Below are positions 1 to 64,000 of a stretch of DNA of 64,000 nucleotides, in pieces. The stretch comes from a virus. Its lineage: Duplodnaviria > Caudoviricetes. The stretch spans positions 32,001 through 96,000 of IMG/VR virus record IMGVR_UViG_3300015360_000023; one strand, 5' to 3'. The notes beneath the pieces are model-generated. The model was given only the letters and a program-made list of their open reading frames with translations, made no database searches and was not told where the DNA came from. Numbering within the stretch: the first letter of the stretch is position 1; the number at the start of each line of letters is the position of its first letter. Position numbers and translations under genes: made by a program.

Positions 1-978
1 TCAGGATTAATTGGTAAAGTTAAAGACTATTTCGGTGCACATTTTAACTCTGAAAATAAGGCTGGAAGTGTTATTAACATGTTGGCACCTGGAGTTATCT
101 CAATTGGTTTGGGTGCTATGGGATTACCTTGGCTTGGTGCTATGTTGGCTTTTGCTGCAAGTATTTTTAATATCAATGTCAGCGAGATAATAGAAAGCAT
201 TTGGAATGGAATCAAAGGTATTGTTAGTTCTGGTAAGCAAACAAGTTCAGAACACATAGATAGTTTAGTTGATTCTTCAATTTCTTCTAACATTAAACCA
301 GCTACTCAAGATGAAGCTGATAAAGCAAAAACCTCTTTAGAAAGTAGAAACTCTGCTCAACTATTAAGAGATGCCAAATTGCTTAAAATGGCAATGATTG
401 CTTATGAAGAGTCTCCTGAAAATTTTGTTAAACAGGCAGGTCTTCTTGATTGGTTTTCTGGTAAGAAAGCCGGTGTAGGAAGTTTACTTGGCATAGTTCT
501 AAAATGGGTCTTTAAGATTGTCTTAGCTTCTGCTGGTTTCATGGTTGCCGGAGATATTGTTAACAAAGTTTTAGATCGACCAAATGCATTAGATGGAACT
601 TTGAAAGACGGCAAGCCAACAACCGAAACTTCTGTTGCCATGCCTGTTAATATTTCTAAGCAAACTAGATTTAAAGTCAACCCTGGCGCTCAAGATATTT
701 CTCATAAGGGAAGCAGTTGGATTGAAAATGTCCAGAACTCTGAAGGCGGCATTTCCAATATGCTTATGAGCTGGGCCAAAGAAATTTATCAAGGATTAAA
801 TGGTTTAGACTCCATTATCCAAAATACGGCAGGTTTTCAAGCCGCTGTTGAAGCCATCTCTTGGCAGAACCATTCCTCTGCTGGCGGACCTATAGTTTAT
901 ATTCCGCCTATGTTCACTTCTAAGAAGATGGTCGTCGACCATTTCATCGATGAAGTGGCCGAAAAAGCTCCTAAGTAA
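1..978 (+). CDS. 5'-truncated putative internal head/ejection protein with hydrophobic helices
   Basis: Frame is open from base 1 (TCA GGA TTA...) through ATG79, so the true start is upstream of the window; hydrophobic segments GVISIGLGAMGLPWLGAMLAFAASIF and GVGSLLGIVLKWVFKIVLASAGFMVAG. Confidence 0.6.
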   Translation, partial: SGLIGKVKDYFGAHFNSENKAGSVINMLAPGVISIGLGAMGLPWLGAMLAFAASIFNINVSEIIESIWNGIKGIVSSGKQTSSEHIDSLVDSSISSNIKPATQDEADKAKTSLESRNSAQLLRDAKLLKMAMIAYEESPENFVKQAGLLDWFSGKKAGVGSLLGIVLKWVFKIVLASAGFMVAGDIVNKVLDRPNALDGTLKDGKPTTETSVAMPVNISKQTRFKVNPGAQDISHKGSSWIENVQNSEGGISNMLMSWAKEIYQGLNGLDSIIQNTAGFQAAVEAISWQNHSSAGGPIVYIPPMFTSKKMVVDHFIDEVAEKAPK

Positions 979-1022
979 GGCATAGGAATGCATAATATTA
1001 CCAACTTTAATAGCGAGAAAAT

Positions 1023-2270
1023 ATGAAAAGATCTGAAATATTCGATTCTTTTGTCAAAATAGCCCAAGAAAAGGGAATGATCTCTAATGACTCTAGCGAG
1101 GCAAAGAAGAAGATCGAGCAAACTGGTAGAGCCGGTTCTGATGATATTTCTACTATTGAAGCTTTGTATGGTGTTAAACCTGATTCTGCCAAAGGCATGG
1201 ATTATAAGAATAACATTATGGAAGCAGCTCACCCTAATTCTGTTGTCGTCTCCCCATCTTACGATAAGTTAAATGGTTTAGTTGAGAACAACATTGAGCG
1301 TCAAAACATTTTATTGAACATCGTTAACAAACCAGTTAACGGATTATCTACTCAACACAAGTATGCTGAGACTCAGCTTCTATTAACTCTTGTCAGAATT
1401 GGCGATGAGCTTGATAAAAGAGATGAAAACGAATTACGTGCCCTTTCTGATGTATGCCTTGAGCAAACCAGTAAGAAATCTTTTACCAAGACTGCCCAGG
1501 ATCCAGTTACTTTAACGATCGCGGGTATTGCGGCTATTTTAGGTGGCGTTTATTTAAAGAATCACATGAGATTCATTAGTGATGGACTAGAATTAGATCA
1601 CGCTAAATTGACTGGTGAAATTGATGATATGCTTAATTCCAATTCAGATTGGGGCGTTGGATATCAATATAAGCAAGAATTCACCCAAACTATGCAACAA
1701 TTTAGAATGAAGCTAGATACTTTCTATAAAGTATATCAATCAGTTGTTCCAGTTATCAATGACATTGAAAAGCCAAGAGATAAGGCAGAACTTATTGCTA
1801 AATCTAAAGAACCAGATACTCAAACAGTTCAAAGGGCTATTGCCGCTTTTAGAACTGCGGCCGATAATTTAATTCCTGAAATCCAATCAATCATTAAGAA
1901 TTTTTCTAATGAAGGATTTAAGCAAAGACAAATTCAAGAAAAAGGTTTCTTATCAAACTTAGTTGACAGCACTCAAATTTTACATGGTGGCAAAGGATTA
2001 GTTGGTGATGACTTTGATGACGTCCGCCACGCTTTAGAAACATATCTATTAGATATGGGTAATCTAAAGAAGACCTTAGGTGATGTTGGCAGTGTTCAAC
2101 AAAAGATTACTAGTGATTTACAGGCTGCATCAGCTAAGAGTTCAGAACTATTTGGTGGTCCAGAAGCTGTTCTAAATCAAAAGAAGCCAGAAGAAGATCA
2201 AAGAACTGCTCTTCAAAAGGCAGAAGAAGAAGCCGTTAAACTAACTAAAAGTTTAGGATTTGGAAGTTAA
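1023..2270 (+). CDS. Putative internal head/ejection protein (415 aa, helical, KxA motifs)
   Basis: Long ORF just upstream of the capsid genes; FVKIA and KTA motifs; hydrophobic helix VTLTIAGIAAILGGVYL shortly after KTA. Confidence 0.5.
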   Translation: MKRSEIFDSFVKIAQEKGMISNDSSEAKKKIEQTGRAGSDDISTIEALYGVKPDSAKGMDYKNNIMEAAHPNSVVVSPSYDKLNGLVENNIERQNILLNIVNKPVNGLSTQHKYAETQLLLTLVRIGDELDKRDENELRALSDVCLEQTSKKSFTKTAQDPVTLTIAGIAAILGGVYLKNHMRFISDGLELDHAKLTGEIDDMLNSNSDWGVGYQYKQEFTQTMQQFRMKLDTFYKVYQSVVPVINDIEKPRDKAELIAKSKEPDTQTVQRAIAAFRTAADNLIPEIQSIIKNFSNEGFKQRQIQEKGFLSNLVDSTQILHGGKGLVGDDFDDVRHALETYLLDMGNLKKTLGDVGSVQQKITSDLQAASAKSSELFGGPEAVLNQKKPEEDQRTALQKAEEEAVKLTKSLGFGS

Positions 2271-2327
2271 TCTGGGCATAATGTTTTATTTAAGTAATAT
2301 AAGCGTCTTTTCTATCTGAAAACAGGT

Positions 2328-2341
2328 AATAAAAGAATATG
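2328..2341 (+). promoter_or_regulatory. Putative late promoter motif (AATAA-AAGA-ATAT) for decoration/capsid operon
   Basis: Matches the recurrent intergenic AATWN-N4-RHAT motif. Confidence 0.45.
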
Positions 2342-2417
2342 CTCTATAAGATTTTGTAAGTTAAAGGTGTAAGTAACCATTGTCGCGGGTTTGATAGCGA
2401 TACATTAGGAATATAAA

Positions 2418-3101
2418 ATGTCTCTAAAACTACTACAACCAGGTACCCAACCATTGGGTCAATATGACGGTCTTGACTCTGAAGTTCTTACTCTAAAGGG
2501 TGGAGAAGTTGTTACTTTAGTTAACAGTGCTCTATCTGCAAATGATAAGGCTGCTAAGGATTCTTTCGACGGTTACTCTAACCCAAGCGGTCTTCCAGGT
2601 CGTCCAGTTGTCACTAAGACTCTTAGCGCAACTTCTCGTCCATTGTTCTTGGCTGATGAAGGTATCACTGGATACGGCACTCTATTCGGCTCTGTAGTCG
2701 GTGGAACTGTTGGTCAAGTTGTTACTGGCGGTGCGGTCCTTGGACCTCACACTGCAACCGGCTCTGGCAAGGTAACTTGCTGGGATAAACCAGGTCTTTA
2801 CGCAGTCTCCCTTGATGCATGCGATACAAACGCAAGCACGGGTCTTCAACCAACTCATGCAACTCTAACCACGGGTATGCCACTTTACTTCACCTCTGCT
2901 GGTCTATTGACTCCAACCATTGCTTCCTCTCCAGGTGGCGCAGGTCCAGTCGTAGCTCGCTTCGTCGACTTCGAGACCTCCGGTTCTCTAGTTACTACTC
3001 AATCCAGCATGGTCGCTGCCCTAAACAGCCCATCCGGTCAAGCAGCAACTACTAGAAGCTTTGCATTCGCAACCTTCTATTTCGCACCACCAGTTGCCTA
3101 A
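2418..3101 (+). CDS. Capsid decoration/cement protein (227 aa)
   Basis: Immediately upstream of the MCP; AGGA SD; small beta-rich Gly/Thr/Ala-rich protein; codon usage like the MCP. Confidence 0.7.
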   Translation: MSLKLLQPGTQPLGQYDGLDSEVLTLKGGEVVTLVNSALSANDKAAKDSFDGYSNPSGLPGRPVVTKTLSATSRPLFLADEGITGYGTLFGSVVGGTVGQVVTGGAVLGPHTATGSGKVTCWDKPGLYAVSLDACDTNASTGLQPTHATLTTGMPLYFTSAGLLTPTIASSPGGAGPVVARFVDFETSGSLVTTQSSMVAALNSPSGQAATTRSFAFATFYFAPPVA

Positions 3102-3117
3102 GTAACTGAATAATTCA

Positions 3118-3167
3118 AGCGTTTCTTGGATTGAGTTTCAAGAAACGCTCTATCACACGCGAGTGTG
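3118..3167 (+). promoter_or_regulatory. Structured intergenic leader between decoration and MCP genes (two hairpins)
   Basis: AGCGTTTCTTG(3118-3128)/CAAGAAACGCT(3139-3149) perfect 11-bp stem; CACAC-GCGA-GTGTG (3154-3167) GNRA hairpin. Confidence 0.6.
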
Positions 3168-3208
3168 TCGCTGGTAAGACTGGCAAAAATTCCACTAGGA
3201 GATTATTT

Positions 3209-4222
3209 ATGAATATGTTTTCCAACAAAGGCGAAATGAACGCCTCATCCCTTAAGGATGCTCTACAAACCTTAGTTAAGTATGCAGCCGTTCTTGAAGA
3301 GAACACTCCATCTAACATGGGTCTTGCAGGTCAAGCTTCTTTGAGTGACGACAAGCGCGATGAGCTTATCTCCCGCGCAATTATGACTCAAGACGGCAAG
3401 ATTGCTCTAGCTCAGGCTATGGCAAACCCAATCCGTAGAAACTTGGACTACCATGGTATTGCTCGTAGAGCACTTGTAGTCGATCCATTGCCACAGGGTG
3501 CAATGCCAACTTACGATAGAGATATCGACGTTGCCGCAGTTGTTATCTCCAGCAACGGTACTGGCCCAGAGTCCAGAGTATTCGGCGACAGAGTTGTCGT
3601 TCCAGAATTCGAAATCTACGCAAACCCAACTGTTAGAATCGCAGAAGTCAAGCGTCGTAGATTCAACGTTATTGACAGAGCAGTTCAAAAGGCTCGTCAA
3701 GAAATCATGGCACAAGAAGATGCAAACATCTTCGCAGCTTTGGATGCAGCATCCTCAGTTGAAAACACCCTAACCGACATTGCTGATGCAGGCCTTCTAA
3801 AGAGAGACCTTGTCGAAATCAAGCAACAGATCGACCGTTGGGACCTTGTTACTACCAAGTACTTCATGAACATCAATGAGTTCACCGATATCCTTAAGTG
3901 GGGATCTGGTGGCGGTCAAGGTGTTGGTGGTGGTGACTTCGATCCAGTAACTATGAGAGAAGTTCTACAAACTGGTCTTTACGCTCACATCTGGGGTACT
4001 GACATTATGGTATCTAAGATCGTTCCACCAGGAACCATCTACGGTGCAGCAGACCCAGAGTTCGTTGGTGTTATGCCAATTAGACAAGACATTGAAGTTC
4101 TACCAGCAGACGAGCCAAAGCAATTGAAGCTTGGATGGGTAGTTTCTGAAATCATCGGTATCGCTATCGTTAACCCACGTGGTTGCGCAGCCGGCCGTAA
4201 GTCAGTTGTCGTCGGAGCCTAA
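3209..4222 (+). CDS. Major capsid protein, HK97-like fold (337 aa)
   Basis: Start moved from TTG3131 to ATG3209 (AGGAG SD at 3197-3201); NPIRRNLDYHGIARRALVVDPLPQGA-type N-arm and typical MCP size; strong terminator follows. Confidence 0.88.
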   Translation: MNMFSNKGEMNASSLKDALQTLVKYAAVLEENTPSNMGLAGQASLSDDKRDELISRAIMTQDGKIALAQAMANPIRRNLDYHGIARRALVVDPLPQGAMPTYDRDIDVAAVVISSNGTGPESRVFGDRVVVPEFEIYANPTVRIAEVKRRRFNVIDRAVQKARQEIMAQEDANIFAALDAASSVENTLTDIADAGLLKRDLVEIKQQIDRWDLVTTKYFMNINEFTDILKWGSGGGQGVGGGDFDPVTMREVLQTGLYAHIWGTDIMVSKIVPPGTIYGAADPEFVGVMPIRQDIEVLPADEPKQLKLGWVVSEIIGIAIVNPRGCAAGRKSVVVGA

Positions 4223-4244
4223 TAAGCCTGATTGAATAAGTTCA

Positions 4245-4285
4245 AAACGCCTTCAAGCGAAAGCTTGAGGGCGTTTCTATTTGTG
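4245..4285 (+). terminator. Rho-independent terminator after MCP
   Basis: AAACGCCTTCAAGC-GAAA-GCTTGAGGGCGTTT 14-bp stem (one G-U) followed by CTATTTGTG. Confidence 0.85.
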
Positions 4286-4288
4286 GTC

Positions 4289-4302
4289 AATAACTAAGCA
4301 TA
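4289..4302 (+). promoter_or_regulatory. Putative late promoter motif AATAA-CTAA-GCATA
   Basis: Motif ends 6 nt before ATG4309; no SD present. Confidence 0.5.
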
Positions 4303-4308
4303 ATCATT

Positions 4309-4845
4309 ATGAGCATTACTTTTGATTCTGATATCGAACGCGACATGGAAACAAAGACCGAGCCCTGTATGTGCGCTCAAATGGCCGAGCATTGGTCCGA
4401 TTTTTATGAAGGTCGAGATACTCCTGCCATCCGCGATAACCTCAAACAAGAAGCTAACCCAGGCTGCTTTCATTGTAAAGGGTCTGGTATTGAAAAAGTT
4501 GAACATGAAATTAATGCTCCAACACTTAATCTATCTAATATGAATGCTGCTGTTCTTTTTGATATTCTAGGTATCAATGGTGAGAAACATGAATTAACTA
4601 TTCCAGAAGCTCGCCGTGCTATTATTAGATCACAAGCTCGCGGTTCTTTAGAACAATTTGTTCGTCCAGAAAGAACAGAATACGGAAAACCAAGAGAAAT
4701 TTCTCCTGGAGTTGTAGATTTAAAACCGTTACGCCTCTTCGAGAGGGGCTTAACCAAAGAACAAATTCAGGCTTACATAGTAAGGTTTGCTGATTTTGTT
4801 AGTCAAGTAACTCGAAGAGGCGCTACGAGGATTTTCTGGGGCTAA
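4309..4845 (+). CDS. Hypothetical protein with CxC/CxxC zinc-ribbon (178 aa)
   Basis: CMC...CFHCKG motif; convergent with cca, 4-nt overlap. Confidence 0.7.
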   Translation: MSITFDSDIERDMETKTEPCMCAQMAEHWSDFYEGRDTPAIRDNLKQEANPGCFHCKGSGIEKVEHEINAPTLNLSNMNAAVLFDILGINGEKHELTIPEARRAIIRSQARGSLEQFVRPERTEYGKPREISPGVVDLKPLRLFERGLTKEQIQAYIVRFADFVSQVTRRGATRIFWG

Positions 4846-6074
4846 ATTGAAGTCGCGTAATCCAGTAGGAAACTGGAAGTATTGTTCTCTGGATGTCGCA
4901 AAACTTCCAAATAACATTCCTCCAAAATTCTCTTGATCTCGGGACCTGGCTTGACGCCAATTAGCATCAAATCATTCCCATTTAGCCGCAATTCTCTACG
5001 GGCCAAGACCGTAACTGATTGGTACTTCGTAAAGAGCGCCCTAGATTGGTATCCCTCAGCCTCAGTCAATTGTAGAAATTGTTCCAAGGTGGATTCCCAA
5101 GCTTCGGGGCTATGGTTCTTGACGACCGCCATAAAGCTCTTATACGCAGATTCCGTATCCTTCTCTCGAAAAGCATGATACCGCTCATGCAATTGCAAAA
5201 GAAATACTACTTTCTTAATTTCTCTATTGGAGAACTTGAGGTTGGTTAGTTCCAATTCTGCAATTGAGGAAGGATAGTTGCTGTACATGAAGGCTAGACG
5301 AGTTTCCAGTTCACCTGTAGCTCTATCTTGCCCTGCACGGAATAGCCCATCACTTGAAAGTAGAGGGCAAGTAATGTAAATTGCTCCGCATTCCTTCAAT
5401 AGGTCAAGACCTACCTTGGCATAGGGCGCCATCAGCGTCTTGCAGAGTTCGTCTGCAACTCGTTCCTTTGATACCTTTTCCAAGGTATTAATAGATTCAC
5501 ACATTCCTTCAAACGTTGCTTGTTCTACATCATAGCCAAATCTAGCCGCAAAACGGCAAACTCGCATGATGCGCAATCCGTCTTCTTGGAAGCGTGCTTG
5601 AGCAGATCCAACGGCCCTTAAAACTCCTGCTTCTAGGTCTCGCATACCTCCATAAGGGTCGGCAATTCTATCAGCAATTGGGTCATAAGCAATAGCATTG
5701 ATCGTCAAGTCTCGGCGGGCCAAGTCTTGCTCTACATTCAGAACAAAGAAGACTTCATCGGGCCTTCGGCCGTCAGCATAAGCCCCCTCAATTCGGAAGG
5801 TAGTAACTTCAAAATGGTTTTCAACACCTTCACCTAGAACCACCGTTACCGTACCATGTTGTAGGCCGGTTGGAAGGGTCTTGGGAAACAGCGCCATCAC
5901 CTTTTGAGGAGTGGCATCTGTCGTAATATCCCAGTCCTTTGGAGTCTGCCCGAGAAGCATATCTCGAACGCATCCACCTACGATGTAGGCTTGGTAGCCC
6001 TCAGCGCTAAGAACGCGGCAAACTTCCAGAGCCCCTGGGTTTACGTGCTGTTGTGAAATATTCGTGTTTTCCAT
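4842..6074 (-). CDS. cca: Class II CCA-adding tRNA nucleotidyltransferase
   Basis: VGGCVRD, DWD (DxD), EVTTFR, DLARRDLTINA, EDGLRIMR, ERVADE and C-terminal LNGNDL...GxKPGPEI motifs; start is ATG6074 (leaderless) or ATG6083. Confidence 0.93.
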   Translation of the reverse strand: MENTNISQQHVNPGALEVCRVLSAEGYQAYIVGGCVRDMLLGQTPKDWDITTDATPQKVMALFPKTLPTGLQHGTVTVVLGEGVENHFEVTTFRIEGAYADGRRPDEVFFVLNVEQDLARRDLTINAIAYDPIADRIADPYGGMRDLEAGVLRAVGSAQARFQEDGLRIMRVCRFAARFGYDVEQATFEGMCESINTLEKVSKERVADELCKTLMAPYAKVGLDLLKECGAIYITCPLLSSDGLFRAGQDRATGELETRLAFMYSNYPSSIAELELTNLKFSNREIKKVVFLLQLHERYHAFREKDTESAYKSFMAVVKNHSPEAWESTLEQFLQLTEAEGYQSRALFTKYQSVTVLARRELRLNGNDLMLIGVKPGPEIKRILEECYLEVLRHPENNTSSFLLDYATSI

Positions 6075-6081
6075 AGCGCGC

Positions 6082-6109
6082 ATGATAAATCCTAAAAAAA
6101 TGATGTCAA
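6082..6109 (-). promoter_or_regulatory. Sigma70-type promoter for cca (TTGACA-N16-TATCAT)
   Basis: -35 at 6109-6104, -10 at 6087-6082, then 7 nt to ATG6074, the geometry of a leaderless transcript. Confidence 0.55.
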
Positions 6110-6140
6110 CGGGGTCGTGATAATTATCCCGGCAGGTTGC

Positions 6141-6154
6141 AATAATCAGGTATA
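6141..6154 (+). promoter_or_regulatory. Putative late promoter motif AATAA-TCAG-GTATA
   Basis: Recurrent intergenic motif, upstream of ATG6183. Confidence 0.5.
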
Positions 6155-6182
6155 TTATTGATCCTATACTGGAAAGAGATGC

Positions 6183-6887
6183 ATGAAACTAGATAACTTT
6201 ACAGAATTGTACGAGCTTGTTAGTAGTGGAATAGAACATATTCCAGCTAGAAAACAAGCTATGCGTCTAAGAAAAGCAGGCCTAGAGTCTTTTGCTTCTG
6301 AGACAGGTTTCAAGAAATTAGCTTTCGATACTAGAAGAATTGATCAAGAAACTGAATATAATCCTCGTAGAGGTCTTCAGAACTATAGCCGTAGTGAAGC
6401 TTTTATTACTGAAGCTGTTAGTCAGAAGCTAGCAAATCTTTCTAAACTGCGCAATGTCTTAGAGGGACTACGCCACGATTTTGGTAAACAACATCAATGG
6501 CAGGACAGTAATGCGCGTGTTCTACTATCAACTCTTGATAAAGGTTTAAGAACTGGTATTGATGATGGTGATTATGCTACATCTCAACCGGCTCAAGGTA
6601 GCCTTAACTACATTGAAGAACTTCTTCATGTTAGATATAGGTTGGGGTTTGATGATCTTGTTAGATTGGGTGAAAATGATTTAAGAAGAGTTATTTTATC
6701 TAAGGACGAAGAGTTAACTGAGAGGGATGCGCATAAGACAACTATTACTAAAAGTGATGTTGCTTCTCAGACTTATGATACACTAATGGAAAAATTATTT
6801 GGTGGTGTTCGTGCAACCGCTGATAATCCAGAGGTTGAAAGAACAGTTACTATTACTATCAAAGACAAATTTGTTGCGGAGAAATAA
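6183..6887 (+). CDS. Hypothetical, putative internal head protein (234 aa)
   Basis: Charged helical protein with KQA and FKKLA motifs. Confidence 0.55.
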   Translation: MKLDNFTELYELVSSGIEHIPARKQAMRLRKAGLESFASETGFKKLAFDTRRIDQETEYNPRRGLQNYSRSEAFITEAVSQKLANLSKLRNVLEGLRHDFGKQHQWQDSNARVLLSTLDKGLRTGIDDGDYATSQPAQGSLNYIEELLHVRYRLGFDDLVRLGENDLRRVILSKDEELTERDAHKTTITKSDVASQTYDTLMEKLFGGVRATADNPEVERTVTITIKDKFVAEK

Positions 6888-7640
6888 ATGAGCAGCGAAA
6901 GTGAATTTGGATATTCATTAAAATATAACACACATTTTATTGTAAGGAATATTACGGGGACACCTGCATCTATGCTTCATCTACAGGGAGATAATCCCGC
7001 TATTCCGGAACCATATAGATCTGCTATTCATTATTTATCTCCTAAAAAAGCAGTAAGTATTTTTAATTATCCTATTAACCCAGGGCAGACTAGGGATTTA
7101 TTACAGATTCCTGGAATTCAAGAATCTGATATTAGAGCGTCTCTTCTTAAAGGCGTAATAAGACACAAACTTTTATGTGGAGACATTGAGTTAGTATCTA
7201 GTAATATTGATCTTCTTCAAGCTAGCCCAGAACAGCGCGACTGGCTTCATAGTTTTGGATTTGATGACGGTGTAATGGTCAAGTGCGATCAATTACATGA
7301 AGATGTATTTACGTGTATCGATGGCTACATCACAGCAAATCATCCAGGTGGTGGCGGGACTCTTTATTATTTATGGAGACAAGAAATTCCATTAATTGGA
7401 TTAAGAAATGGCATTAATAGAACATTCTTTACACCAGATAAGTTTCTTAATGGCTTAACACTAGCTGGAGATCGTTTTCATATTCAAATAAAGCATAATG
7501 GTAAAGATTTATATGAGGGAATTGATTATACTATCAGTGAGTCTTCTGGTCCTGGAACTGGGTATGACACAATCAATATGATCTCTCTAACGCCAGTCGG
7601 CCATAGTTTATTGTTTGCTACATATGCCATAACTGCATAA
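6888..7640 (+). CDS. Putative virion structural protein (250 aa)
   Basis: C-terminal G.RNG.N.TF...NGK.LYEG.DYTI beta-domain typical of phage surface proteins; N-terminal FIVRNI region resembles 18523-18936. Confidence 0.55.
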   Translation: MSSESEFGYSLKYNTHFIVRNITGTPASMLHLQGDNPAIPEPYRSAIHYLSPKKAVSIFNYPINPGQTRDLLQIPGIQESDIRASLLKGVIRHKLLCGDIELVSSNIDLLQASPEQRDWLHSFGFDDGVMVKCDQLHEDVFTCIDGYITANHPGGGGTLYYLWRQEIPLIGLRNGINRTFFTPDKFLNGLTLAGDRFHIQIKHNGKDLYEGIDYTISESSGPGTGYDTINMISLTPVGHSLLFATYAITA

Positions 7641-7668
7641 TTAGGCAATCAATTTGTAAGAATAATAT

Positions 7669-7682
7669 AATAATTAGGTATA
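7669..7682 (+). promoter_or_regulatory. Putative late promoter motif AATAA-TTAG-GTATA (variant copy at 7651-7664)
   Basis: Recurrent intergenic motif. Confidence 0.5.
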
Positions 7683-7738
7683 GTAGTACATAATTAAGAA
7701 GATTTGATGTAAGTCAACCTCGTAAATAGGATACAACA

Positions 7739-9235
7739 ATGGTTTCAACTCGTTTAAATGCATTGGACCAAGCGCTAGATATCGCTGGTTCACTTACTCA
7801 AAGCGCTACCGCTACGTTAGCTAACGAACCTCTTGGTTTGGGAGCTGCTCTTTCCGGTCAAACTGGCGCAACTGCCTCCATCACCACCTTCTCCGGTGGT
7901 TTGGTTACTTTCACTGGTCTAACTGGTATGACCGCTGCTTCCAGAGGTAATTTCCTTACCGTTACTGGTGCGGCTTCTGCTGGCAACAATGGTACTTTCT
8001 TAATCGCTGAATTCGTTTCAGCAACCTCTGTCCGTGTTGCTAACGCATCCGGTGTTGCTTCCGATGCAAACAGCGGCGCCATCTCTTGGACCGAAAGACA
8101 ACCATACGCTCTAGAAGACGACCTAAACTTTGTTCGTACTGACCGTGCAGCAATCAAGGGTGTCGCATTCTCCGCAGCTATTCCAACTTATCAGCGTCCA
8201 ACCGCAGTTGGTACTAACGTTCCAGCTAACTTATCCAACATCGCAAGCAAGACTTTAGATGCGCACGCATGGGTTATCAATAGAAAGTTCCCTGCTGCAA
8301 CTGTTGCTTCTACTGATACTTTTGATACTATCACTAGCGGCGGCAACTTAAAGCATGCTGATGCAACTAATAGAACTGGTGTTCCTATCCAGGACGGTGC
8401 AGACGCAGGCGCTCACGAAGCTACTTACGTAGAAATCATCAATCCAGCAACTGAAGCAGCCCTTCAAATTGTTGGTGGTGCTAATGACGGTTACAGAATC
8501 TTCGGTCGTACCAGAGCAGGAGCATCTACCTCTCCAAACAGCGTAGAAATTGAATTTAGAGCAGTTCCACCAGGTTCTCCTCTATCTGCCTCTATTGCTT
8601 ATACTTGGGAAGCTTATCAACCAACTACAGTTGACTATTACTACGGTTTCCGTGAGAGAGCAGACCAACTAACTGAAACTTCATTTAGAACTGTATTGAG
8701 CAACGGTATCGTTGGTGATGCGGACATGCAACAAGATATTAACGACATTCGTACCACCGTTGGTATTGGTGATAACGTTACTAGCTTGGCTGGCCTTCTA
8801 ACTAACACGGGTAACTTCTTCCCATTCGTCAACTTACCAGACGGCACTCCATCAGTTGTTGAAGCTTTCAACACTCTTAATGCTCAGATTGGTAACCGTG
8901 ACTACACTGGTGCTATTCTTGTAGACGGTCAGACCATCACTGCATCCTTGCAAGCATTATCTAACGCTATCGCTGGTGCAACGGTTGTTCGTACAGTTGA
9001 ACGTCTTGTAGCAGATATTAACGCAGGCACTCCTCATACCATTCCAGGAGCACAGACCTATACTGTTGACGGTTCCTTTAACGGTCAAAACATGTGGGTT
9101 TTCGTTCGCGGAACCTTACAAGATCCTGGCCCAGTTGTTGATTATAATAACTATGAAGAGACCAGTACTACAAGCGTTACTTTCTATGCTAAAGTAAAAG
9201 CTTTCGATCATATTAACTATATGATCTACGCCTGA
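7739..9235 (+). CDS. Abundant virion surface/whisker-like structural protein (498 aa)
   Basis: Ala/Thr/Gly-rich beta domains; AGGA SD; capsid-like codon usage. Confidence 0.6.
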   Translation: MVSTRLNALDQALDIAGSLTQSATATLANEPLGLGAALSGQTGATASITTFSGGLVTFTGLTGMTAASRGNFLTVTGAASAGNNGTFLIAEFVSATSVRVANASGVASDANSGAISWTERQPYALEDDLNFVRTDRAAIKGVAFSAAIPTYQRPTAVGTNVPANLSNIASKTLDAHAWVINRKFPAATVASTDTFDTITSGGNLKHADATNRTGVPIQDGADAGAHEATYVEIINPATEAALQIVGGANDGYRIFGRTRAGASTSPNSVEIEFRAVPPGSPLSASIAYTWEAYQPTTVDYYYGFRERADQLTETSFRTVLSNGIVGDADMQQDINDIRTTVGIGDNVTSLAGLLTNTGNFFPFVNLPDGTPSVVEAFNTLNAQIGNRDYTGAILVDGQTITASLQALSNAIAGATVVRTVERLVADINAGTPHTIPGAQTYTVDGSFNGQNMWVFVRGTLQDPGPVVDYNNYEETSTTSVTFYAKVKAFDHINYMIYA

Positions 9236-9243
9236 TATAGTAT

Positions 9244-9483
9244 GTGAGTATGGATAAGCCAGATCTCACAATTACACAAGTTGAAGATCCCCTAAACAGG
9301 TGGTGTTCTTCCGGTCATGTCGCTCCCGAAACTTTTAAGTTAGAGGGGCCAGATGGCAAGGAAGGACCCACCCGTTTTTTTAAGATTGGTGGACATGGGA
9401 TAAATGGTATTTATTGTGAGCCTTGCTTATGTGTAGCAAGTCATTTAGGTAAAATTAAAAGGGAAGCTAATAAAGGTAAGTAA
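9244..9483 (+). CDS. Small Cys/His zinc-finger-like protein
   Basis: CSSGH...CEPCLC; start is GTG9244 or ATG9250. Confidence 0.55.
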   Translation: MSMDKPDLTITQVEDPLNRWCSSGHVAPETFKLEGPDGKEGPTRFFKIGGHGINGIYCEPCLCVASHLGKIKREANKGK

Positions 9484-9485
9484 TC

Positions 9486-9881
9486 ATGACATATTCTGAA
9501 GATATTATTAAGTTACGTAAGAGAGTATTAGATGCTGTTGCAGTTGGTGTAGTTGATTCTAATTTAAAAGATTTTTATGAAGCTACATTGTTGCAAATTA
9601 TGAATGAGTCCGAGAGGCAAAGACAAAACGCTGTAGCTCAAGCTGAGACGCTTAGAAAGCAAGCAGCAGTTTGTGATGGTCAAGCTTCTGGTTATTCAGC
9701 TATGAGCAGTATGGTTTACAATGTATTAAATGCTTACATTGTGCAAGCCGAGCGCACTCAAGCTCAAGAAGCTGAGCAGGCTGCAAAAAGAGCAGAAGAG
9801 CAGGCATTTCAAGCTCCAGAAGTGGAAGTTGAAACTGATCTAGAAACAGAAGAATCTAAAAAGAAAACTAAGAAGAAGTAA
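9486..9881 (+). CDS. Coiled-coil hypothetical protein (131 aa)
   Basis: Gln/Ala/Glu-rich helices, basic C-terminus. Confidence 0.6.
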   Translation: MTYSEDIIKLRKRVLDAVAVGVVDSNLKDFYEATLLQIMNESERQRQNAVAQAETLRKQAAVCDGQASGYSAMSSMVYNVLNAYIVQAERTQAQEAEQAAKRAEEQAFQAPEVEVETDLETEESKKKTKKK

Positions 9882-9906
9882 ATCAATAGTTTTGCATCTA
9901 TAGAGG

Positions 9907-10659
9907 ATGACACTCTCAAAATCAGACTTTAGAGATGCAGATTTAGTTGATTCTCATGAATTAGCTTCTGACGGCTATACGTCTTATAAAACAACTGCCG
10001 TAACTTCGACAACCTCCGGAACAAAAACCGTTGAGGTTTCACCTAGTAGCGATATTTTTGGCTTAATTTTTGATGCAGATGCGCCTGTCTCTGTCGGTGA
10101 TCGTGTACGTTTAGTTGGCACCACAGGTGGTGCCGATGGATATTATACAATTGCATCTGTGGTAGATAATGATACCTTTACAGTATTAGAGAATATCAAT
10201 ACTTCTACTGGTGGTAGTGCCGTGTTTATTTATCGTCCGGGTGCGTCTTTAGTTGGATTTGATCCAACTGGATTAGCTGTAACTACAGCTAAAAATATAC
10301 AAGATGCTCTTAAAGATGTTGCAAATAATGCATCTGGTATTAGTGCTAATGTACATAGAGCATTAAGACAATTAATTCATTTTATTGATGAGGGTCCAGC
10401 CGAAGGATTTGCAACTGGAGCTTATAGAACAATGTTACCTGCATTAAGTCCATTTCCAACATCATTCATTTGGTGGGAGTCAATCGCTCAGACAGAAAAA
10501 ATTGTTGAGAAAACCTATACCTATAACCCAAATAAAACTGTTAGCCAGGTAGTGTGGCAAATGTATGATACAGATGGAGTTACTATATTAGTTACAGTTA
10601 CAGATGTAATTACATATTCAGGTATATTTGAGACGAGTAGAACTAGGAGCATAGTGTAA
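9907..10659 (+). CDS. Putative virion structural protein (250 aa)
   Basis: GAGGA SD; preceded by AATAG-TTTT-GCAT (9885-9898); beta-barrel VGDRVRL...GYYTI domain; TAATG coupling to next gene. Confidence 0.6.
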   Translation: MTLSKSDFRDADLVDSHELASDGYTSYKTTAVTSTTSGTKTVEVSPSSDIFGLIFDADAPVSVGDRVRLVGTTGGADGYYTIASVVDNDTFTVLENINTSTGGSAVFIYRPGASLVGFDPTGLAVTTAKNIQDALKDVANNASGISANVHRALRQLIHFIDEGPAEGFATGAYRTMLPALSPFPTSFIWWESIAQTEKIVEKTYTYNPNKTVSQVVWQMYDTDGVTILVTVTDVITYSGIFETSRTRSIV

Positions 10660-12989
10660 TGGCTAATGAATCACCAGCCTCAATTTTATTTGACCGTGAT
10701 GGCTATGATTTAGCTATTGCGCATGGCGATTCTATTACTGCTGATCAGCCTGGTTTTTTAGCTATTGGTAAGGATGGTTCTACCGCTCGTATTATCACTC
10801 TTGATTCATCCGGACGTTCTGTAGTTGTAGGAGCTGGTTCAGCGGGCTCTCCTGCGGGCGGCTTGATTACCATTCAGGGAGATGCTGCTGGCACACCCCT
10901 TCCTACCTCTATTGCCTCACTACCTTTGCCATCAGGCGCAGCTACTGAAGCAACCCTGGCTACTAGGTTAGCTGAATCTACATTCACTGCTCGCATTAAT
11001 ACTTTGGGTCAGAAGACTATGGCCAATTCAACGCCAGTAGTTTTATCATCTGATCAATCTACCCTTCCAATTAGCGCAGCTTCTTTACCACTTCCTTCTG
11101 GTGCTGCCACCGAAACAACTTTACTTACACTATTAACTGCATCTACTTTTACTACCAGAATTAACACTCTGGGTCAGAAGACGATGGCTAATAGTACTCC
11201 CGTTGTTATTTCTTCCGATCAATCTACAATAACAATTACTGGCGCCGTCACTGTTACCGGAACAGTCACTTCCAATCAAGGAACGCCCGCCGCTTTAGCT
11301 AATGCTTGGCCTATTAAAATAAGCGATGGCTCTAATTATGCTCCTTTAACTAATGCAGCTCCCGTTGGAAACGAACAAGGTTTAGTAGTAAGAAATATTC
11401 CATCTGGAACGCAGGTTATCTCTGGAACTGTTACAGCAACCGTATCTGGAACGGTTACCGCCAATCAAGGTACACCTGCTTCACTAAGCAATCCATGGCC
11501 AGTTCAATTATCGAATGGCACTAATACTCCGATAATTACTAATACTACACCAGGTGGTTCTGATCAAGCTTTGGTTGTAAGAAATATACCGTCTGGTACA
11601 CAAGCTATTTCTGCGGCTTCTCTGCCATTACCAACGGGGGCGGCCACCGAGGCAACATTAGCTACTAGGTTAGCGGAATCTACATTCACTACTCGTATTA
11701 ATACTTTAGGACAAAAGACTATGGCTAATTCTATGCCTGTAGTTATTGCCTCCGATCAAACTACATTGGCTATTACTGGTTCAGTTTCGGCCACTCAAAG
11801 CGGAACTTGGACTGTTCAGCCTGGAAATACAGCGAATACTACTCCGTGGTTAACTACTATTAGTCAAGGAGGTAATGCAGCCACTGTAACTGGCGCTAAT
11901 GCACTTAAGGTAGATGGTAGCTCTGTTACTCAGCCCGTTAGCGGAACTGTTACGGCTAATATTGGCACTTCCGGCTCATTAGCTCTTGATGCATCTATTA
12001 TAGCACAATCACTTATAGATAATAATGCGTTTACTGATGGTGTTACTAGAGTTCAACCAGTTGGATATATTTTTGATGAAGTAGCTGGTACAACTCTTAC
12101 TGAAAATGATGCCGCGGCAGCTAGAATCGATTCTAAACGCGCTCAAATTCAAGTAATTGAAGATGGAACTACTAGAGGCACAAGAGCTACGGTTAAAGCA
12201 GCTAGCACTGCCCCAGTATCTGGTGATACTTCATTAGTTGTCGTATTAAGTCCAAATCAACCACCTATTCTAGTCACAACATCTCCAAGTAGTTCAACTC
12301 CGCTTCTTGCTTTTGGTGATATTGCTTTAGCAGCTATTACAACCGTAGCATTACGTCGTACTACTTATACCGAGCAAAGCGTTAATTTTACTGGATCAAT
12401 TGTTTCATCATCGGCAAATGATTCATCCGCAGGTACAGGCGCACGTACAGTTCGTATTTATTGGATGAATCAGGCAGGCGCCACAACTGGATTTGAAGAT
12501 GTTACTCTTAATGGAGTTACTCCAGTTAATCTAGTTACTTCAACTAAATGTTTTATTGAGGCTATAGAGGTCTTAACAGTTGGTAGTACTAGATCTAATG
12601 CTGGAATTATTACTTTGAAAACGGGCGCGGCAGGAGCTGGCACAACTGTTGGAACTATTGGAGCAACAGATAACATTACATTTTGGGCCCATCATTATGT
12701 GAAATCAGGACTTACCTGTAATGTAACGGGTATCCTTATAGGGTCTAACGTTACAAACAGTTCCGGTTCGTGTATTGGGTCTCTTCGTTCACAAGTATTG
12801 CCTGTTGCAGATCAAGTAGATAAGCAGGTTTCTGACGGAATTACAGTAGCTGGATTAGATAGTTCGGTATATCGTTCTTATGGTTCTCAGATTCAAGTAG
12901 CTGGCCCGGCACGTATTACTTTAATTGTTACCACTGCAACGGGTTCTGCATTTAATTATCGTGGCTCATTTGATGCCTATGAAAGCTAA
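10659..12989 (+). CDS. Fibre-like repeat protein with C-terminal AGTGART domain (776 aa)
   Basis: Three ~50-aa LPLPxGAATE...INTLGQKTMANS.PVV repeats and two NQGTPA repeats; terminal SSANDSSAGTGARTV domain. Confidence 0.75.
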   Translation: MANESPASILFDRDGYDLAIAHGDSITADQPGFLAIGKDGSTARIITLDSSGRSVVVGAGSAGSPAGGLITIQGDAAGTPLPTSIASLPLPSGAATEATLATRLAESTFTARINTLGQKTMANSTPVVLSSDQSTLPISAASLPLPSGAATETTLLTLLTASTFTTRINTLGQKTMANSTPVVISSDQSTITITGAVTVTGTVTSNQGTPAALANAWPIKISDGSNYAPLTNAAPVGNEQGLVVRNIPSGTQVISGTVTATVSGTVTANQGTPASLSNPWPVQLSNGTNTPIITNTTPGGSDQALVVRNIPSGTQAISAASLPLPTGAATEATLATRLAESTFTTRINTLGQKTMANSMPVVIASDQTTLAITGSVSATQSGTWTVQPGNTANTTPWLTTISQGGNAATVTGANALKVDGSSVTQPVSGTVTANIGTSGSLALDASIIAQSLIDNNAFTDGVTRVQPVGYIFDEVAGTTLTENDAAAARIDSKRAQIQVIEDGTTRGTRATVKAASTAPVSGDTSLVVVLSPNQPPILVTTSPSSSTPLLAFGDIALAAITTVALRRTTYTEQSVNFTGSIVSSSANDSSAGTGARTVRIYWMNQAGATTGFEDVTLNGVTPVNLVTSTKCFIEAIEVLTVGSTRSNAGIITLKTGAAGAGTTVGTIGATDNITFWAHHYVKSGLTCNVTGILIGSNVTNSSGSCIGSLRSQVLPVADQVDKQVSDGITVAGLDSSVYRSYGSQIQVAGPARITLIVTTATGSAFNYRGSFDAYES

Positions 12990-12997
12990 GGAATAAT

Positions 12998-13966
12998 ATG
13001 TCACTTACACTAGCACCACAATTTACACAAATAAATTATACTTGGACTAACTGGAAAACTATTCAAGTTTTAAAAACTGGCAATCATCAATATGATGATG
13101 ATAATTCAGTTTATACAATTTATTTTTACGATGGCCCCGAGGTTCATATTTGTACCATATGGAAAGGTACAATTCCAGAAACTATTATTACTAATGGTAC
13201 TTATACTCAAGTTCAAAATAATATTGACAAATCAGATTTTGAAACTAATTTCAAACCTTATGGTAATAAATCGCTTGAACCATCTGCTAATGTTGTTTTA
13301 GGATATGCGACTTCAGTTAATGATGCTCTGACCATTATGCGTGCAACAGCATATGCGCAGCCAAGCACTAACGCTCAACGTTCTTTATTATCGAGTAATG
13401 CTGATGATACTTCGGCTGGCACTGGCGCAAGAACTATTAAGATTACGTATTATGATCAAACATTAGCTGGACCATTTTATGAGATAGCCTCTTTAAATGG
13501 AGTTACTCCAGTAAACACTGTAGCCTCTAATATTTGTTTCATAGAAAAAATAGAAGTTAATACAGTTGGTAATCAGTTAAGTAACGTAGGAACCATAACA
13601 TTAAAAGCGGCCGTCGCAGGCGGCGGAATCACTATTGGTACCATTGCAGCAGGAGACGGAGTTACTTACTGGTGTCATCATTATGTTGGGACTAATAAAA
13701 TCTGTAGAGTGATATCAGTTATTGGGTCCATCGATGGAATAAACAGCGGAGCGTTAGAGGTTCATAAATTGGTACCCACAAGTGTAACAACTCCAGAAAC
13801 AACAATTTCACCTAAACTTAGAATAACACCAAATAATACTGGACAAATAACTTTTGATGTTCCTATTACCGTAGTAGGGCCCGCCTTTATTGCTGTATAT
13901 GGCCGTTCAGATGCAACGTCTGGTAATTTAGATTGGTTTTCTAAAATTGGATTTTATGAGGTATAA
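12998..13966 (+). CDS. AGTGART-domain virion protein, paralog 2 (322 aa)
   Basis: SSNADDTSAGTGARTIKITYYD...LNGVTPV domain shared with both neighbours. Confidence 0.7.
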   Translation: MSLTLAPQFTQINYTWTNWKTIQVLKTGNHQYDDDNSVYTIYFYDGPEVHICTIWKGTIPETIITNGTYTQVQNNIDKSDFETNFKPYGNKSLEPSANVVLGYATSVNDALTIMRATAYAQPSTNAQRSLLSSNADDTSAGTGARTIKITYYDQTLAGPFYEIASLNGVTPVNTVASNICFIEKIEVNTVGNQLSNVGTITLKAAVAGGGITIGTIAAGDGVTYWCHHYVGTNKICRVISVIGSIDGINSGALEVHKLVPTSVTTPETTISPKLRITPNNTGQITFDVPITVVGPAFIAVYGRSDATSGNLDWFSKIGFYEV

Positions 13967-14785
13967 ATGCCGATAACAGACAGACCAGTAAATAATTCTA
14001 TTCTATATGATGAAAGTGGGAAAGCTATCTTAGTAGACTCTGGTAATGGAGCGCTTATTGTGGGAGGGTTAGAGCATGCTATTGGCGACGGCCTCATTTC
14101 TACTGCTGGCGTATCTAGCGATCATGCTAAAGGTTATGTTGCAACAGCAAGCACATCCATTACAGTTGCAAGAGCCTCTACCTATGTAGAGCCAGCTTCT
14201 GCCTCACAAATGGAAATACTTTCATCCAGCGCAAGCGATTCATCCGCTGGAACCGGAACAAGAACGGTAAGAATTACGTATTATGATGGCTCTTTGAATG
14301 GGCCATTTACAGAAGATAAAACTATGAATGGTGTTGCTGCTGTTACGACAACTGCAACTAATATGAGATTCATAGATAAAATTGAAACACTAAGCGTAGG
14401 ATCTAACGGAACTAATGTTGGAACAATTACTTTAAGGGCAGTAAGTGCAGGGGCTACTGTAGGAACTATTGCTGTTAGCGATGGTATTACTTTTTGGGCA
14501 CACAAATATGTTCCTGTAAATACTAAGTGTTTTATTAAAAGGTGGTTTGTTGGTGTTCTTGGAAATAGCGGCGTAACATTTTTACGCACTAATCAACCAC
14601 TAACAGGAGTTTCTTTTGAGAAACAAATGACTCCATCTGTAAGAGTAACTACTGCGCAGCCATCACAAATTTATGACATGGAACATTTTATCGTACCTGG
14701 TCCAGCTAAGATTAGTGCGTGGGTCAGAGCAGATAGTAACACTGCTGCAACTTGGCATGTTGGATTTTCGTTTTATTGTCTTTGA
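13967..14785 (+). CDS. AGTGART-domain virion protein, paralog 3 (272 aa)
   Basis: SSSASDSSAGTGTRTVRITYYDG...MNGVAAV domain. Confidence 0.7.
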   Translation: MPITDRPVNNSILYDESGKAILVDSGNGALIVGGLEHAIGDGLISTAGVSSDHAKGYVATASTSITVARASTYVEPASASQMEILSSSASDSSAGTGTRTVRITYYDGSLNGPFTEDKTMNGVAAVTTTATNMRFIDKIETLSVGSNGTNVGTITLRAVSAGATVGTIAVSDGITFWAHKYVPVNTKCFIKRWFVGVLGNSGVTFLRTNQPLTGVSFEKQMTPSVRVTTAQPSQIYDMEHFIVPGPAKISAWVRADSNTAATWHVGFSFYCL

Positions 14786-14853
14786 GTTCTATTAAAATTT
14801 TGACATGAATGGTGTAAGAACTTAATACTAAACCAATGACAAAAGGAAACACA

Positions 14854-15771
14854 ATGGCAGTTACTCCGTTAACTAATCGTCCAGTTCCACAAAATTCAAA
14901 TGAAAGCCGCGCAATGTTCGTATGGGTAGGCGCAACCGCTGCTCTAGACCCACTAGACACTGATGCAGATCAACAAGCTCTACTTAACTTCTGTGGCACC
15001 AATGGTGTCAACGTACTTTTTCTAGACATTTGGCGCTACCTAGGTGGTGCTAACTGGACTAACGCAAAGCGCGACAGACTTAAGCTTTTCAACGATGCAG
15101 CTCACCGTTCCGGTATCAAGGTCCACGCTCTATGCGGTGATCTTGGTTGGGGAACTCTTCAACAATGGGTTATGAAGAATATCATGAATCCAATCATGGC
15201 ATACAATGCTATGTGCACTAAGACATCTGAACAATTTGATGGTATTTGTTTAGACGTAGAGTATTGGCAAGACGAGGTTGCTTACCCAGCAGCTACTCAC
15301 CTTCCAGGGCTATGCGACCTAATCAAGGCTATGCGTCAACAAGCTGACGGGTCTCTTTCCGTTGGATGTTTCGCAGGGTTCTTCCTTAAGGATAACTCTG
15401 GGGCCCGCGCTCTACTTACTTACAATGGTAAGCTTGCTCAAGACGGCGAACATTTGATGGATGTTTGTGATTTCGTTATTCCAGGAACTTATCGTGATCA
15501 TGCTGCTGATAACGGAACTGATGGTGTTGGACAAATTACTTTGTTCCAGCCATGGTACGATTACGCCTCTACTGAAGGAAAGAATTTTGGACTATACTGT
15601 GGTTCTGAAACCATCAATATTACCCCAACCTACATCACGTACTTCGGTGGAACTAAGGCTGCTATGGAAGCTGAGCACACTTTAGTCTCTAACGCATTTA
15701 AAGTTGAAACTAACTCCGTATTTCTTGGTCAAGCTATCCATAGCTACGATGGTTGGAAAGCAATGTCCTAA
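14854..15771 (+). CDS. TIM-barrel glycoside-hydrolase-like protein (GH18-like DxE motif), 305 aa
   Basis: FDGICLDVEYW motif in alternating beta/alpha pattern; start moved to ATG14854 (AAGGA SD). Confidence 0.6.
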   Translation: MAVTPLTNRPVPQNSNESRAMFVWVGATAALDPLDTDADQQALLNFCGTNGVNVLFLDIWRYLGGANWTNAKRDRLKLFNDAAHRSGIKVHALCGDLGWGTLQQWVMKNIMNPIMAYNAMCTKTSEQFDGICLDVEYWQDEVAYPAATHLPGLCDLIKAMRQQADGSLSVGCFAGFFLKDNSGARALLTYNGKLAQDGEHLMDVCDFVIPGTYRDHAADNGTDGVGQITLFQPWYDYASTEGKNFGLYCGSETINITPTYITYFGGTKAAMEAEHTLVSNAFKVETNSVFLGQAIHSYDGWKAMS

Positions 15772-15794
15772 TCAAATTAAGTTTCTAGAATGAT

Positions 15795-15833
15795 GAGACG
15801 CCCGGTAGAAATACCGGGCGTTTCTATTTGTGT
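15795..15833 (+). terminator. Rho-independent terminator
   Basis: GAGACGCCCGGTA-GAAA-TACCGGGCGTTTC then TATTTGTG. Confidence 0.85.
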
Positions 15834-15871
15834 GACTAATTTGATATATCATTAATAGCCAGTGGGGTTTA

Positions 15872-16732
15872 ATGAGAGTATTAGTCTTGAGCGGTGGCGG
15901 GAGTAAAGGTGCTTATCAGGTCGGCGCCCTCAAACACATCATTGGTGAGTTAGGTGTTGTTTATGATGCCTTTTGTGGCGTCTCTGTTGGGGCAATTAAT
16001 TGCGCCTCTTTAGCTATGTTCTCTTCTGGACAAGAGGAGCAATCTATCTCTGTTCTTGCTGATATGTGGGCTAAAATAAATACCTCTCAAATATATAAGA
16101 GGTGGTTTCCATTTGGACGTTGGCATGCACTTTGGAACAAGAGTTTTTTTGATAGTTCTCCTATGCGCAATCTAATTAGAAACAGTTTAGATATTAAAAA
16201 GATTCGAGCTAGCGGTAAACCAATTAACGTTGGTACCGTATCTCTTAGCTCTGGAAAATATACTATTTTTGATCAAACCTCAGATCATTTTATAGATGCC
16301 GTTACCGCCTCAGCCTCCTTTCCTGGCATGTTAACTCCGGTGAAATTCCTGGGCCAATTGTGGACGGATGGAGGGGTAAAAGAAATATCTCCAATCAAGA
16401 AGGCCGTAGAGATGGGGGCGGATGTTATTGATGTCATAATTACGTCTCCACATACACGTGTCAATAGATTTTTGGAAAATCCAACTACGGTTGATATTCT
16501 AAAACGCTCTATTGATCTATCTACAGATAAAATTATGGCAAATGATATTGAGAAAGTTCAAATGCATAATGTGCTAGCTTTAGCAGGTCTGGAAGATAAA
16601 AGGTATGTCAAAATTAATATATTAAGACCAGATTTCAATCTAATTGAAGATCTACTTGATTTCAGACCTGAAAAAATCCAAGAAATGATGGAAAAAGGGT
16701 ATATGGACGCTAAAAACAAATACACAATGTAA
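15872..16732 (+). CDS. Patatin-like phospholipase (286 aa)
   Basis: LSGGGSKG oxyanion loop, GVSVG nucleophile elbow and DGG catalytic Asp all intact. Confidence 0.92.
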   Translation: MRVLVLSGGGSKGAYQVGALKHIIGELGVVYDAFCGVSVGAINCASLAMFSSGQEEQSISVLADMWAKINTSQIYKRWFPFGRWHALWNKSFFDSSPMRNLIRNSLDIKKIRASGKPINVGTVSLSSGKYTIFDQTSDHFIDAVTASASFPGMLTPVKFLGQLWTDGGVKEISPIKKAVEMGADVIDVIITSPHTRVNRFLENPTTVDILKRSIDLSTDKIMANDIEKVQMHNVLALAGLEDKRYVKINILRPDFNLIEDLLDFRPEKIQEMMEKGYMDAKNKYTM

Positions 16733-16760
16733 TAATTCTACATATCTAGTGGAGATATAA

Positions 16761-17114
16761 ATGGCTTTTAAGAACATCAAGAAAACCCAAGGTAGGGATT
16801 TTAACTTCTGGAATTCAACCGCTGTAAGCTGGGCGCAGTTTGGGGCACCAGATGGCTATACCCTTCTTGATGGCTATGGGCCTGATTTGGTTATTACTTT
16901 TCCAACTCAAGGCATCATGTTCACTAATGAAACTTCAGCAAGCGTTGTAGAGTATTCGTTTAATGGATCTACGATTCATGGAGTTTTGGATGGAACTGCC
17001 GGCAGCACTACTCGCGTAGTTATGTTTGATAATCGTGTAGCTTCTTTGATTTGGTTTAGATTAAAATCAGGCGGCACAGCAACTATAACGACCACCGCGT
17101 GGGGAATACGATAA
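16761..17114 (+). CDS. Small beta-sandwich virion-type protein (117 aa)
   Basis: GGAG SD; preceded by AATAA-TTCT-ACATA (16731-16744); VEYSFNG..IHG...IWFR pattern; two DGY. Confidence 0.6.
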   Translation: MAFKNIKKTQGRDFNFWNSTAVSWAQFGAPDGYTLLDGYGPDLVITFPTQGIMFTNETSASVVEYSFNGSTIHGVLDGTAGSTTRVVMFDNRVASLIWFRLKSGGTATITTTAWGIR

Positions 17115-17133
17115 CTTGATATAGTAAGGTATT

Positions 17134-17466
17134 ATGGGAAAGAGTAAGCTAATCAAGAACAAGTGTGAGATCGAGACGTGCTCGATTACGGACCCTAACC
17201 TACTTCAATTGCATCATATTATAGAAAGAACGGAAGTCAATACTAATAATAACAATTTTAACCTCGCAATCTTGTGTGCCAATTGCCACGGTTTGACGCA
17301 TAGTAGTAGGCTAAAGATTATTGGAGTTTACCCATCTACACAATTACCTAATGGTAGAACTTTGGTGTATGAGTTAGATGGTAAAAGAAATATTGAAGGT
17401 ATTGATAAGCCTTACGTTAAGTTCGAAAATAAATCGTTCAAGTTACATGGAGTGAAGGATGAGTAA
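17134..17466 (+). CDS. HNH endonuclease family protein (110 aa)
   Basis: CEIETC...LHHII...NLAILCANCH..TH. Confidence 0.85.
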   Translation: MGKSKLIKNKCEIETCSITDPNLLQLHHIIERTEVNTNNNNFNLAILCANCHGLTHSSRLKIIGVYPSTQLPNGRTLVYELDGKRNIEGIDKPYVKFENKSFKLHGVKDE

Positions 17467-17779
17467 AATAGATAAGACATTCTTGAGAGATGTCGGTGGT
17501 ACGGTAGAAAAGACAAATCTTGATGATGCGGCTAATCTAAGTAACAAAGTGCTTCAAGAACAAGAGACTCGTCGTAGGCTCTTAGCCCATGCCAGAATTA
17601 TTGGCTGTGAAAGAGATATGCTTTTGCTCTTTGCAAAATACGATAAATTGATGCGTAACTGCACCAACGATAAAGAAAGAGCAGATATTGCCAAACTTGG
17701 AGCTGTAGATACGTACAGACTATTGGGTGGCGGTGGGGAGTTGTACGTTGACGGACAACTTGTTTGTAAAGATAGTTAA
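17459..17779 (+). CDS. Hypothetical protein (106 aa)
   Basis: Overlaps HNH end, GAAGG SD, helical. Confidence 0.6.
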   Translation: MSKIDKTFLRDVGGTVEKTNLDDAANLSNKVLQEQETRRRLLAHARIIGCERDMLLLFAKYDKLMRNCTNDKERADIAKLGAVDTYRLLGGGGELYVDGQLVCKDS

Positions 17780-17789
17780 GGAATAAACG

Positions 17790-18023
17790 ATGAGTAATGA
17801 AAAATTTGTAGGTGAAGTTGTCTGGTTCGACCCTAAAAGGGGTTTCGGATTTATTACATGGGAAAAAGATGGCGAAAAACAGAAAGATCTGTTTGTTCAC
17901 TTCTCTGATGTAGCTTGTGAAGGTTTTAAAACCTTATACAAGGGACAGAAAGTATCTTTTGGTCTAGGTACTAATGTACGTGGCGATCCAAAGGCAACTG
18001 AAGTAACCATTCTCAAGAACTAA
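17790..18023 (+). CDS. csp: Cold-shock domain (CspA-family) nucleic-acid-binding protein
   Basis: [15 protein letters not shown] (RNP1), DLFVHFSDV (RNP2), GFKTL..GQKVSF. Confidence 0.93.
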
Positions 18024-18317
18024 TTACTTCTTGATTACGAATATTTGTATAATTTGGATTACTAGAGATAGTAATCCGGTGATGAATAGTATTTGAATTT
18101 TGAATAGGTCGCGGTTTGTTTCTTCGGCCTGTTTAACAATTTTATCAAGTTTTTCGTCTTGATCTTCTTGGATTTTCTTAATGTCTCTTAAAGAGTCAAT
18201 GATTTCTTCATTTTGCTCAGCGACTTCTGACTGAATTTCAATAGTCTTTTTGTTGACTTCTAGAATTAACTCCAGGTCCTTTTTCTTTACAGTTTCATTG
18301 TTTAGTTTCTCAACCAT
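18024..18317 (-). CDS. Coiled-coil protein with C-terminal transmembrane helix (97 aa)
   Basis: Heptad-rich body then LFKIQILFITGLLSLVIQIIQIFVI. Confidence 0.6.
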   Translation of the reverse strand: MVEKLNNETVKKKDLELILEVNKKTIEIQSEVAEQNEEIIDSLRDIKKIQEDQDEKLDKIVKQAEETNRDLFKIQILFITGLLSLVIQIIQIFVIKK

Positions 18318-18340
18318 CGGACCCTCAGCATATTTTAAAG

Positions 18341-18520
18341 TTATTTCTTTTTCCCTTTCCTACCCTTAATTTTTGATATGACATCATCAAGTTTGTCATT
18401 CAGCTTTTTATAATCTTCTATAGTCTCATTTTCCAAATCATCAATTGGTAATGGTTCTGTAACAGAAATTGTTTCACTTATACTTGCGGCGGCAGCAGCT
18501 ATATTGCGTCTACGTGACAT
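18341..18520 (-). CDS. Small hypothetical protein (59 aa), not in ORF track
   Basis: Manual translation MSRRRNIAAAAASISETISVTEPLPIDDLENETIEDYKKLNDKLDDVISKIKGRKGKKK; AAGGTG SD; fills the gap in a minus-strand triplet. Confidence 0.65.
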   Translation of the reverse strand: MSRRRNIAAAAASISETISVTEPLPIDDLENETIEDYKKLNDKLDDVISKIKGRKGKKK

Positions 18521-18522
18521 GA

Positions 18523-18936
18523 TTACACCTTTTGGATCATAAGTTTCGTATCTGCATCAGCGGTCTCTGCATTTTCATTTGCAAAGATTTCATCAGATTT
18601 CTTTTGGTCATCTTCTGAGACATTAAGTTCTTCATAATTTTCTTCTTTAATGCTGAGCATAGATCTTTCTCTAGTTGGGATAAATGTTTCGCGGGTAAGT
18701 GGAATATTTGCTATTAAAACCTCTGGAGCGACCTTACGTACGATTATCTTATCTCTTTTCTTGAAGATAGAACCTGATTCAACGGATTTTTTAAGCTGAT
18801 CAACCTTGTATTGATAATGCTTTGTGTCCATTAAGTTAACTGAACTATACGCCTTTATTGTGAGATTCAAGTCAGCTAAACTAACATTCATCTTAGAGAT
18901 GTTGGTTACCCAAAATGTAACTGCTTCTTTTTTCAT
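18523..18936 (-). CDS. Hypothetical protein (137 aa)
   Basis: FWVTNIS..VSLADL N-terminus resembles 6888-7640; motif AATAA-ATCA-ACATT at 18955-18942 ends 5 nt before ATG. Confidence 0.65.
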   Translation of the reverse strand: MKKEAVTFWVTNISKMNVSLADLNLTIKAYSSVNLMDTKHYQYKVDQLKKSVESGSIFKKRDKIIVRKVAPEVLIANIPLTRETFIPTRERSMLSIKEENYEELNVSEDDQKKSDEIFANENAETADADTKLMIQKV

Positions 18937-19015
18937 ATTATAATGTTGATTTATTCCTAAAAATTGGCGCTACTACTATTTAAGTATTGTATTGCTAGCG
19001 TATTTTAGGAGAATT

Positions 19016-19483
19016 ATGAGCAAAAGCAACACTTGGGAAACCGATCTATTAAAACTTGTATTTCAGAACATTGATGCCGCTCTAATTGGTGATGCAGTCG
19101 GACTTCGTGGCTCATCAACTGCCGGAGTTCTTTATTTAAGCCTACATACAGCCGATCCTACCGAAGGGGGCGCTCAAAATAGTTCAGAGGCAAACTATAC
19201 AAATTACACAAGAATTTCACTTGTAAGAAGTGCTGGAGCTTGGACTGTTACCGCTGTAGATGTTGGTCCCTCAACAGTATCTAATGCCGCTCAAGTTACC
19301 TTCCCTCAGGCAGGCCTGGCCTCTCCAACTAATGTTATTTCACACGTAGGAGTTGGTACGGCTCTTACTGGTGGCGCTGGTAAACTTCTATACTCTGGTG
19401 TTTTAGCAACAGGAACTTTAACAGTTAATCAAAATATTACCCCAAGTTTCGGGGCAGGTCAATTAGTAATTACCGAAGATTAA
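19016..19483 (+). CDS. Phage minor tail/fibre-associated structural protein (155 aa)
   Basis: LYLSLHTADP.E.G....EANY..Y.R pattern recognised from phage tail proteins; start moved to ATG19016 (AGGAG). Confidence 0.75.
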   Translation: MSKSNTWETDLLKLVFQNIDAALIGDAVGLRGSSTAGVLYLSLHTADPTEGGAQNSSEANYTNYTRISLVRSAGAWTVTAVDVGPSTVSNAAQVTFPQAGLASPTNVISHVGVGTALTGGAGKLLYSGVLATGTLTVNQNITPSFGAGQLVITED

Positions 19484-19500
19484 TTTAATGTGGAGATGAT

Positions 19501-22500
19501 ATGGAACAGTTTGCGAATAATGCAGACTCCACATTAAATGGAGCAATCAATAATTCTACAACTTCTATTGTTGTAGCTAATGGTTCTTCGTTTCCTTCAG
19601 TTGGAGATTTTAGATTAATTATTGGCTCTGATCCAGATACTGCCGAATATGTTTTAGCCACCGCTCGCTCTGGAAATACAATTACTGTTGTAAGAGGTCA
19701 AGAAGGATCCTCCCCTCAATCATGGGTTGATGGAACTACAGTTACTCATATCCTTACTAAGGGTGCCGTTGAAGCACTTCGAGATACTCTTAAAGGTAAA
19801 ACACTTCACTCTTCATTAGAAACAATTAGCAATCCTCAAGATGGTTACGCTCTTACTTGGATTAATATCGATGGCTATTGGGCAGCTCGTCCAGGTAGTC
19901 CTTTTACTGTTGTAGGTAATGAGTTATCTACTACTGGCAACATAACTGCTGCAAAATATTCATCAGGAACTATTCCTCTTACAACTGTTGGATATAGTTA
20001 TGTATCAGATGCCAATCAATCATTTACGGTACCTGCTGGTGTAACCAGTCTTAAAGTTAAAATGTGGGGGCCTGGCGGTGGCACCGGAAACTATTCCGCT
20101 TCAGGTGGTGGTGGTGCTGGTGGTTATAGCACAGGCTTCATTTCTGTTACTCCGGGTGAACAGCTAATTCTTGTAATTGGTAGTGGTGGTAAAAAACCAG
20201 TATCTACTAATGGTAATGGTGGTTTAGGTGGTTGGCCAGGAGGTGGATATGGTACTAGAGGAGATGCTTCTGGTGGTGGCGGTGGTGGTTACTCAGGTAT
20301 TTTTACTGGCTCTATAAGTCAAGCTAATGCAATTGTTATTGCTGGTGGTGGTGGTGGTGCTAGCGGATTTGGTAACTATGGAGCCGGTGGCGGCGGTGGT
20401 TTAACTGGGGGATCTGGAGTAGGGCAAGCAGGTAAAGGTGGCTCTCAGGTAGCGGGAGGCTTGAATGGAAATAGTACTTCATCTCCAGCGTATACTGTTG
20501 GAGGTATGTTTACTGGTGGTGTCGCTTTCACGGACAACACAACTTCTGTAGGAGTTGATTGTGGTGGTGGTGGTTCTGGATATTGGGGTGGTGGTGCAGG
20601 TCAAGGAGATGGGGCAGCCGGTGGCGGAGGTTCTGGGTTCCTTCATGCCACTAGAATAACGAGTGGAGCAACAACAGCGGGCGCTAATGCTCCTTCAGGC
20701 GCAACTGCTGCTCAGCCAGCTAATATTACAGACATAAATTATGTTGCTGGAGTTGGCCTTGGTGGCGCTGCAAGCGGCTCTGGAAACAATGGTGGTGATG
20801 GCTACATTGTATTTCAATGGGGCGGACTTACCAGCTTTGACAATGATTCGATAGATTTAGCTAACGGCTCAAGTATTACCATTTTGGAAAATAATCTTAC
20901 TATTTCTCCAGGATCTAATGGAACACTTACTTTAAGTAGTTTTGCGTCTGGTACTGGCGGAATAACCCTAGCATCAGGAGGTGATGTAATTGTATCTTCT
21001 GGAGGTGCTTCAAAATATAAAATCTACTCTTCTGGAGCCGTGGTAATTGGTGATGCCGTTAACAACGATACGTCAGCAGAAGCTCAGGCCGGTCTGGCTG
21101 GAGCATTAATAAATATAAGTGCTGCTACCGGCACGGCCACATCTATTTCTAATCAAGCATTAGTCTATAACATTGCTGGCGTATTAGTTACACAAGGCCA
21201 TTCTGGAGTCACTGCTAGAGTTGGTACTACTGACATTGTCACTATAACGTCCACTGGCGCAACTATTACTGGAGAGACTTGGTCAACACAGCGCCTTCGA
21301 TTGGGCGCGTTAGGAAATACCTCCGCTACAATAACTGGGTCATCAATCACTGGTGCTAACGATACTATATTTGCACATTCAAATGTAGATGTAGTATCAC
21401 GTTTAATAACTTCTCTTAATAGTGGTACTAGCGTTAATAGTACACTAAATACGGGTGCTGGCGGTAGCGCCACAATAGGATTATCAATCGTTGCTGCTGG
21501 AACAACTTACACAGGCATTCCTGCATGGACAGGAAATGCAACGATTGAGCAGGTTGGGGCCACCACATCTTCATTGCTATTTAGTAAAGTATTAGGCAAT
21601 GGAACTTCTCGTGCTGTTACTGGTCGTATCTGGCAATCTGGTGCCTGGACAATTGGTGATGCAGCTAATAATGATACTTCAGCTGAAGCACAAGCCGGTC
21701 TTACTGGTCCACTTATCAATCTTTCTCCAGCCACAGGAACATTTACTAGTACAGCCAACCAAGCTCTTAATTTCAATATTGCGGGAGCACATCATATTCA
21801 AGGTAATACTGAAGTTAGATTTGACATAGCAGCAAATTTGGCTGGCTATTTTGATTCTAATAGAACATTTAGAATAGGTCCAAGCGCCTCCTCCAGTGCA
21901 ACCACATTTGGTGGTTATGTTATGCCTACCTCAGGCGAGAGCATGTATGGTTATAATGCGTCTGGCGATTTTGCCATGAGGTATGTTTCAGGTTCAACAT
22001 CAAATCATGCCTTCATTGATTTGCTTAATACTGCTGGTGGCGCATCAACAATGGTAATGATGCGTATTGCTGCCGGTGGTACTGCCAGTGGTGTGGCTGC
22101 TTGGGCAGGAAATGGTTTTATTGAACAGGGTGGGTCCTCTACATCTTGTATAGCATATACAGCTACTAATAATACTGGTGGCGGTAGAATTGCAACTGGA
22201 AGAATGTATCAGTCAGGCGCATGGTGTATTGGTGATGCCACTATCAATGATACTTCAGCAGAAGCCCAAGCCGGGTTAACTGGCCCGCTTCTAAACATTA
22301 CTCAAATCACTGGCGGTTCATTAACTTCAATTGCTAACCAATCCCTACATTATAATAGTGCTGGTGTAAATACTTTACAGGGTCATGTTGGTCATGCGTT
22401 AATTGCAAATACTACTACAGTAGCCTCTACATCTACTACTAAATTTATTACTAACGTTGGTAGGAGAGTTAATACTGTAGTAACTACCACAAGCTTAGGC

Positions 22501-22746
22501 GTTTCTGCTGGAACAGAAGTTATTATCGTTGGCGCCATTGCCTCTAGCGTTACAATTACCTTGCCATCAGGTCCAACAGCTGGAGATATTTACACTGTCA
22601 AAGATCAGCTTGGAAACGCTGCAACCAAAAACATAATTATTAGCGGGAATGGCAATAATATAGATGACAATTCATCATATACGATGAATGCTAATTATCA
22701 AAGTATTACTGTCATATTTGCTAATGGTTCTTGGAGTGTAATCTAA
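19501..22746 (+). CDS. Tail fibre protein with glycine-rich domain (1081 aa)
   Basis: FANNA.STL...I N-terminal attachment domain, Gly-rich block, three IGDA..NDTSAEAQAGL repeats, C-terminal TITLP..P..G..YTVKD..G.A.T.NI module. Confidence 0.8.
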   Translation: MEQFANNADSTLNGAINNSTTSIVVANGSSFPSVGDFRLIIGSDPDTAEYVLATARSGNTITVVRGQEGSSPQSWVDGTTVTHILTKGAVEALRDTLKGKTLHSSLETISNPQDGYALTWINIDGYWAARPGSPFTVVGNELSTTGNITAAKYSSGTIPLTTVGYSYVSDANQSFTVPAGVTSLKVKMWGPGGGTGNYSASGGGGAGGYSTGFISVTPGEQLILVIGSGGKKPVSTNGNGGLGGWPGGGYGTRGDASGGGGGGYSGIFTGSISQANAIVIAGGGGGASGFGNYGAGGGGGLTGGSGVGQAGKGGSQVAGGLNGNSTSSPAYTVGGMFTGGVAFTDNTTSVGVDCGGGGSGYWGGGAGQGDGAAGGGGSGFLHATRITSGATTAGANAPSGATAAQPANITDINYVAGVGLGGAASGSGNNGGDGYIVFQWGGLTSFDNDSIDLANGSSITILENNLTISPGSNGTLTLSSFASGTGGITLASGGDVIVSSGGASKYKIYSSGAVVIGDAVNNDTSAEAQAGLAGALINISAATGTATSISNQALVYNIAGVLVTQGHSGVTARVGTTDIVTITSTGATITGETWSTQRLRLGALGNTSATITGSSITGANDTIFAHSNVDVVSRLITSLNSGTSVNSTLNTGAGGSATIGLSIVAAGTTYTGIPAWTGNATIEQVGATTSSLLFSKVLGNGTSRAVTGRIWQSGAWTIGDAANNDTSAEAQAGLTGPLINLSPATGTFTSTANQALNFNIAGAHHIQGNTEVRFDIAANLAGYFDSNRTFRIGPSASSSATTFGGYVMPTSGESMYGYNASGDFAMRYVSGSTSNHAFIDLLNTAGGASTMVMMRIAAGGTASGVAAWAGNGFIEQGGSSTSCIAYTATNNTGGGRIATGRMYQSGAWCIGDATINDTSAEAQAGLTGPLLNITQITGGSLTSIANQSLHYNSAGVNTLQGHVGHALIANTTTVASTSTTKFITNVGRRVNTVVTTTSLGVSAGTEVIIVGAIASSVTITLPSGPTAGDIYTVKDQLGNAATKNIIISGNGNNIDDNSSYTMNANYQSITVIFANGSWSVI

Positions 22747-24266
22747 TGTCTTATCAATCTTTTCCTAAAGCTACAAGTTCAATAAATGACGGATACGTAT
22801 TAACATACGTAGCTTCTGATGGATATTGGTCACCTAGACCAATTGGACAAACTTGGCAAACAGTTTATGATGTTAATTTTGCTACTCTTCCTACTCAGTC
22901 ATTTAGCGGTAACGGTAATGTAACTGTTGATGGCAAACAGTGGACTGTGGAAAATTTTGGAGCAGCAACCTCGTTTGGTATAGTGAATGGAACAGGTTTG
23001 CAGTTTGTATGTAACACCTCCAATACTGATTATAATAACTCAACAAGAAATGGTTTAATACTTAGTACAAAAGTTAGTAATCTATATCCTCAATTTGGAT
23101 TAACAAACCATAAAGTAAGAATTACTAGTTATGTTACCAATAATGCTGATCAGAATTATGAATTTCTTGTTTTTGGATTTGAAGATAGTGATTCTCCAAC
23201 ATCTCTAAATTATACTTTACTTAAAGGATATCAAAATGGAGCTATGTTGGCCCAAAAGGGAACTTTAAGTGGTAGCTCTAATCCTAATTTAGATACAACT
23301 AATACTAACGATGATGTATTACAAGTTACTGCAAATTTACCAACTCATTTTGAAATGAATACTGGTTTATATTCTGGAAACTTTCCAACACAAGATAATC
23401 TAAGACAACGTAGAGTATATATGCGTTCAGGTGAATTTACACCAAGCATTTCCAATTCTCAGGATTTGAATGTTGTATTTTCTGCTATTACTAATAATGC
23501 TAATGGTAATTTTGTGGCCAATGTTATTAGATTTAAAGTAGAAGTATTAGCTCCTGGAGGCTCCGCCCCAGTATCTACTGTAAATAATGCAGTGGACTCT
23601 AATGCACAATTTACATCTGTCTTAGATAATGTTGTAGCAAATGGATCATATCCTAGCACAGTAGCTACTAACTGGAGTGGATCATATACTGCTGATGGTT
23701 ATAGTAAAGTAATCATTATAGGCACCGCCGCTGGTGGTATGGGCACAAGCGGTGCGCAAATGCATTTAAATCTTAAAATTGATGGAGCTACAGTTAAAAC
23801 TGTAAGTAGATATTCTAATAACAATGGTATTCACGCAGTATTTCCTACTTTATTTCATAGTACGATATTATCTTCTGGAAATCATACTATCGCTTTAACA
23901 CAGACAGGAACTTCTGGATTTAATGATTTTAATGATTTTGCTAGTATATGGGTTTATAAAGTTGCCAATGTAACAAATTTGGGATGGGAATCAACCCAAA
24001 CCGCTAATTTTACTGCAAGCACCTTTAATACATATATTCCGGTTGATACTGCAAGCAATGCAGTTACCATTACGTTACCACTGTCTCCAGATAATGGCGA
24101 GCGCCACATTATTGCTGATGTTGGTGGGTTAGCAGCTACCAATAATATTACAGTAAATGGTAATGGTCGTAATATAATTGGTTCTTCCACTTATGTTATT
24201 ACTGGCTCTTATAATACATTAGAAGTTGCATATCATGCTGAAAAGAATATTTGGGTGATTATATGA
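22746..24266 (+). CDS. Tail fibre/receptor-binding protein (506 aa)
   Basis: TAATG coupling gives start 22746; lectin-like beta domains; same C-terminal module as the upstream fibre. Confidence 0.7.
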   Translation: MSYQSFPKATSSINDGYVLTYVASDGYWSPRPIGQTWQTVYDVNFATLPTQSFSGNGNVTVDGKQWTVENFGAATSFGIVNGTGLQFVCNTSNTDYNNSTRNGLILSTKVSNLYPQFGLTNHKVRITSYVTNNADQNYEFLVFGFEDSDSPTSLNYTLLKGYQNGAMLAQKGTLSGSSNPNLDTTNTNDDVLQVTANLPTHFEMNTGLYSGNFPTQDNLRQRRVYMRSGEFTPSISNSQDLNVVFSAITNNANGNFVANVIRFKVEVLAPGGSAPVSTVNNAVDSNAQFTSVLDNVVANGSYPSTVATNWSGSYTADGYSKVIIIGTAAGGMGTSGAQMHLNLKIDGATVKTVSRYSNNNGIHAVFPTLFHSTILSSGNHTIALTQTGTSGFNDFNDFASIWVYKVANVTNLGWESTQTANFTASTFNTYIPVDTASNAVTITLPLSPDNGERHIIADVGGLAATNNITVNGNGRNIIGSSTYVITGSYNTLEVAYHAEKNIWVII

Positions 24267-25021
24267 GTTATCTTACAGACACAATACGAAGAGGTACTTT
24301 CGCTAATCGTCCCTCTTCTGCTCCTGATGGTACACTATATGTGTGTACGGATGGACCAGTACAATTCGTGAGAAAAGGTGGAGCTTGGCATCCTTATCAT
24401 GGCTCTATGGCGCTAGTTCAACCAGTTGCCGCTTCTAATTTTACAATTAATCAAACTAGTAATAATGGTACACTAACAGATGATGCAGGCGGCCTATTTT
24501 TTACAGCTTTAAGTAGAAATATTGGTGAAGATGTTATCTTTGCAACCCAAACTAATCCCGGTGGAACTGGAGCAGCCTATACATTAACAGTTGGTTTTAT
24601 TCCAAATCCTGGAAGTAGAAATGGAACTGCTGGGTGGTTTAATTATCATTTTACTGGAATAGGTCTATTTAATTCAAGCACTAATCAAATTAAAGCTCTA
24701 ACAGTTTATACTACAGGCACCGGAGAGTTTCGTTTACAACTTATCAGTAAAACTGGACTTTTGGGCAGTGGTTCGGCCTCTATTGACTATGGGGCATATT
24801 CTTTTGCATCTGCATCTATGGTATGGTTTAGAGTTCAAGATGATGGAGTTACTAATAGAACTTGGTCAGTTTCAAATGATGGTAAACATTTTAAAGCACT
24901 TGCAATTGAAGCAAGAACTACGGGATTTTCTAGTCAGCCTGATAGAATTGGAATGTATATGAATGCCTGGAATGCAGACGCAACAATGACTATTCTAAGC
25001 CATCAATTAATTAGTCCATGA
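24263..25021 (+). CDS. Lectin/ConA-like fibre tip protein (252 aa)
   Basis: ATGA coupling; RGTFANRP..APDGTLY.CTD..V...GGAW N-terminus; beta-sandwich body. Confidence 0.6.
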   Translation: MSYLTDTIRRGTFANRPSSAPDGTLYVCTDGPVQFVRKGGAWHPYHGSMALVQPVAASNFTINQTSNNGTLTDDAGGLFFTALSRNIGEDVIFATQTNPGGTGAAYTLTVGFIPNPGSRNGTAGWFNYHFTGIGLFNSSTNQIKALTVYTTGTGEFRLQLISKTGLLGSGSASIDYGAYSFASASMVWFRVQDDGVTNRTWSVSNDGKHFKALAIEARTTGFSSQPDRIGMYMNAWNADATMTILSHQLISP

Positions 25022-25031
25022 GGTAATGTAA

Positions 25032-26108
25032 ATGTCATTTGTTGGGCAATTAGGATTACGAGAAAGTCAACCAGGCAATCTCCAGCTTGGAATTATTTCA
25101 TCTGTGTCTTTGATTAGCGCACAGATTGATGGGACTTCGACTATCGCTGCCTCTTTGGCTGCATCTGGTGCCTTAACTGCTCAAGTGGATAATATTGCAG
25201 CTATTGATGCATCGCTCACAGGAAGTGCTGCTGGGAGCGCTACCATCGATAATGCGGCTGCTATCTCAGCTACTATTACCGGAATTTATCTAGTAGAGTC
25301 AACTATAAATGGATTTTCTAATACTTCGTTTTCTCTTTTAGCTGCTGGAGATATGATAGTAACTGAAAATAATACTGCAAATGTTTCTGCAAATCTTGTA
25401 GCAAATGGAAGTTTATCATCCACTATTCTTAATGTCGCAACTGTTTCCGCTAATCTCACAGCAGATGGTATTATTGCAAGCTCTATTCTAAATACATCGA
25501 CAGTTAGCGCGGTTGTTCATGCCTTTGGTAATATTTCTAGTCAATCTAATAATCAAGGAACTATAACCGGATCTATTATTGGAACATATCCAATGTCTGC
25601 CGTAATTACTGGCACTTCTAATGTAGATGTTAGTCTTTCTGGTATAGTTAGTGCATTAGCCATTATAAATGGTACTTCTGCCGTTACTGGTAGCTTGGCT
25701 GGAATTGCTCCAATCAGTGCCACTGTCGATGGAACATCTGAATTTTTAATAGGCTATTCTTTTATAAAAGCAGAAATAGCGGGAACTTCCACTATATTTG
25801 CTAGATTATTTAATTATCTTCAAGATAAAGCTATTATAGATCCGATTGATCTAGAAGATACCAATATCTTTGTTCATTCTCCGCCAATATCTCAATACAT
25901 TAAAAAAATTATTATTGTAGATCCTACTGTTCCTCCAGTTGTGCCAGTAAATAATTCTATAATGGCTTCTGGCAATAAACTAAATGGTCCATTCTCTTCC
26001 GTCCTTCTGAAACATATTGTTCCTCCACCACCTCCGGAACCACCAGAGCCACCACCATTACCTCCTGAAGATATTCCAATAGTTAGTTCGGGTATAAAAG
26101 TGCATTAA
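25032..26108 (+). CDS. Beta-solenoid repeat structural protein with Pro-rich tail (358 aa)
   Basis: ~22-aa degenerate G.S.V.A.L repeats; PPPPPEPPEPPPLPPE C-terminus. Confidence 0.6.
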   Translation: MSFVGQLGLRESQPGNLQLGIISSVSLISAQIDGTSTIAASLAASGALTAQVDNIAAIDASLTGSAAGSATIDNAAAISATITGIYLVESTINGFSNTSFSLLAAGDMIVTENNTANVSANLVANGSLSSTILNVATVSANLTADGIIASSILNTSTVSAVVHAFGNISSQSNNQGTITGSIIGTYPMSAVITGTSNVDVSLSGIVSALAIINGTSAVTGSLAGIAPISATVDGTSEFLIGYSFIKAEIAGTSTIFARLFNYLQDKAIIDPIDLEDTNIFVHSPPISQYIKKIIIVDPTVPPVVPVNNSIMASGNKLNGPFSSVLLKHIVPPPPPEPPEPPPLPPEDIPIVSSGIKVH

Positions 26109-26129
26109 ACAGCATAGTAAAAGGATAAC

Positions 26130-26483
26130 ATGAGCGCTACAGAACTTTATTATTTCCCAGGACAAAAAGCCACAGTTTTTTTGGAAACTTTGAATGCTAG
26201 CGGTGTGCGTGCAGACGGTTACACCGCTCCTGATGGTTATCCAAGCATCACTAGAGTAATTTTCCCTGATCTTTCTTTAGCTTCCGCTTTTCCACAGAAT
26301 ATGGTTAAGCTAGATGTTGGTCTTTATTTCTTTCAATTTACTTTGCCAACTGGAGCTGCATCTGTCGGCAGTTACTTGGTAGATGGATATTATAATCTGC
26401 CAGGTACTGGTAATTATAGCAGGAAGTTATGGCAGATCATAGTAACAGCGCCGTTTGGTAACTTCGGCACAACCTCAGGATAA
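26130..26483 (+). CDS. Small Ig-like virion protein (117 aa)
   Basis: AAGGA SD; GLYFFQFTLP.G...G.YLV resembles the N-domain of the next gene; three DGY. Confidence 0.6.
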   Translation: MSATELYYFPGQKATVFLETLNASGVRADGYTAPDGYPSITRVIFPDLSLASAFPQNMVKLDVGLYFFQFTLPTGAASVGSYLVDGYYNLPGTGNYSRKLWQIIVTAPFGNFGTTSG

Positions 26484-26485
26484 CA

Positions 26486-27385
26486 ATGGTAATCAAAGCT
26501 CGCGGAGAATTGATTGACGTCACAGATCAAGTCAATTTAACTGTACAATTTAGAAACACTGCTGGGACGCCCGTTGATACGGACTCTTTCCCAACAATTT
26601 CTATTGTTCAACCAAGTGGCTTGGTAGCTATGTCTCCTACCTCTGCGGGAGTGGCTCGCATTGGCGTTGGCAAATATTCTTTTATCTACACTGTTCCTAT
26701 CAATGGCCCCTATGGCGTCTTCAATGACATCTGGGTTGGATTCGTTAATGGATTCAGAGTCCAAACTCAGTTTGATTTCGTAGTTCTTCATACTCAAGTC
26801 CCAGCCATCAACATCGATGGTTACGCTCATCTTGGAGATGATCCGGGCTTTCAATATTCACAAGCTGCTATCAAGAACATCAACAAACTTCTTAAGTCTC
26901 TTAAAGCTAGATTAAATAGTTCAGGTAAAGCTAAAGCTACTGATAAATACGGTAACGTAGTTTATGTTGACTGTGATATCTTCTCGATAGACATGTTAGT
27001 TACCTTCTTGGCTACTGCTCTTTGGGATTTCAATCAAGTTCCATTCTTTACCTTCTTCCAATTTGACGATGATAACTTCGTTGAACAATTTGGAGAGATC
27101 CTAGTAGAAGGGGCTACTCTTTATTCTTTGGCTTCAAAGTCTTTGATTGAAAGAGGTCGCGAGTTTCAAGTAACTGATAACGGATTGAATTTCAATCCTC
27201 CTACGGTCAGCGACTTGATGAATACGCAATACAGCGCCTTGCTTTCTCATTACTGGGAAAAGCTAAAGATGATTAAGGCAAGTCTTAGACCCGCCCCCAG
27301 AGGACTAGGCGTATTCTCAATGAACTCTGGTATCAATCCAGCCGTTGCTAGATTACGTCATTTACGTGCTCGCAGAGTTATTTAA
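26486..27385 (+). CDS. Putative head-tail adaptor/neck protein 1 with N-terminal Ig-like domain (299 aa)
   Basis: Helical C-domain (ALWDFNQVP...SLIERGREFQVTDNGLNFNPP) of adaptor type; position. Confidence 0.55.
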   Translation: MVIKARGELIDVTDQVNLTVQFRNTAGTPVDTDSFPTISIVQPSGLVAMSPTSAGVARIGVGKYSFIYTVPINGPYGVFNDIWVGFVNGFRVQTQFDFVVLHTQVPAINIDGYAHLGDDPGFQYSQAAIKNINKLLKSLKARLNSSGKAKATDKYGNVVYVDCDIFSIDMLVTFLATALWDFNQVPFFTFFQFDDDNFVEQFGEILVEGATLYSLASKSLIERGREFQVTDNGLNFNPPTVSDLMNTQYSALLSHYWEKLKMIKASLRPAPRGLGVFSMNSGINPAVARLRHLRARRVI

Positions 27386-27765
27386 CTGACATTGAATTGC
27401 TGAATAAAATCACGCAATGGCGTTTTGTCGATAATTTTTTCAGGCTCAACTACTACACCTTCAGAGTCGATAGGCTTATCTATAAGCTTACCTAAAAATT
27501 TGATCATTTCAAAATTATCAATATTCTTTCTCATATGAACCCAAGAATAAGTGTCAAAAATCTTATCTGGTTCTTCAAAAGCAAAAATGCCTTGGACTTT
27601 TTCATAAGCTAAACCCGATGTATGCCCAAATAAATCTTTGCCTTTAGGTTGAGCGCGGTAGAAAATCTGAGAATTTTCCTTTGGGACTTCAGGAATTGTT
27701 TCTTGTGCTAGTTTTTCAAACAGTATTGCCTGTTTAAGAATACTATCAGATCTTATTTGTTTCAT
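27382..27765 (-). CDS. Hypothetical, putative internal head protein (127 aa)
   Basis: ILKQAILFEKLA N-terminus; start ATG27765 lies 5 nt after motif AATAA-ATTC-ACATT (27784-27771). Confidence 0.6.
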   Translation of the reverse strand: MKQIRSDSILKQAILFEKLAQETIPEVPKENSQIFYRAQPKGKDLFGHTSGLAYEKVQGIFAFEEPDKIFDTYSWVHMRKNIDNFEMIKFLGKLIDKPIDSEGVVVEPEKIIDKTPLRDFIQQFNVS

Positions 27766-27788
27766 ACACAAATGTGAATTTATTCACA

Positions 27789-28403
27789 TTAGCGCTCAGT
27801 TTTTCGTCTCTCGTAAGATGGCGTTAAATGTAGGATATCAGGTTTCTTGGCAAGCTTGTAGAATAGATCTACCCTTTGCATAAGCATAGAGTGCTTGTGT
27901 TTCTCTGGTCCTTTTAGAGGGAACGTGATAAAGATACGGTCATCTCCATGGTCCCCGCCCCATAGGACGACCTCTTGAACAGAGAATTCAACCTCATCGA
28001 TGTCAGATTCTTCAATCTCTTCATCATGATAGGCTAGAGTTACATGTGGTTTGTAATCTTTGAAGTTCTTAGCAAAATCAATATGTTCTTTATCAAAGTG
28101 CTTTGCCAATTCATCACGTAATTCATGAAGTTCGGCGGATTTGACTGGAGCAATAAGGGCGCACTTATCTCCATGTTTAGGAAAGCAGGTTACTTTATCA
28201 ATAGATACACGAAATGGTTTTATTTTTGAAACAACATCATAAGTGCTTTCTAAAGCCTTAGAGATTTCAGAAATAGGCCAATTATCTTCAAAGCATAGAA
28301 GAGTAATGTGATATTCGGATGGCCCCTCTTTTTCACCGGGTACGTCAACTCCTGCTAATAAGCGCCCTGTTTCATGAGGGACTCGAATTCCTAAAAATGC
28401 CAT
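27789..28403 (-). CDS. 2H phosphoesterase (LigT/ThpR/Acb1-like), 204 aa
   Basis: Two catalytic HxT motifs, YHITL and KPHVTLAY, with 2H-type spacing. Confidence 0.88.
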   Translation of the reverse strand: MAFLGIRVPHETGRLLAGVDVPGEKEGPSEYHITLLCFEDNWPISEISKALESTYDVVSKIKPFRVSIDKVTCFPKHGDKCALIAPVKSAELHELRDELAKHFDKEHIDFAKNFKDYKPHVTLAYHDEEIEESDIDEVEFSVQEVVLWGGDHGDDRIFITFPLKGPEKHKHSMLMQRVDLFYKLAKKPDILHLTPSYERRKTER

Positions 28404-28412
28404 GGCTCTTGT

Positions 28413-28441
28413 ATCCTATATCTGAACGTACGTCCTGTCAA
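28413..28441 (-). promoter_or_regulatory. Sigma70-type promoter for the 2H gene (TTGACA-N17-TAGGAT)
   Basis: -35 at 28441-28436, -10 at 28418-28413, 9 nt before ATG28403. Confidence 0.65.
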
Positions 28442-28477
28442 GGAATGGGAAAATATGACTATTTCGCCATGTACGGT

Positions 28478-28999
28478 ATGGCATCTAAGGATAAAAAACT
28501 TCCATTATCAGCCGTCAAAAAGCTACCCTATAAATCTTTGAATCGAATGATTAAGAAGATGAGGGAGTATCTTAAAAATGACGGTGTTGTTCAAGAAATG
28601 TTCAAAGAGTACGAAGTAGATATTGAAGAGATCGATCTAATTCCAATGCGCTTTGGTACTCTCGATGTGTCTGCAAAAACTGATCATGGTGTAATTATCT
28701 TTAATTACAAACTTTTGACTGATGGGGACTTCTTTAAAGACTTCTCTTATGGAGTTCACGAGATGACCCACTGGCTTCAGCAAACAACCGGAACAAAACC
28801 AACTAAAAGTTCTGACGAAGGAAGCTATTTGGACAATCCATTTGAGCAAGAAGGATTTCAAAACCAAGTTGAATATATTGCTAAGCAATTTGGTGAAGAT
28901 GAAGCCGAAAACTACGTAGATGATTTGTTAGATCATCATGACGTTGAAGATGATAAAGAATATGAAGAAAAGAAAGAAACCTTGATGTCCAAAGTCTGA
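28478..28999 (+). CDS. HExxH zinc metallopeptidase-like protein (start uncertain: ATG 28445, 28469 or 28478)
   Basis: GVHEMTHWLQ...YLDNPFEQEGF zincin pattern; acidic C-terminus. Confidence 0.75.
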   Translation: MASKDKKLPLSAVKKLPYKSLNRMIKKMREYLKNDGVVQEMFKEYEVDIEEIDLIPMRFGTLDVSAKTDHGVIIFNYKLLTDGDFFKDFSYGVHEMTHWLQQTTGTKPTKSSDEGSYLDNPFEQEGFQNQVEYIAKQFGEDEAENYVDDLLDHHDVEDDKEYEEKKETLMSKV

Positions 29000-29027
29000 G
29001 GAGAGGCTAATAAATTAGAATAATAGT

Positions 29028-30992
29028 ATGCCTTTCTATCCTACACCAGTTCGTTCTGGTACATACAACGTTGCTTCGCTTGGAGATGGGTACACCATAA
29101 GTGTATCTTGGCGTCAAGCTTTTCCAACGGGTTCGGCAAACAACATTGCGTATAATATCTATTATTCAACGATTAAAGAGAACGTATTTGCTGAAGGTGC
29201 AAAATATGTTTCCATTGATGATGCTTTAGTCGCCAACATTATTGATTTGATTCCAGGTCAAGTATATTACTTCTGTGTACGCCCTATTGAGTATAATTCA
29301 AGTACTAATGATCTAAATGATTTACCTATTGCTTATGATAACCTTAGAGTTTATCCACAGAGTTTTTTAAGAGCAGATATTTCTAGTTCTGATTTGATAA
29401 TTCCATTGCTCGACGTATCTGACTTCCCTCTTTCGGGAGCTATACGAGTCGGCGCAGAAGCTATTCAATATTCTTCTATAGATGTACCAAATAACAATCT
29501 AATAGTTCCACCAGGGTCTGCGGGCTCACCTGTACAGTTAGTTGATCAAGGTGGTTCAAATTATTTCACTCCGTTTACTGGAAATACAGGCTCAGGCACC
29601 ATTGCCAGTTTAACTACCGTTCCAGCTTCTGGCGCCCCCACAGAAGATTGGAATATCATCTGTAATTTTGTGCAAAGAAACAATCTTAATGCACCAATTG
29701 TTGGTACTGCTAAGTTTATTGCAATTGGAACCCTCTCTGGACAAAAATTAGATGGATATGCGAATCCAATTGTATGGACGGCTAATGGCGGCGTTGTTTC
29801 CAATGGAGTAATTAGTTTTGCTATCAATGATGCTTCCCCAGTGTTTGTTGAAGGAGATGGCTTCCTTGTCAAAGTACAAGGCGCAGGCATTGGAGTTCCC
29901 AATGGAAGAGGATACGCCAATACTAGCGCTCGCTCTCATACGGTAGCAGGATTTGATGGATATTCTCTATATAATCCAAGTGTCTTTTTATATATTCCAG
30001 GTGATGATAGTAGTTGGGATCAAATCTTTGCATGTCAAAATCGCTTTGAATATCCAAATTATCAATACACTAATGCTGATGGATATCATCAAGTCACTAA
30101 AGACTTATTGCATGCTGCCTGGCAAGAAATGGATGCTGCCAATGTTGATTTTCCGATGTATGATTTTTCGGGTTATCATAGGACAGATCCAGTTCAACTG
30201 TTAAATGGAACTTGCGTAGGTAGTTACATTGGCGGCGAAATGGGATGCATAGATAAATACGGTAATGTGCAAATCCTAAGAGGGTTCTCATTACAAGATC
30301 AGAATACTCAACGTCAAGAAGTATTATTATCTATAACTGGACGTGATGCTATTTTAATTAAGATGGTTCATACTGGCATTACTTGCGCTTGTTATTTACC
30401 GTCTAGCGAATATCAAGATGATAGATGCCCTAAATGCTATGGAACTAAATTTGTTTATGGATATGAGCAATATTTTAATCCACGTAGTTCTAATGGTAGA
30501 ATAAAAGTTCGTCCAGGGCCAACCGCCGAAAACATCAAGCAAACTGAGGCCGGTTTAGAATCAGAGTTCCCAGTTGATTTGTGGACTTTGGCTGTTCCAA
30601 CCATTCATACTAGAGATATTATTATTCTTTTTGATCAAGATGGAATTAATGAAGAGTTTAGATATGAAATATCAGATGTAACTAGAAACAATACTATTGT
30701 TGGATTACAGGGCGGTCAACATATGAAGGCCTTGAGAATCAGAAAATATGATCCTGCGTATCAAATCAGAGTATTTAGAGATAGCTCTGAATTCCCAAGC
30801 AAGTTAAACACTAGCATTGGATTTGTGCCAGGTATTCCGCCTCACACCCATGAAATCGTAATTAGTGAGAAAATAACTTCTGTCAATCAGATTAATCAAA
30901 CTACAGCCGTTTCGCAGGGACATAACCACCCAATCGTCAATGGAGTAGTTATGGAGGCGCTTGGACACACGCACACGATTATACTTCCATGA
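29028..30992 (+). CDS. Neck/head-closure protein 2 with FN3-like N-terminus and Zn site (654 aa)
   Basis: YNIYYST FN3-like start; TCAC...CPKCYGT zinc motif; RY.I..VTRN...G..GGQ closure-type barrel; three C-terminal HxH motifs; motif at 29009-29022 ends 5 nt before ATG. Confidence 0.6.
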   Translation: MPFYPTPVRSGTYNVASLGDGYTISVSWRQAFPTGSANNIAYNIYYSTIKENVFAEGAKYVSIDDALVANIIDLIPGQVYYFCVRPIEYNSSTNDLNDLPIAYDNLRVYPQSFLRADISSSDLIIPLLDVSDFPLSGAIRVGAEAIQYSSIDVPNNNLIVPPGSAGSPVQLVDQGGSNYFTPFTGNTGSGTIASLTTVPASGAPTEDWNIICNFVQRNNLNAPIVGTAKFIAIGTLSGQKLDGYANPIVWTANGGVVSNGVISFAINDASPVFVEGDGFLVKVQGAGIGVPNGRGYANTSARSHTVAGFDGYSLYNPSVFLYIPGDDSSWDQIFACQNRFEYPNYQYTNADGYHQVTKDLLHAAWQEMDAANVDFPMYDFSGYHRTDPVQLLNGTCVGSYIGGEMGCIDKYGNVQILRGFSLQDQNTQRQEVLLSITGRDAILIKMVHTGITCACYLPSSEYQDDRCPKCYGTKFVYGYEQYFNPRSSNGRIKVRPGPTAENIKQTEAGLESEFPVDLWTLAVPTIHTRDIIILFDQDGINEEFRYEISDVTRNNTIVGLQGGQHMKALRIRKYDPAYQIRVFRDSSEFPSKLNTSIGFVPGIPPHTHEIVISEKITSVNQINQTTAVSQGHNHPIVNGVVMEALGHTHTIILP

Positions 30993-31034
30993 TAGCAATA
31001 ACCCCGTATAATACCAGCAAATTGAGAGTAATAA

Positions 31035-32747
31035 ATGAGTGATCCAATATCCCCCAACTTTAAGCCAGGCGTAGGTAGATTAGTTACGGACAGATTCGAT
31101 TTTCAGAATCATGTTGATGGATATAGCTTTAGGCATAAGGCTAATAATATGGATCTTTTTCCAACTGTAGTTATTAGTGCCGTCACTCATTCTAACGTTC
31201 AAAGCGCTATTGAAGCTTTAGTTGCTGTAGTTTCTCCTCCTGATATCATTGTTACCGATGCAACTTTGTTTGCAAAGGGCATCGTTCAATTAGCTGGAGA
31301 TATTGGTGGAACCGCAACTAATGTTAGAGTCACTAAGATTCAAAATTTTGCAGTTGCAAACACTGCCCCATCTTCTGGACAGGTATTGGCTTGGAACGGT
31401 GTCCAGTGGACCCCAACGACTTCCGTATCAACTTTCACGGCAGCTAATGACCTTTTTGGTAGCAACGTAACTCAAACTGTTGTCGGTATTCAAAGCAGAC
31501 CTGTCGCTAATATCCTTCCAACTAACAATCAAGTATTAACTTGGGTCGGCGCCAACTCTAGATGGGAGCCTGTTCTAAGTACTCCTACTGGAACTGGATT
31601 TGCAACATTAACTTCTGGTGCTTTTGATGGCACTGCTACCGCTAATATTCGTTATACAGGCGGCAAGTTACAAACCGACACTAATCTTCAATTTAAGAAT
31701 AGTTCTATTACTGGAGATTTAGCTTGGGCACCAACTTCTGTTAACAAAACTATTACATTGCCAAATGCTACGGATACTCTTGTTGGTTTGGCTACTACTG
31801 ATGTCCTAACTAATAAAACAGTAAACGCATCTAACAATACAATTACTGATACGAGCATTGCTACAGGAGACATTTTAATTTCTAATGGAACTAAATTTGT
31901 TCGTCAGGTAAAGGGATCTAATGGAAGTTTCTTAGGCGTATCAGGCGGCGTTGTTGGATATTATACACCAGCCAACAGCACTCCAACTGGAACTGGATTT
32001 GCTCACGTAACTGCCGGCGCTTATGATGCTACGGCTACTGCTAATATTAGATATGTTAGCGGTAAGTTTCAAACTGATTCAAGTATTCAATATCTTAGCG
32101 GAGGTATTAGTGGAGACCTTACTTGGACTCCTGCTACCACAAATAAAGTATTAACTTTACCAAATGCTACGGATACGCTTGTTGGAAAAGCCACCACTGA
32201 TACTCTGACCAATAAAACTTTTAACATTATTGATACTGGTAATTTCTTAACGTCTACATCGCAAGCTACTGGAGATTTGATTAAAAATAATGGAACTCAG
32301 TTTCTTCGTTTTGCTAGAGGAACCTCTTTACAAGTTTTGCGCGTTAACGTTAGCGCAACTGATTTGGAATGGGCGACCGTAGCTTTCCCTTCTACTGAAG
32401 TTACTATTAATCAGGTAGGAGCTGGACAGCTTAATAACGTAGTAACAGATAATGGTGCTGGTAGCAATGCTGCAATGATAAGATTTACTGGAGACGGAGC
32501 TGCTACTGATATTACCCTTAGCGGTCTTGCTAGCGGCTCAGGAGTTAGAAGAGTGGTGCTTGCAGCTACAAGTACTTCTAAGCTAATTGTTTCACATCAG
32601 GATACAAACAGTACATCCACTAATAGGATTATTTGTCCAGGTAATGTACCTTGGATTGTTGGAACAGATGGCTATACTACTGAGGTTATGTGGGATAGCA
32701 CTACTTCAAGATGGAGATTAATTGGCAGTTTGGCCCAAATGACTTAA
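31035..32747 (+). CDS. Tail fibre-like protein with internal duplication (570 aa)
   Basis: DAT...KGIVQLAGD and GQVL.WNG..W.P fibre motifs; two copies of TPTGTGFA...TLPNATDTLVG.ATTD.LTNKT; preceded by AATAA-CCCC-GTATA (30997-31010). Confidence 0.75.
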   Translation: MSDPISPNFKPGVGRLVTDRFDFQNHVDGYSFRHKANNMDLFPTVVISAVTHSNVQSAIEALVAVVSPPDIIVTDATLFAKGIVQLAGDIGGTATNVRVTKIQNFAVANTAPSSGQVLAWNGVQWTPTTSVSTFTAANDLFGSNVTQTVVGIQSRPVANILPTNNQVLTWVGANSRWEPVLSTPTGTGFATLTSGAFDGTATANIRYTGGKLQTDTNLQFKNSSITGDLAWAPTSVNKTITLPNATDTLVGLATTDVLTNKTVNASNNTITDTSIATGDILISNGTKFVRQVKGSNGSFLGVSGGVVGYYTPANSTPTGTGFAHVTAGAYDATATANIRYVSGKFQTDSSIQYLSGGISGDLTWTPATTNKVLTLPNATDTLVGKATTDTLTNKTFNIIDTGNFLTSTSQATGDLIKNNGTQFLRFARGTSLQVLRVNVSATDLEWATVAFPSTEVTINQVGAGQLNNVVTDNGAGSNAAMIRFTGDGAATDITLSGLASGSGVRRVVLAATSTSKLIVSHQDTNSTSTNRIICPGNVPWIVGTDGYTTEVMWDSTTSRWRLIGSLAQMT

Positions 32748-32804
32748 TCCTATAAGTTTGCGTAATATAATACCAATTCTTTTGCATATATCCGAGGAGT
32801 TTTT

Positions 32805-33317
32805 ATGGATACGATTTTACAAGCCTTCTTAAGTTGGCAATTTTTAGCTTTTTCCTTGTCAATTGGTGCAATTATTTACGTAATTAGACAAGTTGTTGAA
32901 TATGCAATGATTCATTGGTGGCCGCTTAAGCAATGGAAGGCTGCAAACAAGCAATCTAAAGTATGGAGAGCCTTAATTCTTCCAATTCTTCCAATTTTGC
33001 TTGGCGGCGCAAGCTTCTTTATTACTACATATCCATATCCTGAAGGATTTAATACTTCCGCAGGTCGTTTGGCTTTTGGATTAGTCGCCGGGTTTACATC
33101 TGGCATGTTTGTTAGATTGTATAACTCTTTCTTAGCATCTAGCATTGCTGATTTTGCTCAAAAAATTAGAACTGCCTCAGAGCCTCCTAAGCCTAGGCGC
33201 CGTTCTCGTGACCGTGACCGTGACCGTGACCATGACCATGACCATGATGACTGTGACCACGATCATGACAGCGATTTAGAACAATCAGTAAGAGATTCAA
33301 TTAAAAAAGATCAATAA
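32805..33317 (+). CDS. Holin-like membrane protein with Arg/Asp/His repeat tail (170 aa)
   Basis: Three hydrophobic segments; GAGGAG SD; AATTC-TTTT-GCATA at 32775-32788. Confidence 0.55.
   Translation: MDTILQAFLSWQFLAFSLSIGAIIYVIRQVVEYAMIHWWPLKQWKAANKQSKVWRALILPILPILLGGASFFITTYPYPEGFNTSAGRLAFGLVAGFTSGMFVRLYNSFLASSIADFAQKIRTASEPPKPRRRSRDRDRDRDHDHDHDDCDHDHDSDLEQSVRDSIKKDQ
33207..33269 (+). repeat. 6-nt tandem repeat (CGTGAC)4(CATGAC)2 plus degenerate copies, encoding RDRDRDRDHDHDHDDCDHDHD
   Basis: Read directly from sequence. Confidence 0.9.
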
Positions 33318-33357
33318 CAATAATTTCAGTTATATATTGAAATAAATATGGTAATAG

Positions 33358-36300
33358 ATGAGTAACTTTCCAAACAATTTTGATGATGACACAACGTTGC
33401 CGTTTGTAAACGACAACATTACTGAAATAGGCGGAGATGCAATCAACGCCCTTCGTGATGCTGTGTTTCAAATTCAGCAATATCTTGGGTTAGGCGGAGC
33501 TGGCACCACTAGCTCTATTTCCGCACGTTTTGGTATTTCCATTTTTCCAGATGGAACAATCAAGCCTTCCGCCATCACTGGTTTAGGGTTAGTCACTCTT
33601 CCAATTACTGAAAATCAAATCGCTAACAACGCGAACATCCCTGAATCTAAATTACGTTTAGATCACAGGACGCAAGATTTATTTAACTATACTAAAGATC
33701 TAGCAAGAGATGTTAACTTAGTAGCTGGATGGATTTCTACTACTGGTATTAAGTTAGAGCCACACTTGATTGGCGCAATCTATAGACATACTATGGATCA
33801 AATTGATGTCTCTTATGATGATACTAAATTCTTGTATAATAACAAACGTATTCTTAGGGACAACCTAAATTCTTACACGCTTGTTAATGATATGAATGAT
33901 GAGCTATTGGCTCATCAGTGGGCAGATGGATCTCCTTTTGGTACTCCATACACCATTACTTCAAATAATGGCTCTGTATTTTCTTCTAATTACGGACACA
34001 CCGCAAGCTCTATCTTCATTAATACAAGTAGGTTTAACAATCTTCCTCAAACTGCTGACGACGTTCAGTTGTTTGCTGAATACATTGATAGCTCAAGTAT
34101 TTTCTTGCTAGGTACAAGAATTCAAAACTTGTACAGCAGTGGTATTTCTAGAGCCTCTCGTTCTTCTAATTTGACAACAGATGGATATGGTCAATTCATT
34201 ATCTCATCCACTCCAGCTATTGCTTATCTAAAGAATATTGGTAATATCAGTAATCCATATGATAACATTGACACTGGTGACGACGTCATTGAATTAAAAC
34301 CATCAAACGCAGAGCAGCTTAATCATTCTTTTGATGCAAAATTTGCTCTTGTTAAAGTTGGCGATATTATCAGAGTCAATTATGGTACTATTGAAGTTCC
34401 GTTTGTCATTAAAGAAAAAAAGTATTCAGGAACAATTGGTAGTAAGAAATATATTGTTAGAATTGCAGGAAAGAATCAATTCTATTCGCCTGTAGCACTT
34501 GCCACTATTTCCAAGCCGCTATTTAATTCAAATAAGTATGCAGAGTTATCAATCTCGCCGGTTAATAATAGATTTAATGCTACTCCAAGTTTGATTATCA
34601 ATAATCCTCGTGGCGCTCAAACATTAGGTGTTGGTTTCAATCCAGATCAATTAGATGAAAATCACTATCTATTATACCTTGCCCTTTACCCAACTGGTCA
34701 CGTCTCAGACGGTTATACTATTTTACCAGCAATTGACGTTACTGGAAATCAAGGAACCACTCCTGGCTTATATACATTAAGCTCAGTAGTTCAAGCAACC
34801 AATAATGCATTTAGACAAGCTGGATTCAATTACAGATTTGCTGCCTTTTCTTATAAGGGCGAGTTTGGTGTTTGTTTGGCCGACTCATATAATAACACTG
34901 CTTTTTCAATTGTTAGTGCTGCTTTAAAAGATGATGGAACAATTGATACATTAGCTACTCAGGTTACATTGCCAAAGAACGTTGTTGATTTGCTTCCAGT
35001 GGTCGGTACAATTGGTTATGATCCTCTTGGATTCGGACAAACTGGATCTGGTAGTGCCAGCCCACCATATTATACGACCTACGGATCTGCTGCCGCCTCT
35101 CAAGCTCCAACTAAACTATTTGTTCCTTTAAGAAGAAATAGTTACTACGTTGACGGAACTGAAAAAGAAAAACTAGATAGAGAACCAACACAAGCACTTG
35201 ATGGGTATGGAGATGGTTACTGGGTAGCTACTATTCAAGATGTTACTATCCCTTCTGGACGTGTTCAAACTACTTATCGTGTTCCATTAGATTTATCTAC
35301 CTCTGGACTTAAAGAAGGAAAAACATTAGTTATTCAATCTTTGGGCGGAGCAAGTTTAGTTGACTGTGGAAGATACATAATTCAACAAGTCGTATTCGGA
35401 TGCTCTCCAACAAATTTCACGGATATTACAGTCTATGACTCTGTTCATGGAGTGGGAAGCTCTCCATCCGCAGTTGTACAGCCATTTGAACAGGTAGCGT
35501 TATACTTTGGTCCTGACTCAGTTTCTTTCAACAATGAATCAGTATCAGATATTAGTGTATTTACACCATTCAAAAGACATTTTGAAGTTTACATTGATAG
35601 AGATGGTAGAACATTTACTCATGAAAGAGGCAGAATAACTGTAGGCGGAAGCAACAAAACCGTCAACGGAACTTTGTTGTACGGATTCTCTCAACTTGCT
35701 AAGTTAGATATTATTAAGATCTCTTCCAAGTTACGTGGATTTCAATTCGGATCAGTTAACAAGATTACCTTAAGAGTGTTTAGTTACGTTGCTTCTACTG
35801 GAGTGTTTGACGGGTATCTAAGTTCTTATGATGGTAGTACTTTTACTCACTTTGGTCCTCGCACCACTGGTAAAAAAGGCCAAGTTACAAGATTTTATGA
35901 TGAAACGAATACAGACTACATCGAAGTAATATATGATATTAATGATTCTGTTTCTGATTTTACAGATCAGCTAATTGACTTTCAATTATTCCCAAGCTTG
36001 ACTCTTGATGATGAGCTTATGTTACTTGGCACTTGTCAAGTTGACGATGGGACTAGCGATCCAACCAAGATGGTTAGCAGGATTCTAGACGCAAGACAAT
36101 TTGGAAATACCAGCGAAAAAGATTTAAGTAACTCTGTTTTTGAGTACATGTCAGTCCCAGAGAAACACCTACACAGCAACGGAGTAATTAGAGGCTTTAA
36201 CGTTTATCAGAATTTTAACGGTACTCCTGGTACTGGCGCAATGATTTACCTAAACGGTGGCGTTGCTTTAGTTAACGGCGTATTGCTAAATATTAATAAT

Positions 36301-37872
36301 GATACAGTCACTATTCCGGCTATCAGAGAAACTTATGGAAGCTCTTTCTGGAGTGTAAATTGGATTGTTTGTCTTGATGACAATGGTGATTATAAATTAA
36401 TTCCAATGTTGGATTATGATGCTGTTCTGGGAACCCCAAATGCACCAACAAGATTATTTACCGCTGTAGATGTTATCAGTTCAACTAGTTATATCTTACC
36501 AGCAAGTTCATTTGCTGATTTAGTTAATAATAGAAAAGATCTAACTCCACTATATGTAGTATCTACTACAACAGTCGGCACAATAACTCCAACTGTTTCC
36601 ATTACAATAAAAGATGTAAGAAAGTTTATTTACAAGAGCGATTGGAGTGAAAGACCAACTTTAGCTGTAGGTATTGAGAACGCAGACTTTAGAAGTTTAG
36701 AAGCTCTAACTATGTGGTTTAACTATAATTCTAGTTACAACAACACGGTAAATGTTAGGGGAACCATATCTTCTTTCACGTCTCCAATGACGTTTACTAC
36801 CAGGAGCAGATTTTATGGTGATGGTTTAGCTGCATTTTCTGTCAGTTCAACGCTTAGCATTACAAATATAGAATTTAATAGTATTACGTTCACTGTAAAT
36901 GCAACAATGACTTTAACTTCTGTTGATTTTAATTCCATTACTTTTGGAGGAACAGCCAATTTAACGAGCACTACATCTAACTTTAATAAATGTACGTTTA
37001 ACGTTCCTGCCGGAGCCTCATTGGTATTCAATAGTTCCAATCTTGATAATGTTACTTTCAATTTGAATGGTGGGGCTACTCTTTCGTTTGGTAATTCTCA
37101 TGTAACTAATTGTACAATAAATTGTTCTTCTGGTGCAAGTACGATTAATATTACTGGTGTTAACTCAAATATAATTAATAATACGTTTACTTTCAATAGC
37201 GCTAGTAACACATTGAATTTTACGGGGAGAGCTAGTGGAAACAAATTTAATTGGAATGCTATTTCTAATGTAATAAATGTAAGTGGGGACATTGATTTAA
37301 TTGCTAATCATTTCTTATCTACTACTTCTATACCTATTAGCTATTTCTTAAATATTGCAGATGGAACTAATGGTATTATTTCAGATAATTTATTCTTTAG
37401 ATTAAATAACGTTATTTCGGCTTACATTGTGGGGCCGGCTTCGCTAACTAGCGGCGTTGTAACAATCACGAATAACTTTTTTGATAGCTCTACTATCGAT
37501 GGTACTAATCAAAATTTGATTTCTAACTTACCATTAACTTGGATTTATGCTAACAATCTAAATACTCCGCATAGACTTAATGTTCGTAGAATTACTGCGG
37601 GCGGCACTTATAACGTAGCTATAACTGATCATGTACTTGCATTAGAGCACACCTCAGCAATCACTATTAATTTACCAACTATTAGTGCATCTCCTGCTGG
37701 TAGAACTTTGATTATTAAAGATGTACTTGGAAGAGCAGATAGTTTTCCTATCACACTACATAGGGCTGTATCAACTGAAAATATTGAAAATATTGTCGCA
37801 GATTACGTTACAAAAAATCCTTATGGATCAATCACTATAGTTATCAATTCAACTGGATGGACTATCTTATAA
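33358..37872 (+). CDS. Large tail fibre/baseplate-anchored receptor-binding protein (1504 aa)
   Basis: SNFP...DD...INAL.DAV..IQ.YLG N-terminus; Asn-rich parallel beta-helix region near C-terminus; same terminal ITINLP...GRTLIIKD module as other fibres. Confidence 0.7.
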   Translation: MSNFPNNFDDDTTLPFVNDNITEIGGDAINALRDAVFQIQQYLGLGGAGTTSSISARFGISIFPDGTIKPSAITGLGLVTLPITENQIANNANIPESKLRLDHRTQDLFNYTKDLARDVNLVAGWISTTGIKLEPHLIGAIYRHTMDQIDVSYDDTKFLYNNKRILRDNLNSYTLVNDMNDELLAHQWADGSPFGTPYTITSNNGSVFSSNYGHTASSIFINTSRFNNLPQTADDVQLFAEYIDSSSIFLLGTRIQNLYSSGISRASRSSNLTTDGYGQFIISSTPAIAYLKNIGNISNPYDNIDTGDDVIELKPSNAEQLNHSFDAKFALVKVGDIIRVNYGTIEVPFVIKEKKYSGTIGSKKYIVRIAGKNQFYSPVALATISKPLFNSNKYAELSISPVNNRFNATPSLIINNPRGAQTLGVGFNPDQLDENHYLLYLALYPTGHVSDGYTILPAIDVTGNQGTTPGLYTLSSVVQATNNAFRQAGFNYRFAAFSYKGEFGVCLADSYNNTAFSIVSAALKDDGTIDTLATQVTLPKNVVDLLPVVGTIGYDPLGFGQTGSGSASPPYYTTYGSAAASQAPTKLFVPLRRNSYYVDGTEKEKLDREPTQALDGYGDGYWVATIQDVTIPSGRVQTTYRVPLDLSTSGLKEGKTLVIQSLGGASLVDCGRYIIQQVVFGCSPTNFTDITVYDSVHGVGSSPSAVVQPFEQVALYFGPDSVSFNNESVSDISVFTPFKRHFEVYIDRDGRTFTHERGRITVGGSNKTVNGTLLYGFSQLAKLDIIKISSKLRGFQFGSVNKITLRVFSYVASTGVFDGYLSSYDGSTFTHFGPRTTGKKGQVTRFYDETNTDYIEVIYDINDSVSDFTDQLIDFQLFPSLTLDDELMLLGTCQVDDGTSDPTKMVSRILDARQFGNTSEKDLSNSVFEYMSVPEKHLHSNGVIRGFNVYQNFNGTPGTGAMIYLNGGVALVNGVLLNINNDTVTIPAIRETYGSSFWSVNWIVCLDDNGDYKLIPMLDYDAVLGTPNAPTRLFTAVDVISSTSYILPASSFADLVNNRKDLTPLYVVSTTTVGTITPTVSITIKDVRKFIYKSDWSERPTLAVGIENADFRSLEALTMWFNYNSSYNNTVNVRGTISSFTSPMTFTTRSRFYGDGLAAFSVSSTLSITNIEFNSITFTVNATMTLTSVDFNSITFGGTANLTSTTSNFNKCTFNVPAGASLVFNSSNLDNVTFNLNGGATLSFGNSHVTNCTINCSSGASTINITGVNSNIINNTFTFNSASNTLNFTGRASGNKFNWNAISNVINVSGDIDLIANHFLSTTSIPISYFLNIADGTNGIISDNLFFRLNNVISAYIVGPASLTSGVVTITNNFFDSSTIDGTNQNLISNLPLTWIYANNLNTPHRLNVRRITAGGTYNVAITDHVLALEHTSAITINLPTISASPAGRTLIIKDVLGRADSFPITLHRAVSTENIENIVADYVTKNPYGSITIVINSTGWTIL

Positions 37873-37881
37873 AGAGGAAAC

Positions 37882-38628
37882 ATGTCAAATCCTAGGTTAT
37901 ATAAACAGATTTTTTTCTCAAATAGTACGTGGTCAACCCCCGCTGGTGTCCGATTTGTTATCGTTACAGGTTGTGGTGGAGGGGGCGGAGGTGGTGGCGG
38001 AGCAGCAACTAGCGGTGCCGCTAATATTCATTATTACGCAACTGGTGGAAGTGGAGGTCAACCTGCGCCTACCTCTACTCAAATTGTTGAAGTTACTCCA
38101 GGTATAACTTATACAATTACTATTGGTTTAGGTGGTGCTGGTGGTGGCTTTACTGCTGTACCTAATTACAATGATGGTGGCGGTAAAGCGCCTGGCAACG
38201 TTGGTTCTGCTGGAGGATCTACTGTTTTTGGCGGTGTTTTTTTTCCAGGAGGTCAAGGCGGCGCTCGTGGAGAAATTGTTTACCCTGCCGGCCCTTCTGA
38301 TCCAAATGATCTTCAAGGTCGTTTGTTAGCTAATAGAGAGCCGGCTACTTTTTGCGCTGCACCCGGAGCTACTCGTTTGAGTAAAGGTGGTGGTGGCGGT
38401 GGTGGTGGTGGCACTTCTAACAACATCTATTCTGCTGGCGGTGGTGGCGGTCAAGGAGCTTTTGGATTTGACGGTTATCCATTTTCAACTGGTGGCGGTG
38501 GTGGTGGTGTTGGTGCGGGCGGCGGAGGTGGCGGTGGTGGTGAAGGTCGCGATTATAACAATACACATGACGGTTCTGCCGGTGGTCCGGGCGGTTCTGG
38601 TTTTGTAGAAATTTCATGGATACAATAA
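37882..38628 (+). CDS. Glycine-rich fibre-associated protein (248 aa)
   Basis: W..PAGV..V.V...GGGGGGG...GGSGFVEISW glycine-rich domain; GAGGA SD. Confidence 0.75.
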   Translation: MSNPRLYKQIFFSNSTWSTPAGVRFVIVTGCGGGGGGGGGAATSGAANIHYYATGGSGGQPAPTSTQIVEVTPGITYTITIGLGGAGGGFTAVPNYNDGGGKAPGNVGSAGGSTVFGGVFFPGGQGGARGEIVYPAGPSDPNDLQGRLLANREPATFCAAPGATRLSKGGGGGGGGGTSNNIYSAGGGGGQGAFGFDGYPFSTGGGGGGVGAGGGGGGGGEGRDYNNTHDGSAGGPGGSGFVEISWIQ

Positions 38629-38629
38629 A

Positions 38630-39136
38630 ATGAAGAATGTAGCTTATAAAACCGCAAAAGATATACCTAGTTTACCTGATGGATTTATTATAGAACACTT
38701 TGAAACAAATAAAGATTCTGAAGAAGGATATTTTGTAGTTTCAAAAGCCTCATTTAATCAATTAATAGCTAATAATGCTGTTCTAGTTAAGCAACAAGAT
38801 GAGGCTAAGGGAGTTGTGGTTGTACCTCAACTTGAACCTGATAATGATTCAGGTAATTCAAGTAGCTCTGGTAATACCAATTCTGGTAATGGTAATTCTG
38901 GTAATGGTAATGGTAGTGGTAGTGGTAGTGGTAGTGGTAGTGGTAGTGGTAGTGGTAGTGGTAATACTGATACCACTGAAAAAATCAGAAGACCTGATAG
39001 GCCTCCAGCTATTGCTAAACCTGTAATTACTAATAAAGTGGCACAGGCTATTGATCCGGATAAAAGGCCTGGAAAAGAGACTGATGATGAGTTGTTTAAG
39101 CAATTTTTAGCATGGAAAAAATCTCAAGGTGTATAA
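38630..39136 (+). CDS. Hypothetical protein with (GS)8 linker (168 aa)
   Basis: ORF with low-complexity G/S/N linker. Confidence 0.65.
   Translation: MKNVAYKTAKDIPSLPDGFIIEHFETNKDSEEGYFVVSKASFNQLIANNAVLVKQQDEAKGVVVVPQLEPDNDSGNSSSSGNTNSGNGNSGNGNGSGSGSGSGSGSGSGSGNTDTTEKIRRPDRPPAIAKPVITNKVAQAIDPDKRPGKETDDELFKQFLAWKKSQGV
38912..38959 (+). repeat. Perfect tandem repeat (GGTAGT)8 flanked by GGTAAT variants
   Basis: Read directly from sequence. Confidence 0.95.
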
Positions 39137-39141
39137 ACTAA

Positions 39142-39963
39142 ATGTCAACTAATAATTTCTTCAAATCTAACTTGATGGGTCTGCACAATTTTGTACAGGC
39201 ATCAATGCTGGTATTTCCAAAAGAAATTATCATTTCAACCTTAAGAGATTTTTTCTCCAAGGACGATTATTATCATTTTTCAAAAGATCAATGGGGCTTT
39301 GCTAACACAACAGATCACACTGATCTTCCACCGGGTGCCGATATCCCTACACAACATAATGCTAATGGAGCTAATCAAGAAGGATTATCTACTAGAATTT
39401 ATATAGGTGAGAATTATCGTAAAGATGGAATTTTTTATCCAGCCGTTTTAGTTAAAAGCGGAGGGTCTAAATCAGTTCCTATTTCAATAAATAGAGAACA
39501 AGAGAGTATTCAATACGAAGATATTATTTATGAAGATGGATATGGTAATGAAACAATTGTCCACAGACCTCACTCGTTTATAACGGCTGGAGTTTGGGAA
39601 GGTACGATTATTATTGATGTTATGTCTAGAAGCTTAAGGGCAAGAGATGATATCGCCGAAGCTATTGCAATGTGCTTTACAGAAGTAACATTTGAGACAA
39701 TTGAGGATATCGGAATCATAATTAAACCAATTAGTATTGGTGCTGCCAGCGAGGGAGATGATAGAAACGACAAGCTATTTAGGCAAACTCTCACATTAGA
39801 TATAAGAACCGAGTGGAGAAGAGAAATCCCAGTAGGTAACGTGATTGATGCTATTTTCTTCACTGTAACCTTTGAAGAACTATCAAGCCCTGGAACCCCT
39901 GTACCAGCTAATCTTACAGCTAATACTGATGTTAGCTTGTCAGATATGCTACTAAACATGTAA
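39142..39963 (+). CDS. Putative tail completion/terminator protein (273 aa)
   Basis: Directly upstream of sheath; YPAVLV...I.IDV.S.S...RDDIA...LTL.IRTEW pattern. Confidence 0.6.
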   Translation: MSTNNFFKSNLMGLHNFVQASMLVFPKEIIISTLRDFFSKDDYYHFSKDQWGFANTTDHTDLPPGADIPTQHNANGANQEGLSTRIYIGENYRKDGIFYPAVLVKSGGSKSVPISINREQESIQYEDIIYEDGYGNETIVHRPHSFITAGVWEGTIIIDVMSRSLRARDDIAEAIAMCFTEVTFETIEDIGIIIKPISIGAASEGDDRNDKLFRQTLTLDIRTEWRREIPVGNVIDAIFFTVTFEELSSPGTPVPANLTANTDVSLSDMLLNM

Positions 39964-40108
39964 AATAGAGAAGATTCGAAGCGGTTCTACAATTCGAAAA
40001 GTTTCAACCCCAGGTAAGACAATAAAATGTGCTAATATATCGCCAAGAATAGGAATATTAATACATTTTAATGATACAATCTACAAAACCGAGTGATAAG
40101 GATTCAAT

Positions 40109-43100
40109 ATGGCTAACATACCAGGCGCAACAAATGTCCTACCAGGAGTTTTTACTGACGTAATAACTCAATCACGTGGAGTATCCGTTCCTGGTGGTTC
40201 ACGTATAGCTGCAATGATCGGTGAAGGCTCTACCGACGAAACTATCGTTTCGCAAGCCCTTGGCGGCGGCCAAGATGGTTTAAATTCAAGTTATACCGGC
40301 ACTACTGGCCGAGACGGAAGACACTTCCAACTTGTTAATTTCCCATTAGTTTCTAACAGAGTTTCTATATTTAAGAATGGAATTCCACTTAATGGTCTTG
40401 AGTCTCTTATTGATTCTAATCCATTTAGCAGTAAATACGATTACAGAATTGATATTACTACAGGTAAACTGGAACTACAACGTGGTCATTTATTTGACCA
40501 AGGCGGTTCTTTCTGGACGGCTCTTTCTACTAACGTAGGTCAAGGCTCTCTTTCTAGCCTAACTTTGGTTGATGCCAATGCTCTTCCAGAGACCTGGACT
40601 GTTAGATGTGTCAAGGTTCAAAGAAACTCTCTTAATCAACCAATTGCAAACACTGCTTCCTTCCTAGCTTTCGGTTCCGTCTCCGGTTCTAAGTTAGATG
40701 CTAATGGCAATCCAATCATTTGGCTTGCTGACGGTACTGTTGTTTCTAACGGTGTTATTAGTTTCTCTATTACCGAGACCACTCCAGTCTTTAGAGAAGG
40801 TGATGCATTCACAGTTGTAATTGCTAGCGGAGTTCTATCAAGAAACGACTCTTTAACTGCAAATTATATTCCAGTCGCTATTTTGAATGACCCTCTTCTT
40901 GTTCAAGGTCTTGGTGACGTTGTCAGAAGGCACGGTCTTCCAAGCCTAAGCAACAATCTTGCTTTGGGCGCTCAATTAGCTTTCGCTAACCAGGCTCCAG
41001 CCTTGTTAACGGTTCAGGCTGCTCCTCCACTGCCAAGAAGAACCTCTTATCTATTAAACAGCGAAGTAAATGCTTTGGCTCTAGATACAGATGAGTTCAC
41101 TTTTCCGTTGCCATTCGGTGTTATTCCGGACCTTAACTCCAACATCCACTTCTTTGTTAGAAACAATGCAACTAACACTGAAACCCAAATTCTTCCTAAC
41201 AAGTTTGATTACTACCAATTAGATGAGTCCGGCCAACCAACTACTCAACAATTTATTTTTGATGACGTACCTGCTCCAGGCGGTCACTCCTACTTCTATA
41301 CTGTAAAAGAAAGCCTTGAGGCCCTTAATTATGGTGAAGATGGTTACATCGGTAGAAACTTAGCTTTCAACAATCAAGGTCTATTTAGCTCTGCTTCTAT
41401 TACTTTTGATTCCACTTACGTAGGAAAAGCTCTAAAGATTACTGAGTCTAATAACTCCGCTAACTTCGGTATCTTCAATGTTACCGCAGTTCAAAATGGT
41501 AAACTTTATGTCGTAGCCGATGATAGCATTTTCTCTCCATCTACTCTACAAGCTAATCCAGTTTACTTATCAGACTTCATTAACGTTGCAACTCCAACGG
41601 CCTCCTTCCGTGTAATTGATCCAGTTACTGGATTACCAGTCGGCGGTGGCGCAGGTACTGACGGTTACATCACCACTGTTGGTGCTACAACTGGTCAAGC
41701 AACTGTTAAGAGCGCTTCTGTTAATACTAACGCTATCGCAGGTATCTTAGGGTACAAGCTAGAGATTACTGGCCCAACTACTAACTTCACGGCAGCACAG
41801 CCAGTTGGTAACCTTGGCCTATATGATATTTCTGCTGCACCTACATTCACTGTAACTGGTGCAACAAATGCATCTCCAATTGAAATTACAACCAGCACTG
41901 CTCACGGTTTATCCTCTCAGGACACCGTAACCATCTCTGGTGTTGTTGGTAACACGGCAGCTAACGGAACTTTCCAGGTTGTCAGCACTGGTGCAAATAC
42001 ATTCACCTTAAATGGTTCAACGGGTAACTCTGCATATGTTTCTGGTGGAACTGTATATCCTCACAAGCTAACTATCACTAAGGCTATCGTTAACGAAAGT
42101 GATCTTGAATTCGAAGTTCTAGACCCAACACTTACGAGCAGCTATGTTGTTGTTAACCACAACGTAGTTCCAAACGGATATGGTCTAAGAGTAACTATCG
42201 TTGACTCTAGAGATGCAAGCTTCTACGATGCAGGCTGGATCAATGCCTTCGATGCTCTTGAAAAGGTCGAATGTGACATTCTGGTTCCGCTTCCAAAGCA
42301 AACTATCTCCATTATTTTCCAGACCGCTTTAGCTCACTGTATAACAATGAGCAATATCCGTAACAAGAAAGAAAGAGTCTTGTTCATGGGAGCAATTAGT
42401 GGTTTGACCCCTGACAACATCACTGGTGTTAAGCCGGCCGCTGTTGAAGACATCGGCGTCCTAGAAGGTATTCAAGGCGAAACCGTAACCGACATTCTTG
42501 CCGGTAACGTTGAAGACTTGGCTAACTACTCTGTTCCAGATGCCTTTGGTAACACCTTCAGAGCTGTATACTTCTATCCAGACCAGATTGTTGTTCAAGC
42601 TGGTTCTGACAATGTCTTGATTGACGGATTCTACCTAGCCGCAGCCGCTGCTGGATATGAGGCTGCCGACGTAAGACTTGAAAACCCACTTACAAAGAAG
42701 ATTCTAACCGGATTCACTATCCTTAGAAATAAGCAATTCTCTCCACAAACTCTTGAAGCCTTGGCTACAGCCGGTGTCACTACCTTGCAGCCAGTTGCAG
42801 GAGGCGGTCAGATCGTTTGGGGACGCACCACTACTCAGAGTGGATTCCCAGAAGAGCAAGAAATCTCAATTGTCTTTATCAGAGACAGGGTAGCCAAAAC
42901 CTTGAGAGCAGGATTCGAAGGTTTCATTGGAAACCCAGAATCAGTTAATACTGGTGCAATTTTGAATACTCGTGGTGTCATCTTGATGAACTCACTAGTA
43001 GCTCAAGGATTGATTACTCAGTATAAGGACTTATCTGTCATCAGAGATGATGTAGATCCAACTCAATGGAACATTACTGTTAGAGTTCAACCAACCTACC

Positions 43101-43144
43101 CAATTAACTTCATTTATATCAAGGTAAGTTTGGGACAACTATAA
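40109..43144 (+). CDS. Contractile tail sheath protein with inserted domains (1011 aa)
   Basis: PGVFTDV N-terminus; C-terminal EISIV.IRD.V...LR.....FIG...V.VQPTYPINFIYI sheath signature; AAGGA SD; motif AATAT-TAAT-ACATT at 40054-40067. Confidence 0.92.
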   Translation: MANIPGATNVLPGVFTDVITQSRGVSVPGGSRIAAMIGEGSTDETIVSQALGGGQDGLNSSYTGTTGRDGRHFQLVNFPLVSNRVSIFKNGIPLNGLESLIDSNPFSSKYDYRIDITTGKLELQRGHLFDQGGSFWTALSTNVGQGSLSSLTLVDANALPETWTVRCVKVQRNSLNQPIANTASFLAFGSVSGSKLDANGNPIIWLADGTVVSNGVISFSITETTPVFREGDAFTVVIASGVLSRNDSLTANYIPVAILNDPLLVQGLGDVVRRHGLPSLSNNLALGAQLAFANQAPALLTVQAAPPLPRRTSYLLNSEVNALALDTDEFTFPLPFGVIPDLNSNIHFFVRNNATNTETQILPNKFDYYQLDESGQPTTQQFIFDDVPAPGGHSYFYTVKESLEALNYGEDGYIGRNLAFNNQGLFSSASITFDSTYVGKALKITESNNSANFGIFNVTAVQNGKLYVVADDSIFSPSTLQANPVYLSDFINVATPTASFRVIDPVTGLPVGGGAGTDGYITTVGATTGQATVKSASVNTNAIAGILGYKLEITGPTTNFTAAQPVGNLGLYDISAAPTFTVTGATNASPIEITTSTAHGLSSQDTVTISGVVGNTAANGTFQVVSTGANTFTLNGSTGNSAYVSGGTVYPHKLTITKAIVNESDLEFEVLDPTLTSSYVVVNHNVVPNGYGLRVTIVDSRDASFYDAGWINAFDALEKVECDILVPLPKQTISIIFQTALAHCITMSNIRNKKERVLFMGAISGLTPDNITGVKPAAVEDIGVLEGIQGETVTDILAGNVEDLANYSVPDAFGNTFRAVYFYPDQIVVQAGSDNVLIDGFYLAAAAAGYEAADVRLENPLTKKILTGFTILRNKQFSPQTLEALATAGVTTLQPVAGGGQIVWGRTTTQSGFPEEQEISIVFIRDRVAKTLRAGFEGFIGNPESVNTGAILNTRGVILMNSLVAQGLITQYKDLSVIRDDVDPTQWNITVRVQPTYPINFIYIKVSLGQL

Positions 43145-43155
43145 GGACTAACTAA

Positions 43156-43869
43156 ATGACTACTGCACCAAATACAGGTTCTACTACATCAGTTAACGGA
43201 TCAGTTAACAAGACCAGTACGGCCATTTCTACTAACATCATTATCATGGTAAATAACACTGCTGTCGGTGCTATTCAGTCCATGGCTATCTCTGAGAAGA
43301 GAGGCATTAAGATGATTGATGAAGTTGGTACAGACGGTCATATTGATTCTGTTCCAAACGTTTCAACTAACATCTCTGGTACTTGCCAAAGAGTTAGATT
43401 TGACAGACTAAGAATTACCGAAGCTTTCAGCAGAGGATTCATTCACGTTGCATCTCAAGTTTATCCATTTGACATTGTCATCTTGGATAGACAAAAGAGA
43501 GCACAAGCTCTTCAAATTTCTACGGTTATCAAGAACGTATGGATCAACGGTATCGATTACACTTATCAAACCAGCGACTGGGTTATCACTGACTCTATGA
43601 CCTGGGAAGCAGAAAGCATCTTCAGCATTCTTAACGGTGGAACTTCTCCAAACTCTGGTGGTGTCCCTGTTGCAGTTGGTGGTGAAAGAGGCATTAGACA
43701 TATGGGTGGTGGCCTTAACGGTGACCGTACCATTATCAGCGGTAACGATGTTAGTGGCCAAGCTATTCAGAACATTGAACAACTTGTTGACACTGGATCT
43801 AGCGGTAGAAGAGGTTCTCTTGATGCAGCCGGTCTTATTGACATTGGCAGCTCTGGCGATCTATACTAA
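43156..43869 (+). CDS. Tail tube protein (237 aa)
   Basis: Follows sheath; VGAIQS..ISE.R....I.EVG...IKNVWI..IDY tube pattern. Confidence 0.85.
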   Translation: MTTAPNTGSTTSVNGSVNKTSTAISTNIIIMVNNTAVGAIQSMAISEKRGIKMIDEVGTDGHIDSVPNVSTNISGTCQRVRFDRLRITEAFSRGFIHVASQVYPFDIVILDRQKRAQALQISTVIKNVWINGIDYTYQTSDWVITDSMTWEAESIFSILNGGTSPNSGGVPVAVGGERGIRHMGGGLNGDRTIISGNDVSGQAIQNIEQLVDTGSSGRRGSLDAAGLIDIGSSGDLY

Positions 43870-43892
43870 TCTAACTCCCCTATAAACAAATA

Positions 43893-43936
43893 AACAGCCT
43901 GTTATTGATATATAATCAATAGCAGGTTTTGTTTTT
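43893..43936 (+). terminator. Hairpin terminator after tube gene
   Basis: CCTGTTATTGAT-ATATA-ATCAATAGCAGG stem followed by TTTTGTTTTT. Confidence 0.65.
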
Positions 43937-43946
43937 GGAGTTAAAT

Positions 43947-44618
43947 ATGCCTAAATTTGATAGTCCCATTGGTAGTAAAAGTTTTGCCGGTCAACAATTG
44001 AGGGAATTTGATATTCCAGAAGGTGGAATGCAATTTGGTAGCCCTCCAGCCGGTAATAATCCCGCTGGTCGTCTTGGTGGGTACGCCCCTCAAGTTGATG
44101 CTGCGCTCGAATTTCAAGAAAGAATGGAGCACGAAAGCAATCAAGAAGTAGCTGAAATGGAAAGATCCATTAAGGAGGCTCGTGATGCTCGTAGAAGCGG
44201 TAAAGTGCGTTTAAACGAGGGAGCCAGGCGCCGCATTGAGATGCTCGTGGGTATGAGTAGAAGCACGCGAGAATTTGAAATAGACGGCAACAAATACGCT
44301 ATGCAGACACTTAGTTCCAAGGAGATGAGGGTAGCTATTCTAGAAGCTTCGGCTTTTGATGGCTCTGTTCAATCTCCATTTGAAGTAAGAAGACAATTCC
44401 TTGCATATTCGCTTACCCAAGTAGCTGGACTAGATATTGTTCAGTTTGTAGGGTCTAATGATATGGACGCTAAATTAGAACTAATTGATAGTTTGGATGA
44501 GGCCTTATTAAATAGATTATACGATGAATACTTGATAATGGTAACTGAGGCTAGAGATAAATACTCTATTAAATCAGATGAAGATGTCAAGGAGGTAATG
44601 GAAGACCTAAAAAAATAA
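43947..44618 (+). CDS. Tail assembly chaperone (G-like)
   Basis: Between tube and tape measure; start moved to ATG43947 (GGAG SD); ends CTA AAA AAA TAA. Confidence 0.8.
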   Translation: MPKFDSPIGSKSFAGQQLREFDIPEGGMQFGSPPAGNNPAGRLGGYAPQVDAALEFQERMEHESNQEVAEMERSIKEARDARRSGKVRLNEGARRRIEMLVGMSRSTREFEIDGNKYAMQTLSSKEMRVAILEASAFDGSVQSPFEVRRQFLAYSLTQVAGLDIVQFVGSNDMDAKLELIDSLDEALLNRLYDEYLIMVTEARDKYSIKSDEDVKEVMEDLKK

Positions 44619-44986
44619 TATATGAACCGGAACATCGTTTCACCTGGTTCCTTTGTAAGAAGTACCAGAAACTGCCTGATGATCCATTCATAATTGATAT
44701 GGACCCGGTTCAAAGAGTCTGGCTCTTCAATAATTGGATAGCCGATCAAAATGATAATGCGGAACTTGCCAAGAATCACGCATATCTATTAGCATCCTTT
44801 TGGAATCCAGAGGCTGTCAAGCAGATATTGGGCGACAACAATGTTCACGAATCAACGGAAGAAGAATATGAAGAGTCTCTTGATATCGTAAGAAATCAAA
44901 GCCTTTCTCTACTGCCAGTGAAAGAAGCAACCCAGGAAGAACCACAAGTAAGAAGAAGACGCAGACCCCTAGCTACTAAGGCTTAA
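44609..44986 (+). CDS. Tail assembly chaperone GT extension via -1 programmed frameshift
   Basis: Slippery A AAA AAA at 44609-44615; -1 frame reads KKIIYEPEHRFTWFLCKKYQKLPDDPF and continues into ORF 44699-44986. Confidence 0.8.
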   Translation, partial: KKIIYEPEHRFTWFLCKKYQKLPDDPFIIDMDPVQRVWLFNNWIADQNDNAELAKNHAYLLASFWNPEAVKQILGDNNVHESTEEEYEESLDIVRNQSLSLLPVKEATQEEPQVRRRRRPLATKA

Positions 44987-44990
44987 ATCA

Positions 44991-47240
44991 ATGACAGAAC
45001 CTACAACACCAACAGTACCTGTCCCTACAGAAGAAGATATTGCTAAATCAAAATCTTATAATGAAGTTACTGCTAGATCTGTTCAAATTCTTGGCGCCTT
45101 TAATGGGGTAGGGAATGAAGCCAAAAATGTTATATCTGAATTTAATAACAGATTAGCTAAAGCGGCTGGAGCTTTTAAAGATCATCATTCTATGACGCAA
45201 GCGCAAACTGCCGCTTTTGGTATGTTAAGTTCTGCCATTATTGGTGCTAGAAAATCTTTTGATGGACTTGCTAATGTTGATACCACTGGATTAGAAACAT
45301 TTTCGAGCCAATGGAAAGATTTATCTGATATGGTAGATGGCTCGCCTCTTGGTAATGTAGCTTTAGACTCTATGAAGAAAATTGCTATGGGGTTGGGGAA
45401 AACCAAAGAAGAAGTTGGTAAAATGAGCCTCGCCGGTCTTAGTAAATTTGGAGCTTCATTTTTAGAGAGCGCTGATAATGGGCTTAGATTACAAAATGCT
45501 ATGGTTAACCTTGCTGCAAAAACTGGTAACCTAGATAACATTTTCAAAGCTGCCGGACCTAATCTAAACAATATCAATTCGCTTTTGCAGAATCAACAAA
45601 AGTCACTTACTGAAACAGCCGGAGCTACCGGATTAAATGCAAAAGCAGTTGAACAGTATTATTCTCAACTCGGAGCTGTACCCGGCGCCCTAGAAGCTAC
45701 TGTTAAAAGTAGTAATAATGCTAATGATAGTACTAGCATGTTAACTGCTAGTATCCAATTGGCAAAAGGCTCTGGAAGGGCTTATGCGGACGTTGTTGAT
45801 GATTTAAAAACGGCATTCGACAATTACAATTTAAAGGGAGAGGCGGCGCTTAAATTCACTGCCAGAATAAGTGAGCTTTCTAGTAAATTTGGTATCGAAC
45901 TATCTGAAGTTAAAGGTGCTTTGAGGAGCACTGCCGATATGTTTAAAATGTTTGGTAATGAATCTGAAGGTGCCGCTAAGATGATGAACAATTATCTTGG
46001 AGCATTAGAGAAGACTGGTATCAGTGGTAAGACAGCTCTCGATGTTATGAGCGGTATGACTCAAGGTATTAAAGGAATGACTCTAGCTCAAAAATCTTTC
46101 CTATCTGCTCAAACAGGAGGCCCCGGTGGATTAGTGGGCGGCTTCCAAATCGAAAAGATGATGCGTGAAGGTAAGATGGACGAAGTAATGGAAAAAGTCC
46201 GCACGCAGATGAAGAAGCAAATGGGTAACATCGTTACTTTAGACGATGCAGCTAAAAGCCCACAAGCAGCCGCCCAAATGACAAAGCAAATGGCTATTCT
46301 TCAGCAAGGCCCAATGGGTAAATTCGCTAAAGATGATCAATCTGCCATGAGAATTTTGGAAGCCTTTAAAGATAGAGAAAAAGGTGGTTCAGTTCAAGAT
46401 TTATCTAAGAGTATTGTCGAAGACAAAATGAAAGCTGGCGTAGACTTGCAAGAAAAATCGGTTACAGAACTTACCAAAATTAGAGAGTTGCTACAAGGTA
46501 ATCAGGGTTTTGCTAATATGGCTAATCTAACTACTGCTCAGCATGGATTTACGGCCGGAGTAGGTACAGCAATTACTGGTGGAGATTACAATAGAGAACA
46601 TAGACGCAATCTAAAGAAGAGTACGGCTAAGGCTACTCGTATGAGCGGCGATACAACTGGTCGTTTTGGAGATGGCACCAATAATATTGGAACTTGGGGC
46701 ATGGAGCAAGGCAAGAATTTCAAAGAAGTTTTTGATGAGTTAGGCCCAGCTTTAAAAGCACCTATTAATAAAATCAAAGAATTATTGAAATCAAAGAAGC
46801 CCGAAGATGCTCATAAAGAATATGAAAAATTCATGGCAGATATTGAGAAGAGAAAGAAAGAACTAAAGGATCAACCAGCTTTAGTTAGAGCGCAAGGATT
46901 ACAAAACATTGCACGTGATGAAGATGCAATGAAAGGCGCTTATGGAACATTAGCAACTACGGGTGGTGCTGCTGGCGATAAAAAGATGATGGCCCCGGAT
47001 ATGACTGTCTATCCTTCTGCCGTAGGTAGCTCCGCAGATGCTGTAAGCGTTGCCGCTAATAGAGCTGCTGCTTCTAAGAAGAGACAAGATGGTACTCCAC
47101 AGAGTGGGGCCACAGAAAGCAAGGACGCCCCGGCAGGGCAGAACATTACGGTTCATGTAGAAGGTATGTGTATAAATTGTGGCGAGAAGATGAGACATGG
47201 TAGCAACGGATCCTCGGTGGGATCTGGGATTGCCAAATAA
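44991..47240 (+). CDS. Tape measure protein (749 aa)
   Basis: Follows chaperones; long Ala/Gly/Lys-rich helical sequence. Confidence 0.8.
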   Translation: MTEPTTPTVPVPTEEDIAKSKSYNEVTARSVQILGAFNGVGNEAKNVISEFNNRLAKAAGAFKDHHSMTQAQTAAFGMLSSAIIGARKSFDGLANVDTTGLETFSSQWKDLSDMVDGSPLGNVALDSMKKIAMGLGKTKEEVGKMSLAGLSKFGASFLESADNGLRLQNAMVNLAAKTGNLDNIFKAAGPNLNNINSLLQNQQKSLTETAGATGLNAKAVEQYYSQLGAVPGALEATVKSSNNANDSTSMLTASIQLAKGSGRAYADVVDDLKTAFDNYNLKGEAALKFTARISELSSKFGIELSEVKGALRSTADMFKMFGNESEGAAKMMNNYLGALEKTGISGKTALDVMSGMTQGIKGMTLAQKSFLSAQTGGPGGLVGGFQIEKMMREGKMDEVMEKVRTQMKKQMGNIVTLDDAAKSPQAAAQMTKQMAILQQGPMGKFAKDDQSAMRILEAFKDREKGGSVQDLSKSIVEDKMKAGVDLQEKSVTELTKIRELLQGNQGFANMANLTTAQHGFTAGVGTAITGGDYNREHRRNLKKSTAKATRMSGDTTGRFGDGTNNIGTWGMEQGKNFKEVFDELGPALKAPINKIKELLKSKKPEDAHKEYEKFMADIEKRKKELKDQPALVRAQGLQNIARDEDAMKGAYGTLATTGGAAGDKKMMAPDMTVYPSAVGSSADAVSVAANRAAASKKRQDGTPQSGATESKDAPAGQNITVHVEGMCINCGEKMRHGSNGSSVGSGIAK

Positions 47241-47248
47241 GGAGCAAA

Positions 47249-48199
47249 ATGGGCTTTAATGATTTCGTAAAAGGGGTTGAGGGCCTTAATAATGCTCTCG
47301 ATCTAAATAGTAACAACAATCCACTTACTGGAAGCCAACAATCTAACTTTAAGTCGGACGGATTTTTGTTGCCAGCAACCTTTTCAGCGGATGGTAATGG
47401 CTTGCCTTATAATAAGGCTCCTAGCTATAAGTCTGGACAGATTAAACGTAATATCATTACTTGGTTCGTTCCTGAATTTGGTATCGTTAGAATGTTTATT
47501 AATCCTTCTTCTATAAGTTATAGTCATAAAAAATTAATCAGTAAAGATAGAACTAAGGGTGGATATACTCTACAATATTGGGGAGAGGATTTAACTACTC
47601 TTAGCATCTCTGGAACTACAGGAAGCTCTGGTGTTGAAGGCATTAACGTTTTATATGAAATTTATCGTGCGGAACAATATGCATTCGATGGGGTTGGTTT
47701 GACTCTAGCTGCAAACAATGCTTCAGCCGATCTAGCTAATAATTTAGTAACTGGCGCGGGTGGGGCCCTAGGCAAGGCCGTAGGCGGTTTGTTTGGAGCC
47801 AAGGACCAAGGAGCTGCTGCTGCAATGGGGGGCGGATTATTGGGAGGAATCTTGGGCGTTAGCTCACCTAACAATAACCTTTCAGCAAAGAATATCCCTT
47901 CTTTGGCCCAATTGGCCTTTACAGTTGAGATGTTTTACAATGGCTGGGTTTATCGTGGATTCTTTGATAATATGACTGTTAATGAAAGAGCTGACAACTT
48001 TTTGATGGAATACACCCTTTCATTCGTTGCTACTCAAAGAAGAGGTTATAGACTTAATTACTTCCCTTGGACGCACAGCGCTAAGGACGGTCCAAGTCAA
48101 TATACATCACCTAAGTCTTTTAAGCCCGAAGTTAGCAGCGGTCTCGTTCCATTCCCTCCTGGCAAGCCATTAATATCTGGTATAAAGAGTGAGTTTTAA
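47249..48199 (+). CDS. Tail tube initiator/baseplate protein (316 aa)
   Basis: M.INP.S..Y..K.......TKGGY..QYWGE.L..L.ISGTTG pattern; follows tape measure; AGGAG SD. Confidence 0.7.
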   Translation: MGFNDFVKGVEGLNNALDLNSNNNPLTGSQQSNFKSDGFLLPATFSADGNGLPYNKAPSYKSGQIKRNIITWFVPEFGIVRMFINPSSISYSHKKLISKDRTKGGYTLQYWGEDLTTLSISGTTGSSGVEGINVLYEIYRAEQYAFDGVGLTLAANNASADLANNLVTGAGGALGKAVGGLFGAKDQGAAAAMGGGLLGGILGVSSPNNNLSAKNIPSLAQLAFTVEMFYNGWVYRGFFDNMTVNERADNFLMEYTLSFVATQRRGYRLNYFPWTHSAKDGPSQYTSPKSFKPEVSSGLVPFPPGKPLISGIKSEF

Positions 48200-48211
48200 G
48201 TAAGGATAATA

Positions 48212-51200
48212 ATGAGTTTTTTAGGCAAATTAGCTAATCAATTAAATAGCCAATTTTCTGTTGGTGAGAATCAGAATCATACACTAGACACTGACGGTCA
48301 AAAGTATGGTGTATTGGGGGATTTTGCCAAAAAATTCGATCATTCTTCTGAAAGAAGATATGTAGAAGAAGGATATCTTAGAAGAGATCCCTTCAATACA
48401 GACCCTAAGCAATTTGAAGTTCTTATGCAAGAACCAAATGCTACAGTTTTGGTTAAGAAGAGAATGTTTTCTTCTGTCAACGAAAACTATAGACCGGATT
48501 TCATGGATGCTGATGAAAAGTTGTATTTCAAAGCAATGAAGATCTTGTTTCAAAACAAGTGTCGCCAAATTTCAGCGTTAGAAAAACTATCTAAAATTCA
48601 GAAAATTACAGAGTCTGTTGGTAGTGTTGCTGACCAGCTTATGCCAATCATCATTAGCTTAAGTGATGAAGCTAATGCTGGGTTCCCTGATTTACTGGGT
48701 GGCGGCAAGAATGATTTATTTGGACAAATTAACAATCCAGGCGATGTTAGTAAATTTGCTAAGGTAATAGATAGAGTTAGAAGAGTCTATGCTTTCAATA
48801 CGACTAATAGTTTAACAACCTGGATCACCGATCCCACCAACATGTTTCAATCTCAGTTCGGACAAGGTACTGGAGTTATTGAGATAACTAATTTCACTAA
48901 TCTAAATACTTCTGCGACCCTTGATATTAAAACTCCAGGTAACTTTAGCTTAAACATAGTGGATCCTTATGAAGCTATGTTAATTACTGAATATGATATT
49001 GAAAGAGCATTGAGTGATGCCACTAATTCTTTTTATAATCATAAGATTTTCCAATTCGGTAAGAATAGCGCAGATCAAATTATTGCCGATACTACTACAA
49101 GATTAAATCAGCTTAGAGCTTTAAGAAAAGTAAGTCCAATTAGTTTTAAGATCAACCCTGATACCTTATTAGGCCGCAGAGTTGTTGCCGTTGTAGATCG
49201 ACAGGGGCTTGAAATTCCGTTTAACTATAATGGTGGCGGAACAGGTGGTGGCGGTGCGAGCGCATCGTCTTTTGCTGGTATTGGCGGACTTGGCGGAGGC
49301 GTAGACGTTTCTGATGCATATCTTATTCATGGAGAGATTCTAGGTCTTGATGGATTAGATACAGAGCGTAAGGGACATCTTGGTCCAGATAGCAATATCA
49401 AGGCGCTATTCCCAGAATCAGAACTATCTGTATTCGGCAGATTGGTTACAGCTATTTTTAGCAAGCTCTCTCTTGAGGCTAATTCACGCGGAGCTTTCGT
49501 AACAAGCAACAAACTTACTAACTATGCTCGTCGTAAGCTTAGATTCAATTTTTCTGGTAAGCTTATTATTCAACCAATGGATACAGTTCATATTTATATG
49601 AACTCCAAAAGTAGATTTGATGGCAAGCTACTTAGCGGATTGAATAATATGTTCACTGGAGCAGGGATTCTTCAAAATCTAAATAAGACTATTACTGATT
49701 TAAAAAATTCTTTTGATACTGTTTTTAATCCGGGAGGCAGCGTTAATCTACAAGTAGAGAAAGCAGCTTTCGTTGGTTCAGATTTTCCTAATTATTTATG
49801 GTCAGTTATTAGAAATCAGTTCGTAAATGAAAAAGAAGGTACTCATGTTTTCGCAGGTATCGTCCAAGGCGCATCAGATAGTTGGAGTGATGGTAAGTTT
49901 ACTGTCTCTGTAAATGGAACCGATAATAGTGGCTATTTTGAAATGGGTAAAATAAATTTTAAACCAAGTTCAGATGTATTCAATGGGTCACTGTTTGATC
50001 CATTAACCCCTTTTAAATCAAAATTTGATTCTATTAGCAGTGTAGGCGGCGGGGACTCTCCAACTTTATTACTTGAAAATCAATATTTGCTTGGGACATC
50101 TCAAGATTCAGACTCGGCTCTTGTGAAATTTAAGCTTGGTCCAAATGCAGGAAAGCCTGCCCGCTCAGATAATGTCGATCAAGATGTTCATATTGATGAA
50201 TCAACTCGCGCCTTGAGTAAAGTTTTTTATGCCCCTGATGGGTTGGTCTATAAATGGAAAGAGGGTATTGGTACATTAGTTCAATTTGGGAGTTCTATTG
50301 AGGCAAATAATCCAAATAGAGTTGGTAATCAATCTATTGGTAAAGAACCATTTGCTGGTCAAGATATAATGAATGTTTTGTCTTTGTTAATTACGGCGCA
50401 GCCCTATAACTTTGCCAATTATTGGAAAGCGGTTTCCAATTTTGATGGGTTCCAAAGAGACCCTCAGAGTCAACAAGATTCTGCCTATTCTTTTTTTGAT
50501 TCTTTAAAACGCGATCTTGCTAAAAGTAATTCTGTTTGGGGCAACTTTATTCCATTTAAAACACTATCTATTAGTGAAGAGTCATTTGCTGGTATGATGA
50601 GTTCTCAATTTTCATACGTAAGAGATAATAAAGATTTAGATGCCAAGCTTAAAAAGCTTGCCGACGCTAAGGCTGCCGCACGTATATTTGCAAATGGAAA
50701 AGCTATTGCAACTGCTGATACAAGCAAATATAATGCAAATCAACTTCAAGCTCAGGCAGAAGCTGATAAACTTGAAGAAGATACGACTGCTCTGATTGCG
50801 CGTCTCCAAGAAGGTGATAAATTCAACAACTCAAGAACGCAATTTGGTAGTGATGTATCATATGATTTTAATGAGTTTCTAAATGCAGGAAATCCTAATA
50901 AGCAATTATCAGATGCAGCCACTCGTAGATTACTTAGACGACAAATAAATTATTTGACTCGTAGAATGTCTTACAACGTAAGGGCTAATGAAGATAAAAA
51001 TCTTTTCATTGTAGATGATTCTTACGATAAAGATTATGATATCGCCGCTTTTGAACAATCATTAAATAGTGAAGGCCTTAAGCTTTTCAATAATGAATTT
51101 AACAGTGTTAAAGAAAAGATTGTACAAACTGCCGACCTTCTTAATATGGAGGTATTTGCTGATACACAGGGGCACATCCGTGTACGCTCGCCTCAGTATA

Positions 51201-53368
51201 ATAGAATGCCAGGCTCTATTTTCTATAGAATGATGTTTCTAAAAAAGTCTACAGGATTACAGGTATTTCCTCAATTTCTAGATGATTTGTTTGGAGATCA
51301 GATAAAGACACTTACACAGAGAGTTGAAATTTTAGAAGACCAAATCAGATTAGATTGCGCAATATTAGGTATTGGTTCGGCTGCCGATGGTACTCCCGAT
51401 CCAGATTTTATTGCAGATGGGAAGGCTGTTGCCTTTCTTACCAATTCAAAAGCAACATCAAATAAAGGTGAGCCATTTAACTTTATCTCTAATACTAATG
51501 GAGTTATTACAGATATAATTACTGCTTTAGATGCTGCCCACCCTTTAACTAGGGAAGAGCTAAAGCATAATGAAACTTTTGCAAATATAACAAATCAAGT
51601 TACAAAAGTAAGTCAGATATTTCCTAATACACAGAGATTTCAAGTAGTGTTAGATGCCATCATAACTACTAAATTAGCACTGGCAGGATATGGTATTCAA
51701 GATATCACTCCATTTAATAATAACAATCGTATTGATAAATTGATTCAAAGAATTCAAAATAAGTCAGGTCAGAAAATTTCTAGAACTGCCTTCATAAATG
51801 CCAATGACATTTTTAATAATGGGCAACCTGCCGCTTCAGCCGGGCCATCCATTGACGTCTTTAAAGTAACTGAGGAGTTGGCTGATAAAATTGCCGATCG
51901 CCAAAGGGCTCTCAAATTATTATTCTCTGCCGTTACAAATGCAGTTGAAGCTCGTTCTTTGGATGATGACAGTAGCACAGCCAGCAGGCTATTAACGCCA
52001 GGCGTATATGGTAATTCTCATACTCCAGAAATCTTTGAACATATGATCGAAGATGAAACCTATGACGATTATGGTCCTGGTTCTGGTAAGCGATACATCA
52101 TTAAACGCGCCCAAATTAGAAGCTTAAATATCAGTGAGACTCCACCAGATTATACCTCAATAACTGTTATTGGACAGATGAATCCACTTAATCCAAATAG
52201 TACTTTACCATCCGATCTGAATGTATTTCCTGGTGGCGGCAATAGCATGGTAAGTGCTTCAGCTATTGATTATGATACATGGAGAAATTATGGGTTCAGA
52301 GAGCAGTCTCCACTTAATCTTCCGTTTCTAAGTGATCCAAATACACAATGTGCTCCTTACGCTAGTATGATGTTAAGCCGCGCTCGCCGTAATATTTTAA
52401 GAGGCTCAGTTACTATTTCTGGTAATGAATTTATGCAGCCAGGAGAAGTTATTTTCTTGGAAGATAGAGGAATGTTATTTTATGTTTCTTCCGTCAAACA
52501 TAATTTTCAATTTGGTAGTTCATTTACTACAACACTTGATTTAACTTATGGTCATACTCCTGGAGAATACATTCCAACTCCACTTGATATTGTTGGAAAA
52601 ATTCTTTATAAGAACAGAGATGTTGCCGGATTTGCTGTTCAAAGACAATCAAGCTCTACTAATGATAAAGATATTGGAATTGTTTTAAGAGATCCAAAAT
52701 CTCTTAAGCCATTTAATAAAGGTGGAGATCCAAAAGAAACTGTAACTGCTTTTAGTGCCGCTAATACCGCCACTATTAACAACATACTTTATACAGCAGC
52801 CTATTTGATTAATGCAAATAATACTAAAGGTAACAACATCAAGGCAACTGCGGAACTTAGAATTTATTTTGATAAAAGCAATACCCTTGATTCGGATCTT
52901 GAAACATTTGCTGGTGAAGTAATGACTTCATTAACTGTTGCGGGTCAAGGACCAAAACAAAGTTATAATAAAAATGACGGAACTTCAAGTAATCCTGTTT
53001 TATCTAAAGATAGCGTAAAGGTAGTGCCGGTTGATTTGGCAGATGAAGCAGTTTTTAATTCACCATCTCAAAAAGCAATTGATGCTTGTAGAAACTATCT
53101 CTCTATGGCCAGTATGGCTGGTGGGGGAGCTTCTTCACCAGGCGCCCCAAGTGCCAGTGGATTTGGCTCAGCTTTAGCTGGCCTAGGCTCCGCACTTACT
53201 TCTAACCCATTTTCATCTAGTGGTGGTGATCCAGTTAAGTCTGGAGATAAAGAAAATTCATTAAAACAAAGAGCGCAGTTAAAAACCGTATTGTACAAAT
53301 ATATAGTAGATATCTGGATCAAGTTTGAAGAAGTTCCAGAAGCCGTAGCTAAGGCTCAAGGCAAATAA
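48212..53368 (+). CDS. Baseplate hub protein (gp27/gpD-like) with large insertions (1718 aa)
   Basis: EVFADTQGHIRVR.P and G..TI.G.....PG.......Y.SSVKH.F.....FTT.L.L hub motifs; position before spike. Confidence 0.7.
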   Translation: MSFLGKLANQLNSQFSVGENQNHTLDTDGQKYGVLGDFAKKFDHSSERRYVEEGYLRRDPFNTDPKQFEVLMQEPNATVLVKKRMFSSVNENYRPDFMDADEKLYFKAMKILFQNKCRQISALEKLSKIQKITESVGSVADQLMPIIISLSDEANAGFPDLLGGGKNDLFGQINNPGDVSKFAKVIDRVRRVYAFNTTNSLTTWITDPTNMFQSQFGQGTGVIEITNFTNLNTSATLDIKTPGNFSLNIVDPYEAMLITEYDIERALSDATNSFYNHKIFQFGKNSADQIIADTTTRLNQLRALRKVSPISFKINPDTLLGRRVVAVVDRQGLEIPFNYNGGGTGGGGASASSFAGIGGLGGGVDVSDAYLIHGEILGLDGLDTERKGHLGPDSNIKALFPESELSVFGRLVTAIFSKLSLEANSRGAFVTSNKLTNYARRKLRFNFSGKLIIQPMDTVHIYMNSKSRFDGKLLSGLNNMFTGAGILQNLNKTITDLKNSFDTVFNPGGSVNLQVEKAAFVGSDFPNYLWSVIRNQFVNEKEGTHVFAGIVQGASDSWSDGKFTVSVNGTDNSGYFEMGKINFKPSSDVFNGSLFDPLTPFKSKFDSISSVGGGDSPTLLLENQYLLGTSQDSDSALVKFKLGPNAGKPARSDNVDQDVHIDESTRALSKVFYAPDGLVYKWKEGIGTLVQFGSSIEANNPNRVGNQSIGKEPFAGQDIMNVLSLLITAQPYNFANYWKAVSNFDGFQRDPQSQQDSAYSFFDSLKRDLAKSNSVWGNFIPFKTLSISEESFAGMMSSQFSYVRDNKDLDAKLKKLADAKAAARIFANGKAIATADTSKYNANQLQAQAEADKLEEDTTALIARLQEGDKFNNSRTQFGSDVSYDFNEFLNAGNPNKQLSDAATRRLLRRQINYLTRRMSYNVRANEDKNLFIVDDSYDKDYDIAAFEQSLNSEGLKLFNNEFNSVKEKIVQTADLLNMEVFADTQGHIRVRSPQYNRMPGSIFYRMMFLKKSTGLQVFPQFLDDLFGDQIKTLTQRVEILEDQIRLDCAILGIGSAADGTPDPDFIADGKAVAFLTNSKATSNKGEPFNFISNTNGVITDIITALDAAHPLTREELKHNETFANITNQVTKVSQIFPNTQRFQVVLDAIITTKLALAGYGIQDITPFNNNNRIDKLIQRIQNKSGQKISRTAFINANDIFNNGQPAASAGPSIDVFKVTEELADKIADRQRALKLLFSAVTNAVEARSLDDDSSTASRLLTPGVYGNSHTPEIFEHMIEDETYDDYGPGSGKRYIIKRAQIRSLNISETPPDYTSITVIGQMNPLNPNSTLPSDLNVFPGGGNSMVSASAIDYDTWRNYGFREQSPLNLPFLSDPNTQCAPYASMMLSRARRNILRGSVTISGNEFMQPGEVIFLEDRGMLFYVSSVKHNFQFGSSFTTTLDLTYGHTPGEYIPTPLDIVGKILYKNRDVAGFAVQRQSSSTNDKDIGIVLRDPKSLKPFNKGGDPKETVTAFSAANTATINNILYTAAYLINANNTKGNNIKATAELRIYFDKSNTLDSDLETFAGEVMTSLTVAGQGPKQSYNKNDGTSSNPVLSKDSVKVVPVDLADEAVFNSPSQKAIDACRNYLSMASMAGGGASSPGAPSASGFGSALAGLGSALTSNPFSSSGGDPVKSGDKENSLKQRAQLKTVLYKYIVDIWIKFEEVPEAVAKAQGK

Positions 53369-55389
53369 TGACTAATCCTAATAAATTAAACGAAGAGGTT
53401 GGCCTATTACGAAGAGGCTGGATTCATGCTTTTAATGAAGCAAAGGGAAAGATCTTTGTCAAGCTTCTTAACTCACCTGTCTCTGGTAGTAACCCGCCAG
53501 TAACCGTTGATGCTCCTCATGGTTTATTTTATAATAATGGTATTTATGTTGGCACCGCCCCAGATATAGGCACGCCCGTTGTTGTAGGCTTGGGTAGTGG
53601 TGGTGAATATTACTTCGTATCATTCTTGTCTGAAAATAAAAATAAAGTTCCTACTTTAACGCCAGGCGAATTGCTTATTAGTTCTAATGATAGAACAAGA
53701 ATAACTCTCAACACATCTAACCATATTACTATTGGTTCAGATGGAAATAAAATTCAAATAAACACTACTCAAAATTATATGAGTAGAAATTTCCATAACG
53801 ATTATAAGTTTACTCAAGCCAGTAGAAAAATAGATGGCGTGATTAAGAGAGACTTAATTAGGAATACAAATTTCAGTCAAAATTCCAAGTTGGAAGGAAC
53901 TGGGTACGAACCAGAGTATCACATTATCTCAATGGATCCAACGGTTACCTCTTCTCCAATTATTTCTGGCTCAAGTAAGAATCCTCCTTTCGTAGAAAAT
54001 AGAGAAACCATTTATGAGTTTCAATATAAATCTAATATTGCAGACGATCTAAATGAGTCTACTATTTATTCAGACACTGGAACCAAAAAAAGAAAAGACT
54101 ATAGCTATCCAAGCCGCCGAGTCAGCAGAGCAGATACTCTTAGTTTAAGCTTAGTTTCTCCAAATTATTTGATGGAAAGCATCAAGGGAACTGTTGTAGA
54201 TATCTTTGGTAATATTTTAGATTTAAATAGATTTCCATTACCTATTGGTAAAGATCAAAACACTATTAAGTCTGATAAGAGTACTGACAAAGTTAAATCT
54301 TTTCTAAATATCAAGGCTCTTCAAAGAAAAAGTTTAGCGTATCATTTTGAAATCAATACTAGAAAAGATTTAAGCGGAAAGAGCGGTACCGTTGCTCTAC
54401 CAGATATTACTTCTAGCAAAGACTACGCAAGAGATAGAAGTCGCTTTTTCATTGATATTGATAAAGAAGGGCAGTTTAAAATTAATGTTCCAGCTTCTAG
54501 CGAGGCCGGTAATATTCCATTACTAACTCGTTATGAAAACTATTCTACATATGGACCAGAAGACAATGGTAATCCAGATAAGATAGTTCAATTGGAAAAT
54601 AATCAGGATATTTTCCATGATTGTTTTGGTGCTCAGGCTATTAAGCCAGTTCCAAAAGGATTTCAGCCAATAGATAAAGATAATCGAAGAGGCTCTATCG
54701 CATTAAAAACGGGAGATGGTGCCAACGCCGCTCCTAAGGACAGACTTACTAATCAGCACATTAGTCATGGTATGGTTTACCATGACATTCTTCAGACATG
54801 CTTCGTTCATCAAAACAATGATTATTTGAACTTTCAAGCAGGTGAAGTTATCCCATTAACTGTAGATTTATCTACTATTAAGAAACTTGAAAATATTGTT
54901 TCTCCTACTATAATTACGTCTGGAAACAGCGCTAATGGTGGTGGAAGAAGTGGCTCTATTAATTTCGATGGTTCTATTGAATTAAACATTGGAGCTAACA
55001 CTGTTGATAGGCAATCAGTATGGCTTGATACCGCAGGTGGTATGGTAGCAAATATTGGACGAGATAAAAATGGAAGAAGTATTATTGCAGCTACAGGAGG
55101 AGATGTCTTTCTTCAAATTGGTGGATTTGGAATCGCAGCAGATAGTAGATTCACTGAAGACAATAATATCAAAGAAGGTGTTCTAGATCTAAGAATAATG
55201 GGTTCTGGAGGCTATTGCCATATGCTTCGAATTGATAGTCAGGGTGTAACTGTTTTGACTCCAGGAGCATTAAGAATACATTCTAAAAAAGATATGACGC
55301 TTACTTCAGATAAAAACATTAGAATTGAATGCAACACACTTATTCTACAAGAAAGAATGCATTTGAAAGGCTTCGGAGGATCATCATGA
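53368..55389 (+). CDS. Baseplate central spike (gp5/gpV-like, 673 aa)
   Basis: N-terminal OB-like domain (P..GTPVVVG), C-terminal beta-helix repeats (LRIHSKKDMTLTSDKNIRIECN). Confidence 0.7.
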   Translation: MTNPNKLNEEVGLLRRGWIHAFNEAKGKIFVKLLNSPVSGSNPPVTVDAPHGLFYNNGIYVGTAPDIGTPVVVGLGSGGEYYFVSFLSENKNKVPTLTPGELLISSNDRTRITLNTSNHITIGSDGNKIQINTTQNYMSRNFHNDYKFTQASRKIDGVIKRDLIRNTNFSQNSKLEGTGYEPEYHIISMDPTVTSSPIISGSSKNPPFVENRETIYEFQYKSNIADDLNESTIYSDTGTKKRKDYSYPSRRVSRADTLSLSLVSPNYLMESIKGTVVDIFGNILDLNRFPLPIGKDQNTIKSDKSTDKVKSFLNIKALQRKSLAYHFEINTRKDLSGKSGTVALPDITSSKDYARDRSRFFIDIDKEGQFKINVPASSEAGNIPLLTRYENYSTYGPEDNGNPDKIVQLENNQDIFHDCFGAQAIKPVPKGFQPIDKDNRRGSIALKTGDGANAAPKDRLTNQHISHGMVYHDILQTCFVHQNNDYLNFQAGEVIPLTVDLSTIKKLENIVSPTIITSGNSANGGGRSGSINFDGSIELNIGANTVDRQSVWLDTAGGMVANIGRDKNGRSIIAATGGDVFLQIGGFGIAADSRFTEDNNIKEGVLDLRIMGSGGYCHMLRIDSQGVTVLTPGALRIHSKKDMTLTSDKNIRIECNTLILQERMHLKGFGGSS

Positions 55390-55742
55390 AAAAATTGAAT
55401 ATCGTTATTTATAACAAACTACTTGCTCAGGCCGAAGAGGCTAAAGCACAAGGCCTTACTAAGTTGGCCTCCGGAATTTTAGAAGCCATTGGATCTCATC
55501 CCAATGAAGAAGAATCTGAATACTCTTATAAGCAACTTCAGGATGATGTTCATCGAGATTTATGGAAAGTAGCTAGTCGTTTATTACATTATTACGACGT
55601 TCAAAGTTTAGATGCAGAAAAGATTGATGCCGAGATTCTTGTTTGGGCATCTAAGTTAGTCGATGGCCTAGAAGAAACTATTGGAGTAGACGAAGTCTTA
55701 GTGGGTGCACTGGAGCCAAAAGTTCCAGGACAAGATAAGTAA
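55386..55742 (+). CDS. Small acidic helical protein (118 aa), KLA motif
   Basis: ATGA coupling gives start 55386; KLLAQAEEAKAQGLTKLA. Confidence 0.6.
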   Translation: MKKLNIVIYNKLLAQAEEAKAQGLTKLASGILEAIGSHPNEEESEYSYKQLQDDVHRDLWKVASRLLHYYDVQSLDAEKIDAEILVWASKLVDGLEETIGVDEVLVGALEPKVPGQDK

Positions 55743-55762
55743 GTGATATATAAAGAAGTATA

Positions 55763-57934
55763 ATGAGTCCTTGTGATCCGAATGATGTATCAGTTAATGT
55801 TCCGGATGGCCCGAGTGGTCCAGCCATTCCTGGGTTTGGTACGCCTTTCGCATTAAAACTGCCCAATTTGAATCCTTTTCCAGATGGATTCCCTGAGAAC
55901 TTATTAGAGCTATTAGAGAAGTTACAATTTTTGATTCCACCGGGCGCCCTAAAAGCACCCTTGAATCCAAATTTCGGCAAAGATGTGTTCGATGCTATCA
56001 TGAAGCTATTGGACCAGTTCATGCCATTCTTAATGTTGTATAAATTCTTTCTTCCTATTCTGGAACTTATTATTTGTATTATTGAAGTGCTATGTGCCTT
56101 GATGAATCCATTCAAACTTATTAGAGCTTTGAATAGATTGTTTACTCGTTGTATTCCGGCCTTCTTGAATCTGTTTCCGATTTTTGCTTTAATTATTATG
56201 ATTATTTCTTTGTTGTTGCTTATCCTAGCACTCATCGAATACATTATCTCTCAAATCATTAAGCTCATCCTAATGATTCTAAGAAATATCAATGCGCTTA
56301 TCAAAGCCTTTGATGATGGTGACGAAGACGGTGTCTTAGCGATTGTTCAAAAGCTAGGATCTCTTCTATGTATGTTCCAAAATTTGTTTGTACTATTCTC
56401 TATTTTTAATATCATCATTCAGGTTATTAAAGATATTCTTTCCTTGCTATTCCATATTCCTCCTTGTGAAGATGGTGATCCAAGCGATGAAGATAACTGC
56501 TGTACTCCCGATGTATGTCCAGCCATTGTTAAGCAACAATATCAGAGATCCACTGGTCACTTCAGATATCTACCGCAGGTGTCTGTCGCCACATCCTTGT
56601 CGTTACCTGCCGCCTTTGGTGGTGCATTTAATTTTGATGTTCGTCCAGAGAGTATGCAGTTGTTCGATCTTGAACAAGGGTTAAATGAACAGTTCAGAAA
56701 TATCTTTGATGCTAATGATGTAACTATTTCTCCAAAGCCAGTCTTCTTCCCAACAGATGCGACGTACACCAATACGACTGATCCGCGTCAGGCCCCTTAT
56801 GTCATTGACATGAGAATGTACTACAATCCAGCAAGCTGGGGTCGTCAAGGTTCTGCTCGCTTTATCAAATTCACTAACTGTATATTGACTAAGGTTCCAA
56901 GCACATCATTAACTAACGGTGACTTATCTATTACGGATATTTATAATGCAGTTGGAATTCCAGCAGGCGGCATCGGCTTCGAAGATGACGGTAGCACTCT
57001 ATTTGGATTTGCTGCTGACGGAGTAACTCCAACGCTAATCCCAGCTACCCTTGAGAACTTTTTCCATATGCCGGGATTTGCTTCATCAAATCCACATCTA
57101 AAGATTACTGATGGGTACCAATTCAATAATGTTGAATATATTTTCAAGCCAAATATCGCTCCTCTTCTACAGAAGAACATCGTTACTCTTGGATGTGTTC
57201 CATCTATTGCAACCAATAGATCTTTTATCAATAATATCTTTGCTGGCGATATTGCCCTTAAAACTCAATTACTAGGCAGACTAGTTAATAGCCCTGCATT
57301 CCCAAGTCCCGCAGCCGCTCAAGAGTGTTTAGCTACCGCTATTACAGGCCTAAGAGCCAATATGACTGCCGCAGGAGTTGCGGTATTTCAGGCAACTTGC
57401 GATATCTGTCTTGATAAACTTAGAACAGATACTAATAATGCTTTAGGTCAAATGGTTGGAATTGGATTCGATCCATGTAAGAGCACAATCGTAGCCTCAC
57501 CAAGCCAGCAGTTCACCACATTGCCAATCGTAGTGACGGTCAACCTAAATGAAAGAAATGGTCTACCACTAAGTACCGGAGTTTCTACTATAGTTGGTAA
57601 TGACTTAGCGGCCCGTATTAAGGGTCACGTTACTTTTGGAAATGTTGGTAACTTTACTTATGATGGATACCAAGCATTCACTGCAAATATTACTAGCGCT
57701 ACGCCAGGTAATGGAACCCTAATGGTTTCTTTTGATAATCAAACTTTCTGTACTAACACTATTCCAGATGATGTTGATGTATCTCCTACTCACGACTTGC
57801 AAGAAATTCCATACAGATTCATTTACGCTCCATTCACTTTGGGCGGCGGAGTTGGTACGGGCGAAGGCGATACCGATGGCCAGCCAAGAAGAGATGCGGG
57901 TGACCAGGCCAAAGAGAGTGGCGGGGATAACTAA
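55763..57934 (+). CDS. Baseplate-region protein with long hydrophobic helical segment (723 aa)
   Basis: Very hydrophobic stretch around aa 75-230; Cys clusters; between spike and gp25. Confidence 0.65.
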   Translation: MSPCDPNDVSVNVPDGPSGPAIPGFGTPFALKLPNLNPFPDGFPENLLELLEKLQFLIPPGALKAPLNPNFGKDVFDAIMKLLDQFMPFLMLYKFFLPILELIICIIEVLCALMNPFKLIRALNRLFTRCIPAFLNLFPIFALIIMIISLLLLILALIEYIISQIIKLILMILRNINALIKAFDDGDEDGVLAIVQKLGSLLCMFQNLFVLFSIFNIIIQVIKDILSLLFHIPPCEDGDPSDEDNCCTPDVCPAIVKQQYQRSTGHFRYLPQVSVATSLSLPAAFGGAFNFDVRPESMQLFDLEQGLNEQFRNIFDANDVTISPKPVFFPTDATYTNTTDPRQAPYVIDMRMYYNPASWGRQGSARFIKFTNCILTKVPSTSLTNGDLSITDIYNAVGIPAGGIGFEDDGSTLFGFAADGVTPTLIPATLENFFHMPGFASSNPHLKITDGYQFNNVEYIFKPNIAPLLQKNIVTLGCVPSIATNRSFINNIFAGDIALKTQLLGRLVNSPAFPSPAAAQECLATAITGLRANMTAAGVAVFQATCDICLDKLRTDTNNALGQMVGIGFDPCKSTIVASPSQQFTTLPIVVTVNLNERNGLPLSTGVSTIVGNDLAARIKGHVTFGNVGNFTYDGYQAFTANITSATPGNGTLMVSFDNQTFCTNTIPDDVDVSPTHDLQEIPYRFIYAPFTLGGGVGTGEGDTDGQPRRDAGDQAKESGGDN

Positions 57935-59628
57935 TGGTTACTCCTAATCCCTCTCTTAATGAGACATCTCAGAATTTAAAGTTTGATATTGATCAGATTT
58001 ATACTGACTTCATTAAGGAAATAGACGCTAATAGAAGTTTATCAAATGTTAATATTCAGGTTGATAAAAATACTTTGAATTCTTTCGACATAGATACTAT
58101 TGCTGGCATTAATAAATCACTAAAGATAGAAGATACTCCGCAAGAAAGTAGATTGCATTGCTTTCTTCGACTTATTGGATTTCCAGTTGTAGGTAATGGC
58201 GATAGGTTTTATAATCCGGGTCATGATGTAATGGATGGTGTTAAGAGCATGCCATTAACAGAAAAGATTAATATTGCAAATAGTCCGTTACAAGGTTTTA
58301 AAGAGTTTTCCGCGAAACGTGAAAACTATGTTAATGACATAAAGGCAATTTGGGAAGTACGCCCCGTTACTATTACAGCTAGTGCATTGGCCGTCTCTTC
58401 AAGTTTGAATATCCGTCTATTTTCAGTTCCAGTTGATAAGAGCGTCGATGCATTTGATTTTGAGATTAAAAATCAAAGCTATGTCTGCGAACTTAAAAGT
58501 GTTGTTGGGGAACATAAAGTTAACTTATCAGAGTATGTAGATTCTTTAGGAAATAGCCCTGATAAGTCTAAGTTATTCCCTACTCGTTATCATTATATTA
58601 AGCCACTTATTGTTGATCCTAGAATTGACTTTAGCTGTAATCCTGCCTCTAGAAAAGTAGCCGTTCCATTTGTATTTGATAAGACAAAACTTTTAGTTAG
58701 CGAAAATACTTTTGTTAAGAGACCGTTGATTGAGAAGATTATTAGAGAGCGTTTTGATTCTAGAAATCAAAAAGATATAACAAGCAGTCAATCTAATCTT
58801 AAAAATGAAATTCTAAGTATCCCTACAATTACTGACAAAAAACTTATTGAACAAGTAAGCAATGACCTTTATGGATTAGATGATAAGATTCAATTTCAAA
58901 AATATCTTTTCATTATTGCTGCTATGTGCAAGGAATTGGTTCAAGCTCAAGTTGATATTCAAGCTACTCAGGCGCTTTATTATTGGGTGCCCGCCGTATC
59001 TACCTCTGGCCCAGAGGGCGGTAGTCAAGTAACTCCAATCATCATTACTAGCAAGCTTCCAACTGGAGATAACAATAACTTTGTTACGGCCGCTGATAAG
59101 GAAACTATCAATGCTACTTTAGCTCAAGCCGCCAATCAATTTAATGCTCAAACTATGAAGACAAAAGAACCGGACTTAGGTGGGACGGCTTTTGATAAAT
59201 TTTCTACGACTTGGGGCGATGATACCAGCAAAGGCATGGGTGATTTAACAAAAGAATCATTAGATAGCTCAAATAAACAAAGAGACCACGATCTCTCTAT
59301 CGCTAATTCGGCACTTCGAACCATTGAAATTATAATGGGGGAATTTAGTGGCTTGGGGCTGTGCGATATTATTGCAATTATCGGCGCCCTTTATGTTATG
59401 CCAAGAAAAGATTTGGTGGGGTTTTTAGATGATGATGCCTATAGCAGAATGATAGTCTCATTAAATTTGGACCTTGCTGCGTTGTCAGGATCAGATCCAG
59501 ATCTTCCTTCCACGAGAGTCAGTATTTCAAACGCTCATGCTTCTTTAATGAAGAATATGAAGAATTTTTATAACCTTATGGATGATATCTATAAGCAATT
59601 GAGTAAAAATAACGGTTTAAGCACCTAA
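57934..59628 (+). CDS. Hypothetical baseplate-region protein (564 aa)
   Basis: TAATG coupling; long ORF with no recognised motif. Confidence 0.6.
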   Translation: MVTPNPSLNETSQNLKFDIDQIYTDFIKEIDANRSLSNVNIQVDKNTLNSFDIDTIAGINKSLKIEDTPQESRLHCFLRLIGFPVVGNGDRFYNPGHDVMDGVKSMPLTEKINIANSPLQGFKEFSAKRENYVNDIKAIWEVRPVTITASALAVSSSLNIRLFSVPVDKSVDAFDFEIKNQSYVCELKSVVGEHKVNLSEYVDSLGNSPDKSKLFPTRYHYIKPLIVDPRIDFSCNPASRKVAVPFVFDKTKLLVSENTFVKRPLIEKIIRERFDSRNQKDITSSQSNLKNEILSIPTITDKKLIEQVSNDLYGLDDKIQFQKYLFIIAAMCKELVQAQVDIQATQALYYWVPAVSTSGPEGGSQVTPIIITSKLPTGDNNNFVTAADKETINATLAQAANQFNAQTMKTKEPDLGGTAFDKFSTTWGDDTSKGMGDLTKESLDSSNKQRDHDLSIANSALRTIEIIMGEFSGLGLCDIIAIIGALYVMPRKDLVGFLDDDAYSRMIVSLNLDLAALSGSDPDLPSTRVSISNAHASLMKNMKNFYNLMDDIYKQLSKNNGLST

Positions 59629-59678
59629 CCTCTAGATTTACCTAATAATTTAGCATAAGTAAACGGGAGCGTTAGAAG

Positions 59679-60110
59679 ATGTCGTTTGACCTGAAATTAC
59701 GTGCTGGTGACTTAGTTCTCACAAATGGAGCCTTAGTAACAGCCATAGATAGTGAAAAACTAATTCAAGATATTTTGAAGATTTGCCTGACAACGGCCGG
59801 ATCTAATCCAATTCATCCATGGTATGGTTCTTTTATTTCAAGAACTATTGTGGGTAATCCAAATTACAGCTCTATTTTAGTTCAAATTGGTAAGTCTCAG
59901 TTAACTACTGCGCTTCAAAATTTGAAGGATTTACAAGACTTACAGATTAAATCCTTTCAAAGAGTTAGTGCTGATGAACAAATAAGTGCTATTTCGGATA
60001 TATCTATAAATACAGATAGAGTCGATCCAAGGCTATTTAATGTTGTAGTAAGCGTACTTTCTAAAGGGTTGAAACCAGTAACAACCGCTTTCAGAATATC
60101 AACCATTTGA
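59679..60110 (+). CDS. Baseplate wedge protein, gp25/gpW-like (143 aa)
   Basis: DLKL..GDL...G.L.......KL.QDI.K...T..G....HP.YGS pattern; AATAA-TTTA-GCATA at 59644-59657. Confidence 0.85.
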   Translation: MSFDLKLRAGDLVLTNGALVTAIDSEKLIQDILKICLTTAGSNPIHPWYGSFISRTIVGNPNYSSILVQIGKSQLTTALQNLKDLQDLQIKSFQRVSADEQISAISDISINTDRVDPRLFNVVVSVLSKGLKPVTTAFRISTI

Positions 60111-60128
60111 GTCTATCTAAAGGTAAAT

Positions 60129-63100
60129 ATGGTCACAATACGCTCAGTAAACGAAATCATCTTAAGCTTGATAGACTACTACAGGTTAGCCCAACCTGAT
60201 TTAGATACCAAACCGGGCACCGTGGCTCGCGATTTGATGATCGACGGCCCTTCGAGCCAGCTTGCTTTGCTATATGACCAACTATCAAGCGTCTCTAGTC
60301 AGCAATCTATGAGACTTGTTATTGGTGCCGACCTGGACAAGCTAGCCAAAAACTTCGGAGTTATTAGAAAGCAATCTACTTCTGCTACAGGAGTCGCTCT
60401 ATTAACCTTTGCATCCATTAATGCACCTATTCCTATTAACACCGGAAGCTTAGTTATTTCTAATAATGGTTTTTCTTACTCTATTACTTCAGGAGTCTCA
60501 GTTACTCCTGGCTCTTCTAACTTCTATCGTTCAGTAGCTAGTAAATTTCAAGACCAACTAGATGCTGCCGGAATTAAAGATCAATATGCGGTTGAAGTTA
60601 CTGTCATAGCAACCACCGCAGGCTCTTCTGGTAACATTGGAACACTATCTCTAAATAGAACTAACGTCTCTGGCGTCTCCAACGTAACCAATATAAATTC
60701 ATTTACTGGCGGGACTGATCAAGAAGATGACTCTAACTTCCGTAATCGCGTCCTCGCGGCCTTTAGCGGGTCGAGCATAGGAACTGCCTTGGGCTACCTA
60801 AACACCGCCCTAGGTACCACTGGCGTGTCGGACGCGGCCGTTATTGAACCAGGCGATGCTCTAATGACCAGAGACGGCACCGTTGTCAGCATAGCTAGCG
60901 ACGGAACTCGTACTATTGTCTCAGAGGGCTCTGGAGGAAAAGTAGATGTTATTGTTCTAGGTTCTAGCTTAGTTCAAAATACAGATACTTTCATTTACAA
61001 AGATAAAAGCAACAACACAGATCCTACTAGTGTTAAAAATGATGTGGTCATTGGTCAAATTGCGGCTGATGTTAATAAAACTATTAACAGAAAAAGAATT
61101 GATGATCTTAAAGCTGGTCAAGTTCCAGCTCAACCAGTTAATGATATACTAACTGTTACTGGATCTATAAGCGGCTCCAATTTTATTGCCAAAACAACAG
61201 ATACTTATGGCAGAGTCTCTGGAAATTTTGAATTACTTAAAGATACTGGTGTTTACGGCGGCAGCCCTTTTGGATTTGATACGTTTCATTGGGTCTCCAA
61301 TAAAATTTCATTATTCAGTGAAGATAGAATTAAGAGCCAGTTCAACGGACAAGACCCTACAACATTTACTGATGTATTAGAGATTCCTCAAGTTCAACAA
61401 AGCCTTTCTATTACTAACGAAAACAGCATCGTTACTAGTGATAAATCTATTATTCAATTACTTCATACACCAGCTACTAGTATTACTAGAGTTTTCAATG
61501 TTAACACTGGTGAAAGATATATTATCACAGATCAAGATCTTGATGAGACCGGCGTATACAATACTACTGGACGTATTCAAATCTCTGGTAACACGCTACC
61601 ATCCACTAGTGACCTACTACAGGTAGACTATAGCTGGATCGTTAATTTTGATCAGCATTCCGATTATGATGGGTTAACCCAAACAAGTAATCCAAGAAAC
61701 GTTACAGATAGCATTGACTGGGGTTACTCTTCCGCCATTCATAATGAGCGAGTCAACTTTGTACTAACGGTTGGAGACAACTTCTTTACCGGAACAACCA
61801 GCCACCCAGTTGATACTGTGGTTTCTACCAATGTATTTACTGAGGTTGATGCTGCGGTTACCTTGGTTACTTCCGGAACTTATGTTAATAGGCTCTCTGT
61901 CGTTATTGATCATTTACCAGTAACTGTAGATAGCGTTGATCAGATAACTCTTAAGAATTCTAATATTGAAATTTACAATAGCGCTCAAGCAAACGGTAGT
62001 TTCACTGTAACTACCGAAGTAGTTGGTATTGAAATTCTATATGTATTAACGGTTATCTTACCAAATGATACGGTAGCTAAGGCTGGCGATACTGTTAGCG
62101 TTATTCTAAATAGCACTAATGTCTTTCACTCTGAAGAAACGGCCGGTAGTAGCAGCGGTACACAGATTACCATTCCAAGTTCTTTAATTAATACTACAGC
62201 TACTAACATCACCTTACTAGTAACTTACATTGCGAATATCACTGATTTGTTTGCGGCCTCTGTTACTGCCCTTCCATCGAGCAAGGTCGGCAATGGATTC
62301 AACCTATCTAACAACAACGGGTTCCCAAATTTTAGCTCGGCCAATACATCTGTTAGAGAGAATCAAATTGTTCAGCAAAACCTTAGCAATCAATATTATA
62401 TTGAAGTAACTGCGCCTAGTGCTGATTTCACCATTGCAGCTTCGCAAGTTGTTTCCATTATCAGACTATCTGACGGATATGAATTATGGTCGGCCAATCA
62501 TCCCGGAACCATCGATATTGGAATTTCGGGTAATTACCAATTTATTTTACCAGGTTTAAACACGCCAGCTACTGGGGACAGAGTTTTGGCCGTTTATTAT
62601 TCTACAGATATCAGAAGGTTTCAACCATTTAGTTTTAGCAACTCTTTGATTAAGACAAGGGTACATAACTTAGCTTATGTAGCTCCTGCCAATACAAAGT
62701 TTAGCGTTCCATTAAATAGTTTCACTAATGCCACAGGGTTATCTTTTTATGTTATTGAGCCTAATACAGATATTGTCTTGTTATCTGGTTCAGATGGCGT
62801 GTTAACTACCAGCATAAGCGGTAGTGCTAATTTCACCAGCTCTACTGTTGACTTTTCTGATCAAGTAGATATTACACATAAAAAGATAAAAATAGTAACG
62901 CCAGTTAGCGGACTTACTCGTTTGAATAACGATGGCGTTTATGATATTACTAGTTATACTTTGAGCGGTAATAGTTTGGTTATTACTGAGGTGTTAAGTA
63001 ATATAAATAAAGATAACATCTCTGTTATTAGAGTAGTTGATGGCAAGGAAGTTTGGGGTTATTCTGGAACTATAGATCTAGCTAACAATAGAATAACTTT

Positions 63101-64000
63101 CCCAGTTACTGCCGCCGCCTCTGTTAATGACGTGGTGTTTGTTATGTACTATAATTTTAGTAACCTAAGAAGGTCTCCTACTAGACTTGTTGGTGCAACT
63201 GTTGACCAAATCGTTAACACCGGAATTATTACGGTAGCAGGCAGCACGCTTTCTAAAGCAGAGGGAATCATCTTTACCTCCACAAATACTGGTTTGAAGT
63301 TAAATCTTGCAGAAGCTTTGAGAAAATCACTTTCCTTAAGTTCCGTTGCTTCAATCCCAAGTAACGTTAGAATTGCTAAAATAATCAAGGCAGAAAAGGT
63401 AGTTACGGCTAGCAGCGCGGATGACACGGTTCTAGAAACCCTCACCACTTACGATATATCTGGCACTACTATTCAGAACAATTTACTTTATAGTTCTGAT
63501 ATGTTAGCCGATCCAACATTACAGGCATTAGATTTTATTCTGCCTTCAACTGCAAACAACACACTTAACACCACGCCAGTTAACTTACCAACTATTGGTG
63601 ATAAAATTAGAGTTACATTTTATTATGTAACTGATAATGATAGTGAGAATCTTTCATATACTCGAAATGGAACGTTATATACAAATAAGAAGTTTGCTAT
63701 AATTAATAAGATCTTTACGGCTTCTGGATTTAAAGCATCTCAGTCAACCAGATTTACGGCGACCTCTTTCACTCAACCTGGCCTTGGAAGCAGATACAAA
63801 GCATTGTATGACTATATTGCTCCCAAGCAAAATGAAAGAATTGTAGTTACTTACAATTACAATAAACTAATTGGCGACGTTACCTTTAGTGTTGAAGCAG
63901 CAAGACCAATTAATGCTGACGTCTTAGTAAGACAGGCCAATCAAATAGATCTAGATTTAACTATCAATGTAGTTATTGACTCAGCATTTACAAGTTCAGC
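60129..64000 (+). CDS. Baseplate J/gp6-like wedge protein, 3'-truncated (at least 1290 aa), absent from ORF track
   Basis: ATG60129 gives MVTIRSVNEIILSLIDYYRLAQPDLDTKPGTVARDLMID; FTGGTDQEDD..FR.R J motif; frame spot-checked at 62472 and at the window end (RPINADVLVR). Confidence 0.85.
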   Translation, partial: MVTIRSVNEIILSLIDYYRLAQPDLDTKPGTVARDLMIDGPSSQLALLYDQLSSVSSQQSMRLVIGADLDKLAKNFGVIRKQSTSATGVALLTFASINAPIPINTGSLVISNNGFSYSITSGVSVTPGSSNFYRSVASKFQDQLDAAGIKDQYAVEVTVIATTAGSSGNIGTLSLNRTNVSGVSNVTNINSFTGGTDQEDDSNFRNRVLAAFSGSSIGTALGYLNTALGTTGVSDAAVIEPGDALMTRDGTVVSIASDGTRTIVSEGSGGKVDVIVLGSSLVQNTDTFIYKDKSNNTDPTSVKNDVVIGQIAADVNKTINRKRIDDLKAGQVPAQPVNDILTVTGSISGSNFIAKTTDTYGRVSGNFELLKDTGVYGGSPFGFDTFHWVSNKISLFSEDRIKSQFNGQDPTTFTDVLEIPQVQQSLSITNENSIVTSDKSIIQLLHTPATSITRVFNVNTGERYIITDQDLDETGVYNTTGRIQISGNTLPSTSDLLQVDYSWIVNFDQHSDYDGLTQTSNPRNVTDSIDWGYSSAIHNERVNFVLTVGDNFFTGTTSHPVDTVVSTNVFTEVDAAVTLVTSGTYVNRLSVVIDHLPVTVDSVDQITLKNSNIEIYNSAQANGSFTVTTEVVGIEILYVLTVILPNDTVAKAGDTVSVILNSTNVFHSEETAGSSSGTQITIPSSLINTTATNITLLVTYIANITDLFAASVTALPSSKVGNGFNLSNNNGFPNFSSANTSVRENQIVQQNLSNQYYIEVTAPSADFTIAASQVVSIIRLSDGYELWSANHPGTIDIGISGNYQFILPGLNTPATGDRVLAVYYSTDIRRFQPFSFSNSLIKTRVHNLAYVAPANTKFSVPLNSFTNATGLSFYVIEPNTDIVLLSGSDGVLTTSISGSANFTSSTVDFSDQVDITHKKIKIVTPVSGLTRLNNDGVYDITSYTLSGNSLVITEVLSNINKDNISVIRVVDGKEVWGYSGTIDLANNRITFPVTAAASVNDVVFVMYYNFSNLRRSPTRLVGATVDQIVNTGIITVAGSTLSKAEGIIFTSTNTGLKLNLAEALRKSLSLSSVASIPSNVRIAKIIKAEKVVTASSADDTVLETLTTYDISGTTIQNNLLYSSDMLADPTLQALDFILPSTANNTLNTTPVNLPTIGDKIRVTFYYVTDNDSENLSYTRNGTLYTNKKFAIINKIFTASGFKASQSTRFTATSFTQPGLGSRYKALYDYIAPKQNERIVVTYNYNKLIGDVTFSVEAARPINADVLVRQANQIDLDLTINVVIDSAFTSS

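Follow-up and report, generated by a model that had tools for sequence, protein, structure and literature searches.

The tripeptide Asp-Gly-Tyr (DGY) occurs at about ten times the chance level in the outer virion proteins of an uncultured huge phage and of its relatives, and this enrichment is specific both to the lineage and to the class of protein. Judged from the sequences, DGY looks like an undescribed mark that is read by something, most plausibly by sugar-adding enzymes of the phage itself. It is proposed here to be a sequon for tyrosine O-glycosylation on outer virion proteins, a reading to which a probability of roughly 0.4 is given. Full-text literature searches returned no relevant report of a DGY motif in phages and no described DGY sequon, as a preliminary description of this DNA had supposed.

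The window, i.e., the whole stretch of 64,000 nucleotides that was analysed, belongs to a 202-kb record covering about 47% of the phage genome. Its 51 long open reading frames (20,634 residues) hold 36 DGY among 149 DG dipeptides (24%), and tyrosine accounts for 3.03% of the residues. The counts of the preliminary description (about 36, about 150, about 24%, with low tyrosine) were exact, and every DGY coordinate that it quoted is correct: 2568, 16851/16869, 26214/26232/26382, 35200/35212, 29751, 62472 and two in the sheath. The DGY-bearing genes and the adjoining tail genes of the window are as follows.

2418..3101, + strand: putative decoration-like protein, just upstream of the MCP; DGY at 2568 (residue 51)
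6888..12989, + strand: four head-proximal genes; DGY at 7320, 8486, 9970, 10135, 10698
16761..17114, + strand: 117-aa protein; DGY at 16851, 16869 (two of its three DG)
19501..24266, + strand: two fibre-like proteins; DGY at 19840, 19870, 20797, 22788, 22818, 23694
26130..27385, + strand: two genes, a 117-aa protein with DGY at 26214, 26232, 26382 (all three of its DG) and a 299-aa protein with DGY at 26816
29028..30992, + strand: neck/stopper protein with FN3-like domains; DGY at 29085, 29751, 29955, 30078
31035..39963, + strand: five structural genes; DGY at 31116, 32667, 34180, 34708, 35200, 35212, 35809, 38470, 39535
40109..43144, + strand: tail sheath; DGY at 41339, 41660 (residues 411, 518)
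43156..55742, + strand: eight tail genes (putative tube, tape measure, hub); 25 DG, no DGY
55763..57934, + strand: putative baseplate-region protein; DGY at 57110, 57662
60129..63998, + strand, running off the window: baseplate J-like protein; DGY at 62472 (residue 782)

When tripeptides were counted against shuffled and Markov backgrounds, as had been suggested, DGY proved strongly enriched. The mean of 5000 within-protein shuffles is 3.09 (sd 1.74, maximum 12), and the binomial probability of the observed count is 3e-22. Under a first-order Markov expectation, DGY tops all tripeptides for over-representation (36 vs 6.4 expected, z = 11.8). The same residues in the five other orders occur 2-7 times each. 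Genome-wide, the near variants NGY (12), EGY (7), DGF (13) and DGW (6) compare with 81 DGY.

It is hardly credible that this enrichment is an artefact of composition, of a DNA-level constraint or of repeated paralogous domains. The shuffles and the Markov expectation speak against the first of these. As regards the second, GAYGGNTAY has 36 plus-strand occurrences, every one of them in sense frame 0 and so not one in frame 1 or 2, and two antisense; the codons vary, which upholds the earlier claim of selection at the protein level. Further, among the 59 DGY sites conserved between genomes G000 and G001, only 7 have identical 9-mers. A motif at the DNA level is rejected by this frame specificity and synonymous divergence. 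A few sites are indeed paralogous, namely those of an N-terminal DGYxLTxxxxDGYW module in three proteins (common to the two fibre-like proteins of 19501..24266) and those of two related 117-aa proteins. However, when 63-residue windows were clustered, the 81 DGY of the record fell into at least 54 unrelated contexts; therefore, paralogy does not account for the enrichment. The flanks of DGY display weak trends only (Pro rarer at +1, Lys/Arg rarer nearby, a mild x-N-P after the Tyr), by which a sequon extending beyond the tripeptide is rejected.

The distribution among proteins is uneven. In the non-structural blocks, 1 of 38 and 1 of 46 DG are DGY (2-3%, background), while the tail and fibre blocks have 41/145 and 27/62 (28-44%), and the surplus DG of the structural proteins is almost all DGY. 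The tail run 43156-55742, which probably forms the inner tail, has none among 25 DG against 41/120 in the remaining tail block (Fisher p = 1.4e-4). The absence from inner parts noted earlier thus holds for this run, whereas the MCP is uninformative because it has only one DG. The restriction to a subset of virion proteins is also supported, and the DGY sites lie outside conserved cores. In the sheath (Pfam Phage_sheath_1 and Phage_sheath_1C, with an E1_FCCH-like insert at 591-651), they fall outside the conserved C-terminal core (residues 817-1007), and in the baseplate J-like protein (PF04865, E = 9e-21), outside the Baseplate_J domain (residues 68-271).

The Foldseek matches of the neck/stopper protein are the stopper and neck of phage 812 (prob 1.0), and its comparison with 50,697 deposited phage records gave no match. 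The gene at 19501-22746 matches the ALK_LTK glycine-rich domain, and that at 37882-38628 matches Gly_rich_2. The order of the decoration-like gene and the MCP is the same as that of gp26/gp27 in phage G. On the inner-tail run, PHROGs gave just 'virion structural protein', for two genes; with PHROGs and Pfam, most inner-tail and head-block proteins stayed unnamed. An Atlas search with gene unk335 returned viral hypothetical proteins only, and no solved homologue of the decoration protein or the sheath was found by sequence.

Similarly, the enrichment is confined to a lineage. DGY makes up 12-25% of DG in G000, G001, G002, G004 and G005 and 17% across 80 related loci, while the share is 1.5-7.6% in phage G, T4, phiKZ, Rctr197k and Tunturi_5. 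The idea of a general trait of beta-rich phage structural proteins, raised earlier as a possible refutation, is rejected by these five control phages. In phage G, the few clustered DGY are paralogous repeats, and an apparent 23% in four giant proteins comes from a repeated NGRHTDGYWYVRG module.

Each DGY site is under purifying selection, and the sites are recurrently gained and lost. Aligned DGY are retained at 82-88% against G001/G005 and 53-56% against G002/G004, compared with 36-48% for other DGx, and this higher retention is seen despite flanks that are more poorly conserved. Of 61 homologues of the decoration-like protein (52-76% identity), 59 retain its DGY, and 14 have DGY at residue 17, where this phage has DGL. 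For the gene at 7739-9235, DGY stands at residue 250 in 3/10 homologues and at residue 396, where this phage has DGQ, in 4/10. Of 53 sites compared across nine genomes, just 5 are present in every one. The neck family (113 homologues) has DGY at 509 of 997 DG (51%) in 24 columns, each with 2-23 state changes on the tree; most of these columns are patchy, and in some no more than D-x-Y or D-G-x is left of the tripeptide.

The role of DGY depends on the tyrosine hydroxyl, since the DGY Tyr almost never turns into Phe. Of 20 changes at the DGY Tyr, 2 are to Phe; of 925 at the other Tyr of the same proteins, 414 are (p = 0.002). In the neck alignment, the ratios are 1/57 and 338/535. Overall, Phe takes 2-10% of the Tyr changes at DGY and 45-63% elsewhere.

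One way to account for these facts is a structural staple that has no reader, in which Asp(i) hydrogen-bonds the hydroxyl of Tyr(i+2) across the Gly turn. Such a staple would rigidify exposed loops and so help particles that have left the cell to withstand, for instance, proteases or desiccation. It is consistent with D, G and Y going together, with the avoidance of Phe and with columns that hold D-x-Y or D-G-x only. In the AF2 model of the neck (pLDDT 78), all four DGY are predicted in loops beside strands, the fourth (351-353) being in a low-confidence stretch (pLDDT <50 at 347-351). The AlphaFold model of the decoration protein (31 sequences, pLDDT 44) is unusable. Nevertheless, the staple is unlikely. 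It would be expected also in phage G, T4, phiKZ and others, and in the inner-tail and non-virion proteins of the phage, all of which stand at background. NG, which makes a better type I' turn, is not paired with Tyr, and sites appear and vanish among close homologues. In addition, a domain common to the neck (residues 170-283) and the sheath (residues 127-238), at 54% identity, reads KLDGYANP in the former and KLDANGNP in the latter, confirming the earlier remark that the fold can do without DGY. A fold-intrinsic turn such as the tyrosine corner does not fit either, as the domain exists with and without DGY, and the sites occupy 24 columns and 54 contexts.

A non-covalent role was also considered, in which DGY is a micro-site for docking an accessory protein of the phage, be it a removable coat or a fibre anchor, or for adhesion to a host surface polymer, with many weak contacts across the whole particle. 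The limitation to outer virion proteins, the strict tripeptide with weak flanks, the need for the Tyr hydroxyl and the occurrence of sites in pairs and clusters, e.g., DGYxxxDGY, are all in its favour. It is nonetheless improbable: no candidate partner was identified, and the sites occur in very different folds and loop geometries, with positions that shift freely. Given this spread, an enzyme that reads a flexible peptide fits better than a binding interface.

Candidate enzymes for a tyrosine glycosylation sequon are encoded outside the window. The preliminary description had noted no glycosyltransferase within it, and three, along with RmlB, were found 11.4 kb past its end, directly after giant fibre genes.

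Genome 108231-114055: GT4, GT2 (236 aa), GT2 (282 aa) and RmlB, a dTDP-glucose 4,6-dehydratase by profile match (E = 4e-103)

The phage glycosyltransferase genes thus adjoin virion structural genes; the cluster begins 21 bases after a 1336-aa fibre gene (which ends at genome position 107417, the next starting at 107438). The three glycosyltransferases look soluble, with no membrane-like segment in any of them. The cluster is syntenic in G001, G002, G004 and most of 64 loci, all of which carry GT4 by construction. The four complete clade genomes all carry GT4, and orthologues of GT4, of the two GT2 and of RmlB are all lacking in phage G. As GT4 is found in every complete clade genome searched, its link with DGY rests on this one outgroup contrast. 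A complex prediction of GT4 with the 117-aa protein that bears three DGY scored 0.00; it was run without controls and counts neither way.

For the two GT2 genes, a comparison within the clade was possible. Among the 64 loci, fibre DGY/DG is 0.30 in those without the GT2 pair against 0.41 (naive p = 0.014), and loci without the pair are lower in 4/5 sister comparisons. The trend is as predicted, but it is not significant when phylogeny is considered, and some GT2-bearing lineages are as low in DGY as GT2-less ones (5-7 sites). Tunturi_5 has GT2 genes, and its DGY is not enriched. Even in loci that have neither GT2 gene, about 30% of the fibre DG are DGY, which stands against the sequon and would be accounted for by the structural staple. 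A further point against the sequon is that no Tyr-specific transferase family was recognised. Thus, the earlier suggestion of a sequon for tyrosine modification gains from the avoidance of Phe and the presence of transferases, and loses from the weak within-clade link to the two GT2 genes. The transferases could instead act on DNA, host polymers or small molecules. As to DNA, neither G000 nor any of four complete or near-complete relatives matches PF00303 (ThyA-type hydroxymethylase), and control genomes do; the usual acceptor for DNA glycosylation is therefore missing.

The same motif-level evidence would serve for another modification of the tyrosine (phosphorylation, sulfation, nucleotidylation, ADP-ribosylation or oxidative cross-linking) by an unrecognised enzyme of the phage or its host. 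A PTP-like phosphatase motif at genome 19210-19317 is in keeping with this, as is the fact that most genes are without a known family. It is, however, a rather remote alternative. Sulfotransfer_3, Fic and Pkinase (Hanks kinase) are absent from five near-complete relatives, and glycosyltransferases are the only recognisable transferases throughout the clade.

Tyrosine glycosylation is preferred, and its proposed course is as follows. DGY would be a short, ordered linear motif that is put and kept on the loops of virion proteins facing outwards, as a signal to a reader that acts in trans. The soluble GT4 and two GT2 of the phage would be the likeliest readers, with the dTDP-glucose 4,6-dehydratase supplying a 6-deoxy-sugar precursor. 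In the cytoplasm, either ahead of assembly or while it proceeds, the sugar would go onto the phenolic oxygen of the DGY Tyr, recognition resting on the Asp two positions before this Tyr and on the flexible Gly. The finished particle would be coated with glycans, and the points at which these are attached would turn over in the course of evolution. What is found is an ordered motif of the sequon type with a candidate hydroxyl acceptor, enriched (36 vs 3.1) and conserved; that the enzymes act on virion proteins, that Tyr is the acceptor and what a coat would be for are inferences from the gene content and the motif.

Short sequons are known from bacteria. The Campylobacter PglB sequon is D/E-X-N-X-S/T, and the general O-glycosylation motif of Bacteroidetes is D-(S/T)-(A/I/L/V/M/T). 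Like these, DGY is short and ordered, has an acidic residue one or two places ahead of the proposed acceptor and lies on many unrelated proteins. In those systems, the glycans are lipid-linked and are moved onto Asn/Ser/Thr outside the cytoplasm (the Bacteroidetes system is treated in PMC8698959), whereas the phage has soluble-looking enzymes, a proposed Tyr acceptor and targets that are assembled in the cytoplasm.

Tyrosine O-glycosylation occurs in the SpaA S-layer protein of Paenibacillus alvei (PMC2943079). There, as proposed for the phage, Tyr is the O-glycan acceptor on a surface lattice protein, and the adaptor contains L-rhamnose, a product of a dTDP-sugar pathway of the kind that RmlB begins. 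The S-layer system is cellular, not viral, and has about two sites per protein with no defined sequon. Its membrane oligosaccharyltransferase acts during secretion, while virion proteins are not secreted and the three phage transferases have no membrane-like segment.

In mycobacteriophages, according to PMC12619734, phage-encoded glycosyltransferases glycosylate the virion (Freeman et al. 2023, cited therein), with the glycans at the C-termini of capsid and tail-tube subunits. This phage likewise has its own glycosyltransferases beside structural genes, and a glycan coat is proposed for its structural proteins. Unlike in mycobacteriophages, the MCP and the putative tube are without DGY here, so that C-terminal capsid and tube glycans are not the pattern; DGY is scattered over internal loops in neck, sheath, baseplate, fibre and decoration proteins, and the proposed acceptor is Tyr. 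In enveloped animal viruses, the sequons of glycan shields, which carry host-made N-glycans on N-X-S/T, are gained and lost. In the phage, too, the number of motifs on putatively exposed loops is upheld while single positions come and go, and proteases, host defences or adhesion may be the selective agent.

A still more tentative picture extends this to a whole clade of environmental phages with genomes of 430-480 kb: soluble phage transferases would attach sugars O-linked to Tyr at the DGY of the neck, the sheath, the baseplate, the fibres and the decoration of the capsid, with positions turning over as in the glycan shields of animal viruses. Even without a modification, lineage-specific selection on a tripeptide in one protein class needs an undescribed reader or chemistry. 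If DGY is a sequon, it would represent a new chemistry of protein glycosylation, with a Tyr acceptor, a soluble cytoplasmic enzyme and a three-residue code. If true, the clade would provide the first virion glycome of any virus to be defined by a sequon and linked to tyrosine, and the compact pair of tag and enzyme may find use in glyco-engineering. Huge phages would then dress their tails and fibres, beyond their capsids, with a coat that has fast-evolving attachment points. This would have consequences for how stable phages are in soil and water, for how they recognise hosts and for how they evade attack by the host or the environment.

In the 51 long ORFs of the window, Asp-Gly (DG) occurs 149 times and is followed by Tyr in 36 cases, with Tyr making up 3.0% of residues. 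These values match exactly those of the preliminary description, and all the DGY coordinates quoted in it were recovered. Shuffling within proteins gave an expectation of only 3.09±1.74 DGY (maximum 12 in 5000 shuffles), and DGY ranks first among tripeptides against the Markov expectation (z = 11.8); the proposed enrichment thus holds against both backgrounds. The suggested frame check of the DNA motif GAYGGNTAY was also run: on the coding strand, 36 of 36 occurrences are in frame 0, the other two frames of that strand have none, and the antisense strand has two. The remaining orders of D, G and Y occur 2-7 times each, the near variants NGY, EGY, DGF and DGW are not enriched, and the flanking positions carry almost no information. 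An artefact was excluded as the source of the enrichment.

The virus record, of which the window is bases 32001-96000, is 202,609 bases long. Hundreds of relatives are present in IMG/VR, those that are complete measuring 430-480 kb (with terminal repeats in one), which makes the record about 47% of a genome. Few structural genes of the window are recognisable, most others having no family.

Recognisable structural genes (window coordinates)
3131-4222: major capsid protein, 53% identical to gp27 of Bacillus phage G, other deposited sequences being far off
29028-30992: neck/stopper protein, with a predicted model matching stopper and neck of phage 812
40109-43144: tail sheath
60129 to window end: baseplate J-like protein

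Two further structural proteins match glycine-rich families (19501-22746, ALK_LTK_GRD, E = 4e-9; 37882-38628, Gly_rich_2, E = 1e-4), and GGG ranks second among the over-represented tripeptides of the window. Inside the neck operon, on the opposite strand, lies a 2H-family RNA 2',3'-cyclic phosphodiesterase (27789-28403, minus strand; TIGR02258, E = 2e-11), beside ORFs of 129 and 226 aa that have no NCBIfam match. At 114079-115440 and elsewhere in the record, beyond the window, are genes for a TubZ-like tubulin, a class I release factor (PCRF/RF-1), ThyX, ribonucleotide reductase and a SET-domain protein, as well as ArdC-like and PolyVal metallopeptidase domains. There is also an FGE-sulfatase-like domain, whose fold may be a target of a diversity-generating retroelement. 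A PTP-like phosphatase motif is found at 19210-19317 of the record.

In the whole record, 81 of 373 DG are DGY; these fall into 54 or more sequence contexts unrelated to one another, and their distribution is far from even.

DGY/DG by block of the record
Packaging and head-internal: 1/38
Replication: 1/46
Head surface: 6/39
Neck, tail and fibre: 41/145
Second structural block: 27/62

The packaging/head-internal and replication blocks are at the Tyr background. Within the tail block, a run of eight genes encoding the putative tube, tape measure and hub (window 43156-55742) has 0/25, against 41/120 in the rest (p = 1.4e-4). The extra DG density of structural proteins is almost wholly DGY; without it, DG per 100 aa is 0.44-0.54 in structural blocks and 0.36-0.45 in the others. 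The DGY sites of the sheath and of the baseplate J protein fall outside the conserved Pfam cores. Another reading of the motif in general, as a site of non-covalent docking or adhesion, is considered rather unlikely.

In orthologue alignments, 82-88% of aligned DGY sites are retained against the related records G001 and G005, and 53-56% against G002 and G004. For other DGx tripeptides the figure is 36-48%, even though the flanks of DGY are the less conserved; the motif forms an island (D 0.79, G 0.72, Y 0.65, flanks about 0.50). Only 7 of the 59 DGY sites common to the phage and G001 retain the same nine bases, so the conservation is not at the DNA level. Individual sites do turn over. Of 53 sites in nine genomes, only 5 are shared by all and 20 belong to a single genome. 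In 113 full-length neck homologues (59-85% identity), DGY accounts for 509 of 997 DG and is found in 24 alignment columns, one invariant and many patchy, the latter with 2-23 changes each on the family tree. The decoration protein, encoded just upstream of the capsid gene, keeps one site in 59 of 61 homologues, while a second site is DGL here and DGY in 14 other homologues.

The neck (residues 170-283; window 29535-29876) and sheath (residues 127-238; 40487-40822) share a domain of about 114 residues with 54% identity. The shorter necks (about 525 aa) of G001, G004 and G005 lack it, so it has been copied from one of the two genes to the other. Some neck homologues (P0022, P0059, P0101, P0102) are about 1070 aa long with intein and LAGLIDADG domains (PF14528, PF13403, PF14890); here an intein interrupts the gene of a virion structural protein. 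Three HxH motifs (HTHEI, GHNHP, GHTHT) are conserved at the neck C-terminus (30800-30992) and recall the metal-binding HxH repeats known from the tips of phage fibres.

With D and G conserved, Tyr in DGY is replaced in only 20 of 240 cases, by Phe in 2 of the 20; other Tyr of the same proteins are replaced in 925 of 3065, by Phe in 414 (p = 0.002). Similarly, in the neck alignment, Phe makes up 1 of 57 non-Tyr residues in DGY columns and 338 of 535 in other Tyr columns. This Tyr is therefore not a generic aromatic, and the feature under conservation is its hydroxyl. A self-contained Asp-Tyr loop staple accounts for the avoidance of Phe but fails to account for the restriction by lineage and protein class, and is unlikely.

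DGY/DG is 25%, 12%, 13% and 21% in four related records, in three of which DGY is the first-ranked tripeptide, and 17% in 80 loci surrounding capsid genes of relatives; in a complete genome at a greater distance it is 7.8%, rising to about 20% for the tail region. Control phages are all at or near the Tyr background (phage G 6.5%, T4 7.6%, phiKZ 5.4%, Rctr197k 1.5%, Tunturi_5 3.6%), and the clustered DGY of phage G are part of a repeated module. Thus, the enrichment is a property of one clade and not general to phage structural proteins. Full-text literature searches did not turn up any account of a motif of this kind. Other tripeptides stand out elsewhere: TGP, GPT, PTG and PQG (170-180 copies each) in G002 (IMGVR_UViG_3300047462_000282) point to very long collagen-like Gly-X-Y repeat proteins missing from the phage under study, and PIC and CPI in phage G (NC_023719.1; 36 against 3.9 expected) form a repeated Cys-containing motif.

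The preliminary description saw no glycosyltransferase in the window. A cluster with three transferases lies 11.4 kb past its end, immediately following the two giant fibre genes.

Genes of the cluster, in order
1: 259-aa protein without known family
2: GT4 transferase
3: 236-aa GT2
4: Fpg-like DNA glycosylase
5: 335-aa membrane-anchored protein without known family
6: 282-aa GT2
7: dTDP-glucose 4,6-dehydratase (E = 4e-103)

Membrane-like segments are absent from the three transferases and from the dehydratase. Synteny of the cluster extends to relatives, GT4 occurs in each of the four complete genomes searched, and no gene of the cluster has an orthologue in phage G. DNA glycosylation by the usual route lacks support, no ThyA-type hydroxymethylase being found in four complete genomes. 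A Tyr modification other than glycosylation is improbable; Sulfotransfer_3, Fic and Hanks-type kinase genes were not found in five near-complete relatives.

Within the clade, the link between transferases and DGY load is weak. Both GT2 genes are missing from two complete genomes, which show the fewest DGY across 24 shared orthologues (20 in each, against 26-39) and have no site of their own, but being sister taxa on the structural-protein tree they count as one event. In 64 loci centred on GT4, with the GT2 pair scored within 10 kb, DGY/DG of the adjacent fibres is 0.30 without the pair and 0.41 with it (naive p = 0.014). Loci without the pair fall at five places on the GT4 tree, below their sister group in four, but some GT2-bearing lineages are equally low, and 0.30 is still about 10 times background. 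GT4 itself offers no such contrast, since all complete clade genomes searched have it and the 64 loci contain it by construction. The 282-aa GT2 orthologue of a 433-kb relative, G008 (C1:202265-203083), has an in-frame TAA and may be in decay, in a lineage adjoining the two GT2-less genomes. L264 (G007) and L305 (G016), sisters on the tree of 24 structural proteins, have GT4 71% and 44% identical to that of the phage, so this gene has been exchanged between lineages.

Taken together, the data call for a lineage-specific recogniser of the exact ordered tripeptide on particle-exterior proteins, dependent on the Tyr hydroxyl. The best fit, tentative at a probability of about 0.4, is that DGY is a candidate Tyr-O-glycosylation sequon, which would be read by the phage's own soluble transferases.
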